Below are positions 1 through 64,000 of a stretch of DNA of 64,000 nucleotides, piece after piece. The notes beneath the pieces were generated by a model that had not been told where the DNA came from, did no database searches, and was given only the letters and a program-made list of their open reading frames with translations. The position numbers and the translations under genes were made by a program. Within the stretch, counting starts at the first letter, position 1; every line of letters begins with the position of its first letter. The stretch lies in assembly GCA_963723005.1 (NCBI GenBank), contig CAVRPA010000004.1, positions 13,053 through 77,052 of the forward strand. Direction: 5' to 3'. The DNA comes from an uncultured Acidobacteriota bacterium (GTDB lineage: Bacteria; Acidobacteriota; Vicinamibacteria; Vicinamibacterales; UBA2999).

Positions 1-2
1 TG

Positions 3-323
3 GATCAGCGCGTGGTCGCCGGCCTCGGCAACATCTACGCGAGCGAGGCGCTGCACCACGCGGCGCTGTCGCCGCTGCGCAAGGCGTCGAGCATCGCCAC
101 GACGACAGGGAAGCCGAAGGCGATGGCGGAGCGGCTCGCAATGGGGATCAAGGCCGTGCTCACGAGCGCGATCCGCCGTTCGGAGTCGCCGTATCGGGCG
201 GGCCGCTTCCGGGTCTACGAACGCACCGGGGAGCCGTGCCTGCGGCCGGGGTGCGACGGGGTCATCCGGCAGATCACGCAGGCCGGGCGGTCCACGTTCT
301 ACTGCGCCACCTGCCAGCGATGA
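3..323 (+). CDS. mutM: formamidopyrimidine-DNA glycosylase, C-terminal part (5' end outside the window)
   Basis: ORF 12..323 stays open in frame back to base 3. The DQRVVAGLGNIYASEALH region and the C-terminal zinc finger (CLRPGCDG...YCATCQ) are collinear with Fpg/MutM. Confidence 0.85.
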   Translation, partial: DQRVVAGLGNIYASEALHHAALSPLRKASSIATTTGKPKAMAERLAMGIKAVLTSAIRRSESPYRAGRFRVYERTGEPCLRPGCDGVIRQITQAGRSTFYCATCQR

Positions 324-417
324 CCGGGCCCAGGGTACGCGTCGCGCGCGGCGCGGTCGGCGGTCCGACGTTGTAAGAACGGACCTGCCTCCGCTTCGCG
401 ATCGCATCAAGCCGGGC

Positions 418-897
418 GTGCGTGTGCTGTTCGTCGGCATCAACCCTGGCGTCCGCTCGGCGCTGACGGGACATCACTTCGCGGGTTTCTCCAACCGGTT
501 CTGGCCGTTGCTGTTCGAATCGGGCCTGGTGCCCGAGCGGCTCACCTTCGAACACGACGATCGCCTGCCGGAGTTCGGGTATGGCATCACCAACATCGTG
601 CCGCGGCCGACGCCGGGCATCGACACGCTGACGCCGGCGGAGTTCGTTGACGGCCGCCTTCGGCTGACGAGAAAGATCCGCCGCTATCGGCCGGCAATCG
701 TGGCGATGGTGGGTGTCACGGTGTTTCGCGCCATGTTCCCCGCGCGGAAGGACGCGGTTTCGCTGGGGCTGCAGCCGGAGCGCCTTGGCGAATCGGTCGT
801 GTTCGTGTTGCCGAATCCGAGCGGCAGGAACGCGAACTTCACCTATGCGGAGATGCTGAAGGCGTTTCGCGCGTTGAAGCGGCAGGCGCGATCCTGA
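418..897 (+). CDS. mug: G/U mismatch-specific uracil-DNA glycosylase (Mug/TDG family)
   Basis: 159-aa ORF. VLFVGINPG, NRFW and VLPNPSGRN motifs are collinear with E. coli Mug. Confidence 0.85.
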   Translation: MRVLFVGINPGVRSALTGHHFAGFSNRFWPLLFESGLVPERLTFEHDDRLPEFGYGITNIVPRPTPGIDTLTPAEFVDGRLRLTRKIRRYRPAIVAMVGVTVFRAMFPARKDAVSLGLQPERLGESVVFVLPNPSGRNANFTYAEMLKAFRALKRQARS

Positions 898-933
898 TTG
901 ACGGCGCCATGCGGTGACACTCGCAAACAGCAC

Positions 934-959
934 GCGCCGGGCAGTTGACTGCCCGGCGC
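934..959. terminator. GC-rich hairpin between convergent mug and TonB receptor genes
   Basis: Perfect 11-bp stem GCGCCGGGCAG/CTGCCCGGCGC with a TTGA loop. There is no T-tract, so intrinsic-terminator function is only inferred. Confidence 0.4.
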
Positions 960-993
960 ATGCATCACCGCCGCTCCCCCGATCGGCGGTGCG

Positions 994-3967
994 TCAGAAC
1001 GCGTAGCGGACGCCCAGCCGCAGCTGGAACGGACGCTGGAACTGCTGGCCGGCCACGTTGGCCGAGGTGTAGGTCCCGAAGTTCGGGTTCGGCACGCCGA
1101 ACACCGGGAAGTCGACGTTGTTGTTGTAGTCGATGGTGCGTCGCAGGTTGAACAGGTTGAACAAGTCGGCCAGCAGGGTCAGCCGATCGTTACCGAGGTT
1201 CAACGCGTAGGACGCCTGCAGGTCCAGCTGGAACTCGAACGGCGTCCGCTCCTGGAAACCGTCCAGGGTTTCGAAGCCGTCGCCGCGCGGGGTCAGTGGA
1301 ACCTCACCCGTGTTGCCGTAGGCGGACAGTCCCTCCAGCGAGGTCAGCGGCTTGCCCGAGCCCATACTGCAGCACGAGGCCCCCCGACAGCCCGTTGTCG
1401 AAGGCGCGGTTACCGGCGATCTTGAACTGATGCGGCCGGTCGAGCGGCAGCGGGCCGGCGCCGAGCGCGCCGAGGTAGCGGATGTCGCCCTGGTAGCCGA
1501 ACTGCGGGCCGCCGATGGCCGTGTAGGACGGGTCGTTGGTCGGGAAGTCGTAGAGCGAGGTGATGCCGGGGTCCGACTGGCCGTTGTCCTCGCGGAAGAA
1601 GCCCTCGAACGAGCCGTGCAGCCGCGACCAGCGGTAGCTGCCGGTCAGCGACCAGTTGTTGCTGAACCGGCGGTCGGCGGTGAACTCGAGGGCGTTGTAG
1701 CTGTGCTCGGGATCCTCGAAGCTTGCGCCGAGCTCGGGGTAGCGGACCGGGAAGCTCGTGTCCGGGTTCGTCAGGATGTACTCGACGCTGCTCAGACCGG
1801 GCAGGCCGAGGTCGTAGGCCACCACCGGCGCGTCCGCCACGTCCTCGAGCACGCGGCCGATGTTGCGGTAGATGTAGCGCACGCCGAGGTTGATGTTCGG
1901 CCACGCCTCGTACTCGAAGCCGGCGACGATCTCGTCCTTGTAGGAGAGCTTGGCGTCTTCGTCGATCGCGTCGGGGGCGGCACCGGCCATCACGTAGTGG
2001 TTGGTCTGCCCCCCGGCCAGCACGCCATTCGGGATCGGCTGCGTGAGGTTGGCATCGAAATAGTCGCCACGGGTGAAGCCGGCGTCGACGACAGCGCGCG
2101 GGCCGCGAGGTCGTTCGGGATGCGCGCGAAGAAGCGGCCGTAGTTGCCGTAGAGCCGGCTCCTGCCGTTGCCGAGCACGTCATACACCGCGCCGACGCGC
2201 GGCGCCCAGTTGCCCTTCAGCGCGAACTCGTCGATGGTGTTCCCCTGCAGTGTGGTGAGCCCCGTGAGGTTGCCGACCAGCGTCTGCTCCTCGTAGCGGA
2301 GGCCGGGATTGATGGTCAGCCGCTCGCCGACGCGCCAGGTGTCCTGCACGAAGAACGACCAGTAGTTCTGGGTCGTGACGCGCGCGTCGTTGAAGTTCGC
2401 GCGGATCACCCGCCAGATCCGGCCGAACGTCGGGTCGGCGACGATGTTGACCGACGCGCCTGTCGCGGTCTGCTGGCCGTCCGGCGCCGTGAATGTCGGC
2501 CCGGTGCGCTGGTTGACCTGCGAGTACTCCACGTCCTCATAGAGGAAGCCGCCCTTGATCTGGTGATCGCCGGCAATGACCGTGGTCTTGACGGCGTACT
2601 GCAGGTTGGTGCCCTTGTTGCCCTGCTCGTAGCCCCCGATGCCGCCGGTAATACGTTGGGCACGACGGTGGTGTCGGTGACGCGCCAGTCGTTGACGCTC
2701 GGCGTCTCGCAGATGAGGTTGTACGCGCGCGCGAAGCTGCCTTCGAGCAGCCAGGTCGGGCTGAGGACGCCGTCATAGCGCACGGTCTGGTTGTGGCCGC
2801 CGTACTCGATCTCGCTGAAGGACGAGGTGTCGTTCACGGTCAGTGCCGAGGTCCGCTGCGGTCCCATGTCGCCCTTGGCCGGGTCGCCGAAGAACGACGC
2901 GTCGAAGCGGTGGCTCGACGTGGCCTGAAAGGTGCCTTTCGCGGAGTAGGACGTCACCAGGCGATCGCGGTCGATCTCGCCCAGGCTGCGCAGGGGGAAG
3001 CCTTCCGGCGCCGTGAACGTGCGCTTCTCCCACGCCGGGTTGATGGCGCCGAAGAAGAACAGCTTGTTCCGGATGATGGGGAAACCACCCTCGATCCCGG
3101 TGTCGGTGCGGCCCTTGCCGACGGTGTTCACCGTGCCGTTCGGCGACTCGTAGGTCTTGTAGCCCGCCTCGAGCTCCGCCGGCTGAAAGTAGCCGAACAC
3201 CGACCCTCGCAGATCGTTGGTGCCGCTCTTGGTGACGACGTTCACGACGCCGCCCATCGACTGGCCGAACTCCGCCTCGTAGCCGCCGGTCTTGACCTGT
3301 ACTTCCTGCACGAAGTCGAACGGCGTGCCGGTGCCGAGCGAGCCGAACACGATCGAGTAGGAGCCGACCGCGCCGTAGCCGGTGTTGGTGATGTTCACGC
3401 CGTCCACGACGTAGAGGTTGTCGAGGCCGGTCGAACCCGACATCGACGGATTGGCCGAACCGGCCGAACCGCTGTTGCTGACGCCGGGCGCCAGGTAGAG
3501 CGCGTCAGTGAAGCGGCGGCCGACCGGTACGCGCTGCAGCAGATTCGGCGCTCAGCACCGCGCCGGTGGTCGTCGAGGTCGTGTCCACGACCGCGGTCGT
3601 GCCCGTCACCGTCACCACCTCGGTCAGGCCGCCCACCTCGAGCTGCCAGGTTCACGGTCGTGACCGAGCCAAGGCTGACGGTCACGGCGCTCCGCTCGGC
3701 AGTCTTGAAACCCTGCAACTCGGCTTTGACGACGTAACTGCCAGGGGTCAGGAACGGGATGCGGTACGAGCCGTCGTTATCGGTCACAGCGGATTTGGCG
3801 CCCTGCTGGCCGGTCGCCGTGACAGTGACGCCCGGCAGTGCCAGTCCCTGTGAGTCTTCGAGTCGGCCGGTGAGCGACCCTGTTGTGTCCTGTGCGGACG
3901 CAACCCCGGCCATGACGAGCCAGAGGGCGACAAAGGTACCGCTGATGAATGTCTTCATCTCATCCAC
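994..3967 (-). pseudogene. TonB-dependent receptor with N-terminal carboxypeptidase-regulatory-like domain, frame-disrupted (about 5 breaks)
   Basis: Minus ORFs 3395..3967, 2406..3443, 1990..2532, 1304..2023 and 994..1365 read as one protein. It has a signal peptide (MKTFISGTFVALWLVMAGVASAQD), a CarboxypepD_reg-like fold (DGSYRIPFLTPGSYVVKAELQGF), a plug (NLYVVDGVNITN) and a barrel ending QLRLGVRYAF. Frame breaks lie near 3645, 3550, 2655, 2083 and 1358. Confidence 0.85.
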
Positions 3968-4352
3968 TCCTTACGCTAGAGAAAGCAAAGCGATAAGTCA
4001 GAAGGAAACCTCGTGCCATTCGCCCCGGTACCAATTACAGGCGTTTGTCACTGTGTTACGGCCCCTTTCGTCGTCGAGTTACGTGATTCCGACCCTGAAA
4101 TTTGTTCTTCTGAACCATGTTCTTGGATCTTGAATAAGATGAGTTACTGCGAGTTACCCCGTCTGTTAACGCGAAGGTCATGCGTAGATCAGGGATGAGT
4201 GGAGCTCGGCCGTTGGCCGGACGAAAGGGCGGGCGGTCGCGATCGGCGGTTCCTACGGACGAGAATGGGCCGGCTGCGCGTATCCGGTATAATTCGCGAC
4301 CTCATGTGCTGAATGTGGCCGGCCCGGTGGTCATTCGTCCCGAGGAGCGACT

Positions 4353-5228
4353 ATGTGTGATCAGGACCATTTCGAAGACGATCGAGAAGACTACGAGGGG
4401 CGCGGACTCGTCACGCGCCGGCAGTTCGGTGTGCTGCTCGGCGCAGGTGTCGCCATGATGCTGCCCCCGGTATTGAACGCGGTCGCGGTGACCGAGAAGG
4501 ACGTCAACATCACCACGCCTGACGGCACGGCGGACAGCTACTTCGTCTACCCGGCGACCGGCACGGCACCCGCCGTCCTGCTGTGGCCCGACATCTTCGG
4601 GCTGCGGCCGGCGATGCGCCAGATGGGCAAGCGGCTCGCCGAATCGGGCTATGCCGTCCTGGTCGTCAACCCGTTCTACCGCGCTCAGAAGGCGCCCACC
4701 GCCGAGAAGGGCGCGGCAACGGAGATCAAGGCGTTGATGCCGCTCGCGCAGGCGCTCAACGAGACGACCCACATGACCGATGCCAAGGCGTTCATCGCCT
4801 GGCTGGATCAGCAGCCCTCGGTAGCGAAGAACCGCAAGATTGGCACCCAGGGCTACTGCATGGGCGGGCCCATCGCGTTCCGCACGGCGGCGGCGGTTCC
4901 GGGCCGCGTCGGCGCGGTGGCCTCGTTCCACGGTGGCGGGCTCGTCACCCCCAACCCCAACAGCCCGCACCTGCAGGCCGCGGCCACCAAGGCTCAGTTC
5001 CTCGTCGCCATCGCTCAGAACGACGATGCGAGGACGCCGACGGATAAGGATGTGCTGAAGGAGACGTTCGCCAAGGCTGGTGTGCCGGCGGAAATCGAAG
5101 TGTATGGCGGCGCGCACGGCTGGTGCCCGCCGGATTCGCAGGTGTACAGCGAGCCCCTGGCCGAGAAGGCGTGGGGCCGGTTGCTCGCGCTATACGGGAA
5201 GGCGCTGACCGTAACGCTACATCGGTGA
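4353..5228 (+). CDS. dienelactone hydrolase family protein with Tat-like signal
   Basis: 291-aa intact ORF. It has a TRRQFGVLLGAG twin-arginine-like leader, a DLH-type core (LLWPDIFGLRP, GYCMGG nucleophile elbow) and a C-terminal YGGAHGW. Confidence 0.8.
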   Translation: MCDQDHFEDDREDYEGRGLVTRRQFGVLLGAGVAMMLPPVLNAVAVTEKDVNITTPDGTADSYFVYPATGTAPAVLLWPDIFGLRPAMRQMGKRLAESGYAVLVVNPFYRAQKAPTAEKGAATEIKALMPLAQALNETTHMTDAKAFIAWLDQQPSVAKNRKIGTQGYCMGGPIAFRTAAAVPGRVGAVASFHGGGLVTPNPNSPHLQAAATKAQFLVAIAQNDDARTPTDKDVLKETFAKAGVPAEIEVYGGAHGWCPPDSQVYSEPLAEKAWGRLLALYGKALTVTLHR

Positions 5229-6006
5229 GGTACGGCAGCGAGAAGCGAGCAATCCAGTGGCGGCGCTCGAGGTCCAGGTCGGCCACGAGAAGCCCTTCCT
5301 GGCCATACGGCTGGTAACACTGCAGCGTCCCGTCCGGGCGCACGACCGCCGACGTCGTGCCCGAGCCCTCGCTGGCGCAGTTCACCGATGCGAAGTAGCA
5401 GGTGTTCTCTGCCGCGCGGCAGAGCATCGCCTTCTCGTGAAAGGTATTGGCCGGATCGGCGAACGTCGTCGGGCGATAGCTGCCAGGTTCGGCGACGTGC
5501 GCGTGCGGGTGGAACACCAGCTGCGCCCCTCGACGCACGGCCCACCGTACCGTTTCGGGATAGCGCCAGCCCTCGTGGCAGATCACGACTCCGAACGTCA
5601 GCGGCCCGACGCGGAACAAGTGGCGCTCGGTCCCGAGCGCGGGGTAGGTGGCCTCCTCCGACGGGTCGATCTGCCCTTTGTCCTGCCATCCGGCGACGGT
5701 GCCGTCCGGATTGATCACGCACGCGGTGATCTGCAGGCCACGGTCGGTGACTCGCTCGGTGCCCAGGACCACGGCGACACGGGCACCTCTGGCGGCATCG
5801 GCCACCGCGGCCCACGCGTGCTGGAGGAACGCGGGATCGGGAGCGGGTCGGTCCTGACCCGGCCAGCGGTAGCCGGGGACGAAGCACTCCGGAAAGCAGA
5901 TCACCGCCGCTTCCCGGCGGCCCGCGTCAGCGACCGCGGATACCGCGAGGTGCACCGACTCGTCTGCCGACGTGGGCACGCGGAGGTTCGCGAGGGCGAT
6001 ACGCAC
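5218..6006 (-). CDS. carbon-nitrogen hydrolase (nitrilase superfamily), one frame break near the C-terminus
   Basis: N-terminal 250 aa of ORF 4945..6006 carry CFPECF (Glu), a catalytic Cys region (FGVVICHEGWRYPE) and FHP. After ...LVADLDLER, a 1-nt shift near 5262 restores a typical ATGLLASRCRTSPM-stop tail ending at 5218. The listed ORF tail beyond that runs antisense to the neighbouring gene. Confidence 0.75.
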
Positions 6007-6163
6007 GTTAGCGATGGCGGGTGCTCCTCTCCACTGCCGTTGACGATCCCGGGCTCTTGAGGAGGCAAACCGCTCCCGACTCGAGCCCTCAACGTAAGGT
6101 TACCCTCGAGTGGCGCCTGCGCCCAGCCCGCCGGCGACAGCGCTGGCCCGCACCCCGAGCACC

Positions 6164-6214
6164 CCGGACACCGGATACCGGATACCGGATACCGGACACC
6201 GGACCGGTACCGGC
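6164..6214. repeat. 7-nt tandem array (CCGGATA/CCGGACA), about 7 units
   Basis: Read directly: ccggaca ccggata ccggata ccggata ccggaca ccggacc ggtaccg. It lies in a divergent intergenic gap. Confidence 0.9.
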
Positions 6215-6300
6215 CTACGGATGTCGAGAACCTGACCACGGCTCCGACTTACAGACAAAAGCCCCCAATTCAGGGAGCGCCAGTCGGAAGGAGCCGCATC

Positions 6301-6732
6301 GTGACCATCGCCACCCCAACCTCAACCGTCAGCCAGTCCCGACCGTTCCGCAGCACCATCGCCGTGGTGGTGGGCTTTCTCTCGGTCGCGGTCCTGTCGC
6401 TCGCGACCGATCAGCTGTTGCATGTGCTCAACGTCTACCCGCCCTGGGGCGAGCCGATGTGGGAGACCAGCCTGAACCTCCTGGCCCTCTCCTATCGAAC
6501 CGTCTACGCCATCGTCGGCGGCTACATCACGGCGATGCTGGCGCCGCACGCGCCGATGCGCCACGTGAAGATCGTCGCGGTTCTGGGGCTGATCGCTGGC
6601 ACGGCCGGCGCGATTACCGCCATCAGCCTGGCCGACTTCGGGCCGAACTGGTATCCGATCGCGCTCGCGGTCACCGCGTTCCACACCGTGTGGCTTGGCG
6701 GCAAGCTGTACGAGTCGCGCCAAAGCGCGTGA
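6301..6732 (+). CDS. hypothetical small membrane protein (about 4 TM segments)
   Basis: 143-aa ORF with a GTG start, four hydrophobic stretches and GC3-rich codon use. No family recognised. Confidence 0.55.
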   Translation: MTIATPTSTVSQSRPFRSTIAVVVGFLSVAVLSLATDQLLHVLNVYPPWGEPMWETSLNLLALSYRTVYAIVGGYITAMLAPHAPMRHVKIVAVLGLIAGTAGAITAISLADFGPNWYPIALAVTAFHTVWLGGKLYESRQSA

Positions 6733-6736
6733 TGAA

Positions 6737-6773
6737 GGCTTGGGTCTTGAGTCTTAGGTCTTGGGTCTGGCTT
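6737..6773. repeat. 7-nt tandem array (GGTCTTG family), about 5 units
   Basis: ggcttgg gtcttga gtcttag gtcttgg gtctggc, starting immediately after the stop at 6732. Confidence 0.9.
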
Positions 6774-6891
6774 CGTCGGCGGAGTCGGGTGACCGGCTGG
6801 CCGACGCGCCGCTGGCGTGGGCCGGACGGATCATGCGGGCGACGCGGCACGCGCCCACTCGACTCAGTCGGACACCAGCCCCAGCCGCTGG

Positions 6892-8365
6892 CTACCGCGT
6901 CAGCGACGCGTCGGCCTTGCCCGAGTAGTTGATGAACACGGTCTTGATGTCGGTGAAGAAGTTCAGGCCTTCCTCCGCCATCTCGCGTTCGCCGACGCCG
7001 GTGGACTTGGTCCCGCCGAACGGCAGCTGCGCTTCGCCGCCGACGGTGGGCTCGTTGACGTGCACCATGCCGACTTCCACGTCTTCGATGAAGCGCATCA
7101 CCGCGGTGATGTCCTGCGTGAAGATCGAGGTGGTGAGGCCGTACTCGACGCCGTTGGCTTTCGTCAGCGCCTCTTCGAGGGTCGAGGCCACGGCCACGGA
7201 CAGCACCGGCCCGAAGATCTCTTCCTGGAAGATGCGCATCGCCGGGTCGACGTCGTCGAAGATGGTCGGGGCGATGAAGTAGCCCTGCGCGAGATGCTCG
7301 GGACGCACGCCGCCGGTGAGGAGCGTCGCGCCTTCCTGCTTGCCGGTCTCGATGTAGCCCATCACCGTGGACCACTGCTTGTCGGCGATCGACGGCCCCA
7401 TGTCCATCGTCGTCGTCGAGCCCGGGCCCGACCTTGATCTTCTGGGCCGAGGCGACGAGCCGATCGACCAGCGCGCGCTTGATGTCGGGATGCGCGATGA
7501 CGCGCGAGGTGGCGGTGCAGCGCTGGCCGGTGGAGCCGAACGCGCCGCCGTGAATGGCCGCGGCCGCCTTGTCGAGGTCGGCGTCCGGCATCACGATGAC
7601 GGCGTTCTTGCCGCCCATCTCGCAGGTGACCTTGGCGCCGCGCTGCGCGGCCTTCACGTAGAGCTCGCCGCCGACGCGGTTCGAGCCGGTGAACGAGATG
7701 GCGCGCAGCGCGGGCGCGTGCACCATCGCCTCGCCGACCTCGGGTCCGGAGCCGACGACCATGTTGAAGACGCCGCGGCGGCAGCCCGGCCTCTTCGTAG
7801 ACCTCGGCGAGGAGCGCCGCGGTGGCGGGCACCAGCTCCGACGGCTTGAAGACGACGCAGTTGCCGGCGACGAGGGCGGGGGCCGACTTCCACACCGGGA
7901 TGGCCCAGGGGAAGTTCCACGGGGCGATGAGCCCGACGACGCCGAGCGGCTGGCGCAGGGTGTAGGCGAAGGTGTCGCGCGCTTCGGAGGGCAGGGTCTT
8001 GCCGCCCATGCGGAAGCCTTCGCCCGCGTAGTACTCGAGCAGCGAGATGCCCTTGGTGACCTCGCCGTGCGCCTCCTTCAGCACCTTGCCCTCTTCGCGG
8101 GTCAGGGTCCGGGCGATCTCGTCGACTCGCCGGCGGGCGATCTCGGCGGCGCGCCACAGCACCCGGCCGCGCTCCGGTCCGGGCGTCTTCTTCCAGGCCG
8201 GCCAGGCCGCCGTGGCGGCCTCGATGGCGCGGCCGCACGTCGGCGGCCGTGGCCAGCGGGAACTCGGCGATCACGTCGGAGGTGTCGGCGGGGTTGATGT
8301 TGCGCGTGACCTCGGTCGGACGCGGGGTGAAACCAGGTGCCGTTGATGTAGGAGCCGGTGTGCAT
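6892..8365 (-). pseudogene. NAD(P)-dependent aldehyde dehydrogenase, frame-disrupted (about 4 breaks)
   Basis: Minus ORFs 8102..8365, 7654..8274, 7362..8162, 6671..7762 and 6892..7407 join into one ~490-aa ALDH ([47 protein letters not shown]). Breaks lie near 8300, 8232, 7790 and 7410. Confidence 0.85.
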
Positions 8366-8460
8366 AGCCTTGGAAGACTAGCGTACCCGCGGACCCGCGG
8401 GGTCTGGCACGATCCCCCGGTTTTTGCAGCAGTTTCTGCAATTCGCGCGGTGGTCGCGAT

Positions 8461-10950
8461 TCACTGGCGCGACGATGGCGTTGGGCCTGCTGGACACGCC
8501 AGCAGGTCCGCCGATAGCGTCTTGCGGAAGGCCTCGGCCTCCGCGCCGGTGCGCTCCAGATCGTCTCTGGCCAACGCCGCAGCGGCTTGCCGCAGGTGTT
8601 CGCATGCCCGAGCGTCCTGCCTGGCCTTCCGCTCCAGCGAGGCGAGCTGCACAAGGTACTGGGCAAGTTCCAGCTGGCCTTGTGCGTCGAGCGGTCGGCG
8701 CGATTCGGTGATGGCCAGGGCTTCACGCGTCCCCGAGAGGGCGTCGTCGTAGTTCCCCATGTCGGCGTAGGTGGCGGCCAGCAGCGAATGGGCGTACGCC
8801 AGCCGGCCGCGCAGGAAGTCGTCCTTGGGATCCGAATCGGACAATTTCTGACGGACGGCCAGGCTCTGCTCGAGGCTGACGGCCGCCTCCTTCAGCTGGC
8901 CTTTCTGTCTGTACAGCCCTCCGAGACTCGAGCGGTCCTGCGCCAGGTCCAGTTGCGCCTGGCGGCTGCCAGGCGCCTGGGCGACACGCCGCTGATCGAT
9001 CTCCTCGGCGCGCCGGTGGTGGACCAGCGCCTGATCCAGATCACCCGCTCGGCGATACTGCTCGCCCAGATACTTCGCGACCAACGCGACGTTACGTTGC
9101 CGATCTGGATCGTCGGGCCGCTCGGCCAAAAGCGATTCGAACACCTCGCCGGCCTTCAACCACAACGGAATGGCCTGTCCGGGCCCGGCTCCCGAAGGCG
9201 CCAGCGTCGCCTGCCAGAAGTAAGCCGTCCCCAGCAGTCGGGCCGCCTCGGCATCGCCTGCTCCGCCTGCATTGAGTCGCTCGGCAAAAGACTGCGCTTC
9301 GGCGGCGACGGCCATCGCCTCCCCAGATCGGCCAAGGGCAGTGAGCGTTCCGACCAGCGAAAACTGCGTGCGCGTCAACTCCATGGCAGCACTCTTCGAG
9401 CGGTCCGCTGCCGGCGTCAGCACCGCAATCGCCTTCCGGTAACTGCTCACCGCGCCTTCGCGGTCGCCCAGGTTTGTTTCGCTCGGGTTGCCTTGCACGG
9501 CAGCAATGCGCTTGTAGGCCATCCCCAGTTCGAGACTCAGGGCGTCATCCCGCGTGTCCCGGGCGAGCACTTCCAGGTACTTCAACGCCTCGGCGACGAT
9601 CTTCTGCCGCACCGGTGTCGAGCCCGGAAGCGGTCGCACCGCATCGTGAATGTCGAAGATGAGCGTATTCGCCAGCTTTCGCACGTCGCTGAAGCGTTGA
9701 TCGGCGCGGTCGCGCTCGGCGATTGCCCGCCGCGTCTGCACGACGGAGACGCCGAGGGCGGCGAGAATCGCAAGCACCGACACGACCGAGGCGCCGACGA
9801 GCGCCCGATGCCGGCGCGCCAGGGTTGCCACGACGTAGGCGAACGATGGTTCGCGAGCCACCACTACCTGGCCGGACAAATGCCGCCCGAGGTCGTCCGC
9901 CAATTCCTGCGCGGACCCGTAACGCCGGGTTGAGTCCTTGTCCATCGCCTTGAGAACGATGGCGTCGAGATCGCCTCGCAGCTCCGACGTCCGCGCCCCC
10001 GGTTGGCTGGCGGCCAGGACGGCACTCGGCCGCGACACCGGACCTTCCATCACCGCTTTCACCACCTCGTCGAGCGGCCGTCCCGCGGTTTCGTAGGGAA
10101 CGCGCCCTGCAAGCAACTCGAACAGCAGCACGCCCAGGGCATACACGTCGTCGGCAACGCTGGCCGGGAGGCCGCGGATCTGCTCGGGGCTCGCGTAGTT
10201 CGGCGTCAGCGCCCGGAGCCATCCGGAGGTGGTTTGCTGAATGCCTTCGGCGGGGTCGATCAACAGGCGGGCGATGCCGAAGTCGAGGATCTTCGGGACG
10301 CCGTCAGGCGTGACCAGGATGTTGGCCGGCTTCAGATCCCGATGCACGATCGAGTGCCGGTGCGCGTACTGAACTGCCCGGCAGACCTGCTGGAACAGAC
10401 GCAGCCTTGTGTCGAGGTCGGCACTGCGCTCCCGGCAGAACGTCGTGATGGGCAGCCCCTCGACGTACTCCATCACCAGGTAAGCAAACCCATCCTCGGT
10501 GAGCCCGCCGTCGATGAGCGTGACGATGTGGGGATGATGGAGCGCGGCGAGGTGCTGGCGCTCGGCGTTCAACTGCTTCAACGAGGCCCGGTGCCACCTG
10601 GCGGCGGTGACGATCTTGATGGCCACCTGCTGTGCGAAAGCGGGGTCGTCCCGCTCCGCGCGGTAGACCACGCCCATGCCTCCCGATCCGACGCTCTCGA
10701 GCAAACGGAAGCCGCCGATCGTCCGCCCGGCCAGCGACGGCGTGGCGTCCCCGGTGATGGCGCCATTGACCCAGGGCGTGGACAGGAATCGCTCGTCGAG
10801 TGGCGCGGCGGCGATCAAGGACTCGACCTCCCGTACCAGCTCCGGCTCATCACGGCGCTTCTCGGAGAGCACGCGCATCCGCTCCGCGGCGTCCAGCCCT
10901 TCGACATGAGCGTAGAGTTCCTCGACCTGGCGCCAGTGTTCGGTGTTCAC
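8461..10950 (-). CDS. Ser/Thr protein kinase with one TM segment and a C-terminal TPR-like domain
   Basis: Kinase subdomains GSGGMGVVY, AIK, HRDLKPANILV, DFGIA and SPEQ. TM segment ALVGASVVSVLAILAALGVSVV, followed by ~430 aa of helical TPR-like repeats. GTG start at 10950 is preceded by GAGGAG. The listed 1115-aa ORF is only an open-frame extension across the sigma gene. Confidence 0.85.
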   Translation of the reverse strand: MNTEHWRQVEELYAHVEGLDAAERMRVLSEKRRDEPELVREVESLIAAAPLDERFLSTPWVNGAITGDATPSLAGRTIGGFRLLESVGSGGMGVVYRAERDDPAFAQQVAIKIVTAARWHRASLKQLNAERQHLAALHHPHIVTLIDGGLTEDGFAYLVMEYVEGLPITTFCRERSADLDTRLRLFQQVCRAVQYAHRHSIVHRDLKPANILVTPDGVPKILDFGIARLLIDPAEGIQQTTSGWLRALTPNYASPEQIRGLPASVADDVYALGVLLFELLAGRVPYETAGRPLDEVVKAVMEGPVSRPSAVLAASQPGARTSELRGDLDAIVLKAMDKDSTRRYGSAQELADDLGRHLSGQVVVAREPSFAYVVATLARRHRALVGASVVSVLAILAALGVSVVQTRRAIAERDRADQRFSDVRKLANTLIFDIHDAVRPLPGSTPVRQKIVAEALKYLEVLARDTRDDALSLELGMAYKRIAAVQGNPSETNLGDREGAVSSYRKAIAVLTPAADRSKSAAMELTRTQFSLVGTLTALGRSGEAMAVAAEAQSFAERLNAGGAGDAEAARLLGTAYFWQATLAPSGAGPGQAIPLWLKAGEVFESLLAERPDDPDRQRNVALVAKYLGEQYRRAGDLDQALVHHRRAEEIDQRRVAQAPGSRQAQLDLAQDRSSLGGLYRQKGQLKEAAVSLEQSLAVRQKLSDSDPKDDFLRGRLAYAHSLLAATYADMGNYDDALSGTREALAITESRRPLDAQGQLELAQYLVQLASLERKARQDARACEHLRQAAAALARDDLERTGAEAEAFRKTLSADLLACPAGPTPSSRQ

Positions 10951-10994
10951 CTTGGACTCCTCGCCTGATCGGACGGATCGATCCCCGTCGCCCT

Positions 10995-11588
10995 TCACAC
11001 GTTGCTGGTGAGTTCCCGGTGCAGCCAGGCGCGCGCGAAAGCCCACTGACGTTTCACCGTCACGGGAGCCACGCCCAGCAACGTCGCCGTTTCGTCCACG
11101 GTGAGGCCGCCGAAGTAGCGCAGTTCCACGACCCGTGCCGGCGCCGGTGAGTGGGCGGCGAACCGGGTGAGCGCTTCGTCGAGGGCGATGAAATCGACCT
11201 GAAGGTCGATTCCTGCCGAGTGGGCATCGTTCAACTCGATCGGCGCCAGCCCCGCCCCCCGCTTCAGCGCCAGCCTGCGCCGGGCGTGATCGACGAGAAT
11301 CCGGCGCATGACCGTCGCCGCCGCCCCGTAGAAGTGGACGCGGTTGTTGAAGCCTGCGCCGCTCTGCTGGGCGAGCCGGAGGTAGGCCTCGTGCACCAGC
11401 GCGGTTGGCTGCAGGGTGTGTCCGTTCCGTTCGTGCTGAAGGTAATGGTCGGCCAGCTGCCGCAACTCGGCGTAGACGAGCGGCACGAGCTCGTCGAAGG
11501 CGCGGGCATCGCCGTCGCGCCATTGGGCCAGGAGGTGGGTGACGTCGGACACAGTCGGGGTAGCTCCGCCAGAGTCTACGCCATCCAC
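10995..11588 (-). CDS. ECF-type RNA polymerase sigma factor of the kinase-associated family
   Basis: 197-aa ORF. N-terminal signature DVTHLLAQWRDGDARAFDELVPLVYAELRQLA, region 2 HEAYLRL, region 4 VVELRYFGGLTVDETATLLGVAPVTVKRQW. No anti-sigma gene is adjacent; a kinase gene follows 44 bp downstream. Confidence 0.85.
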   Translation of the reverse strand: MDGVDSGGATPTVSDVTHLLAQWRDGDARAFDELVPLVYAELRQLADHYLQHERNGHTLQPTALVHEAYLRLAQQSGAGFNNRVHFYGAAATVMRRILVDHARRRLALKRGAGLAPIELNDAHSAGIDLQVDFIALDEALTRFAAHSPAPARVVELRYFGGLTVDETATLLGVAPVTVKRQWAFARAWLHRELTSNV

Positions 11589-11641
11589 CCGGCCCCAAAT
11601 GCCAATGAGACCGTCCGGCCGCTTTCTGCGCCAGGTCCAAC

Positions 11642-14600
11642 ATGTTGAGATCCGGGCGCACCCTTGTCACGCTGCTGCTCCTTGCGGCCCTGCCCGGGCC
11701 CTGGCAGCCGGCGGCTTTCGCGCAACAGGTCTGCGTGCGGACCCCTGGGTACTGGCAGACGCATCCTGCTGAATGGCGCGCCCCGGCCCTGGTGCTTGGC
11801 CGGGCCAACTACCCGTCCCACGTCTACGTGCAGGCGCAACTGCTGGACCTGCTGCGGCTGCAGGCTAAAGGCGACGCCAGCGTCATCCTGGCCACTCAGC
11901 TGATTGCGGCGAAACTGAACGTTGCGGGCGGCGCCAGTCCGCTTCCGGTGGCGCAGGCCGTGACGCGCGCCGATGCGCTGCTCGGCGCCTTTGTCTCAAC
12001 GCTGCCGTACCGTACCAAAACCAACACGCCCATCGGGGCCGACATGGTGACGACGGCCGACCTGCTTGCCGCGTATAACCGGGGAGAGCTGCCCGGTTCC
12101 TGCGGCGCCGGCAATACCCCCCCCATCGCTCAGGCCGGGCGCGACCAGTCCGTGGCGCTCGGCAGTCTTGTCACGCTCGATGGAAGCGGATCCACCGACG
12201 CCGACGGTCAGCAGCTGACCTTCGCGTGGTCGTTCTCGTCGCGGCCGTCTGGGAGCGCGGCGGCGCTGTCGTCACCAACGGCGGTGATGCCGACCTTTAC
12301 TGCCGATCGACCCGGCACCTATTCGCTGCGGCTCGTCGTCAACGATGGCCAGGCGAGCAGCACGCCCGACGTTGTCGAGATCTCCACGCTCAACTCGAGC
12401 CCGATCGCTGACGCCGGGCCGGATCAGTCGGTTCCCGTCGGCACGTCGGTGCAGGTCAATGGTGTCGCGTCGAGCGATCCGGACGGGGATTCGCTCACCT
12501 ACGCCTGGTCGCTGCTGTCCGGTCCTGCGGGCACGCAGGCAACTCTCACGAATCCCGCCGCCGTGGCGCCTTCATTCGTAGTCGATGCGCCAGGCAACTT
12601 CATCCTCCAGTTGATCGTCGCAGACCCGGGCGGATTGCAGAGCGCGCCAGACGTGGTCACCGTGTCCACCGCGAACTCGCCCCCGGTGGCGCATGCAGGC
12701 GCCGACACAACGGCGGTGCTCGGCGCCGCAGTAACGCTCGACGGCTCCACGTCGACAGACGTCGACGGCAACCCGCTGACCTTCGCCTGGACGTTCACGT
12801 CGCTACCGGACGGCAGCGTCGCGACCTTGACCAATCCATCTTCCGCCACGCCGACCTTCACCATTGACGTGTCCGGTGTCTACGTGGTGCAGCTGATCGT
12901 GAACGACGGCACGGTTGCCAGCGCACCGGACACCGTGGTGGTGGCGACGACGAACTCCCGGCCCGTCGCTCGCGCGGGCCCGGACCGGGACGCCATCGTC
13001 GGCGTCGGTGTCACGCTCGACGGCAGCGGCTCAACCGATGTTGACGGCGCAGCCGTTGACGTATCTCTGGGCGCTGACGGCTCGGCCCGTCGGCAGCACC
13101 GCAGCGTTGTCCGACAACACCGCCGTGATGCCGGCGCTCGTGCCCGATCTTCCGGGCACTTATGTCGCGCAGCTGATCGTGAACGACGGCACGCTCGACA
13201 GCGATGCCGACACCGTCACCATCACCACGGCGGCGCCTTCGAACCGGGCGCCGGTTGCGAATGCCGGGCCTGATGCGACGGTCCCGCTCGCCGCCATCGT
13301 TCAACTCGACGGCGGAGGCTCGAGCGATCCGGATGGCGACGGGCTGTCGTACCGCTGGTCGCTCGTGACCCGGCCCGCGGGCAGCGCCGCGCAGCTCACC
13401 GCGACGGACATCGCGGCGCCGACATTTGTCGCGGATCGCGCCGGCACCTACGTCGCTCAGCTGATCGTCCGGGACGGGCAGGTAGACAGCGCGCCCGACA
13501 CCGTGACCATCTCCACCGGGAACTCGATGCCGGTGGCGCTCGCTGGTGTGGACCAAACGGTGGCGCGGCAATCGACCGTACAGCTCGATGGCGGCGGATC
13601 GAGCGACGCCGACGGCGGCGTCCTGCTCTACTCATGGTCGCTGCTGTCCCGGCCGGCCGGCAGCACGGCCACGCTGTCGAACCTGACGATCGTGAATCCG
13701 ACGTTCGTGGCCGATCTCGACGGTGTCTACGTGGCGCAGCTGACCGTCTCGGACGGCTCGCTGGTGAGTGCGCCCGATACCGTGGCCATTACCGCCGGCC
13801 CCGGAGCGGATCTCAGCGATCACGATGCCGGTGGTTCCCTCCACGCAGTCACCGGGAAGCCAGAGTCGGCTGGTACGTCTGATGTGGAGAACCTCGGCCC
13901 GTTCGCCGCGGAGCAGGTGACCGTTCATGCCCCCGTGCCGGCGGGGTACACGCTGATCGGCTTCGACACGAGCGGCAATGGGATATGGGACCCGGCGACC
14001 GGCATCTGGACGATCGGAACGGTGGCCGCATGCGACCTTGAAGCGACTGGTGATTGAGCGCGACAGTCAACACTCACCGGGCCTTACGACCTGAGCGCGA
14101 GAATCACCAACAGCAGCGCGCCTGATCCCGACCTCGCCAACAACACGGCCAGCGCCATCGTCACCCCGAATCGCAATGCGGACCTCCGCGCGTCGTTCCA
14201 CAACTTCAGCCCCGGAACCCGGAGCCCGGGTGAGGTCATCGGGATGCTGTTCGACGTGTACAACGATGGACCCTCTATCGCGACCGATATCGTGGCATCG
14301 TTCGCCATTCCGGCGGGCTTCACCATCGTCTCGGCCAGCGTCAGCCACGGGACCTACGACGGCGCCACCGGGGTGTGGACGATCGGCGACTCGCCGCGTG
14401 GCCGACCGGCAAGGCTGACCCTCAACCTGCGGGTCAATGCCACCGGTTCGATCGATCTGCGGGGGGCCATCACCGGCAGCAGCCAACCCGATCCCAATCT
14501 GGCCAACAACGTCATCGTTCCGGAGCGAATCAACCGGCCGCCGGTCGCGAATGCGGGCGCCGACCAGGCAGTCAGCACCAACGGCGCCGTCCTGCTCGAT

Positions 14601-17600
14601 GGCAGCGGCTCGTTCGACGCCGATGGCGACCCGGTCACCTTCGAGTGGACATTCACCCTGCGGCCGATCAATAGCGCCGCCACGTTCGCCGGCGCGGCGG
14701 CGGCCGCGACGTCGTTCGTTCCCGACCAGGGAGGCCGCTACGTCGCGCAGCTGCGCCTGCGCGACAGCTTCGGCGTGTTCAGCGTGCCGGACACGGCCAC
14801 GATCACCGCCGCCGTCACGAATCGCTCGCCGCTGTTCGCGTCCTCGCCGGTGACCGTCGCGGCGGTCGGGCAGGCCTATCGATATGCCGTCGCGGTGTCC
14901 GATCCCGATGCCGGCGACGCGCTCGTGCTCTCGCTGGTCAACGCGCCAGCAGGCATGGCCATCGATCCTGTAACGGGAGTCATCACGTGGACCCCTGGCG
15001 CCGGCCAGGGCGGACCGCAGCCGGTCACGGTCCGCGTGCAGGACACGGCGGGCCTGTTCGTGACGCAGGCCTTCACGATCCAGGTCTCCTCGTCGGCCAA
15101 CGGCGCACCGGTGGCGGCGGACGACCACTACAGCGTTCGCATCGGCGAGTCGCTGGGGGTGAGTGCGCCTGGCCTGACGGCGAACGACACCGACGAGAGC
15201 CCGCTGACCGCAACGCTGGTCTCGCCGCCCGGCAACGGCACGGTGAGCCTGAATCCCGACGGCTCGTTCACCTACACGCCACACACGCTGCAGCCCGGCG
15301 AGCTCGTTCTCGCGGAGAACGTCAACCTTGCCGCCCGCGTGCCCGGCGTGACGGTCAGCGGCGGCGGATGCCCGGCCTGCGCGGTGGACGAGGACAACTC
15401 GACGAAGTGGGACGCGTTCAGTGGGACGCTCCAGATTCAGTTCCCGTCCGACGTCACCGTGAGCCAGTTGCGGCTGGTGGGCACGCGGATACTCAATACG
15501 GAGCGGACCACCGCGGGCCGCTTCGAACTGCTCGGTGCCAACGACGTCATCCGCTACGCCAGCGGGCCCGTGGAGATTCCCGGGCCGCTCTTCGACGCCA
15601 CGCTCGTGTTGCCAAATCTCACCGGAGTGCGCCGGGTGCGCTTCACGCCGACGGCCACGACGGGCAACTTTCACTTCACGGGTATCTCGGAGCTGAAAGT
15701 CATCGGCTCGGCGCTCATCGAGCGGCGCGCCGTACGTCGAGCCGAACCTCGTGCAGCGGTTGCCGGCGACAGTCACGGCGTCGAGCGAGGCTGGGTTCAA
15801 CCTCAAGGAGGGGCTGACGGACGACAGCATCCTCACCAACTGGTACTCCAGCTGGCACGCCCGGCGAGTTCGTCGAGATCACCTTCCCGGTCGAGGTCAC
15901 CGTCACCGAAATTCGTGAGCTCGAACCCGCAGGCGCGTCCCGACGGGTTCGGAAGCTCGACGGGCATTCAGTGCTCCGGCAGTTTCGTGCTCCTCGACGC
16001 CACGCGGGCCGTGCTGTTCGACAGTGGTGTGGTGAACGCGCCCTCCGGACCCCTTGGTGCCGACAACATCTTCTCGCTCACCGTCCCGACGGTCGCCGGC
16101 GTGCGACACCTGCGCTACACCATGGCTTCCTGCGCCGGATCGGCGTGGCCCGTCGGTTTCGCGGAGATTCGCGTCCGCGGAACGGCCGACGTCACGACGC
16201 CGGCGTTCCAGCTCGGCAAGAAGTTTCAGGCGCTCCAGGGCCGCGAGGCGCATTCGACGCCGATCGTCGTCAACCTCACCGACGACAACGGCGACGGCCT
16301 GATCAACGCCGCGGACATCCCCGACATCGTCGTGCCCGTCGAAGCCCTGACCAACCAGCTGCGCGGCGAGATCAAGGCGCATCAGCGGGGCGGACGGCAC
16401 CGAGCTCTTCACCGCCGGTGGTCCCGACCTCGTGTCGCCCTGGTCGGAGCTGGCAGCCGGCGACATCGACGGCGACGGCCGCCCCGAAATCGTCGCCGTG
16501 CACAGCGATGGCAACCACCTGATCGCGTTCGAGCACACCGGCGCGCCAAAGTGGATCAGCGATGCGAATGCGATGCCGCGGTTCGGCACGCAGTTCGTGG
16601 GCGGAGCGGTGTCGATTGCCAATCTCGACGGCGCGGGCGCGCCCGAGATCATCGTCGGCGCCTCGGTGTTCGACGCGAACGGGCGGCTGCTTGGCGACGG
16701 CCGCACACTCGGCGGCACGACGGGTGGCATCAACCTGCGCTCCGCGATCTCCGCGGTGGCGGACATCGATCTGGACGGCGTCCCGGAGATCGTCGCCGGC
16801 CCGACCGCCTACCGGCTGTCGGGGGGCGCGCTGTCGATCGTCTGGCGGAGAACCGACCGGCCGGACGGCTACGTGGCGATCGCCAACCTGGACGACGACC
16901 CCGAGGCCGAGATCGTCAACGTCGCCAACGGCGTCGTCTACGTGCTCAATCACGATGGCAGCGACCACCAGGGGTGGAACGCGCCGACGCATGCACCCGT
17001 GCCGCTCCCGGGCGGGGGCATGGGCGGCGCGCCGCTGATCGTGGACGTGGACGGTGACGGCGCGCCGGAGATCGGCGTCGCGGCCGCCGGCCACTTCGTC
17101 CTGTTCAACCGCGACGGCGGCGTGCGCTGGCGAAGTGCGCATCAGCGACCGCACGTCGAACTCCACCGGCGCGGTTGCGTTCGACCTCAACGGCGACGGA
17201 CAGGTCGAGATCATCTACCGCGACGAGTTCTTCCTTCGCATCTACCGCGGCGCCGACGGCGTGCTGCTGGCCAGGACGCCGGTGGGCTCGGCGACGTGGG
17301 CCGAGGAGCCGGTCGTCGCCGACGTCGACAACGACGGCCACGCCGACATCATCGTCTCGTCCGATCTACTTCCAGCAGCGGTCATCGCCGACACCGGCCT
17401 CATCGTCTTCAAGGACGTCGCCAACAAGTGGAAGCGGACGCGGCGGATCTGGAACCAGCACGGCTATCACGTCACCAACGTCAATGAGGATGCGACGATT
17501 CCCGAACAGGAGACGGCGCACTGGCTGGTGCCGATGCTGAACGGGTTCCGGACGAACGCGTTCGTCCCCGGCGAATCCGAGGACGCCACCGACAGCTTCA

Positions 17601-19008
17601 CCTACGTGGCCTCGGATGGCGTGCTGCAGTCGAACGCGGCGACGGTGCACATCGACATGCGGCCGGTAAACGCGCCTCCCAGCTTCACCTCGAGCGCCGT
17701 GACGACGGCCGCCCGGCGGCGTGGCCTACGGGTATCCGGCGCGCGCCGCGGACCCCGATGCAGGCGACATGCTGACGTTCTCGCTGCCGACGGCGCCAGG
17801 CGGAATGACGATCGACCCGGCGTCTGGCCTGATTCGATGGACGCCGGACCTGTCGCAACAGGGCGCGCACGACGTCGTGGTGAAGGTCGAGGACACGCAG
17901 GGACTGTTCGCGTTGCAGGGCTACAGCCTGCAAGTGGGCGAACCAGTGGCGGTCCCCGCCGTGACGGGCCTGGCGCAGGCCACGGCCGAGGGTGTCCATC
18001 GTGTCGGCAGCCCTTGCCGTCGGCGGAATCAGCTCTCGGAACAGCCCGACGGTGGCTGCCGGGTTGGTGCTGCTGCAGAATCCGGCGGCGGGAACGCTGG
18101 TCGCGCCCGGGTCGCCGGTCAGCCTGACGATCTCGAATGGGCCCGCTCCGGTCGGCACCGTCCCCGACCTCGTCGGACGGACGCAGTCCGCGGCGCAGGC
18201 CGACATCCTGGCCGCGCAGTTCATCCTGGGCGCGATCACCGGCCAGAGCAGCGCCGCCATACCGGCCGGTGTCGTCATGGCGCAGGCCCCGGCAGCCGGC
18301 ACGACTGCGGCTTCAGGCTCGCCCATCACACTCGTGGTGTCGCTCGGGCCGCCGCCCGGCTCGCTCGATTTCGACCACGACGGATACACCGGCGATCAGG
18401 GCGACTGCAACGATACGAACGCCGCGATTCAACCCCGGCGCGGTCGACATCCCCGGCGACGGCATCGACCAGAACTGCAACGGCGTGGATTCGATCGCCG
18501 GCGACAACACGCCGCCGACCGCGGTTCTCACGAGCCCGATCGATCTCGCGGAGGTCACCATGCCCACCGACATCGTCGGCACGGTGACCGATGCCAATCT
18601 CCTGCGCTACACGCTCACGTTGGCGGAGGTGGACTCGACGACATTCACGACGATTGGCTCCGGCACGGCCCCGGTGACGACGGGCGTGGTTGGCCGGATC
18701 GATCCGACGCAGCTCGAGAACGGGCTCTACCGCGTGCGGCTCATTGCGGAGGACGTGAACGGGCGGACGGCGGTGGACGAGCGCGTCTACTCCGTGACCG
18801 GCGAGGCTAAAGTCGGGCTGTTTGGCCTGTCGTTCGTCGACGTGCGTGTGCCGGTGTCGGGTATTCCCATCACCGTGCTGCGCAGCTACGACAGCCGCGT
18901 CAAAGACCCAGAGAGACTTCGGCGTCGGCTGGACGACTGCAGGTCAGGGCCGGTCGCTACCGGAACAACCGCGCCCCAGGGGAGGGCTGGATCATCCAGG
19001 ATCGTCCG
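11642..19008 (+). pseudogene. N-terminal two-thirds of a giant secreted multidomain protein, frame-disrupted (about 14 breaks); continues into the RHS ORF at 19009
   Basis: Signal peptide MLRSGRTLVTLLLLAALPGPWQPAAFAQQ. Six tandem PKD-like units, plus a seventh separated copy (PVANAGADQAV, near 14540) after the DUF11-like domains. Two DUF11-like domains (SSAPDPDLANN, SSQPDPNLANN). Two cadherin-like He_PIG units (DPDAGDALVLSLVNAPAGMAIDPVTGVITWTP). Two discoidin-like units (DEDNSTKWDAF...VSQLRLVG). A 7-blade FG-GAP/VCBS propeller (DIDGDGRPEIVAV ... DVDNDGHADIIVS). Two PASTA-like units (VPDLVGRTQSAAQADIL...GSPITLVVSLGP). A DCND...NCNG Cys motif. Segments lie in ORFs 11642..13273, 12915..14057, 14244..17057, 16432..17487, 17054..18127, 17721..18587, 17992..18810, 18137..19267 and 18822..19712. 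Confidence 0.75.
12118..13805 (+). repeat. six tandem ~93-aa (~280-bp) PKD-like coding repeats inside the giant gene
   Basis: Units start at P[IV]AxAGxDQSV-like motifs near 12118, 12400, 12680, 12960, 13250 and 13530. Each carries V.LDGSGS.D.DG..L.Y.W......GS.A.L.......P.F..D..G.Y...L.V.DG. Confidence 0.8.
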
Positions 19009-22000
19009 TTGCTCAACGAGCTCCTCCCCTGCGTCGGCGGATCGCTGGAGACACGGTCGCATCTCACCGAGGTTCGCCTTTCCGACCGCGAGTTCTACAA
19101 GTTCGCCCTCCGCGTCGAGAACGGGAACATCGGAATTACGGGCGCCTGCGAAGGCGTCGCACGCTTCCAGTTCCTCGACGGGACGCTGCCGGGTGCGACG
19201 CTGCAGATCCTCGATGGCACTCGCGTCATCTATCTGCGCGCTGGCCCCGACCAGCTCCTCGACATGAACGATTTCCTGGACGGCGTGGAGCGCATCTACG
19301 AGCCCCGCCGCGTCCGGCTGACGACCATCGACGGGCGCCGCATCGACCTGACGCTCGCGAGCGGCATCGAGCGGATCGAGGACAACAACGGCAACGCACT
19401 GTCGATCACCGACGCGGGCATCGTGCACAGCTCGGGTCGCAGCGTTGCCTTCACGCGGGATGCACGCGGCCGACTCTCGCGCATCACCGATCCGCTCGGC
19501 CACACGGTGGAGTACACCTACACGGCGGACGACCTCACCGCCGTGACCGATCAGTCGGGTGCGGTCACGACCTTCGCATACGACAGTCTGCACAACCTCG
19601 TCGAGATGCACGATCCGCTCGGCAACCGGGCGGTGCTGGCCGAATACGATGCCGGCGGCCGGCTGGTTGCCATCACCGATGCGCGGGGCGCGCGCACCGA
19701 GTTCACCCATGACATCACCGGCCGGGAGGAGATCATCACCGACGGGCTCGGCCGAGCCACCCGCGTGGTGTACGACGACCAGGGCTACGTCGCGTCGAAG
19801 GAGACGTCGGTGACCATCGACGGCACCGCTGTCGTGGCACGGACCCAGTACCAGCACGACGCGAGGGGTCACGAGACGGTCGTTGTGGATCCCGACGGCA
19901 TCCGTGCCGAGGGTACTTACGACCAGGTCAACCTGCTCGAGGAGGTCGTCGACCCCGCGGGCCTGGCGCTGCGCACCGTGCGCACCTACGACGCACGCGG
20001 CGAGGTCCTGACGCAGACGGACCCGGCCGGGAGCGTTTTCTCGTTCGCCTACGACAGCCGCGGCAACCTGACGGGATTGAGCGCTGCCGCGGGCGGTGTG
20101 ACCAACATCGCCTACGACGCGGCCGGCCAGCCGGTCTCCGCCGCCGACGCACTGGGAAACCGCCGCCGGCTGAGCTACGACTCGTCGGGTCGGGTCTTGC
20201 GGGAGGAACAGCTCGATCCAGGGGGTGTGGTCCTCACGCGAACCGATTACACCTACGACGCGAACAGCAACCGCCTCACCCGCACCGAGCTGCGCACGCT
20301 GGACGGGGTCCAGCGGCTGCTGACGACGCGCTTCGCCTACGACGAACGCAACCGACTGATCGCCAGCACCGACCCGCTCGGCGGTGTGACCAGGATCGAA
20401 TACAACGACGTGGGCCTGCAGAGGGCACAGGTGGACGCCCTGGGCCGGCGCACCGCGTTCACCTACGACGAGGTTGGCGCGCTCACCCGAACGGACTTCG
20501 CTGATGGGACGTTCGAGACCCGGACATACGATACGGTCGGCAACCTCGCCAGCGTGCGGGATCGCGCCGGCCGCACGACCACGTTCGGGTACGACGAGCT
20601 GAAGCGGCGGATCATGGTCACGCGACCCGACGGCACCTCCACACGCACCGTCTACACAGCCGCCGGACGTGTGCGCGCGGTGATCGACGGCCGCGGCAAC
20701 CGAACCGACCACGATCACGACGGTGCAGGTCGGCGGACCCGCACCACGCAGCCGGCGGTGATCGACGCGGCGACGGGGCTGACACGTCGGCCGGAGATTG
20801 GCTACGAATACGACGACGCCGGTCGCATCACGGCGACGACCGACAGCAACGGTCATCGCACGACGTTCGCCTACGACGCGATGGGCCGGCTCACCGGCCG
20901 CGCCTATGCCGACGGCACATCTCTCCAGGCGGGCTACGACGTCGTCGGCCGGCTCATCGAACAGCGCGACGAATCGGGACGCCTGACTCGTCTCGGCTAC
21001 GATGCGCTGGGCCGTCTGACCCGGCTGACCGACGCGCTCGGTGGCGTCACCACCTACAGCTACGACGAGGCAGGACGCCCGAGCACGCAGCGTGACGCGC
21101 TGGGCCGCATCACCGGGTTCGAGCGAGACGAGCTCGGCCGGCTCACCGTCCGGCGGCTGCCCGGCGGTGGCGTGGAAACCTACTCCTACGACGCGGTGGG
21201 CAACGCGAGGGCCCACACCGACTTCAACGGCACGACGGTGCTCTTCGCCTACGATGCGATGGACCGTCTCGTCCGCCGGACCTATCCGGGCGGCGTCGAG
21301 AACACCTTCACCTACACCCCGACTGGTCAGCGGGCCACCGCGACCGACCCGCGGGGGACCACCACCTACGCTTACAGTGCAACCGACCAGCTGACGCAGG
21401 TCACTCATCCCGGCGGCGAGACCATCCAGTACGCGTACGACGCCGACGGCAATCTGGGCCGTTTCGAGACCGGGTCGGCGACGGTCAATTACGCACACGA
21501 CGCGTTGAACCGCATCGTCAGCCTTGCTGCGGTCACGAATGGCGCACCGCTCGGGACCGTCCAGTTCGGCTACGACGCCGCCGGCAACGTCCTCGAACAA
21601 GTACGCCCGAACGGCGTCACCACGCGGATGTCCTACGACCTTCGCAACCGAGTCAACGCCATCACTCACATGGCCGGTGCCACGACCCTCGCGTCATTCA
21701 CCTATCAGCTCTCGCCTACGGGCCGAAGAACACAGGTGAACGAGGCGGGGGGCGGCGTCGTGCGCTACGGCTATGACGCACTCGACCGGTTGATCAGCGA
21801 GGTCCGTGACGGCAGCACCGCGGTGGGCTACGAGTACGACGCGATCGGCAACCGGACGCGGATGAACCGGAACGGCGCGACAACGAACTACACCTACGAC
21901 GTGGACGATCGACTGCTGTCGACCGGGGCGGCCAGTTATGCCTACGATGCCAACGGCAACCTGCTGTCGAGAACGATCGGTGGCGGTACCACCAGCTACG

Positions 22001-29762: not shown

Positions 29763-31040
29763 TTAAAGTCTCCCCTCCGGCAGCGACCGAATCTTCAGCT
29801 GCAGCGCCACCACCACGAGCAGGATCGCGGCGAGCGAAATCGCCAGGCCCGTCTTCCTGAACGACAACTCGGCCTCCGCGGCCTTTGCCGCCTCGTCCAC
29901 CCTGGTGGTCAGGCCTACACCTTCCTCCAGGACCTTCGTCACCGCCATTGGCTCGAACGCGTGCATCTCGGTCCGCGCCAGCGTCAGGTGATTGCCTGCC
30001 TCACGCAGCGCCAGCGTCTGCTCGCCCATCTCGAACCCGGCGTTTTCGACCGCCGCGATCTGCTGCTCGGAGTGCGCAATGGCGGCCTTCAGCTGATCGA
30101 TGCCGGTCCGCATGGGCGGCGGCGGCCTTGTATCCGTCGTCGCCTTCGCTGTGACACGTTGGCGCACACGGCCTTGTCGCCCGTGCCGAGCAGGGCATCC
30201 GTGGGCTGGGCGATGTCGTGGTTGCTGTGACACTCCACGCAGCCGCGGTCGAAGATCTGGCTGTGCGTGCTGAGCGCGAACTTCGTGGCGAACACCGTGT
30301 GGCAGGTGCCACAGACGTTGGTCACGGCGCCGACGCCCGGCGGCGCGGCCCCGTGGTTGCCGTGGCAATCGTTGCAGGTGGGCGCCGACAAATCGTTGCG
30401 CGTCACCATGGCTTCGTGGTGCACGCTGCCCTCGTACTTCACCTTCTGATCGGTGGCCAGCGGCGCGCCATCTGCGGGTGTAGCCCTTCATGCGGACTCG
30501 GATCCGCATGGCAGGTCGTGCAGGTGTTGGCCACATTCAATGGGTAGACGGGTGACTGCACATCGCTCACCAGCCGGACGCCGTGAGCGCCGTGGCAGCT
30601 GACGCACGTCGCCACGTTGTGGTCGCCCTTGGCCAGCTGCTGACCGTGCACGCTGCTGGCGTACTCCGTCGCCTGATCGACGCGTTGCTTCGGCGTGTAC
30701 TTGCGCATCAGCGCTGCGTCGCTATGGCAGCGCGCGCATACCTCGACGATCTGCGTGCCGGCCGGCTTGCCGCGGAACTTCGTGGCGGGCGCCTTGGCGG
30801 CAGCCTTGTCGGTGGCGCTGGCATCACCGCCGTGGCAGTCCACGCAGCTGAAGCCGCGGTCGCGATGCACGTCCGTGCCGGCAAAGCTGCGCGCTGGTGC
30901 CGACAGGTGCGTGGCAGTCTGATCGCGGTGACAGTTCTCACAGCCCGAAACCGGCGCGGGCTGCGCGTGGCTCGGGCCTGCAGCTCGCGACGAGCGTGGC
31001 GGCAGCGAGCAAGGAACACGCGGACAATGAATGAGCGCAT
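29763..31040 (-). pseudogene. membrane-anchored multihaem cytochrome c (nine CxxCH sites), frame-disrupted (about 6 breaks)
   Basis: Joined minus-strand segments give [10 protein letters not shown]... signal, then CENCH, CVDCH, CARCH, CVSCH, CTTCH, CNDCH, CGTCH, CVECH and CAN(+1 nt)CH. The C-terminus has a helical region and TM anchor (GLAISLAAILLVVVAL). Breaks lie near 31005, 30945, 30497, 30478, 30150 and 30110. Confidence 0.75.
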
Positions 31041-31056
31041 GGCGGCACCAGTCCGA

Positions 31057-32138
31057 TCAGGCGGCAAGATAGCCATAGATGGTGAACACGAACATGTAGG
31101 CCAGTGCCACGATGCCGCCAATGGTGACGAGCTTGCTGGAGCGGCCCGCCGCGGCGCCGCGGTCCAGGAACGGCAGCAGCAGCAGCACCACGCGCGCACA
31201 GCCCGAATCCGAGCACGCCGAGCACTTCGCCTTCGATGCCCATGATGTGCGCCGGCAGCAGCTTCAGCACCTGGAACATCGCCAGGAAATACCACTCGGG
31301 CCGGATGCCCGCGGGCACCGGCGTGAAGGCGTCCGCCTTGGTGCCGAGCTCCCACGGCGAGAACAACGCGAGGGCCGCAAGCACCGCCAGCGCCACGTAC
31401 CACCACATCACGTCGTGCAGGACGTAGTGCGGGAAGAACGGCATCTGCGGTGTCTTCTCGCCGGCCTTCTCGCGCCGCTCGACGCTCGGCGGCACGCTCA
31501 TGCCTTGCCGCTGGATGAACAACAGGTGCGATCCCAGCAGCACCGTGGTGATTGCCGGGAGGATCGCGACGTGAATGCCGTAGAAGCGCGTGAGCGTCGC
31601 GCCGGTCACCTCGTCGCCGCCGCGGAGGAAGCGCACCATGAAGTCGCCCACCACCGGCACCGCGCCGGAGATGCCGGTGCCGACCTTCGTGGCGAAGAAC
31701 GCCAGCTCGTTCCACGGCAGCAGGTAGCCGCTGAAGCCGAAGCCCATCATGACGAAGAGCAACAGCACGCCCGTCACCCACGTCAGCTCGCGCGGCTTGC
31801 GATAAGACGCGCAGGAACAGCGTGCTGAAGAGATGCACGAACGCCATCAGGATCAGCAGGTTTGCCGACCAGCTGTGAAGGTTGCGGATCAGCCACCCGA
31901 ACTCCACCTGCGTGACGATGAACTTGACGCTCTCGAAAGCTTCGCCGGCGCTGGGCCGGTAGTAGAGCAGCAGCAGGATTCCGGTGGCCACCTGGACGCC
32001 GACCAGGAACAGCGTGATGCCGCCCATGTAGTACCAGACTTTGTGCCGGTGCACGGGCACGCTCTTCTCGGCCACGAAGTGGCGCAGCGAGCTCAGATCG
32101 AGCCGCTCGTCCAGCCACGCGAACAGTTGCTGTGTCAC
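31057..32138 (-). pseudogene. cytochrome b (fused b6/subunit-IV type) of a bc complex, frame-disrupted (2 breaks)
   Basis: [13 protein letters not shown]..., [20 protein letters not shown] (haem His), [30 protein letters not shown] and a tail ...[11 protein letters not shown]-stop. Segments lie in ORFs 30708..32771 and 30938..31777, plus a third frame. Breaks lie near 31790 and 31195. Confidence 0.85.
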
Positions 32139-32161
32139 GGGTCTGTCCTTTGCGTGATGGG

Positions 32162-32632
32162 TCAGGTCCGGGAGATGACCACTTCTTCCTGCCCGGGCTC
32201 CCCACGCAGGTTCACCGCAAACGCTTCGAGCGGCCGCGGCGGCGGGCCGGAGATCACCTGTCCCGAGAGGTCGTACATCCCGTTGTGGCACGCACACCAG
32301 ATCTGCGAGGTGTCGGTCTTGTACTGCACGGTGCAGTCGAGGTGCGAGCAGACGGCGGAGAAGGCGCGGAACTGCCCGTCCGAGGTGCGGATCAGAATCG
32401 CCGGCTTGCTGCCGAACTTCAGCACCACGCCGGAATTGTTCTTGAACTCCGCGATCTTGCCGGCGATCACGCTGTCGGTCGCCGGTTCGGCAGCGATCGG
32501 GGGAATCGCATACCGGAACAGGGGATAGAGGAACGACAGCGCGGTGGAGACGAAGCCCACGCCAAGAACGATGTCGATGAAGCTGCGTCGTTTGATGGCG
32601 CCGGGCGCCGTGGCCCTGTGGTGAGCCGACAT
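32162..32632 (-). CDS. Rieske 2Fe-2S subunit of the bc complex
   Basis: [24 protein letters not shown] Tat-like/TM N-terminus and cluster boxes CSHLDC and CACHNG. ATG at 32632 lies in the frame of ORF 32162..33358. Confidence 0.85.
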
Positions 32633-32770
32633 ACCGGTATCCCCGTGCGGCAGAACGGATTGGTTTGGGGACCGGAGACGAGGGCGGGCCGCAAGACCGC
32701 CACTGCGGAGTATACGGCGAATAGTTGCGCTGCGCGCAAGCGGCGGATGTAGAATCCGCCTGCGGTCGCA

Positions 32771-34506
32771 TTGGTCCCCTGCGCCGCGGAGGGTATCCGC
32801 GTGCAGCAGCCTCCTGCCGTTCCTCTCGAGGACCAGCTCCAGCGCCTCACCGATCGCCTGGCGACGGTCGAATCGCGCCTGACCTCGCTCGAAAGCCGCT
32901 CGCTGGCGGCTCCGCCCCTCGCTCCCAGAAGCGCCGAAGCCGACGCGCCGTTCGCGATTGTCGCGATCGACAACGTCGACGCCCTGGGGCTGACCACCGC
33001 GCTCGGGCGATCGCTCATCATCCTGGGCGGCGCGTTCCTGCTGCGCGCCGTCACCGACGCCGGCACGTGGCCGCCGCTGGCCGGCGTGTCGATCGGGCTG
33101 CTCTACGCGCTGGCATGGCTGGTCACGTCGGACCGCGCGGCGCGCGCGTAGCGATCGCGTCCGGGCCATTTCCGACGGCGCCGCGGCGCTGATCATCGGT
33201 TTCCCGCTGATCGTGGAGGCGACCCTCCGCTTCCGGCTGCTGAGCCCGGAGGTCAGTGCCATGCTCCTCACGCTGTTTGCGGCGGTGTCGCTGGCCGCGG
33301 CGTTCCGGATGCAGGTGCAGGGCCTGGCCTGGCTGGCGGCGGTGGGCGGCATGCTCACGGCGCTGACGTTGATCCTGCGCGTGGGCGAGTGGGCGCCCTA
33401 CGCACTGTTTCTCATCGCGCTCGGCGTCGGCACGCTGTGGCTGGGTTACATCCGCGAATGGCGCGGCCTGCGCTGGCCCGCGGGAATCCTCGCGGTGATG
33501 GGCACGCTCGGCGTCACCTCGCGCGCGCTGGCGGTGCCGCCGGTCGATGCGGCGCTCACCGCGTGGATGGTGCAGGGCACGCTGGTCGTCGGCTACCTGG
33601 CGTCCATCGCCATCCGCACGCTGGTGCGCGGCCGTCAGGTGATCGTCTTCGAAGTGGTGCAGACGCCGCTGGTGCTGATCGTCGGTGTCGGCGGCGCGCT
33701 CGCGGTGAGCCAGAGCGTCGGGTCGGGCGGGTTGCTGCTGGGCGGCACGCTGATCGTGCTGGGGATTGCGACCTACCTCGTCTCGTTCCAGTTCCTGCCG
33801 CGCGAGTCGCGCGGGGCGCTCAACTTCTACTTCTACAGCTCGCTGGCGCTCGTCTTCGTGGTGATTGGCCTCCGCACCGCGCTCTCCGGCGCGCCCCAGG
33901 CCGTGGCGCTCACCGCATTCGCCGCCCTGCTGGCCGTGGCCTGGTCACGCTCTGGCCGCGTGTCGCTGGGAGGCCACGCGGCGCTCGCGCTGGTGGCAGC
34001 CGCGATCTCCGGCGGCCTGCTCCGGCTCGACGAATCGGCCTTCGCGGGCGAACTTCCGAGCGTGCAGCTACTGTGGCCGGCGCTCGCCACGCTGGCCGTC
34101 GCGCTGGTCATCGAGAGTAGCGCCGCTGCCGCGACCCGAAGGGCGCGAGTGGCCTGGGCGGATGTCCCGACGCTGGTGATCGCGGCGCTAGGCCTTGCGG
34201 GCCTCGCCGCGCTGGTGACCATCGGGCTGGGGCGTGCCTTCGGGCTGGACGCCGACCCAGGGCAGCTGGGCACGCTTCGCACCGCGGTGCTGTCGGCGCT
34301 GGCGGTGGGCTGTGCGCTACTGAATCGCCCCGGCCGCTTCTCGGCGGTGGGCAAGCTGGCCTACCCGCTGCTGGCGCTCATCGGGTTGAAGCTCGCAGTG
34401 GTGGATCTCCAGGTACTCCACCCCCGCGATGTTGTTCGTGGCGCTCGCCTGCTACGGAACGGCGCTCGTCCTCGGACCGCGACTGCGACGGGGAACCAGT
34501 TGGTGA
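32771..34506 (+). CDS. polytopic membrane protein (DUF2339-like), two frame breaks
   Basis: N-terminal coiled segment ([23 protein letters not shown]) followed by more than 12 hydrophobic helices. ORFs 32771..33151 and 33213..35396 join near 33150. A shift near 34415 gives the tail ...[29 protein letters not shown]-stop. The family call is tentative. Confidence 0.55.
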
Positions 34507-34525
34507 GTTCAAAGCTCACGAATCG

Positions 34526-34602
34526 CCTTGAACCTCGAACTGTTGAACTGTCGCCGGCCGGTTGCCTCGTGCCGGACACCGGACACCGGGTACCGGCCCG
34601 GC
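34526..34602. repeat. short 7-nt arrays (GAACTNT x3; CCGGACA x3-4)
   Basis: ccttgaacctcgaactgttgaactg and gccggacaccggacaccgggtaccggcccggc, between convergent genes. Confidence 0.8.
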
Positions 34603-34616
34603 TGACCGATTTCCGC

Positions 34617-35327
34617 CTATTTCTTTATCGACGCATCCCCGCTGAACGTCTTCACCCGGAAGCTGGCGCTGCCGCCGCCGTTCAGATCGCCGCGGAAGTT
34701 GCGCTTGCTGCTGGACTGCAGCGTCACCGGCAGGTCGCTGTCGAAGCGGCCGCTGAAGCTGTCGAAGTTGAGGGAGCCGCGCGCGTTGTCGGGCAGGCGC
34801 AGCCGCACGTCGCCGCTGAAGCTGTCGATGTCCAGCCCGTCGCTCTCGTTCCAGGCGCCGGTGCTGAGCCCGATGTTGCCGCTGAACGTCTTCAGCCGAT
34901 GCGCGCCCTGCACGTTCTCCACCTCGATCGGCGCGCTGAACGAGTTCACGTCCAGCCGCATCGCCGACGGCACCTGGATGTCGAAGTCGGTCTCGACGAC
35001 GTTGTCGTTGTCGCGTTCTACTCTCTGGTGGTTGGCCTGAATCTCGATGTCGTTGCCGTTCTGCGACACCTCGAGCGTGATGTCGCGCAGCCGGTCGGCC
35101 CGAGCCCGCCGCACGGCGTGGATCACGACCTGATTGCCGCCGGTGCCGCGGATATTGACGCGACCGGAGAAGGTCCGCAGGCGGAGCGTGCCGCCGGGCT
35201 GGACCGAAAGGGTGCGGTCGAAGGTTTCTTCCTGCTTCGACTGGGCGCCGGCAGGGACGGCCGTAGTGACGAGCGCCGCGATGAACAGGGGAAGGGTGCA
35301 GCGAATCGAGCGGGCAAAGCGGGTCAT
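34617..35327 (-). CDS. DUF4097-like beta-helical protein (putative adhesin), secreted
   Basis: MTRFARSIRCTLPLFIAALVTTAVPAGAQS signal. Repeated ..FSG.V.L.. strands (TFSGRVNIRG, SFSGDVRLRL, TFSGDASIKK). Confidence 0.65.
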   Translation of the reverse strand: MTRFARSIRCTLPLFIAALVTTAVPAGAQSKQEETFDRTLSVQPGGTLRLRTFSGRVNIRGTGGNQVVIHAVRRARADRLRDITLEVSQNGNDIEIQANHQRVERDNDNVVETDFDIQVPSAMRLDVNSFSAPIEVENVQGAHRLKTFSGNIGLSTGAWNESDGLDIDSFSGDVRLRLPDNARGSLNFDSFSGRFDSDLPVTLQSSSKRNFRGDLNGGGSASFRVKTFSGDASIKK

Positions 35328-35451
35328 GGTCACCTCGTGAGCGCGGCCGCGGAATCGGTGCGGCCGTGCGCCTGCGAGGAGATAGACGGAGAATAGGGTC
35401 ACAGGGTTTATTCGCCTGAGCCGGATCCCTTCTTTCAGAGTCCTAATATTC

Positions 35452-36342
35452 ATGCGCCTCGTCGTCCGTCCCCGATTTGCCCCGTTGGTGCTCGTCAGCC
35501 TGATGTGGGGCATTGCCACCCCGCTGTCCAGCCAGGAACGCCCCCTTCCGGACCAGCAGGCTTTCATGGCCGAGGCACGAAAACGCCTCCAGCCGGACGA
35601 GATGCGCCAGAGCGGCTACGTCTACAAGGAGACGCGCCGCGAGCTGAAGCTGGACTCCAGCGGCAAGACCACGAAGGAAGAGGTCAGCATCTTCGAGAGC
35701 TACCCGGCGTTGCCCAACGAATTCCGCTGGCAACGCCAGATCCAGAAGAACGGCGTGCCCGTCTCCCAGGCGGAGCTCGACAAGCAGGATCGCGAGCGCC
35801 AGAAGAAGGTGATGGCCTACGTCAAGAAACGCGAGGAGAACCCCGCGAAGGCTGCCGCGGAGCAGGCGAAGAAGGCCGCGGACGAGCGCCGCGAGGTGGA
35901 GCAGGGTATCAACGACGCGCTGATCGTTTACGACTTCAAGATGCTGGGCCGCGAGGCGCTCGGCGGGCACGACACCATCGTCTTTTCGTTCACGCCGAAG
36001 AAGAACGCCAAGCCCCGTACCCGCGACGGCAAGATCATGCAGAAGTTCGCGGGCAAGGCCTGGGTCAGCGAGTCGGAGTACGAACTGGTGCGCCTCGAGG
36101 CCGAGGCCCAGGAGACGGTGTCGTTCGGGCTGGGGCTCCTGGCCCGTGTGCACAAGGGGTCGAAGGCGTCCTTCGAGCGGCGCAAGGTGAACGGCGAGGA
36201 GTGGCTGCCGGCGTCCGCCACCTACCAGGGCAGCGCGCGCGTGGCGTTGGTGAAGGTGCTTCGCCTGGGCGGCATCTCGGAGTATTCGGATTACCGGAAG
36301 TTCGGCGTGGCCACCGAGACAACGGTGAAGACGCCGAAGTAG
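35452..36342 (+). CDS. hypothetical secreted protein
   Basis: 296-aa intact ORF with a signal peptide and a charged Lys/Glu-rich middle region. No family recognised. Confidence 0.55.
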   Translation: MRLVVRPRFAPLVLVSLMWGIATPLSSQERPLPDQQAFMAEARKRLQPDEMRQSGYVYKETRRELKLDSSGKTTKEEVSIFESYPALPNEFRWQRQIQKNGVPVSQAELDKQDRERQKKVMAYVKKREENPAKAAAEQAKKAADERREVEQGINDALIVYDFKMLGREALGGHDTIVFSFTPKKNAKPRTRDGKIMQKFAGKAWVSESEYELVRLEAEAQETVSFGLGLLARVHKGSKASFERRKVNGEEWLPASATYQGSARVALVKVLRLGGISEYSDYRKFGVATETTVKTPK

Positions 36343-36351
36343 GAGTCGAGG

Positions 36352-36840
36352 ATGGCGTTCGAACGTGCCTGGCCTGGCGGTCGATTCAGCGGGTTGGCGT
36401 TGGGACTGGCGCTTTCTGTGGCGGTGAGCTCGGCGTCGTTCGCGAGCCCGCGCCCGGGCGAGCCGGATCCTCCGGTCATCGCGGCCCCGGCCGTCGCGCC
36501 GCTCTATCAGCTTCGCATCTATGAGATCTTCGAGCACAACAAGGCGGCGTTCCATGCGCGCTTCCGCGACCACGCGGTGCGCATCATGGGTAAGTACGGA
36601 TTTCACATCCGCTCGATGTGGGAAGCGAAAACGGCCGCGCGCACGGAGTTCGTCTACCTGCTGGAATGGCCCAGCGAGGCGGTGATGAAGGAACGATGGG
36701 CGAAGTTCATGGCCGACGAGGAATGGGCACGGATCAAGAAGGAGACGCTTGCCGCTCATGGTTCGCTGGTGGGCGAGATCCAGGAGCGGGTGCTGCATAC
36801 GTTGGACTACTCGCCGAAGCTGCCGCCGGGTGAATGGTGA
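36352..36840 (+). CDS. NIPSNAP family protein with signal peptide
   Basis: LYQLRIYEIFEHNKAAFHARFRDHAVRIMGKYGF...EFVYLLEWPSEAVMKERWAKFMADEEW matches the NIPSNAP ferredoxin-like pattern. Confidence 0.7.
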   Translation: MAFERAWPGGRFSGLALGLALSVAVSSASFASPRPGEPDPPVIAAPAVAPLYQLRIYEIFEHNKAAFHARFRDHAVRIMGKYGFHIRSMWEAKTAARTEFVYLLEWPSEAVMKERWAKFMADEEWARIKKETLAAHGSLVGEIQERVLHTLDYSPKLPPGEW

Positions 36841-37906
36841 GGGCGGCGAAACTTCGCGCCGGCGCTTTCGCGCTCGGCCTCCTGGTCAGCCTTCCCTCGC
36901 TGGCCGCCGCGCAGCTGGATTGCCAGGTGCCCACCCGCGAGCGTGTGTCCACGGGCACTCTCAACAGCCCGGCGCTCGCTCCCATCCGCAAGATCGCCCT
37001 TGCCGTCGAGGCCATCGTCAAGAAGAACACGGTGTTCATGGCCGGCATGCGGCCCATCCGCATGCGCACGACCATCGACTACGCGCTGGATCAGCCGCGC
37101 ACGGCGATCGTCAACGTCAAGGCTTACAACAAGGAAGCGTGGCTAGCGGGGAAGTGCGACGTCATTCCCGAGGCCGATCGCGGCGGCGGCGTCTCCGACG
37201 GCGCCATCCACATCGTCATCAACGATCCGCGCACGTTCTTCGGCGGCAGCCTCGGCGATGCGGGGATGGAGGCGTACGAGGAGCCGGCGCGCACTGGCGA
37301 GGTGGCCGGCTTTCCGGAGTACGGCGGGATGTACGTCCTGATGAGCGAGGGGGCCGCGTGCCGTGGATTCCGGTGACCATTGCGCAGGCGCTGGATCACG
37401 AGGCGCGACGGCTGCGCGCGCGCCAGGACGAGTGGGCCAGGCAGAAGGAACGGCCCTGGCTGAGCGAGGCGAAGATCCAGGAGTCGTATGAGCTGCTGAA
37501 GAAGATCAACCCTGCGGCGGCCGACCAGCAGCGCGCCGCGATGATCGCGGTGTTGCAGGAAGAGAAGGTGCGACGGCCGAAGCTGGAAGCCGAGGGCGAT
37601 GCGGCGCTGGCGAAGGAAGCGGCGGAGCTTGCCGCGTATCGCGCGTCGTTTTCGGCGCAGCAGCTGCAGGGTCAGGCCAGTCCCGGCGCGATGCGGCCTG
37701 GCGGCGGCGTGCGCGTGGACGATCCGAAAGGGCGGAAGATGGTCACCGTCGATCCGGCGTTCGCGAAGCTGCCCGCGGATCGCGCGCACCTGATGCGCGT
37801 GTTCCGTGGCGGCGTGGCTCAGGATCCGGTGCCGGGCCGCTACGCGTGGCAGCGACAATCGAACGACGCGCTCGACTATGCGGCGCTGGCTGCTCTCCTG
37901 AAGTAG
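36834..37906 (+). CDS. hypothetical secreted protein, one frame break near 37355
   Basis: ORF 36834..37376 (signal peptide MVRAAKLRAGAFALGLLVSLPSLAAAQ) continues in the frame of ORF 36749..37906 (…VPWIPVTIAQALDHEARRL…ALLK-stop). The start overlaps the upstream stop. Confidence 0.5.
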
Positions 37907-37937
37907 GGCCGCTGCAGAATGTGCCAGCGGCCGCCTT

Positions 37938-38023
37938 AGGGCTTGGGTCTTGGGTCTTGAGGCTTGGGGCCTGAGTTTCGGAGGCGGGAGCCGGGAGTCG
38001 GGATTCGGAAGTCGCGAGAGTCG
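37938..38023. repeat. composite 7-nt arrays (GGGTCTT family, then TCGGGAG family)
   Basis: agggcttgggtcttgggtcttgaggcttggggcctgag, then tcggaggcgggagccgggagtcgggattcggaagtcgcgagagtcg. It ends at the stop of the thioesterase gene. Confidence 0.9.
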
Positions 38024-38476
38024 TCAGCGGGCGAATGGGCGCTCGTCGAGGACCGCCAGCGTCGATACGAGCTTCGCAATCAACTCGCGACCGGTCTCCG
38101 ACACGGCAAAGACTTCGGACTCGGCAACCGCCACCGAGCGGCCCGCCCGCAGCGTTCGACCGCGGGCTTCGAGCCGGCCTGAGCGGCCGGGTAGCAGGAA
38201 GTTGATCTTCAGTTCCAAGGTCAGTACGTCGTTGCCGGGCGGCAGCGCGGCGCGGGCGGCACCGCCGGCGGTGTGGTCCGCCAAGGTGGTTACAACGCCG
38301 GCGTGGACGTAGCCATGCTGCTGACGGTGGGCGTCGGTGATGGTGAGCGACGTCTCACACCAGTCTGGGCCGACGCCGTCGAGCGTGATGCCAAGAGTGG
38401 AGAGAAAGCCCGCGGAATGGAAGATGGCGGCCACGCGGGCGTGGCGGGCTTCGTCGGTCTCGGGCACGGTACTCAT
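38024..38476 (-). CDS. PaaI-family hotdog-fold thioesterase
   Basis: 150-aa ORF. HGYVHAGVVTTLADHTAGGAA and LELKINFL motifs are typical of PaaI/YdiI-type thioesterases. Confidence 0.8.
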   Translation of the reverse strand: MSTVPETDEARHARVAAIFHSAGFLSTLGITLDGVGPDWCETSLTITDAHRQQHGYVHAGVVTTLADHTAGGAARAALPPGNDVLTLELKINFLLPGRSGRLEARGRTLRAGRSVAVAESEVFAVSETGRELIAKLVSTLAVLDERPFAR

Positions 38477-38501
38477 GGCGAATTGATCTTAGCGCGGGCG
38501 A

Positions 38502-38616
38502 CCTAAGCCCCAAGACTCAAGACTCAAGACGACTCTGGCCTGCCGTCTGCCGTCTGCCGACTCCCGTCTCCCTGCCCAAGCCCCAAGCCCCAAGCCCCAA
38601 GCCCCAAGACCAAGTC
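38502..38616. repeat. composite 7-nt arrays (CTCAAGA, TGCCGTC, GCCCCAA blocks)
   Basis: cctaagccccaagactcaagactcaagac ... tgccgtctgccgtctgccgactcccgtctccc ... tgcccaagccccaagccccaagccccaagccccaagaccaagtc, in a divergent gap. Confidence 0.9.
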
Positions 38617-38673
38617 TCTGTGCAACTCCCTGCTTGACCTCGGCGCCGCGACCGATACATTAGGCAGAACCCC

Positions 38674-40116
38674 TTGGATCCGCGCCGTTCGTTCACGCAG
38701 TGGCTGGTGATTGCACTCATTGGCGTCGCCCACGGTCTTACCGTTGCGGCTGAGCCGGCGAGTCGAGTCGACGCGCGCCTGCAGGCGGATCTCGCGGTCG
38801 TCAAGGAGTTCAGGCCCGCCTATCCGTTCTGGCAGCACATCTTCACCATCTCCGACGGCCGCATCGCCTTTGGCAGCGCGCAGGACGGGCGGCTGGTGGT
38901 CACGTTCCCGACAAAGGGCGGCAACTGGCTGAAAGATGGCCTGTGGGTGGACCCGGCCATGTCGGCCACGCTTGGCGCCCGGCCGTTTCCCGTGCGCCTG
39001 GACGACCGGCGCGACGAAGTGGTGCGCCGGCTCGCGCCCACCGTCGGGCCCTTGCTCAGCAACCCGACGCGCGGGTTGTTCCTCCTGCCCAACGTGCCCA
39101 AGTACGGGCCGTTCCTGGGCGAGTGGAGCCTGATTTACGAGCGTTTCGGCGTTCCCGCCGACATCGGCCTGGCGCAGGCGGTCCTCGAGTCGGGCCTGAA
39201 CGGCACCGCCCGCTCGCGCGCCAACGCGCTCGGCCTCTGCCAGTTCCTCCGCCGCAACTGGGACACGCTGAACCGCCTGTCGCCCGAGCACATCGAGGCC
39301 TACAACCAGACGACGCAGGCGCCGTACTGCGCGGCCTACCTGTCGATCCTGGCGACGATGTACGGCAGCTTCATCCCCGCGCTGTCGGAGCACCACTCGG
39401 GCGGCGTGAACGTGGGCCGGACGCTGATCAACGGCGAGCGCCTGGGCGGCGTCACGGTGCAGCAGCAGTACCTGATGGGCTCGAAGTTCGCGCAGGACCT
39501 GCGGAGCATCGCGCTGCAGCGCTACCGCGACCTGTATCGCACCTACGGGATCCGCTCGTTCCGCTACGCGGAGATGGTGTTCGGCAACACCATCACGGTG
39601 CAGCGGATCCGGGACGATGTGCCGCAGGAGCGCATCTTTGCGATGCGCACGCCGCGGTTGATCACGATCGGCGAGATCACCAAGCGCACGAAGCTGACGG
39701 CCACCGAAGTCCAGCGCTTCAACCCGGCGCTGCTGCGCTCGGTGCCGGCGAAAGCCACGCTCTACCTGCCGATGCGCGTGCCGGAGTTCGGCAGCGACGT
39801 CGCGTTCTGGCAGCAGCCGCCCAGTGACGACTACGCCGCCACCCTCGATGAGTTCCTGCAGATCGAATCCGGCGTGCAGCGCTGGCACGACGCGGCGTTC
39901 GAGCCGGTCCTGCAGGGATTCCGGCGCCGTTTCGAAGCCACCAACACTGAAGAGGGCCGGGTGATGGCGACGATGCTGGCCTATGTGATTGGCGACCTGC
40001 GAACCAGCCGGCGCGCCGCGATCCTCGACGACTTCCGCACCAACGGGCACATCCTGTCGCTGTTCAAGCAGGGTGTGAACGAGCTGACGACGGTGATGGG
40101 CGGCGCTCAGCAGTAG
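38674..40116 (+). CDS. lytic transglycosylase (SLT) domain-containing protein
   Basis: Intact 480-aa ORF. SLT catalytic region GLAQAVLESGLNGTARSRANALGLCQFL. Confidence 0.8.
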   Translation: MDPRRSFTQWLVIALIGVAHGLTVAAEPASRVDARLQADLAVVKEFRPAYPFWQHIFTISDGRIAFGSAQDGRLVVTFPTKGGNWLKDGLWVDPAMSATLGARPFPVRLDDRRDEVVRRLAPTVGPLLSNPTRGLFLLPNVPKYGPFLGEWSLIYERFGVPADIGLAQAVLESGLNGTARSRANALGLCQFLRRNWDTLNRLSPEHIEAYNQTTQAPYCAAYLSILATMYGSFIPALSEHHSGGVNVGRTLINGERLGGVTVQQQYLMGSKFAQDLRSIALQRYRDLYRTYGIRSFRYAEMVFGNTITVQRIRDDVPQERIFAMRTPRLITIGEITKRTKLTATEVQRFNPALLRSVPAKATLYLPMRVPEFGSDVAFWQQPPSDDYAATLDEFLQIESGVQRWHDAAFEPVLQGFRRRFEATNTEEGRVMATMLAYVIGDLRTSRRAAILDDFRTNGHILSLFKQGVNELTTVMGGAQQ

Positions 40117-40120
40117 GGTC

Positions 40121-40236
40121 GGCTCTAGGCTCTAGGCTCTAGGCTTCAGGCTCTAGGGTTCTAGGGTTCTGGGTTCTCGGGTTCTCAGGTTCAAGACCCA
40201 AGACCCAAGACCCAAGACCCAAGCCCCAAGCCCCAC
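40121..40236. repeat. composite 7-nt arrays (GGCTCTA, GGGTTCT, CCCAAGA, GCCCCAA blocks)
   Basis: ggctctaggctctaggctctaggcttcaggctctagggttctagggttctgggttctcgggttctcaggttcaagacccaagacccaagacccaagacccaagccccaagcccc, starting 5 nt after the stop at 40116. Confidence 0.95.
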
Positions 40237-40408
40237 GACTGTCTCCCCCTGCCCGATCTGGCGTTTCTGCCGCTTGTTAACAAATCGAACAAATTAGCGC
40301 GCTTCTGTCGGATTGGGCCCTTGACCGCTGAATCACGGCCTGTTTTTGCCGCTATTCAGGTCCATTCCGTCAGAAACGACGCTCAATCTGGCGGAATCAA
40401 AAATCTGC

Positions 40409-40456
40409 TTGACGTATCGAATTCATCTCCTTTAGTTTGTCAACTCGTTAAACAAA
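40409..40456 (+). promoter_or_regulatory. candidate sigma-70-like promoter plus operator upstream of the ROK regulator
   Basis: TTGACG (40409-40414), then 17 nt, then TTAGTT. It is followed by the imperfect palindrome TTTGTCAAC-TCG-TTAAACAAA (40436-40456), 9 nt before the ATG at 40465. A related perfect palindrome TTGTTAACAA lies at 40274-40283. Confidence 0.3.
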
Positions 40457-40464
40457 TAGAACCC

Positions 40465-41685
40465 ATGCGCCGCATCAACCCTGCCCGCTTCAAGGTCGCC
40501 ACCCGCGGCACCAGCCGCGAAATCAACAGCCGCATCGTGCTGAACCTGGTGCGCACCCACCAGCCGATCTCGCGCGCCGACCTTGCTCGCGCCATGGCCG
40601 TCAGCCGCGCCGCCGTCTCCCTCATCGTCAACGACCTGCTCGCCCGCAAGCTGGTCTTCGAGGGCGCCGCCGGCCAGACCGTCCGCGGACGCCGCCCCAA
40701 GTTCCTCTACATCAACGCCCGCCGCCGCTCGGTCGTCGCCGTGGACGTCCGCGCCAGCGAAACCTTCCTGATGCTCGCGGACCTGATGGGCAAGCCGGTC
40801 ACCGGCGTCATCTCGTTCCCCACCGTCCGCGATCCGAAGGCCTTCGTCTCCACGCTGGCCGGCCGCATCAAGGCGCTCCTGGCCGAACACCCCGATGCCA
40901 GCGGATGCGAAGGCATCGGCGTCGTCGTGCCCGGCATGGTCGAGCACCTGACGATGCGCGTGCTGCATGCGCCGACGCTGGGCTGGCGCGATGTGGACCT
41001 GCGCGAGGGGCTGGCGGCCGCGACCAGCCTGCGCGTCCAGATCGAGAACTCGGGCCGCGCGTGCGCGCTGGCGCAGATGTGGGCGCTTCGCACCGGCACC
41101 GCGCAGTCGCAAGGCGACCTGGTGTTCGTCACCGTCTCCGACGGCGTCGGCGTCGGTGTGGTGATGAACGGCGAGGTGCTGCGCGGCCGCAACAACGTGG
41201 CCGGCGAGTTCGGGCACGTGCCGCTGTCGCTCGACGGTCCGCGGTGCTCCTGTGGATCGAACGGCTGCTGGGAAGCCTACGTCGCCAACCCCGCCACGCT
41301 GGCGCGCTACTTCGGGCGGCCCATGAACACGGGCCCGCAGGACGTGAAGGATCGCCAGTTCACGGTGGAGGACCTGGTGGCCCGCGCGCGCGGCGGCGAC
41401 GCCAAGGCCATTGCCGCCATCGAGGCCACGGCGCGCTATCTGGGCCTGGGCATGGCCTCGGTGATCAACGCGCTCAACCCCGCCTGCGTCTACGTCGGCG
41501 GCGAGATCACGCTGGCCTGGGACCTCATCGAAGGCGCCGTGCGCGCGGCCCTCACCGAACGCGTGCTCACGCCGGCTGCAGCCGCCACCGAGCTGCGCGT
41601 CGTCGCCGCCACCGAACACCCACGACTGCAAGGCGCCGCGGCGCTGGTGATCGCGCCAGCATTCGCCGCGCCCGTCGTCGCCTGA
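40465..41685 (+). CDS. ROK-family transcriptional regulator
   Basis: N-terminal winged-helix region (INSRIVLNLVRTHQPISRADLARAMAVSRAAVSLIVNDL). ROK sugar-kinase-like fold with zinc motif GHVPLSLDGPRCSCGSNGCWE. The ATG at 40465 was chosen over the upstream low-GC extension of ORF 40321..41685. Confidence 0.85.
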   Translation: MRRINPARFKVATRGTSREINSRIVLNLVRTHQPISRADLARAMAVSRAAVSLIVNDLLARKLVFEGAAGQTVRGRRPKFLYINARRRSVVAVDVRASETFLMLADLMGKPVTGVISFPTVRDPKAFVSTLAGRIKALLAEHPDASGCEGIGVVVPGMVEHLTMRVLHAPTLGWRDVDLREGLAAATSLRVQIENSGRACALAQMWALRTGTAQSQGDLVFVTVSDGVGVGVVMNGEVLRGRNNVAGEFGHVPLSLDGPRCSCGSNGCWEAYVANPATLARYFGRPMNTGPQDVKDRQFTVEDLVARARGGDAKAIAAIEATARYLGLGMASVINALNPACVYVGGEITLAWDLIEGAVRAALTERVLTPAAAATELRVVAATEHPRLQGAAALVIAPAFAAPVVA

Positions 41686-41693
41686 TCGCGCAG

Positions 41694-42539
41694 ATGGAGA
41701 AGACCATGACAGCCGAAACCCTGGCGCCCGCAACCTGCATCGTGCGAGAGACCGCTGCCCGCAAGGGCCGGACGATCGCCGTGGCACCGGGCCAGACCGC
41801 GACCCGTTACCTGCACTACGGCCGGATCATCATCGGCGCCGACGAAGCTCCGGTGCGGTTCGACACCGGGGAGCGGGAGACAGCGCTGGTGTGCCTGGCC
41901 GGGAGCGCCGCGGTGGAGGTGGACGGCACCAGCGTCACCCTCGGGCGCTACGACAGCGTCTACGCGCCGCGCGACTCGTCGATCACCGTCACGCCGGGCG
42001 CCGACGGTGCGGACCTCGCGGAGGTCGCCGCCCCGGTGGCCGGAAAACACCCCGTGCAGGTCGTGCGCTTTGCCGACGTGCGCCAGGACCCGACGCTGCA
42101 CTTCGAGGCCGGCGGGCCGACGGCCAAGCGCGACCTCAACGTCCTGATCGGCAAGAACGTCCAGGCCGGCCGGATCATGGCCGGCGTCACGTTCAGTCAG
42201 CCCGGCAACTGGACGTCGTGGCCGCCGCACGAGCACGCCGCGATGCTCGAAGAGGCGTACCTCTACATCGACATGCCGGCGCCGGCGTTCGGCATTCAGC
42301 TCGTTTACACCAACACCCGCGAGCCCGAGGTGGCCACCATCGTCCGCGAGGGCGACGTGGTGCTGATGCCTCAGGGATATCACCCCAATGTCGCCGCGCC
42401 TGGCGGGGCCATCAACTTCCTCTGGATGATGGCCGCGCATCGCGAGGACGTGGACCGTCAGTACGGCGTCGTGAACGTTCAGCCGGAGTTCGCCAACCTC
42501 GGTTCGGGTCTCGACAAGGCCCGGGTGGAGCAGAAGTGA
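41694..42539 (+). CDS. KduI/IolB-family sugar-acid isomerase (5-deoxy-glucuronate isomerase-like)
   Basis: 281 aa in the frame of ORF 40905..42539, starting at ATG 41694. GNWTSWPPHEHAAMLEEAYLY and MPQGYHP motifs of the IolB/KduI cupin family. Confidence 0.75.
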   Translation: MEKTMTAETLAPATCIVRETAARKGRTIAVAPGQTATRYLHYGRIIIGADEAPVRFDTGERETALVCLAGSAAVEVDGTSVTLGRYDSVYAPRDSSITVTPGADGADLAEVAAPVAGKHPVQVVRFADVRQDPTLHFEAGGPTAKRDLNVLIGKNVQAGRIMAGVTFSQPGNWTSWPPHEHAAMLEEAYLYIDMPAPAFGIQLVYTNTREPEVATIVREGDVVLMPQGYHPNVAAPGGAINFLWMMAAHREDVDRQYGVVNVQPEFANLGSGLDKARVEQK

Positions 42540-42907
42540 AGAGTCCTGAATCCGCGCTCGACTATCAACACATTGACTGGGGATCGGTGCCGGCCGAACA
42601 ACTGGCCGAAGGCATCGAGCGCCAGATGATCTGGGGCGAGCGGCTGATGATGTGCCGGCTGATCCTGCAGCCGCAGGTGGTCACCGCCGTGCACTCGCAT
42701 CCGCACGAGCAGATGACCATCGTCGCGCGAGGGCGCGTCCGGTTCATCGTCGATGGCCGCGACCGCATTGCGTCGGCGGGCGATGTGCTGCTGTTCCCCG
42801 CGAACATTCCGCACGGCGCCACCATGCTCGACGAGGAGGTCGAACTGATCGACATCTTCTCGCCGCTTCGCGAAGATTTTCTACCCCAGCGTCCCCAGGC
42901 ACGGTAA
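42536..42907 (+). CDS. small cupin-domain protein
   Basis: 123 aa from the GTG overlapping the upstream TGA (GTGA). Cupin motifs VHSHPHEQMTIV and GDVLLFPANIPHG. Confidence 0.7.
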   Translation: MKSPESALDYQHIDWGSVPAEQLAEGIERQMIWGERLMMCRLILQPQVVTAVHSHPHEQMTIVARGRVRFIVDGRDRIASAGDVLLFPANIPHGATMLDEEVELIDIFSPLREDFLPQRPQAR

Positions 42908-42914
42908 CGAGTCG

Positions 42915-43688
42915 ATGGCCCCCACCCTCGATTTGTTCCGGCTCGATGGCAAGGTGGCGCTGGTCACGGGTGCGTCCCGTGGACTTGGCGCCGCCATGGC
43001 GCTGGCGCTGGCCGGTGCCGGAGCGGAGCTCGCCCTCCACGCCAGCACGAAGCCCGCGGCGGCCACCGCCGAACTCATCGCGCAGGCCGGCGGCGGTCGC
43101 ACGGAACTCCTCACCGCGGATTTGGCGGAGAAGGACTCTGCCGGACGGCTCGTCGCCGAGACGGTGGAGCGTTTCGGCCGCATCGACATCGTCGTCAACA
43201 ACGCCGGCGTCATCAAGCGCCAGCCGGCGGCCGAGCACAGCGACGCGTTCTGGGACGAAACGATCGCCGTCAACCTGTCGAGCGCGTTTCGCCTCTGTCG
43301 CGCCGCGGGCCGCCAGATGATCGACCGCGGCGACGGCGGCAAGATCATCAACATCGCCTCGCTGCTCTCGTTCCAGGGCGGCATCACCGTACCGGGCTAC
43401 GCCGCCTCGAAAGGCGGCATCATGCAGCTCACCAAGGCCCTCGCCAACGAGTGGGCTCGGCACCGCATCAACGTCAACGCCATTGCGCCGGGATACATGG
43501 CGACGGAGAACACCGCCGCCCTCCGCGCTGATCCCGAGCGCAGCCGCCAGATTGGTGAGCGCATCCCGGCCGGCCGCTGGGGCACGCCCGAGGATCTGGC
43601 CGGCGCCATCGTCTTTCTCGCTTCGCCCGCGTCCGACTACGTGCACGGTCACGTGCTCGTGGTGGACGGCGGCTGGATGGGTCGCTGA
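42915..43688 (+). CDS. kduD: 2-dehydro-3-deoxy-D-gluconate 5-dehydrogenase-like SDR
   Basis: 257 aa. TGASRGLG cofactor motif, NNAG, catalytic YAASKGG. The KduD-like length and context (next to a KduI/IolB-family gene, eda and kdgK) support the call. Confidence 0.75.
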   Translation: MAPTLDLFRLDGKVALVTGASRGLGAAMALALAGAGAELALHASTKPAAATAELIAQAGGGRTELLTADLAEKDSAGRLVAETVERFGRIDIVVNNAGVIKRQPAAEHSDAFWDETIAVNLSSAFRLCRAAGRQMIDRGDGGKIINIASLLSFQGGITVPGYAASKGGIMQLTKALANEWARHRINVNAIAPGYMATENTAALRADPERSRQIGERIPAGRWGTPEDLAGAIVFLASPASDYVHGHVLVVDGGWMGR

Positions 43689-43693
43689 ACGTC

Positions 43694-45086
43694 ATGGCAC
43701 ACACGGCTACCGCCTCACCGTCGATGACCGCCGGCTCTCGCGTCGCACGGCTCCCGCTCGTCGGGTTCTTCACGCGGCTTGTCGGTCCGGCCGCACTCAC
43801 TGCCGCCGGAATGATCGGCGCCGGTGCCGTCGCCACCAGGCTCCTGGCGGGTGCGTGGTTCGGGTTCGACCTCCTCTGGGTGGCACTGGGCGTCGTGCCG
43901 ATGGTGATCTTCACGCTCGACTCGGCGTCGCGCGTCGGCATCCTCTCCGGCGGGCGCGGGATGCTCGAGATGGTAAGGACCGAAATCGGCGCCTGGCTCG
44001 CGTGGGCCATCTTCCTGCCGATGGCGCTGGTGAACATCGTCGTTAACATGAGCCAGATGTCGGCGATGGTCGAAGGTGCCTACGGTGCCTTCGGTCTGCT
44101 GCCTCCGGCGGGCGCTGCCGAAGGCGGGGCGGGGCTCGTGGTTGCGACGCTGGTACTCGACGACGGCGACGGTGGCCGCCGCGGTTCTCGGCGGCTACAA
44201 GCGCGTCGAGAAGATCATGACCGCCCTCCTGCTGGTCATCCTCTTCTGCTTCATCGTGGTGGCCATCAAGGGGCTGCTCGACTGGCAGACGTGGATCGCT
44301 CTCGGCCGAGGGCTGGTGCCGAGCATTCCACCAAACGTGCCAGTGGAGGGGAACCCCGGTGCATCGCGCAGCGCCCTGACGCAGGTCATCGCCATCGCGG
44401 GCCAGGCGTTGCCGCCAGCGGTGATGCTGTCCTACGGGTACCTCGCGACGAACGCCGGACAGACCGCTGCCGACATCCGGCCCGGGTTCTGGCGCACCGT
44501 CACTAACCTCGGCGTCATCTGGGGCCTGTTCTCGGTGGTGGTCATCGTCGCCGGCGCCACTGCGCTGCACGCGGTCTACAACGGCGCTGGCCCGTCGTAC
44601 CTGGGCGTCTCGCACTACTCGCAGATTCAGAGCATCCCCGTGGCGGGTCAGGTGCTCGGCCCGGCGCTGCCCGGCGCCCTCGGGTTCCTGGCGCCGCGGT
44701 TCTTCTCGCTCGGCCTGATCGCGGCCGCGTTCACCACGCTCATCTCCGTCGCCTTGACGATGACCTACTTCTGCCTGGACATCGCGCGGCGCGACTGGCA
44801 CTTCACGGCCGACAACGGGCTGTTCAAGAAGGTGTTCGCCACCTGGATTGCGGTGCCGGCCCTCGTGGCGCCGTTCTGGCAGCTGCCGGCGCTGTTGAAG
44901 GCCATCCTCGCGATGACCGGCAACCTGTTGATGGCGCCGATTGCGATTGGCGTCATCGCCTACTTCGTCAACCAGCGCCGCCTCGGTGAGTTCAAGGCCG
45001 GCGTGGGCCGCAACCTGGTGCTGGCCGTCACTTTCCTCTTCGCGCTCGGCCTGGTGGTCAACGGGCTGAAGGAGATGCTGCAGTGA
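43694..45086 (+). CDS. Nramp-related (LeuT-fold) membrane transporter lacking the canonical DPGN metal site; one frame break near 44155
   Basis: ORFs 43694..44506 and 44076..45086 join. The N-terminus VGPAALTAAGMIGAGAVATRLLAGAWFGFDLLWV is collinear with the Nramp GPG...DPGN...GA.FGY.LLW block, but has MIGAG in place of IDPGN. About 11 TM helices. Confidence 0.6.
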
Positions 45087-45763
45087 TGGCGGGCTCTCGC
45101 ATCGATGTCGTGCGCGCCATCGAGGCGTCTGGCGTGGTGGCGATCATCCGGCTGCACGACAGCCAGGCCGGCCACGACGTCGCCCTCGCGCTGGCAGACG
45201 GCGGCGTCACCGCACTCGAGGTGACGATGACGGTGCCTGGAGCGGTGAGGCTCATCGAGCAGCTTGCCGCGACGCTGCCGTCGAACGTGCTGATCGGCGC
45301 CGGCACGGTGCTCGATCCAGAGACGGCCCGCAGCGTCATCCTGGCCGGTGCGCGCTTCGTGGTGAGCCCGGTGTGCCGTCCCGCGGTGATCGAGATGTGC
45401 CACCGCTACGACGTGGCGGCGATGCCCGGATGCTTCACACCCACCGAGATCCTCGGCGCCTGGGAAGCCGGTGCGGATGTGGTGAAGGTGTTTCCGGCCA
45501 CGGCGCTCGGGCCCGGCTTCTTCAAGGACCTGCGCGGCCCGTTGCCGCAGGTGAAGCTGATGCCGACCGGCGGTGTCACGCGCGAGAACGCGGGCGAGTG
45601 GATTCGGGCCGGTGCGTGCGCCATTGGCGTGGGCACGGCGCTGGTGGACGGCGCGGCCGTGGCGGCCCGGCGCTTTGCCGACATCTCGGCCAACGCGCGT
45701 CACTTCATCGAGGCCGTCGCGATCGCGCGTGCCGGCGCCGGTGCGCGGGAGGCCGTGCGATGA
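45083..45763 (+). CDS. eda: KDPG/KHG aldolase
   Basis: 226 aa. LEVTMTVPGA, GAGTVL and KVFPA..LGP..FK.L.GPLP....MPTGGV (Schiff-base Lys region) are typical of Eda. The start overlaps the upstream stop. Confidence 0.85.
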   Translation: MMAGSRIDVVRAIEASGVVAIIRLHDSQAGHDVALALADGGVTALEVTMTVPGAVRLIEQLAATLPSNVLIGAGTVLDPETARSVILAGARFVVSPVCRPAVIEMCHRYDVAAMPGCFTPTEILGAWEAGADVVKVFPATALGPGFFKDLRGPLPQVKLMPTGGVTRENAGEWIRAGACAIGVGTALVDGAAVAARRFADISANARHFIEAVAIARAGAGAREAVR

Positions 45764-46786
45764 AGGCGGTCTGCTTCGGCGAGATCATGCTGCGCCTCAG
45801 CCCGCCGGGCTTCGAGCGGCTGTTCCAGTCGCCGGTGCTGAGCGCCACCTTCGGCGGCGGCGAAGCGAACGTCGCCGTCAGCCTGTCGCACTTCGGCGTC
45901 GAGAGCCACTACGTCACGCGGGTGCCGGCCAATCCTGTGGGGGATGCGGCGGTCCGTGCACTGCGTGCGGAGGGCGTGCGCGTTGACCACATCGTTCGCG
46001 GCGGCTCGCGGCTCGGCGTCTACTTCGCGGAGACCGGCGCAAGCCAGCGCGCCTCGACGGTGGTCTACGACCGCGCCCACTCGGCCATCAGCGAGCTGAC
46101 CCCGGGCGTGGTGCCGTGGGCGTCGGTGCTGGCCGGCGCCGACTGGTTCCATTGCACCGGGATCACGCCGGCGCTTGGCGCCAATGCCGCTGCCGCCACT
46201 CGCGAAGCGCTGGCGGCCGCTCGACAGGCGGGTGCGCGCGTCAGCGTCGATCTCAACTTCCGCAGCAAGCTGTGGTCCAAGTCGGAGGCGCAGGCCGTGA
46301 TGCGCCCGCTGATGCCGCTCGTGGACGTGGTGATTGCCAACGAAGAAGACCTGCAGGCGGTGCTCGGCATCCAGGTGCCGCATGCCGACGTGACGGCAGC
46401 GTCGCTCGATCTGGACGGTTACCGCACGGCCGCCCAGCAAGTGGTGACGGAGTTCGGCGTCCGCCAGGTGGCGGTCACGCTCCGCGAAAGTCTCTCGGCC
46501 AGCGACAACGCCTGGAGTGCGGTGCTTCTCGATGGCGACACCGGCCAGTTCCATCGCAGCCAGCGCTACGACGTCAGGCTGGTGGATCGCATCGGCGGCG
46601 GCGACAGCTTTGCGGCCGGCCTCATCTTCGGGCTGGCGATGGGCAGGGATCCGGGCACGCGCGCTCGCCTTCGCGGTGGCGGCCAGCGCGCTGAAGCAGA
46701 CGATTCCCGGGGATTTCAATCGTGTTTCGGTAAACGAAGTGGAACGACTCGCCGATGGGGACGCCAGCGGCCGGGTTCAGCGGTAG
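45760..46786 (+). CDS. kdgK: 2-dehydro-3-deoxygluconokinase; one frame break near 46650
   Basis: [17 protein letters not shown]..., GGGEANVA and [17 protein letters not shown] (PfkB signature). After ...GRDPG the true tail ([30 protein letters not shown]...) is in ORF 46517..46786. The break removes the stop and fuses the listed ORF 45373..50301 to the next gene. Confidence 0.85.
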
Positions 46787-46809
46787 AGCGTTCAAGTGGA
46801 GGAACCGTC

Positions 46810-49800
46810 ATGAGCAAGTGGATTCAGGGGATCGCGCTCGTGGGCGCCCTGATGCTGTTGACGCATCCGGCCAGTGCCCAGGACTACCGGGCGCGCGTGC
46901 AGGGCACCGTTGCCGACACCAGCCAGGGCGCGCTGCCTGGCGCCGTGGTGACGTTGACCAACGCGGCCACCGGCGTCGTGGCCACGCGGGTCACCGACAC
47001 CAACGGCCGCTACCTCTTCGACTTCGTCGATCCTGGCACCTATGTGGTGCAGGCCGAACTCGAAGGGTTCAAGGCGGCGCAGCAGCAGAACGTGCGCGTG
47101 CCGCAGCGCGGCGACGTCACCGTCGGCATGGTCCTCGAACTGGGGACGATCGCCGAGATGGTCACCGTGACGGTGGCGCCGTCATCGGTGCAGTTCCACT
47201 CGAGCAGCACCGAGCTGACGATGGAGCGGCAGCTGATCGACCAGACGCCGGTCGCCGGCCGCAACCCCTATAACCTGGCCTCGCTGGACCCGACGATCCT
47301 GACGTCGACCGCGACCAACGAGAACCGTCCATACCACCACGCCTACGCCAACGACTACGACGCCGGCGGCGGCACACGCCGCGCCAACGACGTGCTGCTG
47401 GACGGCGTGCCGCTCGGCGCCAGCTTCAAGACGTCGTACACGCCGTCGATGGACGCCGTCGAGGAAGTCACGGTCTCGAAGAACAGCGTGGACGCCGAGA
47501 ACGGCAACAGCCTCGGCGGCATCATCAGCCTGAACATGAAGTCGGGCACGAACATGCTGCACGGCTCCGGCTACGGCTACTTCCGCGATCCGTCGATGAA
47601 CTCGCGCACCGACCCGACGCTGGTGGTGCCTCCGGGCACCAGTCCCCTGAAGGGAAGCGAGCTGCAGATGTTTGGCGGCACGGTGGGCGGACCGCTCGTG
47701 CGCAACCGCATCTTCTCGTTCACCTCGTTCGAGAACTGGAACGACGCGCGCCCGCTGTCGATCGTGCGGACGGTGCCGACCGAGCTCGAACGGAGCGGCG
47801 ACTTCAGCCAGTCGGTGTTGAACGGCACGGTCCGCAACATCTACAACCCGTTTGGCTCCACCCTCAACGCCGCCGGTGTCGTGGTGCGCAACCCGTTTCC
47901 CGGCAATGTCATCCCGCAGAACATGCTCGACCCGGTCGCGCTGCGCATGCTGCGGGACATGCCGCTGCCCAACGTTGCCGGCAACGTCGACAACCTCCAG
48001 TACAACGTGACCGAAGAAGTGAACTACTGGAACTTCTCGCAGCGCGTGGACGTGAACTTCAACGACAAGTTCAAGATCTTCGGCCGCGTCGGCCTGTTCA
48101 AGGCCGATCTCTATCAGGCCAATCCCGAAGGGTCCACCGGCGGGTTCTTCCCGCTCTCGGGCAGCAACCGCGACGGCATGAGCATGGCCGGCGACGCGGT
48201 GTGGATCCTGTCGGACAAGACCACGCTGAACGTGCGCGGCAGCTACTACAACATGGTGGACGAGTTCTACAATCCCTCGCTGCTGCTCGGCGAGGAGGGC
48301 CTGGCCAACTACTGGCCCAACGAGTGGTACACACCGCTCTACAACAGCGGCTATGCCTACTACCCCGCGCTCGACGTCACCTCGGGCACGGGCACCAACA
48401 CCAACAACCGGCTCGGCCGGCTGGGCCGCGAGTGGTACCAGCATCCCGATGCGTGGACGGCGTCCGCGCGCATGAACCGGTATGAGGGCGAACACAGCAT
48501 GAAGTGGGGCGGCGAGATGCGCGCCTACTTCGGCGAGGCGGCCCGCTTCGAGCCGATCAACCTGGTGTTCAACTCCACGCTCACCGCCAACAGTTCGGAT
48601 GCGCCGCAGGTGGCGACGACCGGCAACCAGTGGGCGTCGTTCATGCTCGGCGCCCTGGACAACCAGACGTCCGCGCGCCTGGTACCGCTGCAGACAACGA
48701 ACCTGTACACCTACTCGACCTATTTCCAGGACGACTGGCAGCTGAACGATCGGCTGACGCTGAACCTCGGCGTGCGCTGGGAGTACGAACCCGGCGTGAC
48801 CGATCCGGAGAACCGTCTGTCGCAGGGCCTCGACCTCACCCAGCCGATTCCGGAGATGCAGGCCGCCCCGCCCAGCATGCCGGGCCAGGCCGCCGCGCTG
48901 ATGGCGAGCAAGGGTTATGGCTGGACCTACAACGGCGCCTGGAAGTTCGTCAACGCCGACGATCGCTCGCTGTGGAAGACCGCGTGGAACAACTTCATGC
49001 CGCGCTTCGGCGTGAACTACCGCCTGGCCGACAATTCGGTGCTCCGCTTTGCCTACGCGCGGTTCCGCATGCCGCTCAGCAACCTCCGCGACACGCTGGG
49101 CGACTTCGTCAACCAGTACACCGGCTTTGCGCAGACCACCAACACGCTGGGCCTCTTCAACGGCCGCCCGCAGCAGGTGCTGAACGATCCCTATACCTCG
49201 ATCAATCCGGTGCAGGAGGGCGTGGGTCAGACCCTCGGCCGCTACACCGGGCTGGGCAACGCGGTCAGCTTCGACCAGTACGAGATCCTGCCGCAGCTGA
49301 ACGACCGCATCAACATCTCCTATCAGCGCCAGATCTGGGGCGGCTTCGTGCTCGACGCGGCGTATTTCTTCAACTACGGCTCGCGCGTGCCCTACAACGT
49401 CAATCTCAACATGCGCGACCCGGCGTTCACCTACGAGCAGGGCGCCGCGCTCAACGTCCAGGTGCCCAACCCGTTCCGCAACTACCTGACGCCCGACGTG
49501 TTCCCGGGCTCGCTCCGTAACCAGACGACCGTCGCGCTGGGCAGCCTGCTGGTGCCCTTCCCGCAGTACGGCGCCATCACCCAGACCAACACCAGCGCCG
49601 GCCGCAACATGCGCACGCACAGCGTGGATCTGCGCGTGCAGCGCCCGTTCACCAAGGGCGTGAGCGTGATGGTGGCCTACGCGTTCCAGCGCGACCGCAT
49701 CGAGAACTTCCTGGGCGACATCCAGGAGTACGAGGTGATGACGAGCGGCGGCAAGAGCGGCTGGGAGTGGCAGCCCGTCAACCCGGTGCTGCCCGAGCAT

Positions 49801-50301
49801 CGCGTGACCAGCGCGTTCACGTGGCAGATACCCGTCGGACGCGAACGGGCCTACCTGGACGAGATGCCCGCATTGCTCGACGCCGTGCTCGGCGGCTGGC
49901 AGTACTCCGCCGCGCTCCGCTTCTATTCCGGGCGGCCCATCCTGTTCAACACGCTGGCGGTGAGCGGCAACCCGAAGCTGGACAACCCGACCCGCGACAA
50001 GTGGTTCGACACGTCCATGTTCTCGGCGCTGCCCGCGTTCACGCCGCGCACCAATCCGGTGTATTACCAGGGGCTCAACGGCCCCGGGTCCCAGTTCGTG
50101 GACATGACCCTGACCAAGTCGTTCATGATGGGCCCGCGCTATCGTCTCGAGGCGCGGCTCGAGACCTACAACACGTTCAACACGATCGTGTGGGATCAGC
50201 CGGAGGTCACGTTCGGCAACCCCAACTTCGGCAAGGTCACCAGGAAGCGTACCGACGGCCAGGGCCGCGAGATCCAGGTCGGCCTGAGGTTCGTGTTCTA
50301 G
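46810..50301 (+). CDS. TonB-dependent receptor with carboxypeptidase-regulatory-like N-domain (intact)
   Basis: GGAGG lies 6 nt before the ATG at 46810. Signal MSKWIQGIALVGALMLLTHPASAQ, CarboxypepD_reg-like GAVVTLTNAATG...NGRYLFDFVDPGTYVVQAELEGF, plug (DVLLDGVPLG), and a ~900-aa barrel ending QVGLRFVF. Confidence 0.9.
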   Translation: MSKWIQGIALVGALMLLTHPASAQDYRARVQGTVADTSQGALPGAVVTLTNAATGVVATRVTDTNGRYLFDFVDPGTYVVQAELEGFKAAQQQNVRVPQRGDVTVGMVLELGTIAEMVTVTVAPSSVQFHSSSTELTMERQLIDQTPVAGRNPYNLASLDPTILTSTATNENRPYHHAYANDYDAGGGTRRANDVLLDGVPLGASFKTSYTPSMDAVEEVTVSKNSVDAENGNSLGGIISLNMKSGTNMLHGSGYGYFRDPSMNSRTDPTLVVPPGTSPLKGSELQMFGGTVGGPLVRNRIFSFTSFENWNDARPLSIVRTVPTELERSGDFSQSVLNGTVRNIYNPFGSTLNAAGVVVRNPFPGNVIPQNMLDPVALRMLRDMPLPNVAGNVDNLQYNVTEEVNYWNFSQRVDVNFNDKFKIFGRVGLFKADLYQANPEGSTGGFFPLSGSNRDGMSMAGDAVWILSDKTTLNVRGSYYNMVDEFYNPSLLLGEEGLANYWPNEWYTPLYNSGYAYYPALDVTSGTGTNTNNRLGRLGREWYQHPDAWTASARMNRYEGEHSMKWGGEMRAYFGEAARFEPINLVFNSTLTANSSDAPQVATTGNQWASFMLGALDNQTSARLVPLQTTNLYTYSTYFQDDWQLNDRLTLNLGVRWEYEPGVTDPENRLSQGLDLTQPIPEMQAAPPSMPGQAAALMASKGYGWTYNGAWKFVNADDRSLWKTAWNNFMPRFGVNYRLADNSVLRFAYARFRMPLSNLRDTLGDFVNQYTGFAQTTNTLGLFNGRPQQVLNDPYTSINPVQEGVGQTLGRYTGLGNAVSFDQYEILPQLNDRINISYQRQIWGGFVLDAAYFFNYGSRVPYNVNLNMRDPAFTYEQGAALNVQVPNPFRNYLTPDVFPGSLRNQTTVALGSLLVPFPQYGAITQTNTSAGRNMRTHSVDLRVQRPFTKGVSVMVAYAFQRDRIENFLGDIQEYEVMTSGGKSGWEWQPVNPVLPEHRVTSAFTWQIPVGRERAYLDEMPALLDAVLGGWQYSAALRFYSGRPILFNTLAVSGNPKLDNPTRDKWFDTSMFSALPAFTPRTNPVYYQGLNGPGSQFVDMTLTKSFMMGPRYRLEARLETYNTFNTIVWDQPEVTFGNPNFGKVTRKRTDGQGREIQVGLRFVF

Positions 50302-50329
50302 TCACTCACAGTTCGGGTGCATCCGACCG

Positions 50330-51926
50330 ATGACTCGACGAGACGTTCTCCGTTCGCTGCTGACCGCCGCCGGCTCCGGCCTTGCCGGCGCGCGGCCAGC
50401 AGGTGCCGCCGTCCGCGACCGGTGGGTGGACGGCACAGGACTCGCCCGTCGCGATCACGACCAGCGGCCGCGTCCGCGGATACCTGGACAACGGCATCGC
50501 TGCGTTCAAGGGCATCCGCTACGGAGCCGACACGGCCACGCGTCGCTTCCTGCCTCCCGTTGCACCGGAGCCGTGGTCCGGCGTCCGCGACGCCACGGCG
50601 TTCGGACCCATCGCGCCGCAACCGACGGGCAGCGACTGGGTGTTGGGCGAAGACTGCCTGCACGTGAACGTGTGGACGCCGCGCCTGGCCGACGGCGCCC
50701 GCCGGCCGGTGCTGGTGTGGTTCCACCCCGGCGCGTTCTCCAGTGACACCAGCAACCGGATCGAAACCGACGGCGCGCGGCTTGCGCGTCGCGGCGATGT
50801 GGTGGTCATCACCGTCAATCACCGGTTGAACGCGTTCGGTCACCTCTATCTGGCGCCGTTTGGCGGCGCCGACCTCGCCGACTCGGGCAACGTCGGGATG
50901 ATGGACCTGGTCCTCGCGCTGCGATGGGTCCGCGACAATGCCGCGGCTTTTGGCGGCGACGCCGGCAACGTCACCATCTTCGGTCAGTCCGGCGGTGGCG
51001 CGAAGTGCGCCACGCTGATGGCGATGCCGTCCGCCGCCGGTCTCTTCCATCGCGTCTGGACGATGAGCGGGCAGCAGGTGACCGCCAGTCGGGTGACCAC
51101 CGCGACGACACATGCGCGGCAGTTGCTCGACGCGCTTGGCCTGCCGCCGGATCGTGTCGATCAGCTTCGCACGCTGCCGATGAAGAAGCTCATCGAGGTC
51201 AGCCGCAAGCCCGCGTACCTGGGTCCCGTCAAGGACGGCCGATCGCTGCCGCGCGATCCGTTCGATCCCGATGCGCCGCCGCAGTCGGCGCACATCCCGA
51301 TGGTGCTGGGCAACACCCACGACGAGACGCGCACGCTGATCGGCCGCGGCGATCCGTCGATCTTCTCGCTCACCTGGGAGACGCTGAAGGCGAAGCTGCA
51401 GACCAGCTCGCCGTTCATGGGGACGCTCGACCGCGGAGAGGTGATCGCCGCGTACCGGAAGATGTATCCCGAGTACTCGCCAGCCGACGTGTTCTTCGCC
51501 TCGACCACGGCGTCGCGCTCGTGGCGCGGCCAGGTGATCGAGGCCGAGCGGCGTGCCGAGAGCGCCGAGAGCGCGAAGCATACCTGGGTGTTTCAGTTCG
51601 ATTGGAAGACGCCGATCGACGAGGGTCGATGGGGCGCCCACCACGGGCTGGACGTCCCCATCGTCTTCGACAACGTCCCGCTCGCGCCGCACATGGTCGG
51701 CACGGGAGGCGATGCGCAAGCGGTGGCCGACCAGATGGCCGAGACGTGCCTGGCGTTCGCGCGCACCGGGCGGCCGGACAATCCGCGCATTCCCGCGTGG
51801 CCCGTCTACGATCTCAACCGGCGCGCGACGCTGGTGTTCGATCGCACGTCCTCGGTGGTGCTCGACCCTCGCGGCGGGGAACGCCGCTTGTTCAGTCCGG
51901 TACCTTATGTTCAGCCTGGCACGTAA
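50330..51926 (+). CDS. type-B carboxylesterase/lipase with Tat-like signal; one frame break near 50400
   Basis: [20 protein letters not shown] leader (ORF 50330..50746) joins ORF 50382..51926. Motifs: [16 protein letters not shown] and nucleophile elbow FGQSGGGAK. Confidence 0.8.
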
Positions 51927-53486
51927 GTTCGTGTTCACCGCCGGCGTCGTGGCGTTGGCGCGTGCTGGCCGGGCGCTCCCGCTCCGCGGGCGCAGGCGCC
52001 CGATCGCGCCCGCATCCTCGAGACGATGAAGCGCGCCACCACCTTCATGACCGAGAAGGTGAGCACGCAGGGCGGATACGTGTGGGCGTATCTGCCCGAC
52101 CTGTCGCGCCGGTGGGGCGAGCTCGAGGCGCGCGACACGCAGATCTGGATCCAGCCGCCGGGCACGCCGACGATGGGGCATCTGTTCCTGGACGCGTATC
52201 ACGCCACCGGCGACGACTACTACTATCAGGCCGCCGAGAAGGTGGCGGGCGCGCTCATCTGGGGCCAGCACCCGTCCGGTGGCTGGAACTACATGGTGGA
52301 CTTCGGCGGCGATCGCTCGCTCGTCGATTGGTACGACACCATCGGCAAGAACGCCTGGCGCATGGAGGAGTTCCAGCACTACTGGGGCAACGCCACCTTC
52401 GACGATGGCGGCACGGCCGAGGCCTCGAAGTTCCTGCTCCGCATGTACGTGGAGAAGCGCGATCCGAAGTTCAAGCCCGCGCTCGACCGCGCCATCGCCT
52501 TTGTCATCGACAGTCAGTACCCGATCGGCGCCTGGCCGCAGCGCTATCCGCTGATGAGCGAGTTCTCGCATCACGGCAAACCCGACTACACGTCGTATCT
52601 CACCTTCAACGACGACGTCGCGGGCGAGAACATCGACTTCCTGATCAAGAGCTACCAGGCCCTCGGCGATCGCCGGCTGCTCGACGCCATCACCCGCGGC
52701 ATGCACGCGTTCATCGTCACGCAGCAGGGGCAGCCGCAGCCGGGATGGGCGCTGCAGTACACGCCGGACCTGAAGCCGGTTGGCGCGCGGACCTACGAGC
52801 CCGACGCGCTGGTCACGCACACCTCGTCCCGCAACATCGAGCTGCTGATCGAGTTCTACCGGCTGACGGGCGACACGAAGTTCCTGGCCCGTGTGCCGGA
52901 GGCCATCGACTGGCTCGATCGCCTGACGCTGCCGGCCGGCGTGGCGCCGCGCGGCCGCTCGCACCCCACGTTCATCGAGATCGGCACCAACAAGCCGCTC
53001 TACGTGCACCGCGAGGGCTCGAACGTGGTGAACGGACGCTACTTCGCCAACTACGACTCCGCGAACACCCTTGCGCACTACAGCGCGTTCCGCGCGGTGG
53101 ACGTAGCCGACTTGCGGAAGCGGTATGCAGACGCGAAGTCCGCCTCGCCGGCGGAGCTGGCAAAGCAGTCGCCGTTGTCGCCCGGGCCAGGGCTCACGCC
53201 GCTGCCGCGGCTGTTCGCGGTGGATACCGGCGCGAAGGACTCCGCGGAGAGCGTGATCGCGGCGCTCAACAAGGACGGCTACTGGCTGGCGCCGCTCGGC
53301 TACAACAGTCATCCCTACAAGGGCGACGGACCGAAGACCGCCCCGCCGGGAGATTTCTCGCGCACGCACGTGGGCGACGAGACCGACACCTCGCCCTATC
53401 CCGACGACAAGCTGATGGGCATCTCGGTCGCGGCGTACGTCCGCAACATGAGCGTGCTCATCCGTCAGCTCGAATCCTCACACTGA
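51907..53486 (+). CDS. PelA/Pel-15E (PL10-like) pectate lyase; one frame break in the signal-peptide region
   Basis: [18 protein letters not shown] leader (frame of ORF 51553..52029) then ORF 52026..53486. [18 protein letters not shown] and [13 protein letters not shown] resemble the (alpha/alpha)-toroid pectic acid lyase signature. The family call rests on remembered motifs only. Confidence 0.65.
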
Positions 53487-53501
53487 GACAGTCATGACGC
53501 C

Positions 53502-54261
53502 GTGGCTGCTCTCCGTCGGTGCGTGGCCTCGCGGCGGCACGGCTCCTGGCCGTCGCGCGTGCTGGTGAGCGCCGCGGTGGCGCTGGTGGCCACGGAACCA
53601 GCGGCGATCGCGCCGGTGGCGGTGGCGCGGGTTGCGGGCGAGCAGACAACGGCATCGGCGCCGTCGAGTGTCGTGTGGCGGATGGATCGCCTCGACACGG
53701 TCGGCGGTCATCCCGTGAAGGTGGTCGGCGCCCCTCGCGTGGTCGAAGTGAACGGTGAGCGCGTGGTGGAGTTCGACGGCGCGCACGACGGACTGGTGGT
53801 TGGCGTCAACCCGCTGGCCGGGCTCGCGCGGTTCACCATCGAGGTGGTCTTCGAGCCGGCCATCGACGGACCCGAGGAGCAGCGCTTCCTGCACGTGGAG
53901 GAGTCGGGCACCGGCAACCGCGCGCTGATCGAGCTGAGGATGCTGCCGGGCGCGAAGTGGTGCCTCGACACCTACCTTCGTCACGGCGAAGTCGAGCCTG
54001 ACGCTGATCGATCGCGACCGCACGCACTCCGCCGGGCAATGGCACGTGGCAGCGCTCACCTTCGACGGCAAGACGATGACCCATTACGTGGATCGCGAGC
54101 GCCAGGGCGGCGGCGCGGTGACGTTCCCTCCGATGAAGGACGGCCAGACCTCGATCGGCGTGCGCCAGAACATGGTGTCGTTCTTCAAGGGCCGCATCCG
54201 CCTCGTGCGATTCACGCCGGAGGCCCTGGCTCCCAACGCGTTGCTCGAGCCGCGCGGATGA
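53502..54261 (+). CDS. LamG-like (concanavalin A-type jelly-roll) domain protein; one frame break near 53990
   Basis: ORF 53502..54362 (…FDGAHDGLVVGVNPLAGLARFTIEVVFEP…) continues in ORF 54046..54261 (WHVAALTFDGKTMTHYVD…FKGRIRLVRF), the typical Laminin_G_3 layout. The start codon is uncertain. Confidence 0.55.
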
Positions 54262-54358
54262 CAGTCCGAATCGCCGCCACCTCGCTCGTAGCGCGCGCGA
54301 GGAGCCGAGTCGCCGCGGTGGTGGCGGGCGGATTCTGGCGACGCTCCTTTCGCCGGTC

Positions 54359-55243
54359 GTGATGGCCGGCCAGCCGGCGACCCATGAGAGCCTGGCGCCC
54401 CCGCAATCGCGCGTGATTCCGCTGTGGCCCGAGGGCGTGCCGGGCGCGAAGCCAAACGGCGGCGTCGAGCGCCTCGAGGACGGTCGCGTCTACAACGTCC
54501 AGTCGCCCACGCTCACTTATTATCCGCCTGCCGATGGCACCAGTGTCGGCACCGCGGTGATTGTGTGTCCCGGCGGCGGCTATGCCCGGCTGGCCATGAC
54601 CAACGAGGCCGCCGGCGCGGTGCGCGTGCTTCAGCCGCTGGGTGTGGCCACCTTCGTGCTGAAGTACCGGCTCGTCGAGTACGGACACCCGGCGCCGCTG
54701 CAGGACATCCTTCGCGCGGTGCGGATGGTCCGATCGCGCGCCGACGAGTTCGGCGTGAAGCCGGATCGCATCGGCATCTTCGGCGCGTCGGCCGGCGGCC
54801 ACGTCGCGGCCGGCGCCGCCACGATGTTCGATGCGAAGGAAGGGCAGACGGGGGCGGCGATGGACGCCATCAGCGCGCGGCCCGACTTCGTGGCGCTGCT
54901 CTATCCCGTCATCACCATGCGCGAGCCGTTTGCGCATGCGGACTCGCGCCGCAACCTGCTCGGCGCCGCGCCGAGCGAAGCCGTGGCGTCACGCATGTCG
55001 ATGGAGAGCCAGGTGCGCCCCGACATGCCACCGGTGTTCGTCGTGCACACCGCGGAGGACAAGAGCGTGCCGCTCGAGAACAGCGTGCAGTTCGTCGACG
55101 CGCTCCGGCGCGCGCGGGTGCCGGTCGAGGCGCACTTCTACGAGCGCGGCGCGCACGGCTTCGGCATGTCGCCGGACCTGGGCACCACGTCTGGCTGGGT
55201 GGCGCGATTCACGGAATGGATGAAGGCGCATGGCTGGATCTGA
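54359..55243 (+). CDS. alpha/beta-hydrolase esterase (carbohydrate acetylesterase-like)
   Basis: Intact 294 aa. VIVCPGGGY oxyanion region, nucleophile GIFGASAGGH, and HTAEDKSVP / GAHGF acid/His regions. Confidence 0.8.
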   Translation: MMAGQPATHESLAPPQSRVIPLWPEGVPGAKPNGGVERLEDGRVYNVQSPTLTYYPPADGTSVGTAVIVCPGGGYARLAMTNEAAGAVRVLQPLGVATFVLKYRLVEYGHPAPLQDILRAVRMVRSRADEFGVKPDRIGIFGASAGGHVAAGAATMFDAKEGQTGAAMDAISARPDFVALLYPVITMREPFAHADSRRNLLGAAPSEAVASRMSMESQVRPDMPPVFVVHTAEDKSVPLENSVQFVDALRRARVPVEAHFYERGAHGFGMSPDLGTTSGWVARFTEWMKAHGWI

Positions 55244-56831
55244 GACGAACGGCGCTGCGTGTGCTGGTCCTGCTGCTTGGTGTGCTGACGGTGACGGTCG
55301 GCATCTCCGGCCGCTCGCCGGCAACCGTTCAGAGCACCGCGCCGGTTGCCTGGGCGCGCGGCATCGAGGGACAGCGCAAGGCCGACCTTGGTGACGGCAC
55401 CTATCTCAATCCGATCCTTGCGGGCGATCACCCCGACCCGTCGATCCTGAAGGACGGCGACACCTACTACATGACGTTCTCGTCCTTCGACGCCTATCCC
55501 GGCCTGGTGATCTGGCAGTCGCGCGACCTCGTCAACTGGCAGCCGGTCGGCCCCAGCCTGTTCAAGAACGTCGGCTCGGTGTGGGCGCCGGATCTCGTGA
55601 AGCACGGCTCGCGCTACTACATCTACTTCCCGGGCGTTGGGCCGTATCGATCCAACTACGTGATCTGGGCCGACAGCATTCGCGGTCCCTGGAGCGAGCC
55701 GATCGATCTGAAGGTGGGGCAGATCGATCCCGGTCACGCCGTCGGCCCCGACGGCCGCCGCTATCTGTTCCTCAGCGCCGGACAAGTGGTGCCGCTGGCC
55801 GACGATGGGCTGTCGGTGACGGAAAAGCCGCGCAAGGTCTACGACGGCTGGAAGTTCCCGGACGACTGGGTGGTCGAGGGCTTCGCGCAGGAGGGCCCGA
55901 AGATCCTGAAGCGCGGCGACTACTACCACATGGTGCTGGCCGAAGGCGGCACCGCCGGTCCGCCCACCGGGCACATGATCGTCTCGGCGCGCTCGAAGTC
56001 GATCGACGGCCCGTGGGAGAACTCGCCCCACAACCCGATCGTCCGCACGCAGTCCGGCGCCGAGCGCTGGTGGTCCAAGGGACACGGCACGCTCGTCGAA
56101 GGCCCCGACGGCGGCTGGTTCATGGTCTATCACGCCTACGAGAACGGCTACCTGACGCTCGGCCGTCAGACGATGCTCGAGCCGATCGAGTGGACCGACG
56201 ATGGCTGGTTCCGGACCGCGGGCAGCGATCCGGCCAAGCCGATCAAGATGCCGGCGCGCTCCGCGGGGCCGCACGGCATGGCCTTCTCGGACGATTTCAC
56301 CACCGACCGCATGGGCATCCAGTGGAGCTTCTACAAGGGCTCCACCGATGACCGCGCGCGCTATCGCTACGAGAACGGGACGCTGGTGCTGAAGGCGAAA
56401 GGCGCCCGCCGGCCGACGCGTCGCCGCTGTGGTTCGTCAACGGCGACCAGGCCTACGAGATCGAAGTCGAGATCGACGCCGATCCCGGCGCCAGCGCGGG
56501 CCTGCTGCTCTTCTACAGCAGCCGGCTGTACGCGGGCCTCGGCTTCTCGGCGAAGAACTTCTTCATGCACAGCTATGGCCTGGACCGTCCGCAGGGCAAG
56601 CCGCCCGACATCGGCCAGCGGCTCCACATCCGCCTTCGCAACGACCATCACATCGTCACCATGCACTACAGCCCGGATGGCCAGACGTGGCGGAAGTACG
56701 ACCGTGGGATGGAACTGTCGGGCTATCACCACAACGTGGCGTACGAGTTCCTGAGCTTGCGCCCGGCTCTGTACGCGGCCGGCACCGGCGAGGTGCGCTT
56801 CCGCGGGTTCAAGTACCGGGCGCTGCCGTAG
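55216..56831 (+). CDS. GH43 glycoside hydrolase (beta-xylosidase/arabinofuranosidase type) with C-terminal ConA-like domain; one frame break near 56405
   Basis: GDHPDPSILKDGDTYYMTFSSF, WAPDLVKHGSRYYIYF, EGPKILKRGDYYHM and GHGTLVEGPDGGWFMVYHA. ORF 54424..56754 joins ORF 56565..56831. The start overlaps the upstream gene end. Confidence 0.85.
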
Positions 56832-56833
56832 GC

Positions 56834-56996
56834 ACTAGGCTTCAGGGTCTAGGCTTAGGCCTCGGGTTCTAGGGTTCTAGGGTTCTAGAGTTCTAGGGTC
56901 CCAAGTCCCCAGATCCCCCGATCCCCCGATCCCCAATCCCCCGATCCCCGATCCCCGATCCCCGATCCCCGATCCCTGATCCTGATCCCCGATTTA
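56834..56996. repeat. largest composite 7-nt array: G-rich block (GGCTTAG/GGGTTCT), then C-rich block (GATCCCC x about 12)
   Basis: ctaggcttcagggtctaggcttaggcctcgggttctagggttctagggttctagagttctaggg, then tcccaagtccccagatcccccgatcccccgatccccaatcccccgatccccgatccccgatccccgatccccgatccctgatcctgatccccgat. It starts 3 nt after the stop at 56831. Confidence 0.95.
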
Positions 56997-57099
56997 GGCG
57001 CACAATCGGGCGATGCGCCTGATGACCCTGCTCTGCGCGATCTGTACTGCCGTGCTCATCAGTGCGGATTACACCCCTCTGGAAGGACGGGAGGTCACC

Positions 57100-57488
57100 A
57101 TGCAGGCTGCTGCTTCTTCCCCGACGATGGCTGTCGGACTTCGATGCGCTGGGCAGGCTGAACGAGGCCTACATCGACGCGGTGCGCCGCGCCGACGCGG
57201 TGGGTTTCGAGTCGCTGCTCGCGGCCGATTTCCTGTGCACGATGGCGGATGGCTCGTTCCTGGATCGCGCGCAGTTCCTCACGGCGTCGCAAAGGCGGCA
57301 AAGCTGCCATCGCTGCAGGCGCACGACGTCAACATCCGCATCATGGGCGACGTCGCCATCATCCACGCGCAGCACGACGTTCGAGCTTGGGTGATGGCAT
57401 GCCGAGGACCGGCCGCTATACCGACATCTGGGCAAAGCGGGATGGCCGGTGGCAGGCGGTGGCCGCGCACGTCACCAGAAGACAGTAA
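57100..57488 (+). pseudogene. SnoaL/DUF4440-like NTF2-fold protein, frame-disrupted (about 3 breaks)
   Basis: GGAGG lies before the ATG at 57100. Segments WLSDFDALGRLNEAYIDAVRRADAVGFESLLAADFLCTMADGSFLDRAQFL, AKLPSLQAHDVNIRIMGDVAIIHA and GRYTDIWAKRDGRWQAVAAHVT lie in three frames (ORFs 57062..57394, 57013.., 57249..57488). Confidence 0.6.
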
Positions 57489-57567
57489 TCAGGGGTCAGG
57501 GATCAGGGATCAGGAGTCAGGGATCAGGAAGCAGGCTCAAGACCTCAAGACCCAAGACTCAAGACTT
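57489..57567. repeat. composite 7-nt arrays (GGGATCA block, then CTCAAGA/CCCAAGA block)
   Basis: atcaggggtcagggatcagggatcaggagtcagggatcaggaagcagg, then ctcaagacctcaagacccaagactcaagactt, between convergent stops at 57488 and 57577. Confidence 0.95.
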
Positions 57568-57576
57568 CCTCGAGCG

Positions 57577-60263
57577 TCAGCGAAAGTTCTCGACCAGCAT
57601 CAACTCGTCTACCGACGAGTCGATCCGCGAGAAGAAAACCGTACGGCCGTCCGGGGTCGCGGTCAGCCCGCTGTTGACCGTGCCAAGGTTGGACACGATG
57701 GTTGTCGATTGCCCAGTGGAGAAATCGTAGTAACGCAGCCGCGTCTCGCCCACCTGCCGCTCCGCGTAGTAGCCGCCCGATTCTCCCGACACGCGATCGA
57801 TGTAATAGAGCCCGCCCTCGACGACGTCGAACGCGCCGAGCACCGCCGCGTCCAGCAGCTTGACCGGGGTGCCGCCGGGCAACGGCAGGCGCCACAACGG
57901 GCTCGGCCGATCCCCCGCCTCGACGTAGAACAGGCTGCGGCCATCGCGCGACTCCACGGAGATCGATCCGGGACCCGGCGTGACCTGCACGGCCTGGCCG
58001 CCGGCCAGCGGCATCTTCCAGATTCGGGCTCTCGCGATTGCTGGCCACGCTGTAATAGAGCCACTGCCCGTCGCGGGAGAACGTCGGAAATGCGGCGTTC
58101 GGCGCCTCGCTCGTCAGCACCTGCAGCCGGCCGCCGCCCGCCGGCACCGTCAGGGCGTCGGCCCGCCCGTTCGGATCGCTGTGGAACGCGATCCGCGTGC
58201 CGTCCGGCGACCAGCGCGGGAAGCCTGGAGCGCGCGCCAGCGTGGTCAGCTGAATCGCGTTCGATCCATCCGGCGCGGCCGCCCACACCTCGGTACTCAC
58301 CCGAGCGATTGGACATGAACGCCAACCGGCTGCCGTCGGCGGAGAGGCTGGGCAGGTTCTCGAATCGTGGGGTGGCGATGGCCGCGACCGGAGGCGACAA
58401 CGCCGGGGCGCCGGCCGCCGGGAGGTCGACCCTCCAGATGTTGCCATCCGAGAAACTCCGCACGTAGACCAACCGCTGCCGCCCGTCCGGCGTGCGAGAG
58501 ACGATCGGTCCGGTGCCGTCCTGGCCGACAAACGGCAGGCGAGTGGGCGTGCCCCCGCTCGCGGTGTCGAGCCGCCACAGCGCGCCTCTCTCGCTGAACA
58601 GGATCTCGCGGCTGTCGGGCATCCAGACCGCCTTGCCCGCCAGCACCGACGGTGTCAGTCGTACTGGTTCACCGTCGGCCATCACCTTTCCAGTCAGAGC
58701 GAGGCGGTGGAACTCACCAGTGAACGGCGTGGTGTCGCGGCGGAAGATCAGCGACCGGCCGTCGGGAGAAACCGCCGGGTCCACGTCGGCCATCATGGCC
58801 TGTCCCGAGGTTGTCAGGCGCGGGTGCGTCAGCTGGCGCTTCTCTCCTGAATCGAGCGCGATCACGAACACCGCGTCCGGCGTGCCGTCACCGGGGGAGT
58901 CGGTGGCCAGCAGGCATGTGGAGTCGGGGCACCAGCTGACCGACTGCGGTCGATATACCGCCGTCGCCGGCGCAATGTCAGCGACCTTGCGCTCTGTCCC
59001 GCCAAGCGGGGGAATCGTCCGCAGCTCGCTCGTCAACGAGCCAGGCGCGCGCCGCAGGAACGCAATCAGGCGGCCGTCGGGGGACCAGCTCGGGCTGAAG
59101 TCGTTGCCCGGATCGGTAGTCAGGCGGATGTGAGAGCCCGCGCCGACCTGCTGCACGTAGAGATCCGGGTTGTCACGTGTGACGCCGGTCCACGTGAAGA
59201 CCACATGGTTGCCATCGGGAGACAACGATGGGTAGCGCACGAAGCCCGACAGCGACGTCAACGGCACCGCCTGCGTCGGCTCGCCCGCCAGCGACGCGCG
59301 CCACCATCGTGTACCGGCAAAGCCGGCGGCAATCACGACCATCGCCAGCAATGGAACCCAGGCCCATCGCCGCAGCGGGGTTGGTGTGCGAACCGGCACC
59401 TGCGCGGGGATCGCGGCGCTCGATTCAATCACCAGGTCCTCGAGCGCCACCTTCAGGTCGGCCATCGTCTGATAGCGGCGCGCGGGATCCTTCCGCAGGC
59501 AGCGCAGGATCGACTTCTCGACGTCGGGAGGCAGCGTCGTGACGATGCGGCTTGGCGGCGTCGGCTCCTCGTTGAGGATCTTCGCCAGCACCGAAAGACT
59601 GGAGCCGCCGCTGAACGCCGGGCGGCCGGTCACCATCTCGTAGAGCACGGCACCGAAGCTGAAGATGTCGGAGCGGCTATCGAGCTTGCGGCCTTCGGCC
59701 TGCTCGGGCGACATGTAGTTCGGTGTGCCGACGGTAATTCCCTGCTCGGTGGCCGCCGCGATCGTCGTCGAGGCCGACGGCTCCACGCTTTCGAGCAGCT
59801 TGGCCATGCCGAAGTCGAGAATCTTGACGCTGCCGGTCTCGGTGATCATCACGTTCGCCGGCTTCAGATCGCGATGGATGATGCCGGCTTCGTGCGCTCT
59901 CGCCAGCGCGTCGGCGATCTCAATCGCGTAGGTCAGCGCCTGTCGCAGCGGCAAGCCGTGCGCCGGCAGCGCCTCCGCCAGCGTCGTGCCGCCGAGGAGC
60001 TCCATCACGATGAAGTCGGTGCCGCCGTCGGACCCGATGTCGTGAATGGTGACGATGTGCGGGTGGTTGAGGGCGCTGGCGGCTTTCGCTTCCTGAACGA
60101 AGCGTCGCTTCTTCTCGGGATCGGCAACGCTGTCCGGGGGCAGGATCTTGATCGCCACGGAGCGCCCAAGCTGCGCGTCACGGGCCTTGAACACGATGCC
60201 CATGCCGCCTTCGCCGAGCTTCGATTCGATGACGTAGCGCCCGAGCGACTGACCGATCATCAA
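57577..60263 (-). pseudogene. Ser/Thr protein kinase fused to TolB-like WD40 beta-propeller repeats, frame-disrupted (2 breaks)
   Basis: Kinase GEGGMGIVFKA, HRDLKPANVMI, DFGMA, SPEQ. TM segment WAWVPLLAMVVIAAGFAG. Repeated SPDG..I.F blades (LSPDGNHVVF, WSPDGRLIAF, VSPDGRSLIF, LSADGSRLAF, WSPDGTRIAF, FSRDGQWLYY). ORFs 57663..60263, 57545..58531 and 57577..58014 join near 58300 and 58020. Confidence 0.85.
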
Positions 60264-60468
60264 GCCCCCTGGCGCATCATCTACCTTTTTGGCTCATACC
60301 GCACTGCCGACTCCCCGCTTAGGAGGAAACCAGAGGTTTCAGTGCGGACCGTACTCCACAGTGCTTTCTGCTGCATTTCCCGACGCGCGTGTGCCCCTCT
60401 GTTTTCACTTCATTTGCCCGTTTTTGCCCATACCTAGAGGCACCGACAGTTCTTCCGCAGATAGCCGC

Positions 60469-60855
60469 ATGTCAGGCCGAAGCAGTGAGTTAGCCTCTAG
60501 CGTGGACATGTCGCGCGCAATCCCGATCTTCTGTACACCGGTACTGATCGCATGGGTGTGGACCGTCTGGCTTCGCGGAGGCAAAGAAACCCGTTCAGGA
60601 TGGCGCCGCAAGGCTGTAGGTATCGCTGCGCTCGGATTGTCCGGCTGCGCGGGCCTCTACTACACGGGTTTGTTGTTATTCCTCTTCGCCGGTCGTGAGG
60701 CCTTGCCGGTGCGGGACACGGTTGGACTGGCCGCGGCGTATTTGTGGTTGGCAGGTGCCGTCGGCGCGGTTGTCGGCGTGGGGCCAGGACGCTTGTGGGT
60801 TGTTCTCGGATTGCTGATGGTCCCTTTCTTGTGGATACCGACCGTGTTCCTGTGA
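60469..60855 (+). CDS. hypothetical small membrane protein in a lower-GC patch
   Basis: ATG at 60469 in the frame of ORF 60289..60855. About four hydrophobic helices. No family recognised and the coding status is uncertain. Confidence 0.4.
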   Translation: MSGRSSELASSVDMSRAIPIFCTPVLIAWVWTVWLRGGKETRSGWRRKAVGIAALGLSGCAGLYYTGLLLFLFAGREALPVRDTVGLAAAYLWLAGAVGAVVGVGPGRLWVVLGLLMVPFLWIPTVFL

Positions 60856-61173
60856 CGGGCGGGCCGAGGTTGGTAGGACCATCTCTAGAGTTGTGAATCG
60901 ACTTCCACGGAGATGGCCCGAGGGTGTGAATACCCACCACGCCTCGTCTGGTGGGGATGGTTGGTTTGCGGCGCAATACCCGGCATGTCCGCGTCTAGGA
61001 ATGGTACCTCCCGCCCTTGCGTTTGCTCCTCATTACTCGCTTTTTGCCCATGCCCCGATCGAAGCGCGCTGAAGCTCCGCGAGCCAACCGTTCGCTGGTC
61101 CGGACTTGCGCCACCCGCAGCGGCGATCCCGAGGTTGCTGGTGTCATCACAAAACCCGCTCCTTTTCGCGCTG

Positions 61174-61210
61174 GTCAACCGGTCAATATGTCAGAGGTCA
61201 ACACGTCAGC
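61174..61210 (+). repeat. five direct ~8-nt repeats GTCA(A/G)(C/T)
   Basis: GTCAAC, GTCAAT, GTCAGA, GTCAAC and GTCAGC start at 61174, 61182, 61190, 61197 and 61205 (spacing 8, 8, 7, 8). Confidence 0.7.
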
Positions 61211-61420
61211 CGAATCACACACTCCTCAGTCGTCGGCCGCTGTGGGTTGTGGTATTCATCCTGATCGAGAACGCCAGAACGGGAGGTGTGTGGTGGCCAG
61301 TGAGACCCTCACTCGATTCCGGGTCCATGCTGCGAGCGTGCTGCTGACCGCCGGCGGCGCGACGACTATCCTCGCGGCCGACGCCGTCGTCCAGGCGCGC
61401 GACGCGCACGGCGTGACGCG

Positions 61421-61672
61421 GTGACGCCGACGGACCTCGCCTTGCTGTTGCCGGTCGTGGGGGCCATCGCGGTCGCGATCGCCGTGGTGGTCGCCGTCAT
61501 CCGCACGAGCCGACGGCGGTCGGGCGCGCTGGGCGCGGGCGATGCGGGCTCGGGTGGCGCGGGGTACCTGTTCGTCGACGGCGACGGCGCGGCCGGCAGT
61601 GGCCACAGCCACGGCCACGGGGAGGCCTGCGACGGGCACGACGGCGACGGCGGCGACGGCGGCAGCGACTGA
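61421..61672 (+). CDS. possible small TM protein with Gly/Asp/His-rich tail
   Basis: 83-aa ORF: LALLLPVVGAIAVAIAVVVAVI helix, then GHSHGHGEACDGHDGDGGDGGSD. There is no homology support, so this could be a non-coding open frame. Confidence 0.25.
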   Translation: MTPTDLALLLPVVGAIAVAIAVVVAVIRTSRRRSGALGAGDAGSGGAGYLFVDGDGAAGSGHSHGHGEACDGHDGDGGDGGSD

Positions 61673-62077
61673 AACAAAAAGCGAGGACGGTAGCCCAGCT
61701 ACCGTCGCTGCCGCCACCGACCTCGACTTGAAACGGATCGGCTTCATCACGCCCGACGTGGAGGAACATTGACCCGGTGGCAGTGGGTGGCGTTGCTGGT
61801 GCTGCTGTACGGGGTGCCGATCGTCGTGTTTGGCCGCTCCCGGAGAGAACATGGCGGTCGCAATGCTGATCGGCGCCGCGCTCGGGGGCCTCGTGCGCTT
61901 CTACCGCGGCCGCCACGACAGGAAGGGCACCCCATGAGCAAACGCCAGCCGATCGCCACCGTCGCGGTGTGCGCCGCCACAGCCGCCGCCCGCGCTGGAC
62001 ATACACCAGCCGCGGGCGTGAGGAACTTACGGAATTATTAGGTTGGACGGTCTGGTGTCTCTGAGGCGCGCGGGCCG

Positions 62078-62230
62078 CTGCACTTCGTGGGGGCGCTGGT
62101 GGCAGGCGTCCCCGGCGGCTTACCGTGGGCCGTCGCTGGCGCTCTCATCACCGCCGCGCTTGCGGCATCGCTGCTGCCGGCTCGACGGGCGACGAGGGTG
62201 GCTCCGATGGAAGTGATGCGAAGCGAATAG
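62078..62230 (+). pseudogene. remnant of the C-terminus of an FtsX/MacB-type (ADOP-like) ABC permease
   Basis: The frame translates to LHFVGALVAGVPGGLPWAVAGALITAALAASLLPARRATRVAPMEVMRSE-stop, the last TM helix plus the conserved LPARRA.RV.PM..LR.E tail. No upstream permease body or start codon is present. Confidence 0.5.
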
Positions 62231-62340
62231 CGCGGATTCTTCGATTAGAGCAGAGCTGGCCGTTGAATTTCACCTAAGAGCGTCGATAAGGTCGCGCCGG
62301 ATCACACAGGCGTGGCACGTCGATTGGATGTTTAACGGGC

Positions 62341-62715
62341 ATGACGAGAACCATGCTTGCGCTGGCCATCTCGACCACTGTCGCGTGCGGGCTCGATGCC
62401 TCAGCTCAGCGCACCTCGCGCTCCAGGACGCTCCAGGTGCAGGTGACCGCCTACTGCGATCAGGGCGAGACCGCCTCGGGCGTGCAGACCAGGCGTGGCA
62501 TCGTAGCTGCCGATCCGGGCGTGCTGCCGCTCGGCAGCCGCATTCGCGTCGAGGGGCTCGCAGCCCACAATGGCACCTACGACGTGGAGGACACGGGGCG
62601 CGCGGTGAAGGGACGTATCATCGACATCTTCATGCGCGACTGTGCCGCGGCGAAGCGATTCGGCCGCCAGACCGCTCGCGTGCAGGTGTTGAGCGTTGGC
62701 GACGACTCGCGTTGA
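62341..62715 (+). CDS. 3D-domain (MltA-like double-psi barrel) protein, secreted
   Basis: 124 aa with a signal/lipobox-like N-terminus. VTAYCDQGETASG...GIVAADPGVLPLGSRIRVEG...YDVEDTGRAVKGRIIDIFM matches the 3D domain pattern. Confidence 0.8.
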   Translation: MTRTMLALAISTTVACGLDASAQRTSRSRTLQVQVTAYCDQGETASGVQTRRGIVAADPGVLPLGSRIRVEGLAAHNGTYDVEDTGRAVKGRIIDIFMRDCAAAKRFGRQTARVQVLSVGDDSR

Positions 62716-62822
62716 GCCCAAGGGGCATCGCGTGCGCTGCCGTCCACGCGGCGGACGCCAAGCAGATCGAATACCGCGGGTTGCGGAAACGGGCGGCGTG
62801 TAGGTGAGCAGTCCGGGCGAGC

Positions 62823-62904
62823 CTCCGGTCTCCGACTTCCGACTCCCGACTCACGTCTCAAGCCCTCAAGACCCAAGACCCAAGACCCAAGACCTAAGAC
62901 CCCG
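62823..62904. repeat. composite 7-nt arrays (CTCCGAC/CTCCCGA block, then CCCAAGA block)
   Basis: ctccggtctccgacttccgactcccgactcacgtc, then tcaagccctcaagacccaagacccaagacccaagacctaagacccc. Confidence 0.95.
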
Positions 62905-62960
62905 GTTCCACCCGATACGGCACAATAGCCCGGAAGTGACTGCAGCTCGAGCGAGGCGTC

Positions 62961-63620
62961 TTGCCTGAACCCCTCTCGATGGGCCTGGTCTGGCTGACGC
63001 TGGACCTTGCCGGCACGGCCGTGTTCGCCATCAGCGGCGCCGCGGTCGGCGTGAAGCATCGTCTCGATGTGTTCGGGCTCTCGGTGCTCGCCTTCGTCGC
63101 GGGCAATGCCGGCGGGATGATCCGCGACGTGCTGCTCGGCGCAACCCCTCCGGCTGCGCTCAGTGGATGGCATCACGTGACCGTGTCGCTGGTTGCGGCG
63201 TTGCTGACGTTTGTGTGGCACCCGCGGATCGAACGGCTGCGCACGCCGATTCTCCTGTTCGATGCCGCTGGACTCGGGTTGTTTGCGGTGTCTGGAACAC
63301 AGAAGGCGCTCGCCTACGGACTCGATCCGCTCGTCGCGGCGATACTCGGCATGCTCAGCGGAATCGGGGGCGGCGTGCTTCGTGATCTGCTCGTCAACGA
63401 GATTCCCACCGTGCTCCGCCGCGGCGAGCTCTACGCCGTGGCCGCGTTTGCCGGAGCAGCCGTGGTCGTCGCGGGGCACTGGCTTCAGCTTCCGTCGTCC
63501 GTGCCGACGATGATCGGGGGCGCGGTATTGTGCTTTGGTCTTCGGCTCGTGTCGATCCGGCGCGGCTGGTCACTTCCCACGGCCGAAGACATCGAGTGGC
63601 CTCCCCAGAAGCAACGATGA
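62961..63620 (+). CDS. trimeric intracellular cation channel-like (UPF0126/YadS) membrane protein
   Basis: 219 aa with a duplicated glycine-rich motif (FVAGNAGGMIRDVLLG and MLSGIGGGVLRDLLVNE), typical of the UPF0126 family. Confidence 0.8.
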   Translation: MPEPLSMGLVWLTLDLAGTAVFAISGAAVGVKHRLDVFGLSVLAFVAGNAGGMIRDVLLGATPPAALSGWHHVTVSLVAALLTFVWHPRIERLRTPILLFDAAGLGLFAVSGTQKALAYGLDPLVAAILGMLSGIGGGVLRDLLVNEIPTVLRRGELYAVAAFAGAAVVVAGHWLQLPSSVPTMIGGAVLCFGLRLVSIRRGWSLPTAEDIEWPPQKQR

Positions 63621-63654
63621 TCTCGAGTCACCCACCCAGGTTCAGGAGACGACG

Positions 63655-64000
63655 ATGAAGATTCGCGGAGAGTTCGACGTGAAGATGACCCCGCTGCCCG
63701 CCGAAGAGGCCGCGGGCCCGATGGGGCGGTTCCTGCTGGACAAGCAGTATCGCGGCGACCTGACCGGAGCGAGCCGTGGGCAGATGGTCGCGTTCCGCTC
63801 GGCCACGGACGGATCCGCCGGTTACGTGGCGATGGAGCAGGTGACCGGGACGCTCGCCGGCCGCGCCGGCACGTTCGTGCTGCAGCACAGCAGCCTGATG
63901 ACGCGCGGCGTGCCGACGCAGAGCATCACCGTGGTCCCCGACTCCGGCACGGGCGAGCTGGCCGGGCTCTCCGGCTCGATGACCATCGACGTCGTCGACA
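63655..64000 (+). CDS. DUF3224-like protein, N-terminal part (3' end outside the window)
   Basis: AGGAG lies 7 nt before the ATG at 63655. MKIRGEFDVKMTPLP...GRFLLDKQYRGDLTGASRGQMVAF...GYVAMEQVTGTLAGRAGTFVLQH. The frame is open to the window end and is not in the ORF track because no stop is reached. Confidence 0.65.
   Translation, partial: MKIRGEFDVKMTPLPAEEAAGPMGRFLLDKQYRGDLTGASRGQMVAFRSATDGSAGYVAMEQVTGTLAGRAGTFVLQHSSLMTRGVPTQSITVVPDSGTGELAGLSGSMTIDVVD

Follow-up and report, generated by a model that had tools for sequence, protein, structure and literature searches.

The window, by which we mean the whole stretch of 64,000 nucleotides analysed, comes from a high-GC, soil-type bacterium and carries 13 tandem-repeat arrays between its genes (Table 1). 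Ordinary genes flank them (peptidase, cytochrome c, thioesterase, ROK regulator), and the gene starting at 29541 encodes a cytochrome c domain.

Table 1 Coordinates, repeat units and gene context of the tandem-repeat arrays in the window
Feature	Position	Strand	Units	Setting
Array 1	6164-6214		(CCGGAYA) x about 6 and a CCGG-rich tail; TRF period 7, 5.9 copies	Divergent gap between minus-strand gene (start near 6006) and plus-strand gene 6301-6732; non-coding by frame profile
Array 2	6737-6773	+	GGGTCTT-type units x 4.3; + strand G-rich	Convergent gap; starts 5 nt past stop (6732) of + gene
Array 3	24161-24250		(CGGCAGA) x 4.4 then (GATCCCT/GACCCCT) x 7.4	Occupies most of a ~157-nt divergent gap
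Array 4	25486-25600	+	(GAACCCTA) x 4.6 (period 8), ~40 nt non-repeat, (ACCCAAG) x 5.7; sense strand C-rich	Stop TAG 25492-25494 within first unit; last base 2 nt ahead of ATG (25603) of DPP-IV-type peptidase gene
Array 5	29091-29186		(GGTCTTR) x 5.7 then (CYCAAGM) x 6.6; G-block and complementary C-block	Convergent gap; holds left gene's stop TAG 29098-29100
Array 6	29616-29750	-	+ strand: (ACTCCCG) x 15 and (AGCCCCA) x 3.3; TRF score 189; sense strand of both flanking minus-strand genes G-rich (CGGGAGT)	13 nt after stop at 29763; 75 nt before cytochrome c start at 29541
Array 7	34526-34602		Degenerate CCTYGAAC/CTGTTGAA units and (CCGGACA) x 2.6	Convergent gap; + gene ends TGA around 34504-34506, minus-strand gene 34617-35567
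Array 8	37938-38023	+	(CTTGGGT) x 3.9 then (GGAGTCG) x 5.6; wholly G-rich on + strand	Fills convergent gap; abuts stop (38024) of minus-strand thioesterase gene
Array 9	38502-38616	+	(CAAGACT) x 2.9, (CTGCCGT) x 4.3, (CCCAAGC) x 4.9; + strand C-rich	Divergent gap between thioesterase start (38476) and promoter of SLT-domain gene
Promoter-like site of SLT-domain gene	38634-38661	+	TTGACC-16-TACATT	Starts 18 nt past array 9
Array 10	40121-40239		(GGCTCTA) x 5.3, (GGGTTCT-type, period 7-8) x 5, (CAAGACC) x 6.9 with CAAGCCC; G-block then C-block	Co-directional gap; 5 nt past SLT gene stop (40116)
Array 11	56834-56996		TAGGCYT-type units, (GGGTTCTA) x 4.5 (period 8), (GATCCCC) x 12; G-block then non-complementary C-block	Co-directional gap; 3 nt past a stop
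Array 12	57489-57567		(GGGATCA) x 5.9 then (CTCAAGA) x 4.3	Convergent gap
Array 13	62823-62904	+	(CCGACTC) x 3 then (CAAGACC) x 5.1; + strand C-rich	Co-directional gap

Period-7 arrays are abundant in the window and intergenic

An earlier reading made from the DNA without database searches (the sequence-only reading) had listed 13 arrays, and all 13 were recovered at the same positions by Tandem Repeats Finder (TRF), in agreement with direct reading. Twenty period-7 arrays with a score of at least 40 were present in the window, far above chance given an average of 0.03 over 30 dinucleotide-preserving shuffles; in the same comparison periods other than 7 were near background. A six-frame coding profile placed all 13 arrays in non-coding gaps and showed that arrays 4 and 5 each take in the stop of the reading frame upstream, both points as the sequence-only reading had described, and its exclusion of CRISPRs, coding sequence and classic REP units also holds. 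The proposed pervasiveness between genes holds as well. In a survey covering 1.18 Mb of high-GC loci, both related and unrelated, only 13 of 217 period-7/8 arrays were inside called genes while genes made up 68% of the DNA. Divergent, convergent and co-directional gaps are all occupied, but not alike as had been supposed: among gaps of at least 90 nt, classed by us from the six-frame profile, arrays were present in 5/6 convergent, 3/8 divergent and 5/18 co-directional gaps (Fisher p=0.03). The sixth convergent gap contains a 34-nt palindrome. Enrichment in convergent gaps would be equally expected if such gaps were the most permissive DNA.

Matching arrays were found at matching loci in six independent contigs (L119, L168, L199, L200, L201 and L202), including long contigs spanning the arrays, and since independently assembled relatives carry them at corresponding loci an assembly artefact is excluded. 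Once the repeats were masked, no similarity was detected between the flanks of any two window arrays, nor any terminal inverted repeats or target duplications common to the flanks, and a search of the window against Rfam matched no family. As the masked comparison links no two flanks, the arrays do not belong to any larger mobile element. An origin as assembly errors or as fragments of a MITE or other transposon might have been suspected from short-read contigs that often end in arrays (L119 at both ends), from several (CCCAAGA)n loci that begin at positions 1-36 and from frame switches in the window typical of long-read indel errors; given the six concordant assemblies and the unrelated flanks, it is effectively refuted.

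Units cluster around CCCAAGA

The units of the window are CCCAAGA, CTCAAGA, GCCCCAA, CTCCCGA, GATCCCY, GGYTCTA, CCGGAYA, TGCCGTC and their complements, a small vocabulary reused at unlinked sites, as the sequence-only reading had found. Its 7-nt unit length applies except in three blocks of period 8 (GAACCCTA at 25486-25521, TCTCGGGT at 40152-40192 and GGGTTCTA at 56864-56899). The weakest is array 7, in which clean CCGGACA units number only 2.6. Of the units that had been called interchangeable, most are one-substitution neighbours of CCCAAGA (CTCAAGA, CCTAAGA, CCCAAGC, CCTCAAG), joined by a few unrelated ones; this agrees better with slippage acting on mutated units than with a designed code. 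The blocks at 24199-24250, 56906-56993 and 57488-57528 read GGGGATC/AGGGATC and match the GGGNATC consensus of known intergenic repeats, the GATCCCC of array 11 being GGGGATC on the complement (PMC4692102). Arrays of (CCCAAGA)n turn up in MAGs and isolates bearing the labels of at least 13 phyla, a recurrence for which the commonness of heptamer SSRs may be the whole reason.

Orientation and predicted structure at gene ends

Across phyla, composite arrays ran from a G-block to a C-block in 19 cases and in the reverse order in 3 (16:3 outside the window, p about 0.001-0.004). Relative to genes, the published orientation rule is a G-rich sense strand after a stop codon and a C-rich sense strand before a start codon; where an array lay no more than 80 nt from a gene end, the rule was obeyed in 87 cases and broken in 58 (p=0.02), a modest preference (60:40) built on ad hoc gene calls with uncertain start positions. 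Array 6, a G-rich and SD-like (GGGAG) array ahead of a start codon, breaks the rule. Arrays were close to stops rather than starts at a ratio of 106:39, an excess inflated by uncertain start calls, and in the window arrays 2, 5, 8, 10 and 11 begin 0-5 nt from stop codons. ATG and GTG together occur 0.10 times per 100 nt on the C-rich strand and 1.92 times on the G-rich strand, and the C-rich strand is almost without predicted structure.

Because strong hairpins were predicted for only 2/13 arrays and G3 runs are absent from 6/13, no single structure is common to all. Long hairpins were predicted at arrays 5 and 10, for array 5 on either strand (RNA MFE -66.2 and -71.0 kcal/mol, z -9.4 and -7.9) and for array 10 of moderate strength (z -3.3 and -4.9). 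Hairpin scores were z -3.4 for array 1, where self-complementary CCGG gives a modest hairpin, and z -3.1 for array 7; array 12, a G-block followed by a non-complementary C-block, had no unusual hairpin. Many G-rich strands could fold as G-quadruplexes, G3N1-7 motifs being present in 7/13 arrays, among them the G-rich strand of array 3 and the minus strands of arrays 6 (125 nt of motif) and 11 (77 nt); the plus strand of array 6 is almost without secondary structure (-9.3 kcal/mol over 145 nt). Canonical terminators were not enriched (5 found, 7.6 expected). Hairpins were predicted downstream of 22% of SLT orthologues relative to 7% of coding controls, a weak enrichment, and the skew between their arms had the expected direction in only 11/15.

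Arrays vary between strains and mark rearrangements

Per 10 kb, the window has 3.1 arrays, relatives at 70-84% identity have 0.19, and those at less than 70% identity have 0.70, built of other units; period 7 was the commonest in the window and in every identity class. Orthologous gaps in relatives at 88% and at 78% identity or less usually lacked an array, and some relatives carried other hairpin-forming pairs at the equivalent position (e.g. CACGAAG...CTTCGTG, CACAGAG...CTCTGTG). The comparison of copy number among strains that the sequence-only reading had suggested revealed exactly one additional CCCAAGC unit at array 9 in L199 and unit-sized indels at arrays 4 and 10 in the same strain, array 4 being shorter by ~10, 4 and 10 nt. 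In L119 (99% amino-acid identity) array 9 has one unit fewer and a different middle block. Whole blocks are also replaced: in L199 the right block of array 3 has CCCGGAT, changed in concert, in place of CCCTGAT units, alongside an additional (AAAGGCA)n block, and the gap after the SLT gene contains five different arrays in five strains (window, L199, L202, L201 and L168). Array 8 is identical in L199 and L200.

Varying copy number, together with the location of arrays 3, 4, 6 and 9 immediately upstream of start codons or promoters, would suit contingency or rheostat loci in which copy number tunes or switches the adjacent gene, as at hmw1A/hmw2A of Haemophilus influenzae. This analogy, drawn by the sequence-only reading, fits poorly and we consider it very unlikely, as most arrays follow stop codons or occupy convergent gaps beside ordinary metabolic genes. 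The promoter-like site of the SLT-domain gene, the sole sigma-70-type match in 24000-41000 and kept in orthologous loci down to ~70% identity, is outside the repeats, and array 9 is upstream of its predicted -35 element and not inside the promoter spacer. A contingency role was likewise rejected for GGGNATC repeats by Rehm et al. (PMC4692102).

Recurrence of one unit at many unlinked sites, and of (CCCAAGA)n across phyla, could also indicate binding sites for a trans-acting factor within a global regulatory or chromosome-organising network, with a nucleoid-associated or regulatory DNA-binding protein, Rho, ribosomal protein S1 or a CsrA/Csp-type protein as candidate binder. Rho loading (rut) sites are C-rich, G-poor, unstructured RNA, which RNA of the C-rich strand resembles. 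Similar proposals exist for TAACTGA repeats (PMC4679880) and Geobacter heptanucleotides (PMC2700814). However, units differ at equivalent positions and are swapped between strains, as would hardly be expected if a reader recognised a specific sequence, the cross-phylum distribution may have the cause given above, and no candidate protein was found, making such a network improbable.

Arrays mark sites of gene flips or losses between strains. The thioesterase gene and its promoter (38022-38530, 0.5 kb) are inverted relative to L201, L202 and L121, with the boundaries inside oppositely oriented arrays: on the left array 8, of which the left part aligns forward with L201 and the rest aligns inverted with the downstream C-array of L201, and on the right array 9, between 38530 and 38550. 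A 5.4-kb segment missing from L199 and L202 has its left breakpoint at array 5 and its right breakpoint 14 nt from array 7. Larger strain-specific indels terminate at arrays 2, 5 and 7, synteny with L201 is lost at 6748, within array 2, and the gene that arrays 11 and 12 enclose in the window adjoins the SLT gene instead in L121.

A probable slippage origin with orientation filtered by transcripts

On balance, the arrays are probably slippage-made heptanucleotide SSRs whose orientation has been filtered by transcript constraints and which serve as putative 3'-end structures, leaders and recombination substrates. They are lineage-specific SSRs and belong with the cyanobacterial STRR and with the GGGNATC repeats known from Xanthomonas and Nostoc. 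Slipped-strand mispairing and recombination between arrays, in part visible in the strain comparison, would create and alter them, and point-mutated units amplified to new blocks would yield a vocabulary clustered on CCCAAGA; slippage leaves the period of 7 unexplained. Arrays would persist only in DNA free of coding constraint and would expand until a stop or start codon is reached. A G-rich sense strand would be tolerated or favoured right after a stop codon, where it may fold as a hairpin with the following C-block or as a G-quadruplex, and a C-rich sense strand may be favoured before a start codon for its lack of structure and its near absence of ATG and GTG; from these two preferences the strand-symmetric order of G-block then C-block would follow. 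Probable roles of the arrays, in a region without canonical intrinsic terminators, are to form structures at transcript 3' ends and to act as neutral, start-codon-free leaders. Arrays with matching units in both orientations would provide homology for inversion or deletion of the intervening genes, as seen for one inversion.

The same data could be attributed to a lineage-specific replication or repair bias that makes harmless, functionless 7-nt slippage products, with polarity and stop-codon hugging resulting from the purging of harmful insertions (G-rich, ATG/GTG-rich or structured leaders). Patchy distribution among relatives, rapid turnover, many unrelated units with no common structure, and relatives whose array-free orthologous gaps are evidently functional all accord with such by-products, and the start-codon contrast between the strands explains polarity through negative selection alone. 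The filling of five of the six convergent gaps (the sixth having its palindrome), the lack of terminator enrichment and the alternative hairpin-forming pairs in some relatives, which suggest a conserved structural slot, point the other way; none of these is decisive, and we hold the purely neutral or selfish account to be possible although rather unlikely.

Comparison with known repeat systems

The hmw1A/hmw2A repeats of H. influenzae resemble the window arrays in having 7-nt tandem units upstream of a gene with slippage-varied copy number. Each genome of this host-adapted pathogen has the hmw repeats at one or two loci, which are surface-adhesin genes, whereas the window arrays are pervasive, mostly at gene 3' ends and beside housekeeping genes. 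REP/BIME elements are also intergenic, often after stops or between convergent genes, with hairpins that may stabilise or end transcripts, as predicted in silico for array 5. Enterobacterial REPs are imperfect ~35-nt palindromes of conserved sequence with a dedicated transposase (RAYT), in contrast to the tandem, mostly non-palindromic 7-mers of the window, which lack conserved flanks. Another related system is that of the short tandemly repeated repetitive (STRR) heptanucleotides of the cyanobacteria Calothrix, Anabaena and Nostoc, with several heptamers per genome in tandem in non-coding DNA at many unlinked sites; compared by units alone, they differ (e.g. CCCCAGT) and come from filamentous cyanobacteria of low to moderate GC.

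The sequence-only reading knew of no such pervasive intergenic family, which is contradicted by three reports (PMC4692102, PMC4679880 and PMC2700814), so that the arrays, unmatched in Rfam, do match a described class of heptanucleotide repeats. The TAACTGA direct repeats described by MacGregor (2015, PMC4679880) in marine Beggiatoaceae, Cyanobacteria and Bacteroidetes are likewise intergenic tandem heptamers, abundant per genome and common to distant phyla without an evident transfer mechanism, as is (CCCAAGA)n in many phyla. Their sets are short (2-6 copies), AT-rich, of a single unit and mostly a few nucleotides upstream of start codons, whereas the window arrays are longer, multi-unit and biased to gene 3' ends. 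The Geobacter metallireducens genome paper (PMC2700814) annotated families of tandem heptanucleotides as putative regulatory elements, including GGGACCG x 4 at 49 sites and MTYCTGA x 5 at paired opposite-strand sites. These share with the window GC-rich tandem units, dozens of sites and some opposite-strand pairs, but are fixed at four or five copies, in some cases intragenic, and treated as discrete conserved elements.

Rehm et al. (2015, PMC4692102) described intergenic, G-rich heptameric SSRs of the GGGNATC type, with the unit GGGAATC in Xanthomonas and GGGGA(C/T)T in Nostoc PCC 7120; their paper also cites the Calothrix heptanucleotides and work from 2007 that found heptamers over-represented among the SSRs of bacteria. 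These repeats and the window arrays both consist of tandem 7-nt units over the chromosome, ~90% intergenic, close to or overlapping the stop codon of the upstream ORF, with convergent pairs able to form stem-loops, ordinary neighbour genes, and length and sequence that differ among close relatives. They also share the orientation rule of Rehm et al., in which the G-rich strand is sense after stops and antisense before starts. The window differs in that most units are outside GGGNATC (GGGTCTT, GGGAGTC, TTGGGGC, TAGAGCC, CCGGAYA, GACGGCA), several are concatenated per gap, six arrays lack G3 runs, there is no four-unit preference (3-15 copies) and the host lineage is another. Rehm et al. reported greater genomic stability around their repeats, whereas the window arrays coincide with rearrangement breakpoints, a contrast that counts against the explanation proposed here. 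The arrays are a new example of a described repeat class and not a new kind of element; specific to the window are the CCCAAGA-centred vocabulary, the G-then-C composites, the slippage of units and replacement of blocks, the occupation of 5/6 convergent gaps where canonical terminators are lacking, and the inversion of a gene between two arrays.

Heptamer arrays occupy the gaps between genes

All 13 heptamer arrays claimed in a sequence-only reading of the window were recovered by Tandem Repeats Finder (TRF), and their units were confirmed by direct reading. The window has 20 period-7 arrays scoring at least 40, whereas 30 dinucleotide-preserving shuffles of it gave 0.03 on average, and no other repeat period stood out in the same TRF comparison. 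The array units were mostly of period 7 and ran head to tail without spacers, with three blocks of period 8 (see table); copies per block varied between 2.6 and 15 without a peak at 4, and array 7 was the weakest of the 13. The GC content was 65-69% along the window (67% overall), its proteins look to be of acidobacterial type (e.g. a CarboxypepD_reg/OMP_b-brl_4 receptor), and at about one per 3 kb the arrays were unusually dense and diverse. Domain content, along with the frequency of such arrays in MAGs labelled Vicinamibacterales, suggests a Vicinamibacterales-like member of the Acidobacteriota; tblastn with window proteins yielded only distant matches among the (CCCAAGA)4-matched loci, and no exact match was found to the DPP-IV protein or to a 296-aa protein of the window. 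A single open frame at 45760-50301 combines a PfkB sugar-kinase domain (residues 2-297) with a CarboxypepD_reg and OMP_b-brl_4 TonB-type receptor, and is probably two genes or a gene with a mis-called start. Diverged direct repeats of 50-230 nt (71-85% identity) at 12159-13679 lie in coding sequence of the + strand and point to a protein with repeated domains.

The earlier judgement that the arrays are neither CRISPRs nor REP elements was upheld, as the units are 7-8 nt and abutting, compared with 23-50-nt identical repeats separated by unique spacers in CRISPRs, and there is no conserved palindromic unit, self-complementarity being confined to arrays 5 and 10 and, weakly, 1 and 7. Once the arrays were masked, no flank similarity was found between any two of them in the window; they are therefore not parts of a larger mobile element, and an origin from a mobile element or MITE (shared termini, terminal inverted repeats, target duplications) was rejected. 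A curated structured RNA family was likewise rejected as their identity, with zero family matches to Rfam 15 at the gathering score on both strands of the whole window.

All 13 arrays lay in stretches without coding signal in a six-frame codon-usage profile, in agreement with their assignment to non-coding DNA from sequence alone. This profile was used in place of crude gene calling, which in this high-GC DNA produced a shadow ORF at 33213-35396. Enrichment between genes was also seen in high-GC loci totalling 1.18 Mb, in which genes were called ad hoc: 13 of 217 arrays fell inside called genes, and genes made up 68% of the DNA. The analysis as a whole covered the 64-kb window and fragments of other genomes. 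The gene calls were from our own heuristics with uncertain start codons; the gap holding array 7 was verified by translation. Two arrays do run into the upstream stop, as had been noticed (TAG 25492-25494 and TAG 29098-29100 are contained in arrays), and array edges were close to genes, starting 0-5 nt after a stop at five gaps and in some cases ending 0-2 nt before a start.

Locations of the heptamer arrays and of associated features (window coordinates unless a locus of a related strain or other genome, L-number, is named)
Feature	Location	Context	Basis
Array 1	6164-6214	Divergent gap	Coding profile
Array 2	6737-6773	Convergent gap	Coding profile
Array 3	24161-24250	Divergent gap	Coding profile
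Array 4	25486-25600	Co-directional gap	Coding profile
Array 5	29091-29186	Convergent gap	Coding profile
Array 6	29616-29750	Co-directional gap, minus-strand genes	Coding profile
Array 7	34526-34602	Convergent gap	Coding profile
Array 8	37938-38023	Convergent gap	Coding profile
Array 9	38502-38616	Divergent gap	Coding profile
Array 10	40121-40236	Co-directional gap	Coding profile
Array 11	56834-56996	Co-directional gap	Coding profile
Array 12	57489-57567	Convergent gap	Coding profile
Array 13	62823-62904	Co-directional gap	Coding profile
Period-8 block GAACCCTA	25486-25521	Array 4	TRF and direct reading
Period-8 block GGGTTCTA	56864-56899	Array 11	TRF and direct reading
Period-8 block TCTCGGGT	40152-40192	Array 10	TRF and direct reading
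Inversion REARRANGEMENTS	38022-38530	Thioesterase (4HBT) gene and promoter	Strain comparison
Counterpart of thioesterase segment	L201 13259-13767		
Counterpart of thioesterase segment	L202 9999-10453		
Counterpart of thioesterase segment	L121 1-376		
Purine/pyrimidine block array	L123 100-290		
Purine/pyrimidine block array	L067 6105-6242		
Purine/pyrimidine block array	L079 1128-1253		
Purine/pyrimidine block arrays	L126, L129, L147	3' of SLT gene	

Arrays had been said to occur alike in divergent, convergent and co-directional gaps. They were indeed present in all three types, but not equally: among gaps of at least 90 nt in the coding profile, arrays were present in 5 of the 6 convergent ones, 3 of the 8 divergent ones and 5 of the 18 co-directional ones (convergent versus the rest, Fisher p=0.03). 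The sole array-free convergent gap (871-1020) contains a 34-nt imperfect palindrome at 930-963, which may be a conventional hairpin in a slot otherwise taken by an array. A consensus scan of 24000-41000 gave no excess of canonical intrinsic terminators (5 found versus 7.6 expected). The same region contains a single sigma-70-like promoter, TTGACC-16-TACATT at 38634-38661, upstream of the SLT gene (a + strand SLT-domain gene at 38674-40116, between arrays 9 and 10). This promoter-like site begins 18 nt past array 9, placing the array upstream of the -35 element, and orthologues with as little as about 70% protein identity retain it at their loci as CTTGAC...CCGATAnATTA. The lower-GC patch at 60271-62460 (GC about 0.65) was free of heptamer arrays, as first noted; it has nearly no coding signal in any frame and carries GC-rich period-9/15 repeats at 61601-61667.

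Arrays differ between strains by whole units

Orthologues of the SLT gene were present in 80 metagenomic loci. In L119, with a 99%-identical SLT gene, array 9 is one unit shorter and has a different middle block; an 85% relative (L121) has arrays on either side of the gene with units that differ from those of the window, and an 88% relative (L120) and nearly all relatives at or below 78% identity have no heptamer array at this gene. Array density per 10 kb was 3.1 in the window, 0.19 in relatives at 70-84% identity and 0.70 in those below 70%, which use other units (AACTCCC, AACCACC, AAGGACC); period 7 was dominant at every identity level.

Base-level comparison was performed with three long contigs of related strains (L199, L201 and L202; 91-97% nucleotide identity). 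Array 8 does not differ between L199, L200 and the window, L199 has a single additional CCCAAGC unit in array 9, and arrays 4 and 10 differ between strains by unit-sized indels. The units of array 3 changed in concert from CCCTGAT to CCCGGAT with gain of an (AAAGGCA)n block, and five strains have five different arrays in the gap 3' of the SLT gene. Change in copy number between strains, which the sequence-only reading had put forward as a check, therefore took the form of a single added unit, unit-sized indels, block replacement and concerted change (L199, L119, L168, L201, L202), which is the behaviour of slippage-prone simple-sequence repeats.

Because frame switches resembling long-read indel errors occur in the window and in L199, strain differences of 1-2 bases are to be distrusted; differences of 7 bases are atypical of such errors. 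Switches of the coding signal between frames were seen inside apparent single genes at 24331-25470, 33213-34506, 55381-56820 and 6931-8220, and in L199 the gene calls are fragmented and indels amount to about 1%; these switches are probably long-read assembly errors, and otherwise pseudogenes.

The comparison with contingency loci stood as regards the change in copy number between strains, but not as regards placement and neighbours, as the arrays lie outside reading frames, mostly 3' of stops or in convergent gaps, beside metabolic genes. A phase-variable locus is accordingly very unlikely, with array 9 located upstream of the -35 element and the neighbours being metabolic rather than surface or virulence genes.

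Arrays bound an inversion and coincide with other rearrangements

The thioesterase segment between arrays 8 and 9 has one orientation in the window, L199 and L200 and the reverse orientation in L201, L202 and L121, with collinear flanks on both sides. The left boundary of the inversion (37968-38022) is inside array 8 and the right boundary (38530-38550) inside array 9. These two arrays are mutual inverted copies (GGGTCTT/GGGAGTC versus CCCAAGA/CCCGACT), and the (GGGAGTC)n that adjoins the thioesterase stop in the window corresponds, in inverted form, to the (CCCGACT)n located 3' of the stop in L201. Recombination between oppositely oriented arrays would be the simplest explanation of this arrangement.

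L199 and L202 lack a 5.4-kb segment (29178-34615; in L202 the missing stretch starts at 29132), with one breakpoint in array 5 and the other 14 nt from array 7. The segment carries a gene for cytochrome c and others on the minus strand, as well as a large one on the + strand for a membrane-protein-like product, and is syntenic in the more distant L123 and L125; 27892-34612 is missing from L201. A 14.8-kb segment (8447-23266) is missing from L199, L201 and L202, and in L201 the left end of the gap is at 6748, inside array 2. One of several large ORFs in this segment encodes an RHS-repeat protein (19009-23196, 17 RHS repeats), and the segment is probably a strain-specific island and possibly a polymorphic toxin locus. 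In addition, a small gene between arrays 11 and 12 in the window adjoins the SLT gene in L121. By hand count, about 9 of 14 non-collinear breakpoints were at arrays, compared with arrays in about 40% of gaps, an enrichment that is suggestive only.

G-rich and C-rich blocks follow a preferred order

Where G-blocks and C-blocks (runs of heptamers that are G-rich or C-rich on the strand read) adjoin, G preceded C on either strand in 19 cases and followed it in 3 (p=0.0009; p=0.004 with the window left out); the counts were 3:0 for the window, 14:1 for multi-phylum loci and 2:2 for relatives. The order is kept in arrays 11 and 12, where the blocks are non-complementary, so hairpin formation is not the reason for it. 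It is equivalent to the rule that the sense strand is G-rich after a stop and C-rich before a start, and among gene ends no more than 80 nt from an array, 87 conform to this rule versus 58 that do not (p=0.02), a modest bias in 1.18 Mb with ad hoc gene calls.

No one predicted fold is common to all window arrays. Array 5, in which (GGTCTTR)n is followed by a complementary block to give a near-perfect inverted pair, is the only strong hairpin (MFE -66 to -71 kcal/mol, z -9.4/-7.9); array 10 folds moderately (z -3.3/-4.9), with weak self-complementarity in the CCGG-containing arrays 1 and 7. A hairpin or terminator is disfavoured as a general explanation because strong folding is limited to arrays 5 and 10; a conserved-hairpin-slot test 3' of SLT orthologues gave a weak outcome. 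The quadruplex motif G3N1-7 x 4 is found on the G-rich strand of 7 of the 13 arrays, and a G-quadruplex is predicted in the ViennaRNA MFE structure of 3 of these 7; G3 runs are missing from the other 6, for which reason quadruplex formation is disfavoured as a general explanation.

The C-rich strands are near structure-free (e.g. array 6, -9.3 kcal/mol across 145 nt) and have 0.10 ATG plus GTG per 100 nt versus 1.92 on the G-rich strand, and a C-rich leader is therefore without spurious starts as well as without structure. Stop codons per 100 nt were 2.9 on the G-rich strand versus 1.65. A function as back-up stops in all three frames is disfavoured, as this arrangement was found in only 40 of 268 arrays.

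Heptamer arrays in other genomes

A search for (CCCAAGA)4 in one genome per species returned at least 118 stretches. Among the matches listed, genome labels included Acidobacteriota (Vicinamibacterales, Blastocatellia, Terriglobia and others), Planctomycetota (Thermoguttaceae, Phycisphaeraceae), Verrucomicrobiota, Bacteroidota, Omnitrophota, Gemmatimonadales, Myxococcales, several Pseudomonadota, Actinomycetota and more; the carriers listed include complete long-read chromosomes, and (CCCAAGA)n arrays were common in listed MAGs labelled Vicinamibacterales. CCCAAGA was the sole heptamer scanned, so that its recurrence across phyla is no basis for calling it special. Period 7 was the commonest repeat period in the pattern-matched loci, the selected arrays aside, and the Vicinamibacterales, Thermoguttaceae and Phycisphaeraceae loci have the same vocabulary and the same layout of G-block then C-block as the window.

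Short-read contigs often start or end within arrays (L119 at both ends; L014, L018, L024, L037, L061 and L062 at their starts; L047 at its end), and metagenome assemblies of these lineages are therefore fragmented by arrays. Where relatives lack CCCAAGA arrays, they have tandem arrays of other short units in which a purine-rich block is followed by a pyrimidine-rich block, and which are hairpin-forming (e.g. CACGAAG(G)...CCTTCGTG and CACAGAG...CTCTGTG); in L067 and L079 a GGGTCTT array is flanked by such blocks.

Origin and possible roles

For more than 30 years heptanucleotide arrays have been noticed again and again in the genomes of bacteria, and we know of no accepted function or origin for them. 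Those of the window are tandem 7-mers that are intergenic, hypervariable by unit steps and polar, and that bound an inversion. A combined account of these observations is judged moderately probable. Slipped-strand mispairing and recombination between arrays would create and reshape the arrays, and their orientation would be filtered by selection on transcripts. The G-blocks, as quadruplexes alone or as hairpins with a C-block, would act at the 3' ends of transcripts in a part of the genome that lacks canonical terminators, and the C-blocks would be inert leaders; the unit length of 7 is outside this account. A strictly neutral version, in which the arrays have no role for the cell, appears rather unlikely, and factor-binding arrays, contingency loci and artefact share the probability left after the combined and neutral accounts.

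A more ambitious reading, which we consider improbable, is that in lineages (Vicinamibacteria-type Acidobacteriota, Planctomycetota and others) without canonical intrinsic terminators, G-then-C arrays make up a dedicated system, symmetric between the strands, that sets transcript boundaries and genome modules. Stalling or folding of the transcript (as a G-quadruplex, R-loop or hairpin) would fall to the G-block and loading of a conserved factor such as Rho to the C-rich, G-poor block, the occurrence of (CCCAAGA)n across more than 10 phyla would reflect recognition by conserved machinery and not chance, and inverted array pairs around genes would give rise to single-gene invertible cassettes.

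The window adds a high-GC, uncultured-type soil lineage with unusually dense and diverse arrays, and offers features that are directly testable: the G-then-C order across phyla, the near-full occupancy of convergent gaps in a region without canonical terminators, and arrays that bound an inversion and coincide with other rearrangements. If the arrays are terminators or leaders, as in the combined account, they would help to explain the poorly understood limits of transcription units in Acidobacteriota and Planctomycetota. If they are neutral, they are still of practical importance, as they break short-read assemblies and would serve as VNTR markers and recombination hotspots for the population genomics of abundant soil bacteria.

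Comparison with known heptanucleotide repeats

The initial impression of an undescribed kind of element was not sustained, as intergenic heptanucleotide arrays are already known (PMC4692102, PMC4679880, and Geobacter metallireducens, whose genome paper annotates tandem heptanucleotide families). Heptameric GGGNATC repeats were described in two Xanthomonas species and Nostoc PCC 7120 (Rehm et al. 2015, PMC4692102). Each Xanthomonas genome has about 185 GGGNATC-type sites, of which 89-93% are intergenic; they lie at a mean of 28 nt from the upstream ORF and at times overlap its stop. In these repeats the G-rich strand is the coding strand past stops and the non-coding strand ahead of starts, 70-75 convergent inverted pairs occur, and length and sequence differ between the two Xanthomonas species; G-quadruplex and i-motif formation was observed in vitro, most sites are transcribed, and the neighbouring genes are ordinary (PMC4692102). 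As cited in that paper, heptamers were found in 2007 (Mrazek et al.) to be over-represented among long SSRs of large high-GC genomes, polymerase slippage has been proposed as the cause, and heptanucleotides are known from Calothrix. TAACTGA arrays are common to Beggiatoaceae, Cyanobacteria and Bacteroidetes (MacGregor 2015, PMC4679880). In the literature searched, coverage of which is incomplete, no account was found of this CCCAAGA-type family or of heptamer arrays in Acidobacteriota or Planctomycetota (including Vicinamibacter and Luteitalea).

The window arrays have all of the defining features of the heptameric SSR class (Mrazek 2007; STRR; Rehm 2015). The strand rule near stops and starts (within 50 bp in Rehm et al.) and the convergent pairs are both seen in the loci analysed, the strand rule as a modest bias. 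Three window blocks fit GGGNATC (GGGGATC/AGGGATC at 24199-24250, 56906-56993 and 57488-57528), whereas most units do not, and the unit sequences also differ from those of the STRR of heterocystous cyanobacteria. G-quadruplexes were demonstrated by CD spectroscopy for the Rehm repeats, whereas the motifs in 7 of the 13 window arrays are predicted from sequence, and the preference for four units reported there is absent in the window. The window arrays therefore differ from the known class in their dominant units, in the many units concatenated per gap, in having no four-unit preference and in their association with rearrangements. They are a new, unusually rich case of the known class of intergenic heptanucleotide repeats, to which the present analysis adds observations on polarity, strain-level dynamics and array-bounded rearrangement.

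Follow-up and report, generated by a model that had tools for sequence, protein, structure and literature searches.

An Nramp-fold carrier without metal ligands as a candidate uronate importer in pectin loci of Vicinamibacterales

The window, i.e., the whole analyzed stretch of 64,000 nucleotides from an uncultured soil acidobacterium of the Vicinamibacterales, encodes an Nramp-fold protein with all metal-binding residues replaced. This protein and its relatives form a clade of their own, and its gene belongs to a pectin catabolism operon with conserved synteny. Judging from comparative evidence, we put the probability at roughly 0.55 that the carrier imports a uronate derived from pectin, namely unsaturated galacturonate, DKI, or KDG, across the inner membrane. 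Transport would presumably be directed inward and be coupled to H+ or Na+.

The carrier ORF (PF01566) occupies positions 43694-45086 on the + strand and comprises approximately 463 aa. It is embedded in the following set of features, listed in the order of the window.

40321..41685, + strand: ROK-family regulator with an N-terminal MarR-type HTH, likely the regulator of the locus (PF00480, 173 bits; MarR_2)
41745..42539, start approximate, + strand: KduI, 5-keto-4-deoxyuronate isomerase (PF04962, 129 bits)
42536..42907, + strand: KdgF-like small cupin (Cupin_2); the GTG start overlaps the kduI stop (GTGA), signal peptide absent
42915..43688, + strand: KduD, 2-dehydro-3-deoxy-D-gluconate 5-dehydrogenase (TIGR01832, 346 bits, cut-off 339)
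43694..44158, + strand: Nramp-like carrier, 5' part, frame A, TM1-TM4 including G-A-G-A (translation; PF01566, 37 bits; 92% identity to P0002)
44159..44159, + strand: single extra G, +1 frame shift, probable assembly error (DNA alignment, seven relatives without the base; frameshifts nearby and in rpoC)
44160..45086, + strand: Nramp-like carrier, 3' part, frame B, TM4/5-TM11 including TM6 'AGQALPPAV' (translation; PF01566, 50 bits)
45083..45763, + strand: Eda, KDPG/KHG aldolase (PF01081, 142 bits; TIGR01182, 190 bits)
45760..46786, + strand: KdgK, PfkB kinase (PF00294; three-frame translation; intact orthologues)
46810..50301, + strand: TonB-dependent-type outer-membrane receptor with CarboxypepD_reg and OMP_b-brl_4 (PF25183, 442 bits; PF13620)
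50382..51926, + strand: type-B carboxylesterase, candidate pectin esterase (PF00135, 265 bits)
52026..53486, + strand: PL10-like pectate lyase (PF09492, 82 bits; PDB pectate lyases 1r76, 1gxm)
54359..55243, + strand: BD-FAE / alpha-beta esterase (PF20434, 83 bits)
55300..56751, translated stretch, + strand: GH43 glycoside hydrolase (PF04616, 301 bits)

Gene limits and flanking genes agree with the original prediction: the carrier ATG at 43694 lies 6 bases past the kduD stop, the TGA is found at 45084-45086, and the eda start overlaps the carrier stop. KduI reveals 60-79% identity to the orthologues of syntenic loci. The KdgF-like cupin, the start of which was taken from sequence, has best PDB matches that include Yersinia KdgF 5fpz/5fpx (E 2e-14) and 5fq0. 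In kdgK, an extra G at 46654 within a G run creates a false frame that runs into the next gene.

By tblastn, neither the window nor any of the carrier-containing loci was found to hold an ExuT-type MFS, and no close ExuT-like MFS was found in the source genome. A search for Ogl (PF14583) gave no match, its control being likewise silent and the result hence uninformative; a single GH88/105 copy in the genome is unlinked to the locus. Neither UxaC nor GH28 was found in the 88%-complete genome, whereas a cytoplasmic KdgF-like cupin is present. Thus, among the non-metal substrates that had been suggested for the carrier (KDG, DKI, or galacturonate), saturated galacturonate is the least likely, while comparative genomics supports the suggestion in general.

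PF01566 is the only Pfam family matched by the carrier, and both halves pass its cut-off of 29.8 bits (5' half 37.2 bits, 3' half 50.1 bits). In TM1, HMMER places the G-A-G-A of the carrier opposite D-A-G-G of EleNRMT (7qia) and D-P-G-N of the B. fragilis Nramp (10ky), and the register is the same when MntH, NRMT-like, and 'IGPGT' proteins are aligned with it as groups. In TM6, A-G-Q-A-L-P-P-A-V is aligned to G-A-T-V-M-P-H-N-L, so that (V)MPHN turns into LPPA and the Nramp Met and His are substituted by Pro and Ala, respectively. Numbered according to P0002, a 93%-identical intact orthologue, the Nramp residues D, N, M, and H correspond to G42, A45, P240, and A242. By alignment, the D/E pair of the TM3 proton path appears as N118/Q121, with MntH 'C-D-L-A-E' opposite 'N-M-S-Q'. 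The N-terminal string quoted in the original prediction matches the translation letter for letter, and its description as collinear with Nramp while lacking the Asp/Asn ligands holds. The ligands are also missing after frame correction and in every intact orthologue, a point that had been named beforehand as decisive for the claim. Since the TM1 motif is located upstream and the TM6 motif downstream of the frame break, and intact orthologues share the same substitutions, the loss is not a product of this break. Elsewhere in the genome, a second weak PF01566 match (C6:73988-74284, 21.8 bits) was observed, in which no TM1 motif was recognised.

The AF2 model of P0002 (pLDDT 90, pTM 0.90) predicts TM1 to be broken at 41-42 and TM6 at 239-240, and its top Foldseek matches are EleNRMT and DraNramp with a target-normalised TM-score of 0.83. 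Five polar residues, R49 (TM1b), Q230 and Q237 (TM6a), N118 (TM3), and S351 (TM8), are invariant in the uronate-context subclade and fall in the canonical substrate helices of the LeuT fold. In the gammaproteobacterial subclade, these positions read F/L, S, G/A/T, and V. According to the register, R49 and Q237 would be placed in the cavity.

The phylogeny and the conservation of the substituted motif had been proposed as checks, and both speak for an independent group. In a quick IQ-TREE search, with support by SH-aLRT only, the carrier clade came out as a deep monophyletic group, separated by a long stem (length 2.5, SH-aLRT 100) from MntH, NRMT, and the 'IGPGT' outgroup. NRMT-like rows constitute their own clade (support 100), outside of which the carrier clade is found. 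TM1 reads G-A-G-[A/S/T/C] in all of the approximately 85 family ORFs with readable TM1, which originate from 79 genome loci and span Acidobacteriota, Latescibacterota, Hydrogenedentota, and Gammaproteobacteria. P0002 reaches 40.9 bits on NF037982 (cut-off 50), 30.2 on TIGR01197 (272.5), and 38.9 on NF001923 (430), and other members score 30-37 bits, such that the clade stays under every NCBIfam Nramp cut-off. In contrast, outgroup and NRMT-like proteins pass NF037982. Automatic annotation denotes clade members as 'manganese transport protein' or 'divalent metal cation transporter', and the ESM Atlas returned only 'Nramp-like' clusters. The gammaproteobacterial relatives map to loci with TonB receptor, DUF885, amidohydrolase, DPP-IV, and RidA genes, i.e., to organic-nutrient and not to metal loci. 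Our literature search revealed nothing relevant that joins Nramp to kduD, pectin, or galacturonate.

Among known systems, EleNRMT (7qia) is both the best PDB sequence match (E 5e-7) and the best structural match. Carrier and NRMT share the 11-TM LeuT-type fold and represent non-canonical PF01566 branches without the Asn and Met ligands. However, NRMT keeps the TM1 Asp (D-A-G-G) and has T-x-x-A-P-W in TM6, where the carrier shows Gly in place of Asp and Q-A-L-P-P-A; the two are approximately 24% identical, belong to separate clades, and the carrier contexts are carbohydrate or peptide loci. Some NRMT members are associated with M-box riboswitches (PMC4072509); the genes annotated around the carrier belong to the kdu, kdg, and pectin sets. 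The canonical MntH/SLC11 proteins (DraNramp, ScaDMT, EcoDMT, human NRAMP1/DMT1) have fold and helix order in common with the carrier, as well as the G-P with which TM1 begins, the AG..FG(Y/F).LLW block, and ..R.G after TM2. They differ in D-P-G-N (G-A-G-A in the carrier), A..M-P-H-N (Q..P-P-A-V), and the TM3 D/E (N/Q), with 14-19% identity and 30-41 bits for the carrier clade against cut-offs of 50, 272, and 430. The Nramp 'outgroup' of Cellier, suggested in the literature as a link to non-metal APC carriers, likewise belongs to PF01566 without the Asp of DPGN. Yet its motifs F-I-G-P-G-T (TM1) and P-Y-N-L-F-L-H (TM6b, P-x-N-L-F-L-H kept) are different, and it is far closer to MntH, with E 1e-41 to the B. 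fragilis Nramp and, among the proteins tested, 97-103 bits on NF037982, while the carrier clade sits on a long branch of its own. Five proteins labelled 'outgroup' score 75-103 bits, and two of them, P0237 and P0239, fall outside the IGPGT set in the tree.

PxpT/YcsG (MntG; TCDB 2.A.55) is comparable in another respect, being an NRAMP-family protein inside an organic-anion catabolic operon (5-oxoproline), and differs from the carrier in operon and presumed substrate. The only direct comparison, by Foldseek, gave a TM-score of 0.76 and 17% identity between the YcsG model 9a52 and the carrier model, weaker than NRMT, and no pxpABC-type genes occur among the annotated conserved neighbor families. 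Genetic evidence from C. glutamicum and B. subtilis suggests 5-oxoproline uptake by PxpT/YcsG (PMC13274462), whereas B. subtilis YcsG, encoded in the 5-oxoprolinase operon, was reported as a Mn2+ importer (PMC10448178). The 'new specificity for this fold' suggested in the original prediction would be appropriate for uronates, but a non-metal NRAMP substrate has already been proposed and is contested. As the case of YcsG illustrates, a metabolic operon context does not prove the substrate.

The same case has to be weighed in favor of a carrier that still transports cations by a differently built site, either hydrated Mg2+, Ca2+, or Mn2+ or a metal-uronate complex with the substrate carboxylate as ligands. 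We consider this unlikely, although several observations fit: the protein is a PF01566 member, its closest solved relative is a Mg2+ transporter, and the example of NRMT demonstrates that the Asn and Met ligands are dispensable in the family. Pectate chelates divalent cations, and cations might be released from or needed for its degradation, as PL10 lyases are Ca2+-dependent and cupin enzymes metal-dependent. Against this stands that neither unwound segment (G-A-G-A, L-P-P-A) offers an acidic or amide side chain, whereas NRMT keeps its TM1 Asp, and that the acidic pair of TM3 is neutralised too. Furthermore, the clade lies under all curated Nramp cut-offs, its sister subclade occurs in peptide/amidohydrolase loci without evident metal link, and no metal-regulator gene was recognised among the annotated neighbor genes.

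Linkage of the orthologues to sugar-acid and pectin genes, expected for sugar-acid genes by the original prediction, is tight. Approximately 20 Vicinamibacterales loci, which are related and not phylogenetically independent, show the order ROK, kduI, kdgF-like cupin, kduD, carrier, eda, kdgK, TonB receptor, esterase, and pectate lyase, and two other acidobacterial loci (L038, L043) preserve the same kdu/kdg/pectate-lyase order. The most common position of the carrier is between kduD and eda. The ROK regulator is kept upstream of it in nearly all Vicinamibacterales loci, and in loci without kdu genes (L014, L016) the carrier remains together with this regulator. Relatives at 53-58% identity adjoin a cupin and a KduD-like gene, or a GH67N-like gene, and two from Hydrogenedentota/Nitrospiraceae adjoin a Pec_lyase homologue. 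These contexts cover the relatives other than the metagenome-only P0128-P0132. Among 151 sampled genomes of the order, all eight carrier-positive ones possess KduI.

The known uronate, KDG, and oligogalacturonide carriers ExuT/DgoT-type ACS-MFS, KdgT, and TogT occupy the same kdu/kdg operon position and would do the same presumed job as the carrier, but their folds and families are unrelated and the likeness would be one of functional analogy only. Profile searches place the carrier outside the ExuT ACS-MFS, KdgT PF03812, TogT GPH, and TRAP families. An ACS-family (ExuT/DgoT-type) MFS, scored within 10 kb of kduI, is found in 11 of 20 carrier-less Vicinamibacterales kdu loci, often directly after kduD, and in none of 25 carrier-containing loci, these related loci again not being independent counts. 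On the genome level, an MFS homologue exists in five of the eight carrier-positive genomes as well; in G044, it adjoins kduI while the carrier is located on a different contig. Hence, exclusivity of carrier and MFS holds per locus, not per genome, and a simple non-orthologous displacement of ExuT was dropped as an explanation. This co-occurrence means that the carrier does not simply replace ExuT; its substrate may be a different molecule.

That molecule could be a pectin oligomer, e.g., unsaturated di- or trigalacturonate as in case of TogT, or a non-uronate such as GH43-derived arabinose-containing fragments, a possibility to which we give slightly less credit than to cation transport. L014, with a family-f9-type arrangement, combines the carrier with ROK regulator, TBDR, and pectate lyase rather than with kdu genes, and the kdu operon of G044 has its own MFS; together, this suggests two transporters for different substrates. 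The GH88/105 elsewhere in the genome would fit an oligomer as well, but it is not linked to the locus, and no Ogl was found, with the reservation about the control given above. Moreover, an 11-TM Nramp-type fold offers only a small cavity, and the prevailing position between kduD and eda also speaks against this alternative.

A further alternative concerns the gene itself. The frame break noted in the original prediction is real in the sequence, yet it is located at 44159, a single extra G, and not at about 44155. If it were a true 1-bp insertion and part of a decay of the locus, the carrier would be a pseudogene here; besides the break as such, kdgK and one further neighbor gene carrying similar frame breaks could be read in this way. 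We regard decay as quite improbable. The extra G is absent from seven of seven relatives in the DNA alignment, including the 96%-identical L027, which has other insertions of its own, and the essential rpoC of the same assembly is spread over three frames. Apart from this one base, the frame of the carrier is clean, with 90-93% identity to intact orthologues and 86-93% for the frame-B part against intact homologues. A completeness of 88% with no more than 22 contigs is in keeping with a long-read MAG rich in indels. The break is thus almost certainly a long-read assembly error, and the organism probably makes the full-length protein. Programmed frameshifting was rejected, since the site lacks a slippery motif and none of the relatives has the additional base.

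Finally, it is very improbable that the protein serves as an exporter, a safety valve for excess KDG or DKI, or a transceptor sensing periplasmic uronate for the ROK regulator instead of as the main importer: direction is not readable from sequence and some genomes also have an ExuT-type MFS, but no other recognisable inner-membrane uronate carrier exists in or near the locus in the source genome, and placement among catabolic genes with translational coupling would be typical of uptake systems.

As a uronate importer, the 11-helix protein of LeuT/Nramp fold, which has lost the SLC11 metal site, would operate as a secondary carrier in the inner membrane. Pectic fragments may cross the outer membrane via the adjacent TonB-dependent receptor and be trimmed by the esterases and the PL10-like lyase. 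The carrier would then import a uronate, most likely 4,5-unsaturated galacturonate or ring-opened DKI, with KDG or a short unsaturated oligomer as other possible cargo. In the cytoplasm, KdgF, KduI, KduD, KdgK, and Eda would convert it to pyruvate and glyceraldehyde-3-phosphate.

On a broader scale, we tentatively propose, at somewhat less than even odds, that the G-A-G-[A/S] clade represents an unrecognised fourth Nramp/SLC11 branch for organic solutes, which would transport uronates in the Acidobacteriota/Latescibacterota subclade and, in the gammaproteobacterial one, a compound derived from amino acids or peptides, both times serving as the inner-membrane partner in TonB-receptor nutrient loci. 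The residues R49, N118, Q230, Q237, and S351 in TM1b, TM3, TM6a, and TM8 would then set the substrate class. Such a branch would represent a surviving instance of the link that has been proposed between APC carriers of organic solutes and metal Nramps.

Textbooks present Nramp/SLC11 proteins as metal transporters. Should the substrates of the clade be sugar acids or other organic nutrients, hundreds of metagenomic annotations would be wrong. If true, the contested PxpT/YcsG case would gain an independent parallel, and the origin of metal selectivity within the APC/LeuT superfamily, a long-standing question, would become directly testable along a natural series that starts with the ligand-free clade, continues through the IGPGT outgroup and NRMT, which has Asp only, and ends at MntH with D, N, M, and H. 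For the abundant soil Acidobacteriota, the step across the inner membrane that had been missing from their pectin loci without SusD would be identified.

The carrier, an Nramp-fold (PF01566) protein, is encoded between kduD and eda in a pectin-uronate catabolic locus. The genes run in the order ROK, KduI, KdgF-like cupin, KduD, carrier, Eda, KdgK, a CarboxypepD_reg TonB-type receptor, type-B carboxylesterase, PL10-like pectate lyase, an unnamed gene, BD-FAE esterase and GH43. The following features are needed below (window positions):

43694-45086 (+), carrier gene
43694-44506 and 44076-45086, the two overlapping open frames that span it
45760-46786, kdgK
about 53640-54260, unnamed gene in the pectate lyase/BD-FAE esterase interval

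The two open frames jointly constitute one protein. In translation, the first is useful up to '...GLVVATLVL' (44158), and the second resumes at 44160 with 'TTATVAAAVLGGYKR...', while intact homologues of 440-466 aa read uninterrupted across the break ('LVL-T(A/T)(A/T)T-VAAAVLGGYKR'). Both halves exceed the Pfam Nramp threshold of 29.8 bits (37.2 and 50.1). The N-terminal string quoted in the original prediction recurs letter for letter in our translation, and the frame break claimed there was traced to a single surplus G at 44159, which is absent from all seven related loci in a DNA alignment, including the 96%-identical locus L027.

An assembly error is the most likely source of this break. 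At least two further +1 breaks occur within the same locus. In kdgK, one G too many at 46654, within a run of Gs (CCGGGC), shifts the real C-terminus into the +1 frame, where it extends to 46786; in the assembly as it stands, the original frame continues without a stop into the TonB receptor, creating a spurious 1,642-codon ORF (45373-50301) that fuses KdgK to the receptor. In the unnamed gene, which had no match in a Pfam search, the orthologue in locus L024 is matched in two frames, indicating another single-base indel near 53990. Even the essential rpoC of the genome (G000:C10:98115-102130) is split over three frames, which shows that indel errors abound in the assembly and that any 'pseudogene' in it needs read-level confirmation. 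Locus L027 (CAVPRP010000002.1, 465647-487046), from a long-read 'MFD' MAG of the same project with DNA 94-96% identical over the locus, has the same genes broken differently and more often (ROK in three frames, carrier in three, kdgK in two), without the break at 44159. It can also serve as a useful cross-check for consensus correction. The source genome consists of 22 contigs, yet its marker completeness is only 88%. On this evidence we treat the carrier gene as functional in the organism; that it is a true pseudogene here, as the interrupted frame taken at face value would have it, is very unlikely.

The sugar-acid operon setting proposed in the original prediction holds. Upstream lies KduD (346 bits to TIGR01832) and downstream Eda (190 bits to TIGR01182); six bases separate the kduD stop from the carrier start, and the start of eda overlaps the carrier TGA. 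PDB entries 5fpz/5fpx match the cupin (E 2e-14), which has a GTG start overlapping the kduI stop and lacks a signal peptide. A one-genome-per-species scan returned 158 relatives, the best 80 of which (79 loci) were retained and searched by tblastn with the proteins of the window locus. About 20 Vicinamibacterales loci, together with two other acidobacterial loci (L038 and L043), repeat the gene order of the window locus, including the KduD/Eda flanks. Two loci, L014 and L016, lack kdu genes, and there the carrier still adjoins the ROK regulator; in L014 it also adjoins the TonB receptor and the pectate lyase.

The retained relatives fall into four groups: A, Vicinamibacterales (69-85% identity to the query); B, Latescibacterota, Myxococcales and unclassified (53-58%); C, Hydrogenedentota and a Nitrospiraceae bin (42-44%); and D, Gammaproteobacteria, namely Halieaceae, Woeseiaceae, Congregibacter, Parahaliea, Pseudohaliea, Exilibacterium and Elongatibacter (35-41%). 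Three of nine group B loci carry a cupin and a KduD-like SDR directly downstream, and three of nine an adjoining GH67N/DUF4838 protein; a Pec_lyase homologue adjoins the carrier in two of four group C loci.

An AlphaFold2 model of P0002, the intact orthologue with 93% identity, was built with a 39-sequence family alignment (pLDDT 90, pTM 0.90). It has 11 long helices, with TM1 broken at residues 41-42 and TM6 at 239-240, the hallmark of the LeuT fold. Foldseek ranked EleNRMT (7qia) and D. radiodurans MntH first (target-normalised TM-score 0.83), followed by other Nramps and a YcsG model; generic APC/LeuT carriers appeared only at E ~1e-5. With the motif register set by HMMER alignments to 7qia and 10ky and by the group alignment, TM1 reads D-P-G-N in canonical Nramp, D-A-G-G in NRMT and G-A-G-A in the carrier; TM6 reads V-M-P-H-N, I-A-P-W-M and L-P-P-A-V, respectively. 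The TM3 proton-path residues D and E of canonical Nramp are replaced by N118 and Q121 (P0002 numbering). At the aligned positions the carrier therefore has none of the three side-chain ligands (Asp, Asn and Met), nor the coupling His or either TM3 acid, and the absence of the Asp/Asn metal ligands noted originally is borne out. In Nramp a fourth ligand comes from the TM6 backbone carbonyl of an Ala; the carrier has Gln (Q237) at this position. The carrier shares the fold of Nramp and NRMT, whereas every tested defining feature of the metal-transporting families is absent.

An exhaustive HMMER search over 1.84 billion cluster representatives yielded one core cluster and six full-length relatives, which the follow-up alignment puts at 34-37% identity. 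Beyond these, identity falls to 23-29% and the matches are 'F-I-G-P-G-T' type proteins and one NRMT-like protein. G-A-G-[A/S/T/C] is present in every clade member with a readable TM1. In an IQ-TREE phylogeny (LG+C20, quick search, 44 rows) the carrier clade is monophyletic (SH-aLRT 100) and has a stem 2.5 substitutions per site long, with A+B (100) sister to C+D (98). MntH (100) and NRMT-like proteins (100) stand apart, and the 'IGPGT' proteins fall outside without forming one supported clade (three changes on the tree; 6 of 11 group at 98). The carrier clade groups with none of the sampled DPGN, NRMT-like or 'IGPGT'-type proteins. Against the NCBI 'Nramp family divalent metal transporter' model (cut-off 50), outgroup and NRMT-like proteins score 71-103 bits and the carrier clade 30-41. 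The literature divides PF01566 into Slc11, 'outgroup' and NRMT, the 'outgroup' being a possible link between metal and non-metal carriers (PMC9606685, PMC4072509). The source genome, 88% complete, yielded no canonical DPGN MntH; same-family relatives have one. A second, sub-threshold PF01566 match (21.8 bits; G000:C6:73988-74284) lies elsewhere in this genome, within a 502-codon open frame in which no TM1 motif is recognisable.

Of 151 genomes drawn evenly from the order, 8 have the carrier and 36 have KduI, all 8 carrier-positive ones among them. The carrier was found neither in the two sampled genomes of the same genus nor in any of the 12 of the same family, and is thus a patchy accessory gene. 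Several of 20 fetched carrier-less kdu loci keep the window order kduI-(kdgF)-kduD-eda-kdgK with the kduD-eda gap empty. Eleven of the 20 contain an ACS-family (ExuT/DgoT-type) MFS, often directly 3' of kduD (best NCBIfam match TIGR00893, 231-239 bits); such an MFS occurs in none of 25 carrier-containing loci and not in the window, and the closest match in the source genome is only 29% identical and unlinked. Mutual exclusivity failed at the genome level: five of the eight carrier-positive genomes also have an ACS-MFS homologue, and in one (G044) it adjoins kduI with the carrier on a different contig. This co-occurrence suggests that the two carriers may take different pectin products.

As to the substrate, neither UxaC nor GH28 was found in this genome (both controls were positive), and its one GH88/105 gene is unlinked to the locus. 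Since the operon includes a cytoplasmic KdgF-like enzyme, the evident route is the lyase pathway, which would lead from unsaturated uronate via DKI, DKII and KDG to KDPG. Saturated galacturonate is therefore the less likely substrate; we favour unsaturated galacturonate/DKI, with KDG and a short unsaturated oligomer as further possibilities. When 136 A+B sequences were compared with 46 from group D, the residues that never vary in A+B and do not occur in D were concentrated in helices forming LeuT-fold substrate sites.

Residues of A+B and their counterparts in group D
R49, TM1b, one turn above the former Asn position; D: F or L
Q230, TM6a; D: mostly S
Q237, TM6a; D: S, A or T
N114, TM3; D: H
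N118, TM3; D: G, A or T
S351, TM8; D: V

The Arg and several amides, in their putative cavity placement, would suit a polyhydroxy-carboxylate. Clade-wide, a paired TM8 Thr is kept (T347 nearly invariant, T348 invariant), which we take to resemble Na2-site residues of Na+-coupled LeuT-fold carriers.

A non-metal substrate has a contested precedent in the NRAMP family: 5-oxoproline use requires PxpT in C. glutamicum and YcsG in B. subtilis (PMC13274462), and YcsG is also reported as a Mn2+ importer, renamed MntG (PMC10448178). The dispute provides the main caution, as position in a catabolic operon is no proof of substrate. Our literature search brought up no paper on bacteria that ties an Nramp-family protein to pectin, galacturonate or kdu genes. 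The lost ligands, the separate clade and the kdu/pectin contexts, as comparative sequence evidence, support the non-metal sugar-acid substrate originally proposed.

The loci of group D are devoid of kdu and kdg genes; genes for a TonB receptor, DUF885 proteins (one or two), an Amidohydro_1 enzyme, a glyoxalase-fold protein, a DPP-IV-type S9 peptidase and RidA recur beside the carrier. The conserved TonB/DUF885/amidohydrolase set (L049, L058-L061, L063-L065, L068, L070-L073, L079-L082; about 2000-14500 in each) occurs in gammaproteobacterial Halieaceae, Congregibacter, Parahaliea and others, several of them cultured strains, and looks like an undescribed utilisation locus for peptides or amino-acid derivatives. 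In another subtype, seen in some gammaproteobacterial MAGs, with an AraC regulator and a luciferase-like monooxygenase, two tandem carriers, both G-A-G-S/T, lie downstream of a Na+:alanine symporter (L048 1939-4625; L050 8628-11314; L051-L053).

Two genes elsewhere in the window were noted:

25603-27888 (+), DPP-IV-type S9 peptidase of the enzyme family seen in group D, 16 kb off and probably unrelated to the pectin locus
33213-35393 (+), 727-aa ORF without a Pfam match, predicted to have about 14 hydrophobic segments, between Rieske/cytochrome b genes and a DUF4097 gene

Throughout the clade, the carrier lies among genes for the catabolism of organic nutrients, frequently accompanied by one for an outer-membrane receptor, and no metal-homeostasis genes were recognised among the annotated neighbour families. 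Public annotation at present describes the clade members as manganese or divalent-metal transporters. They constitute a deep clade of PF01566 whose metal site has been lost and whose genes are set in organic-nutrient loci, and in the pectin locus the carrier appears, by analogy, to play the role that ExuT, KdgT or TogT play in other bacteria.
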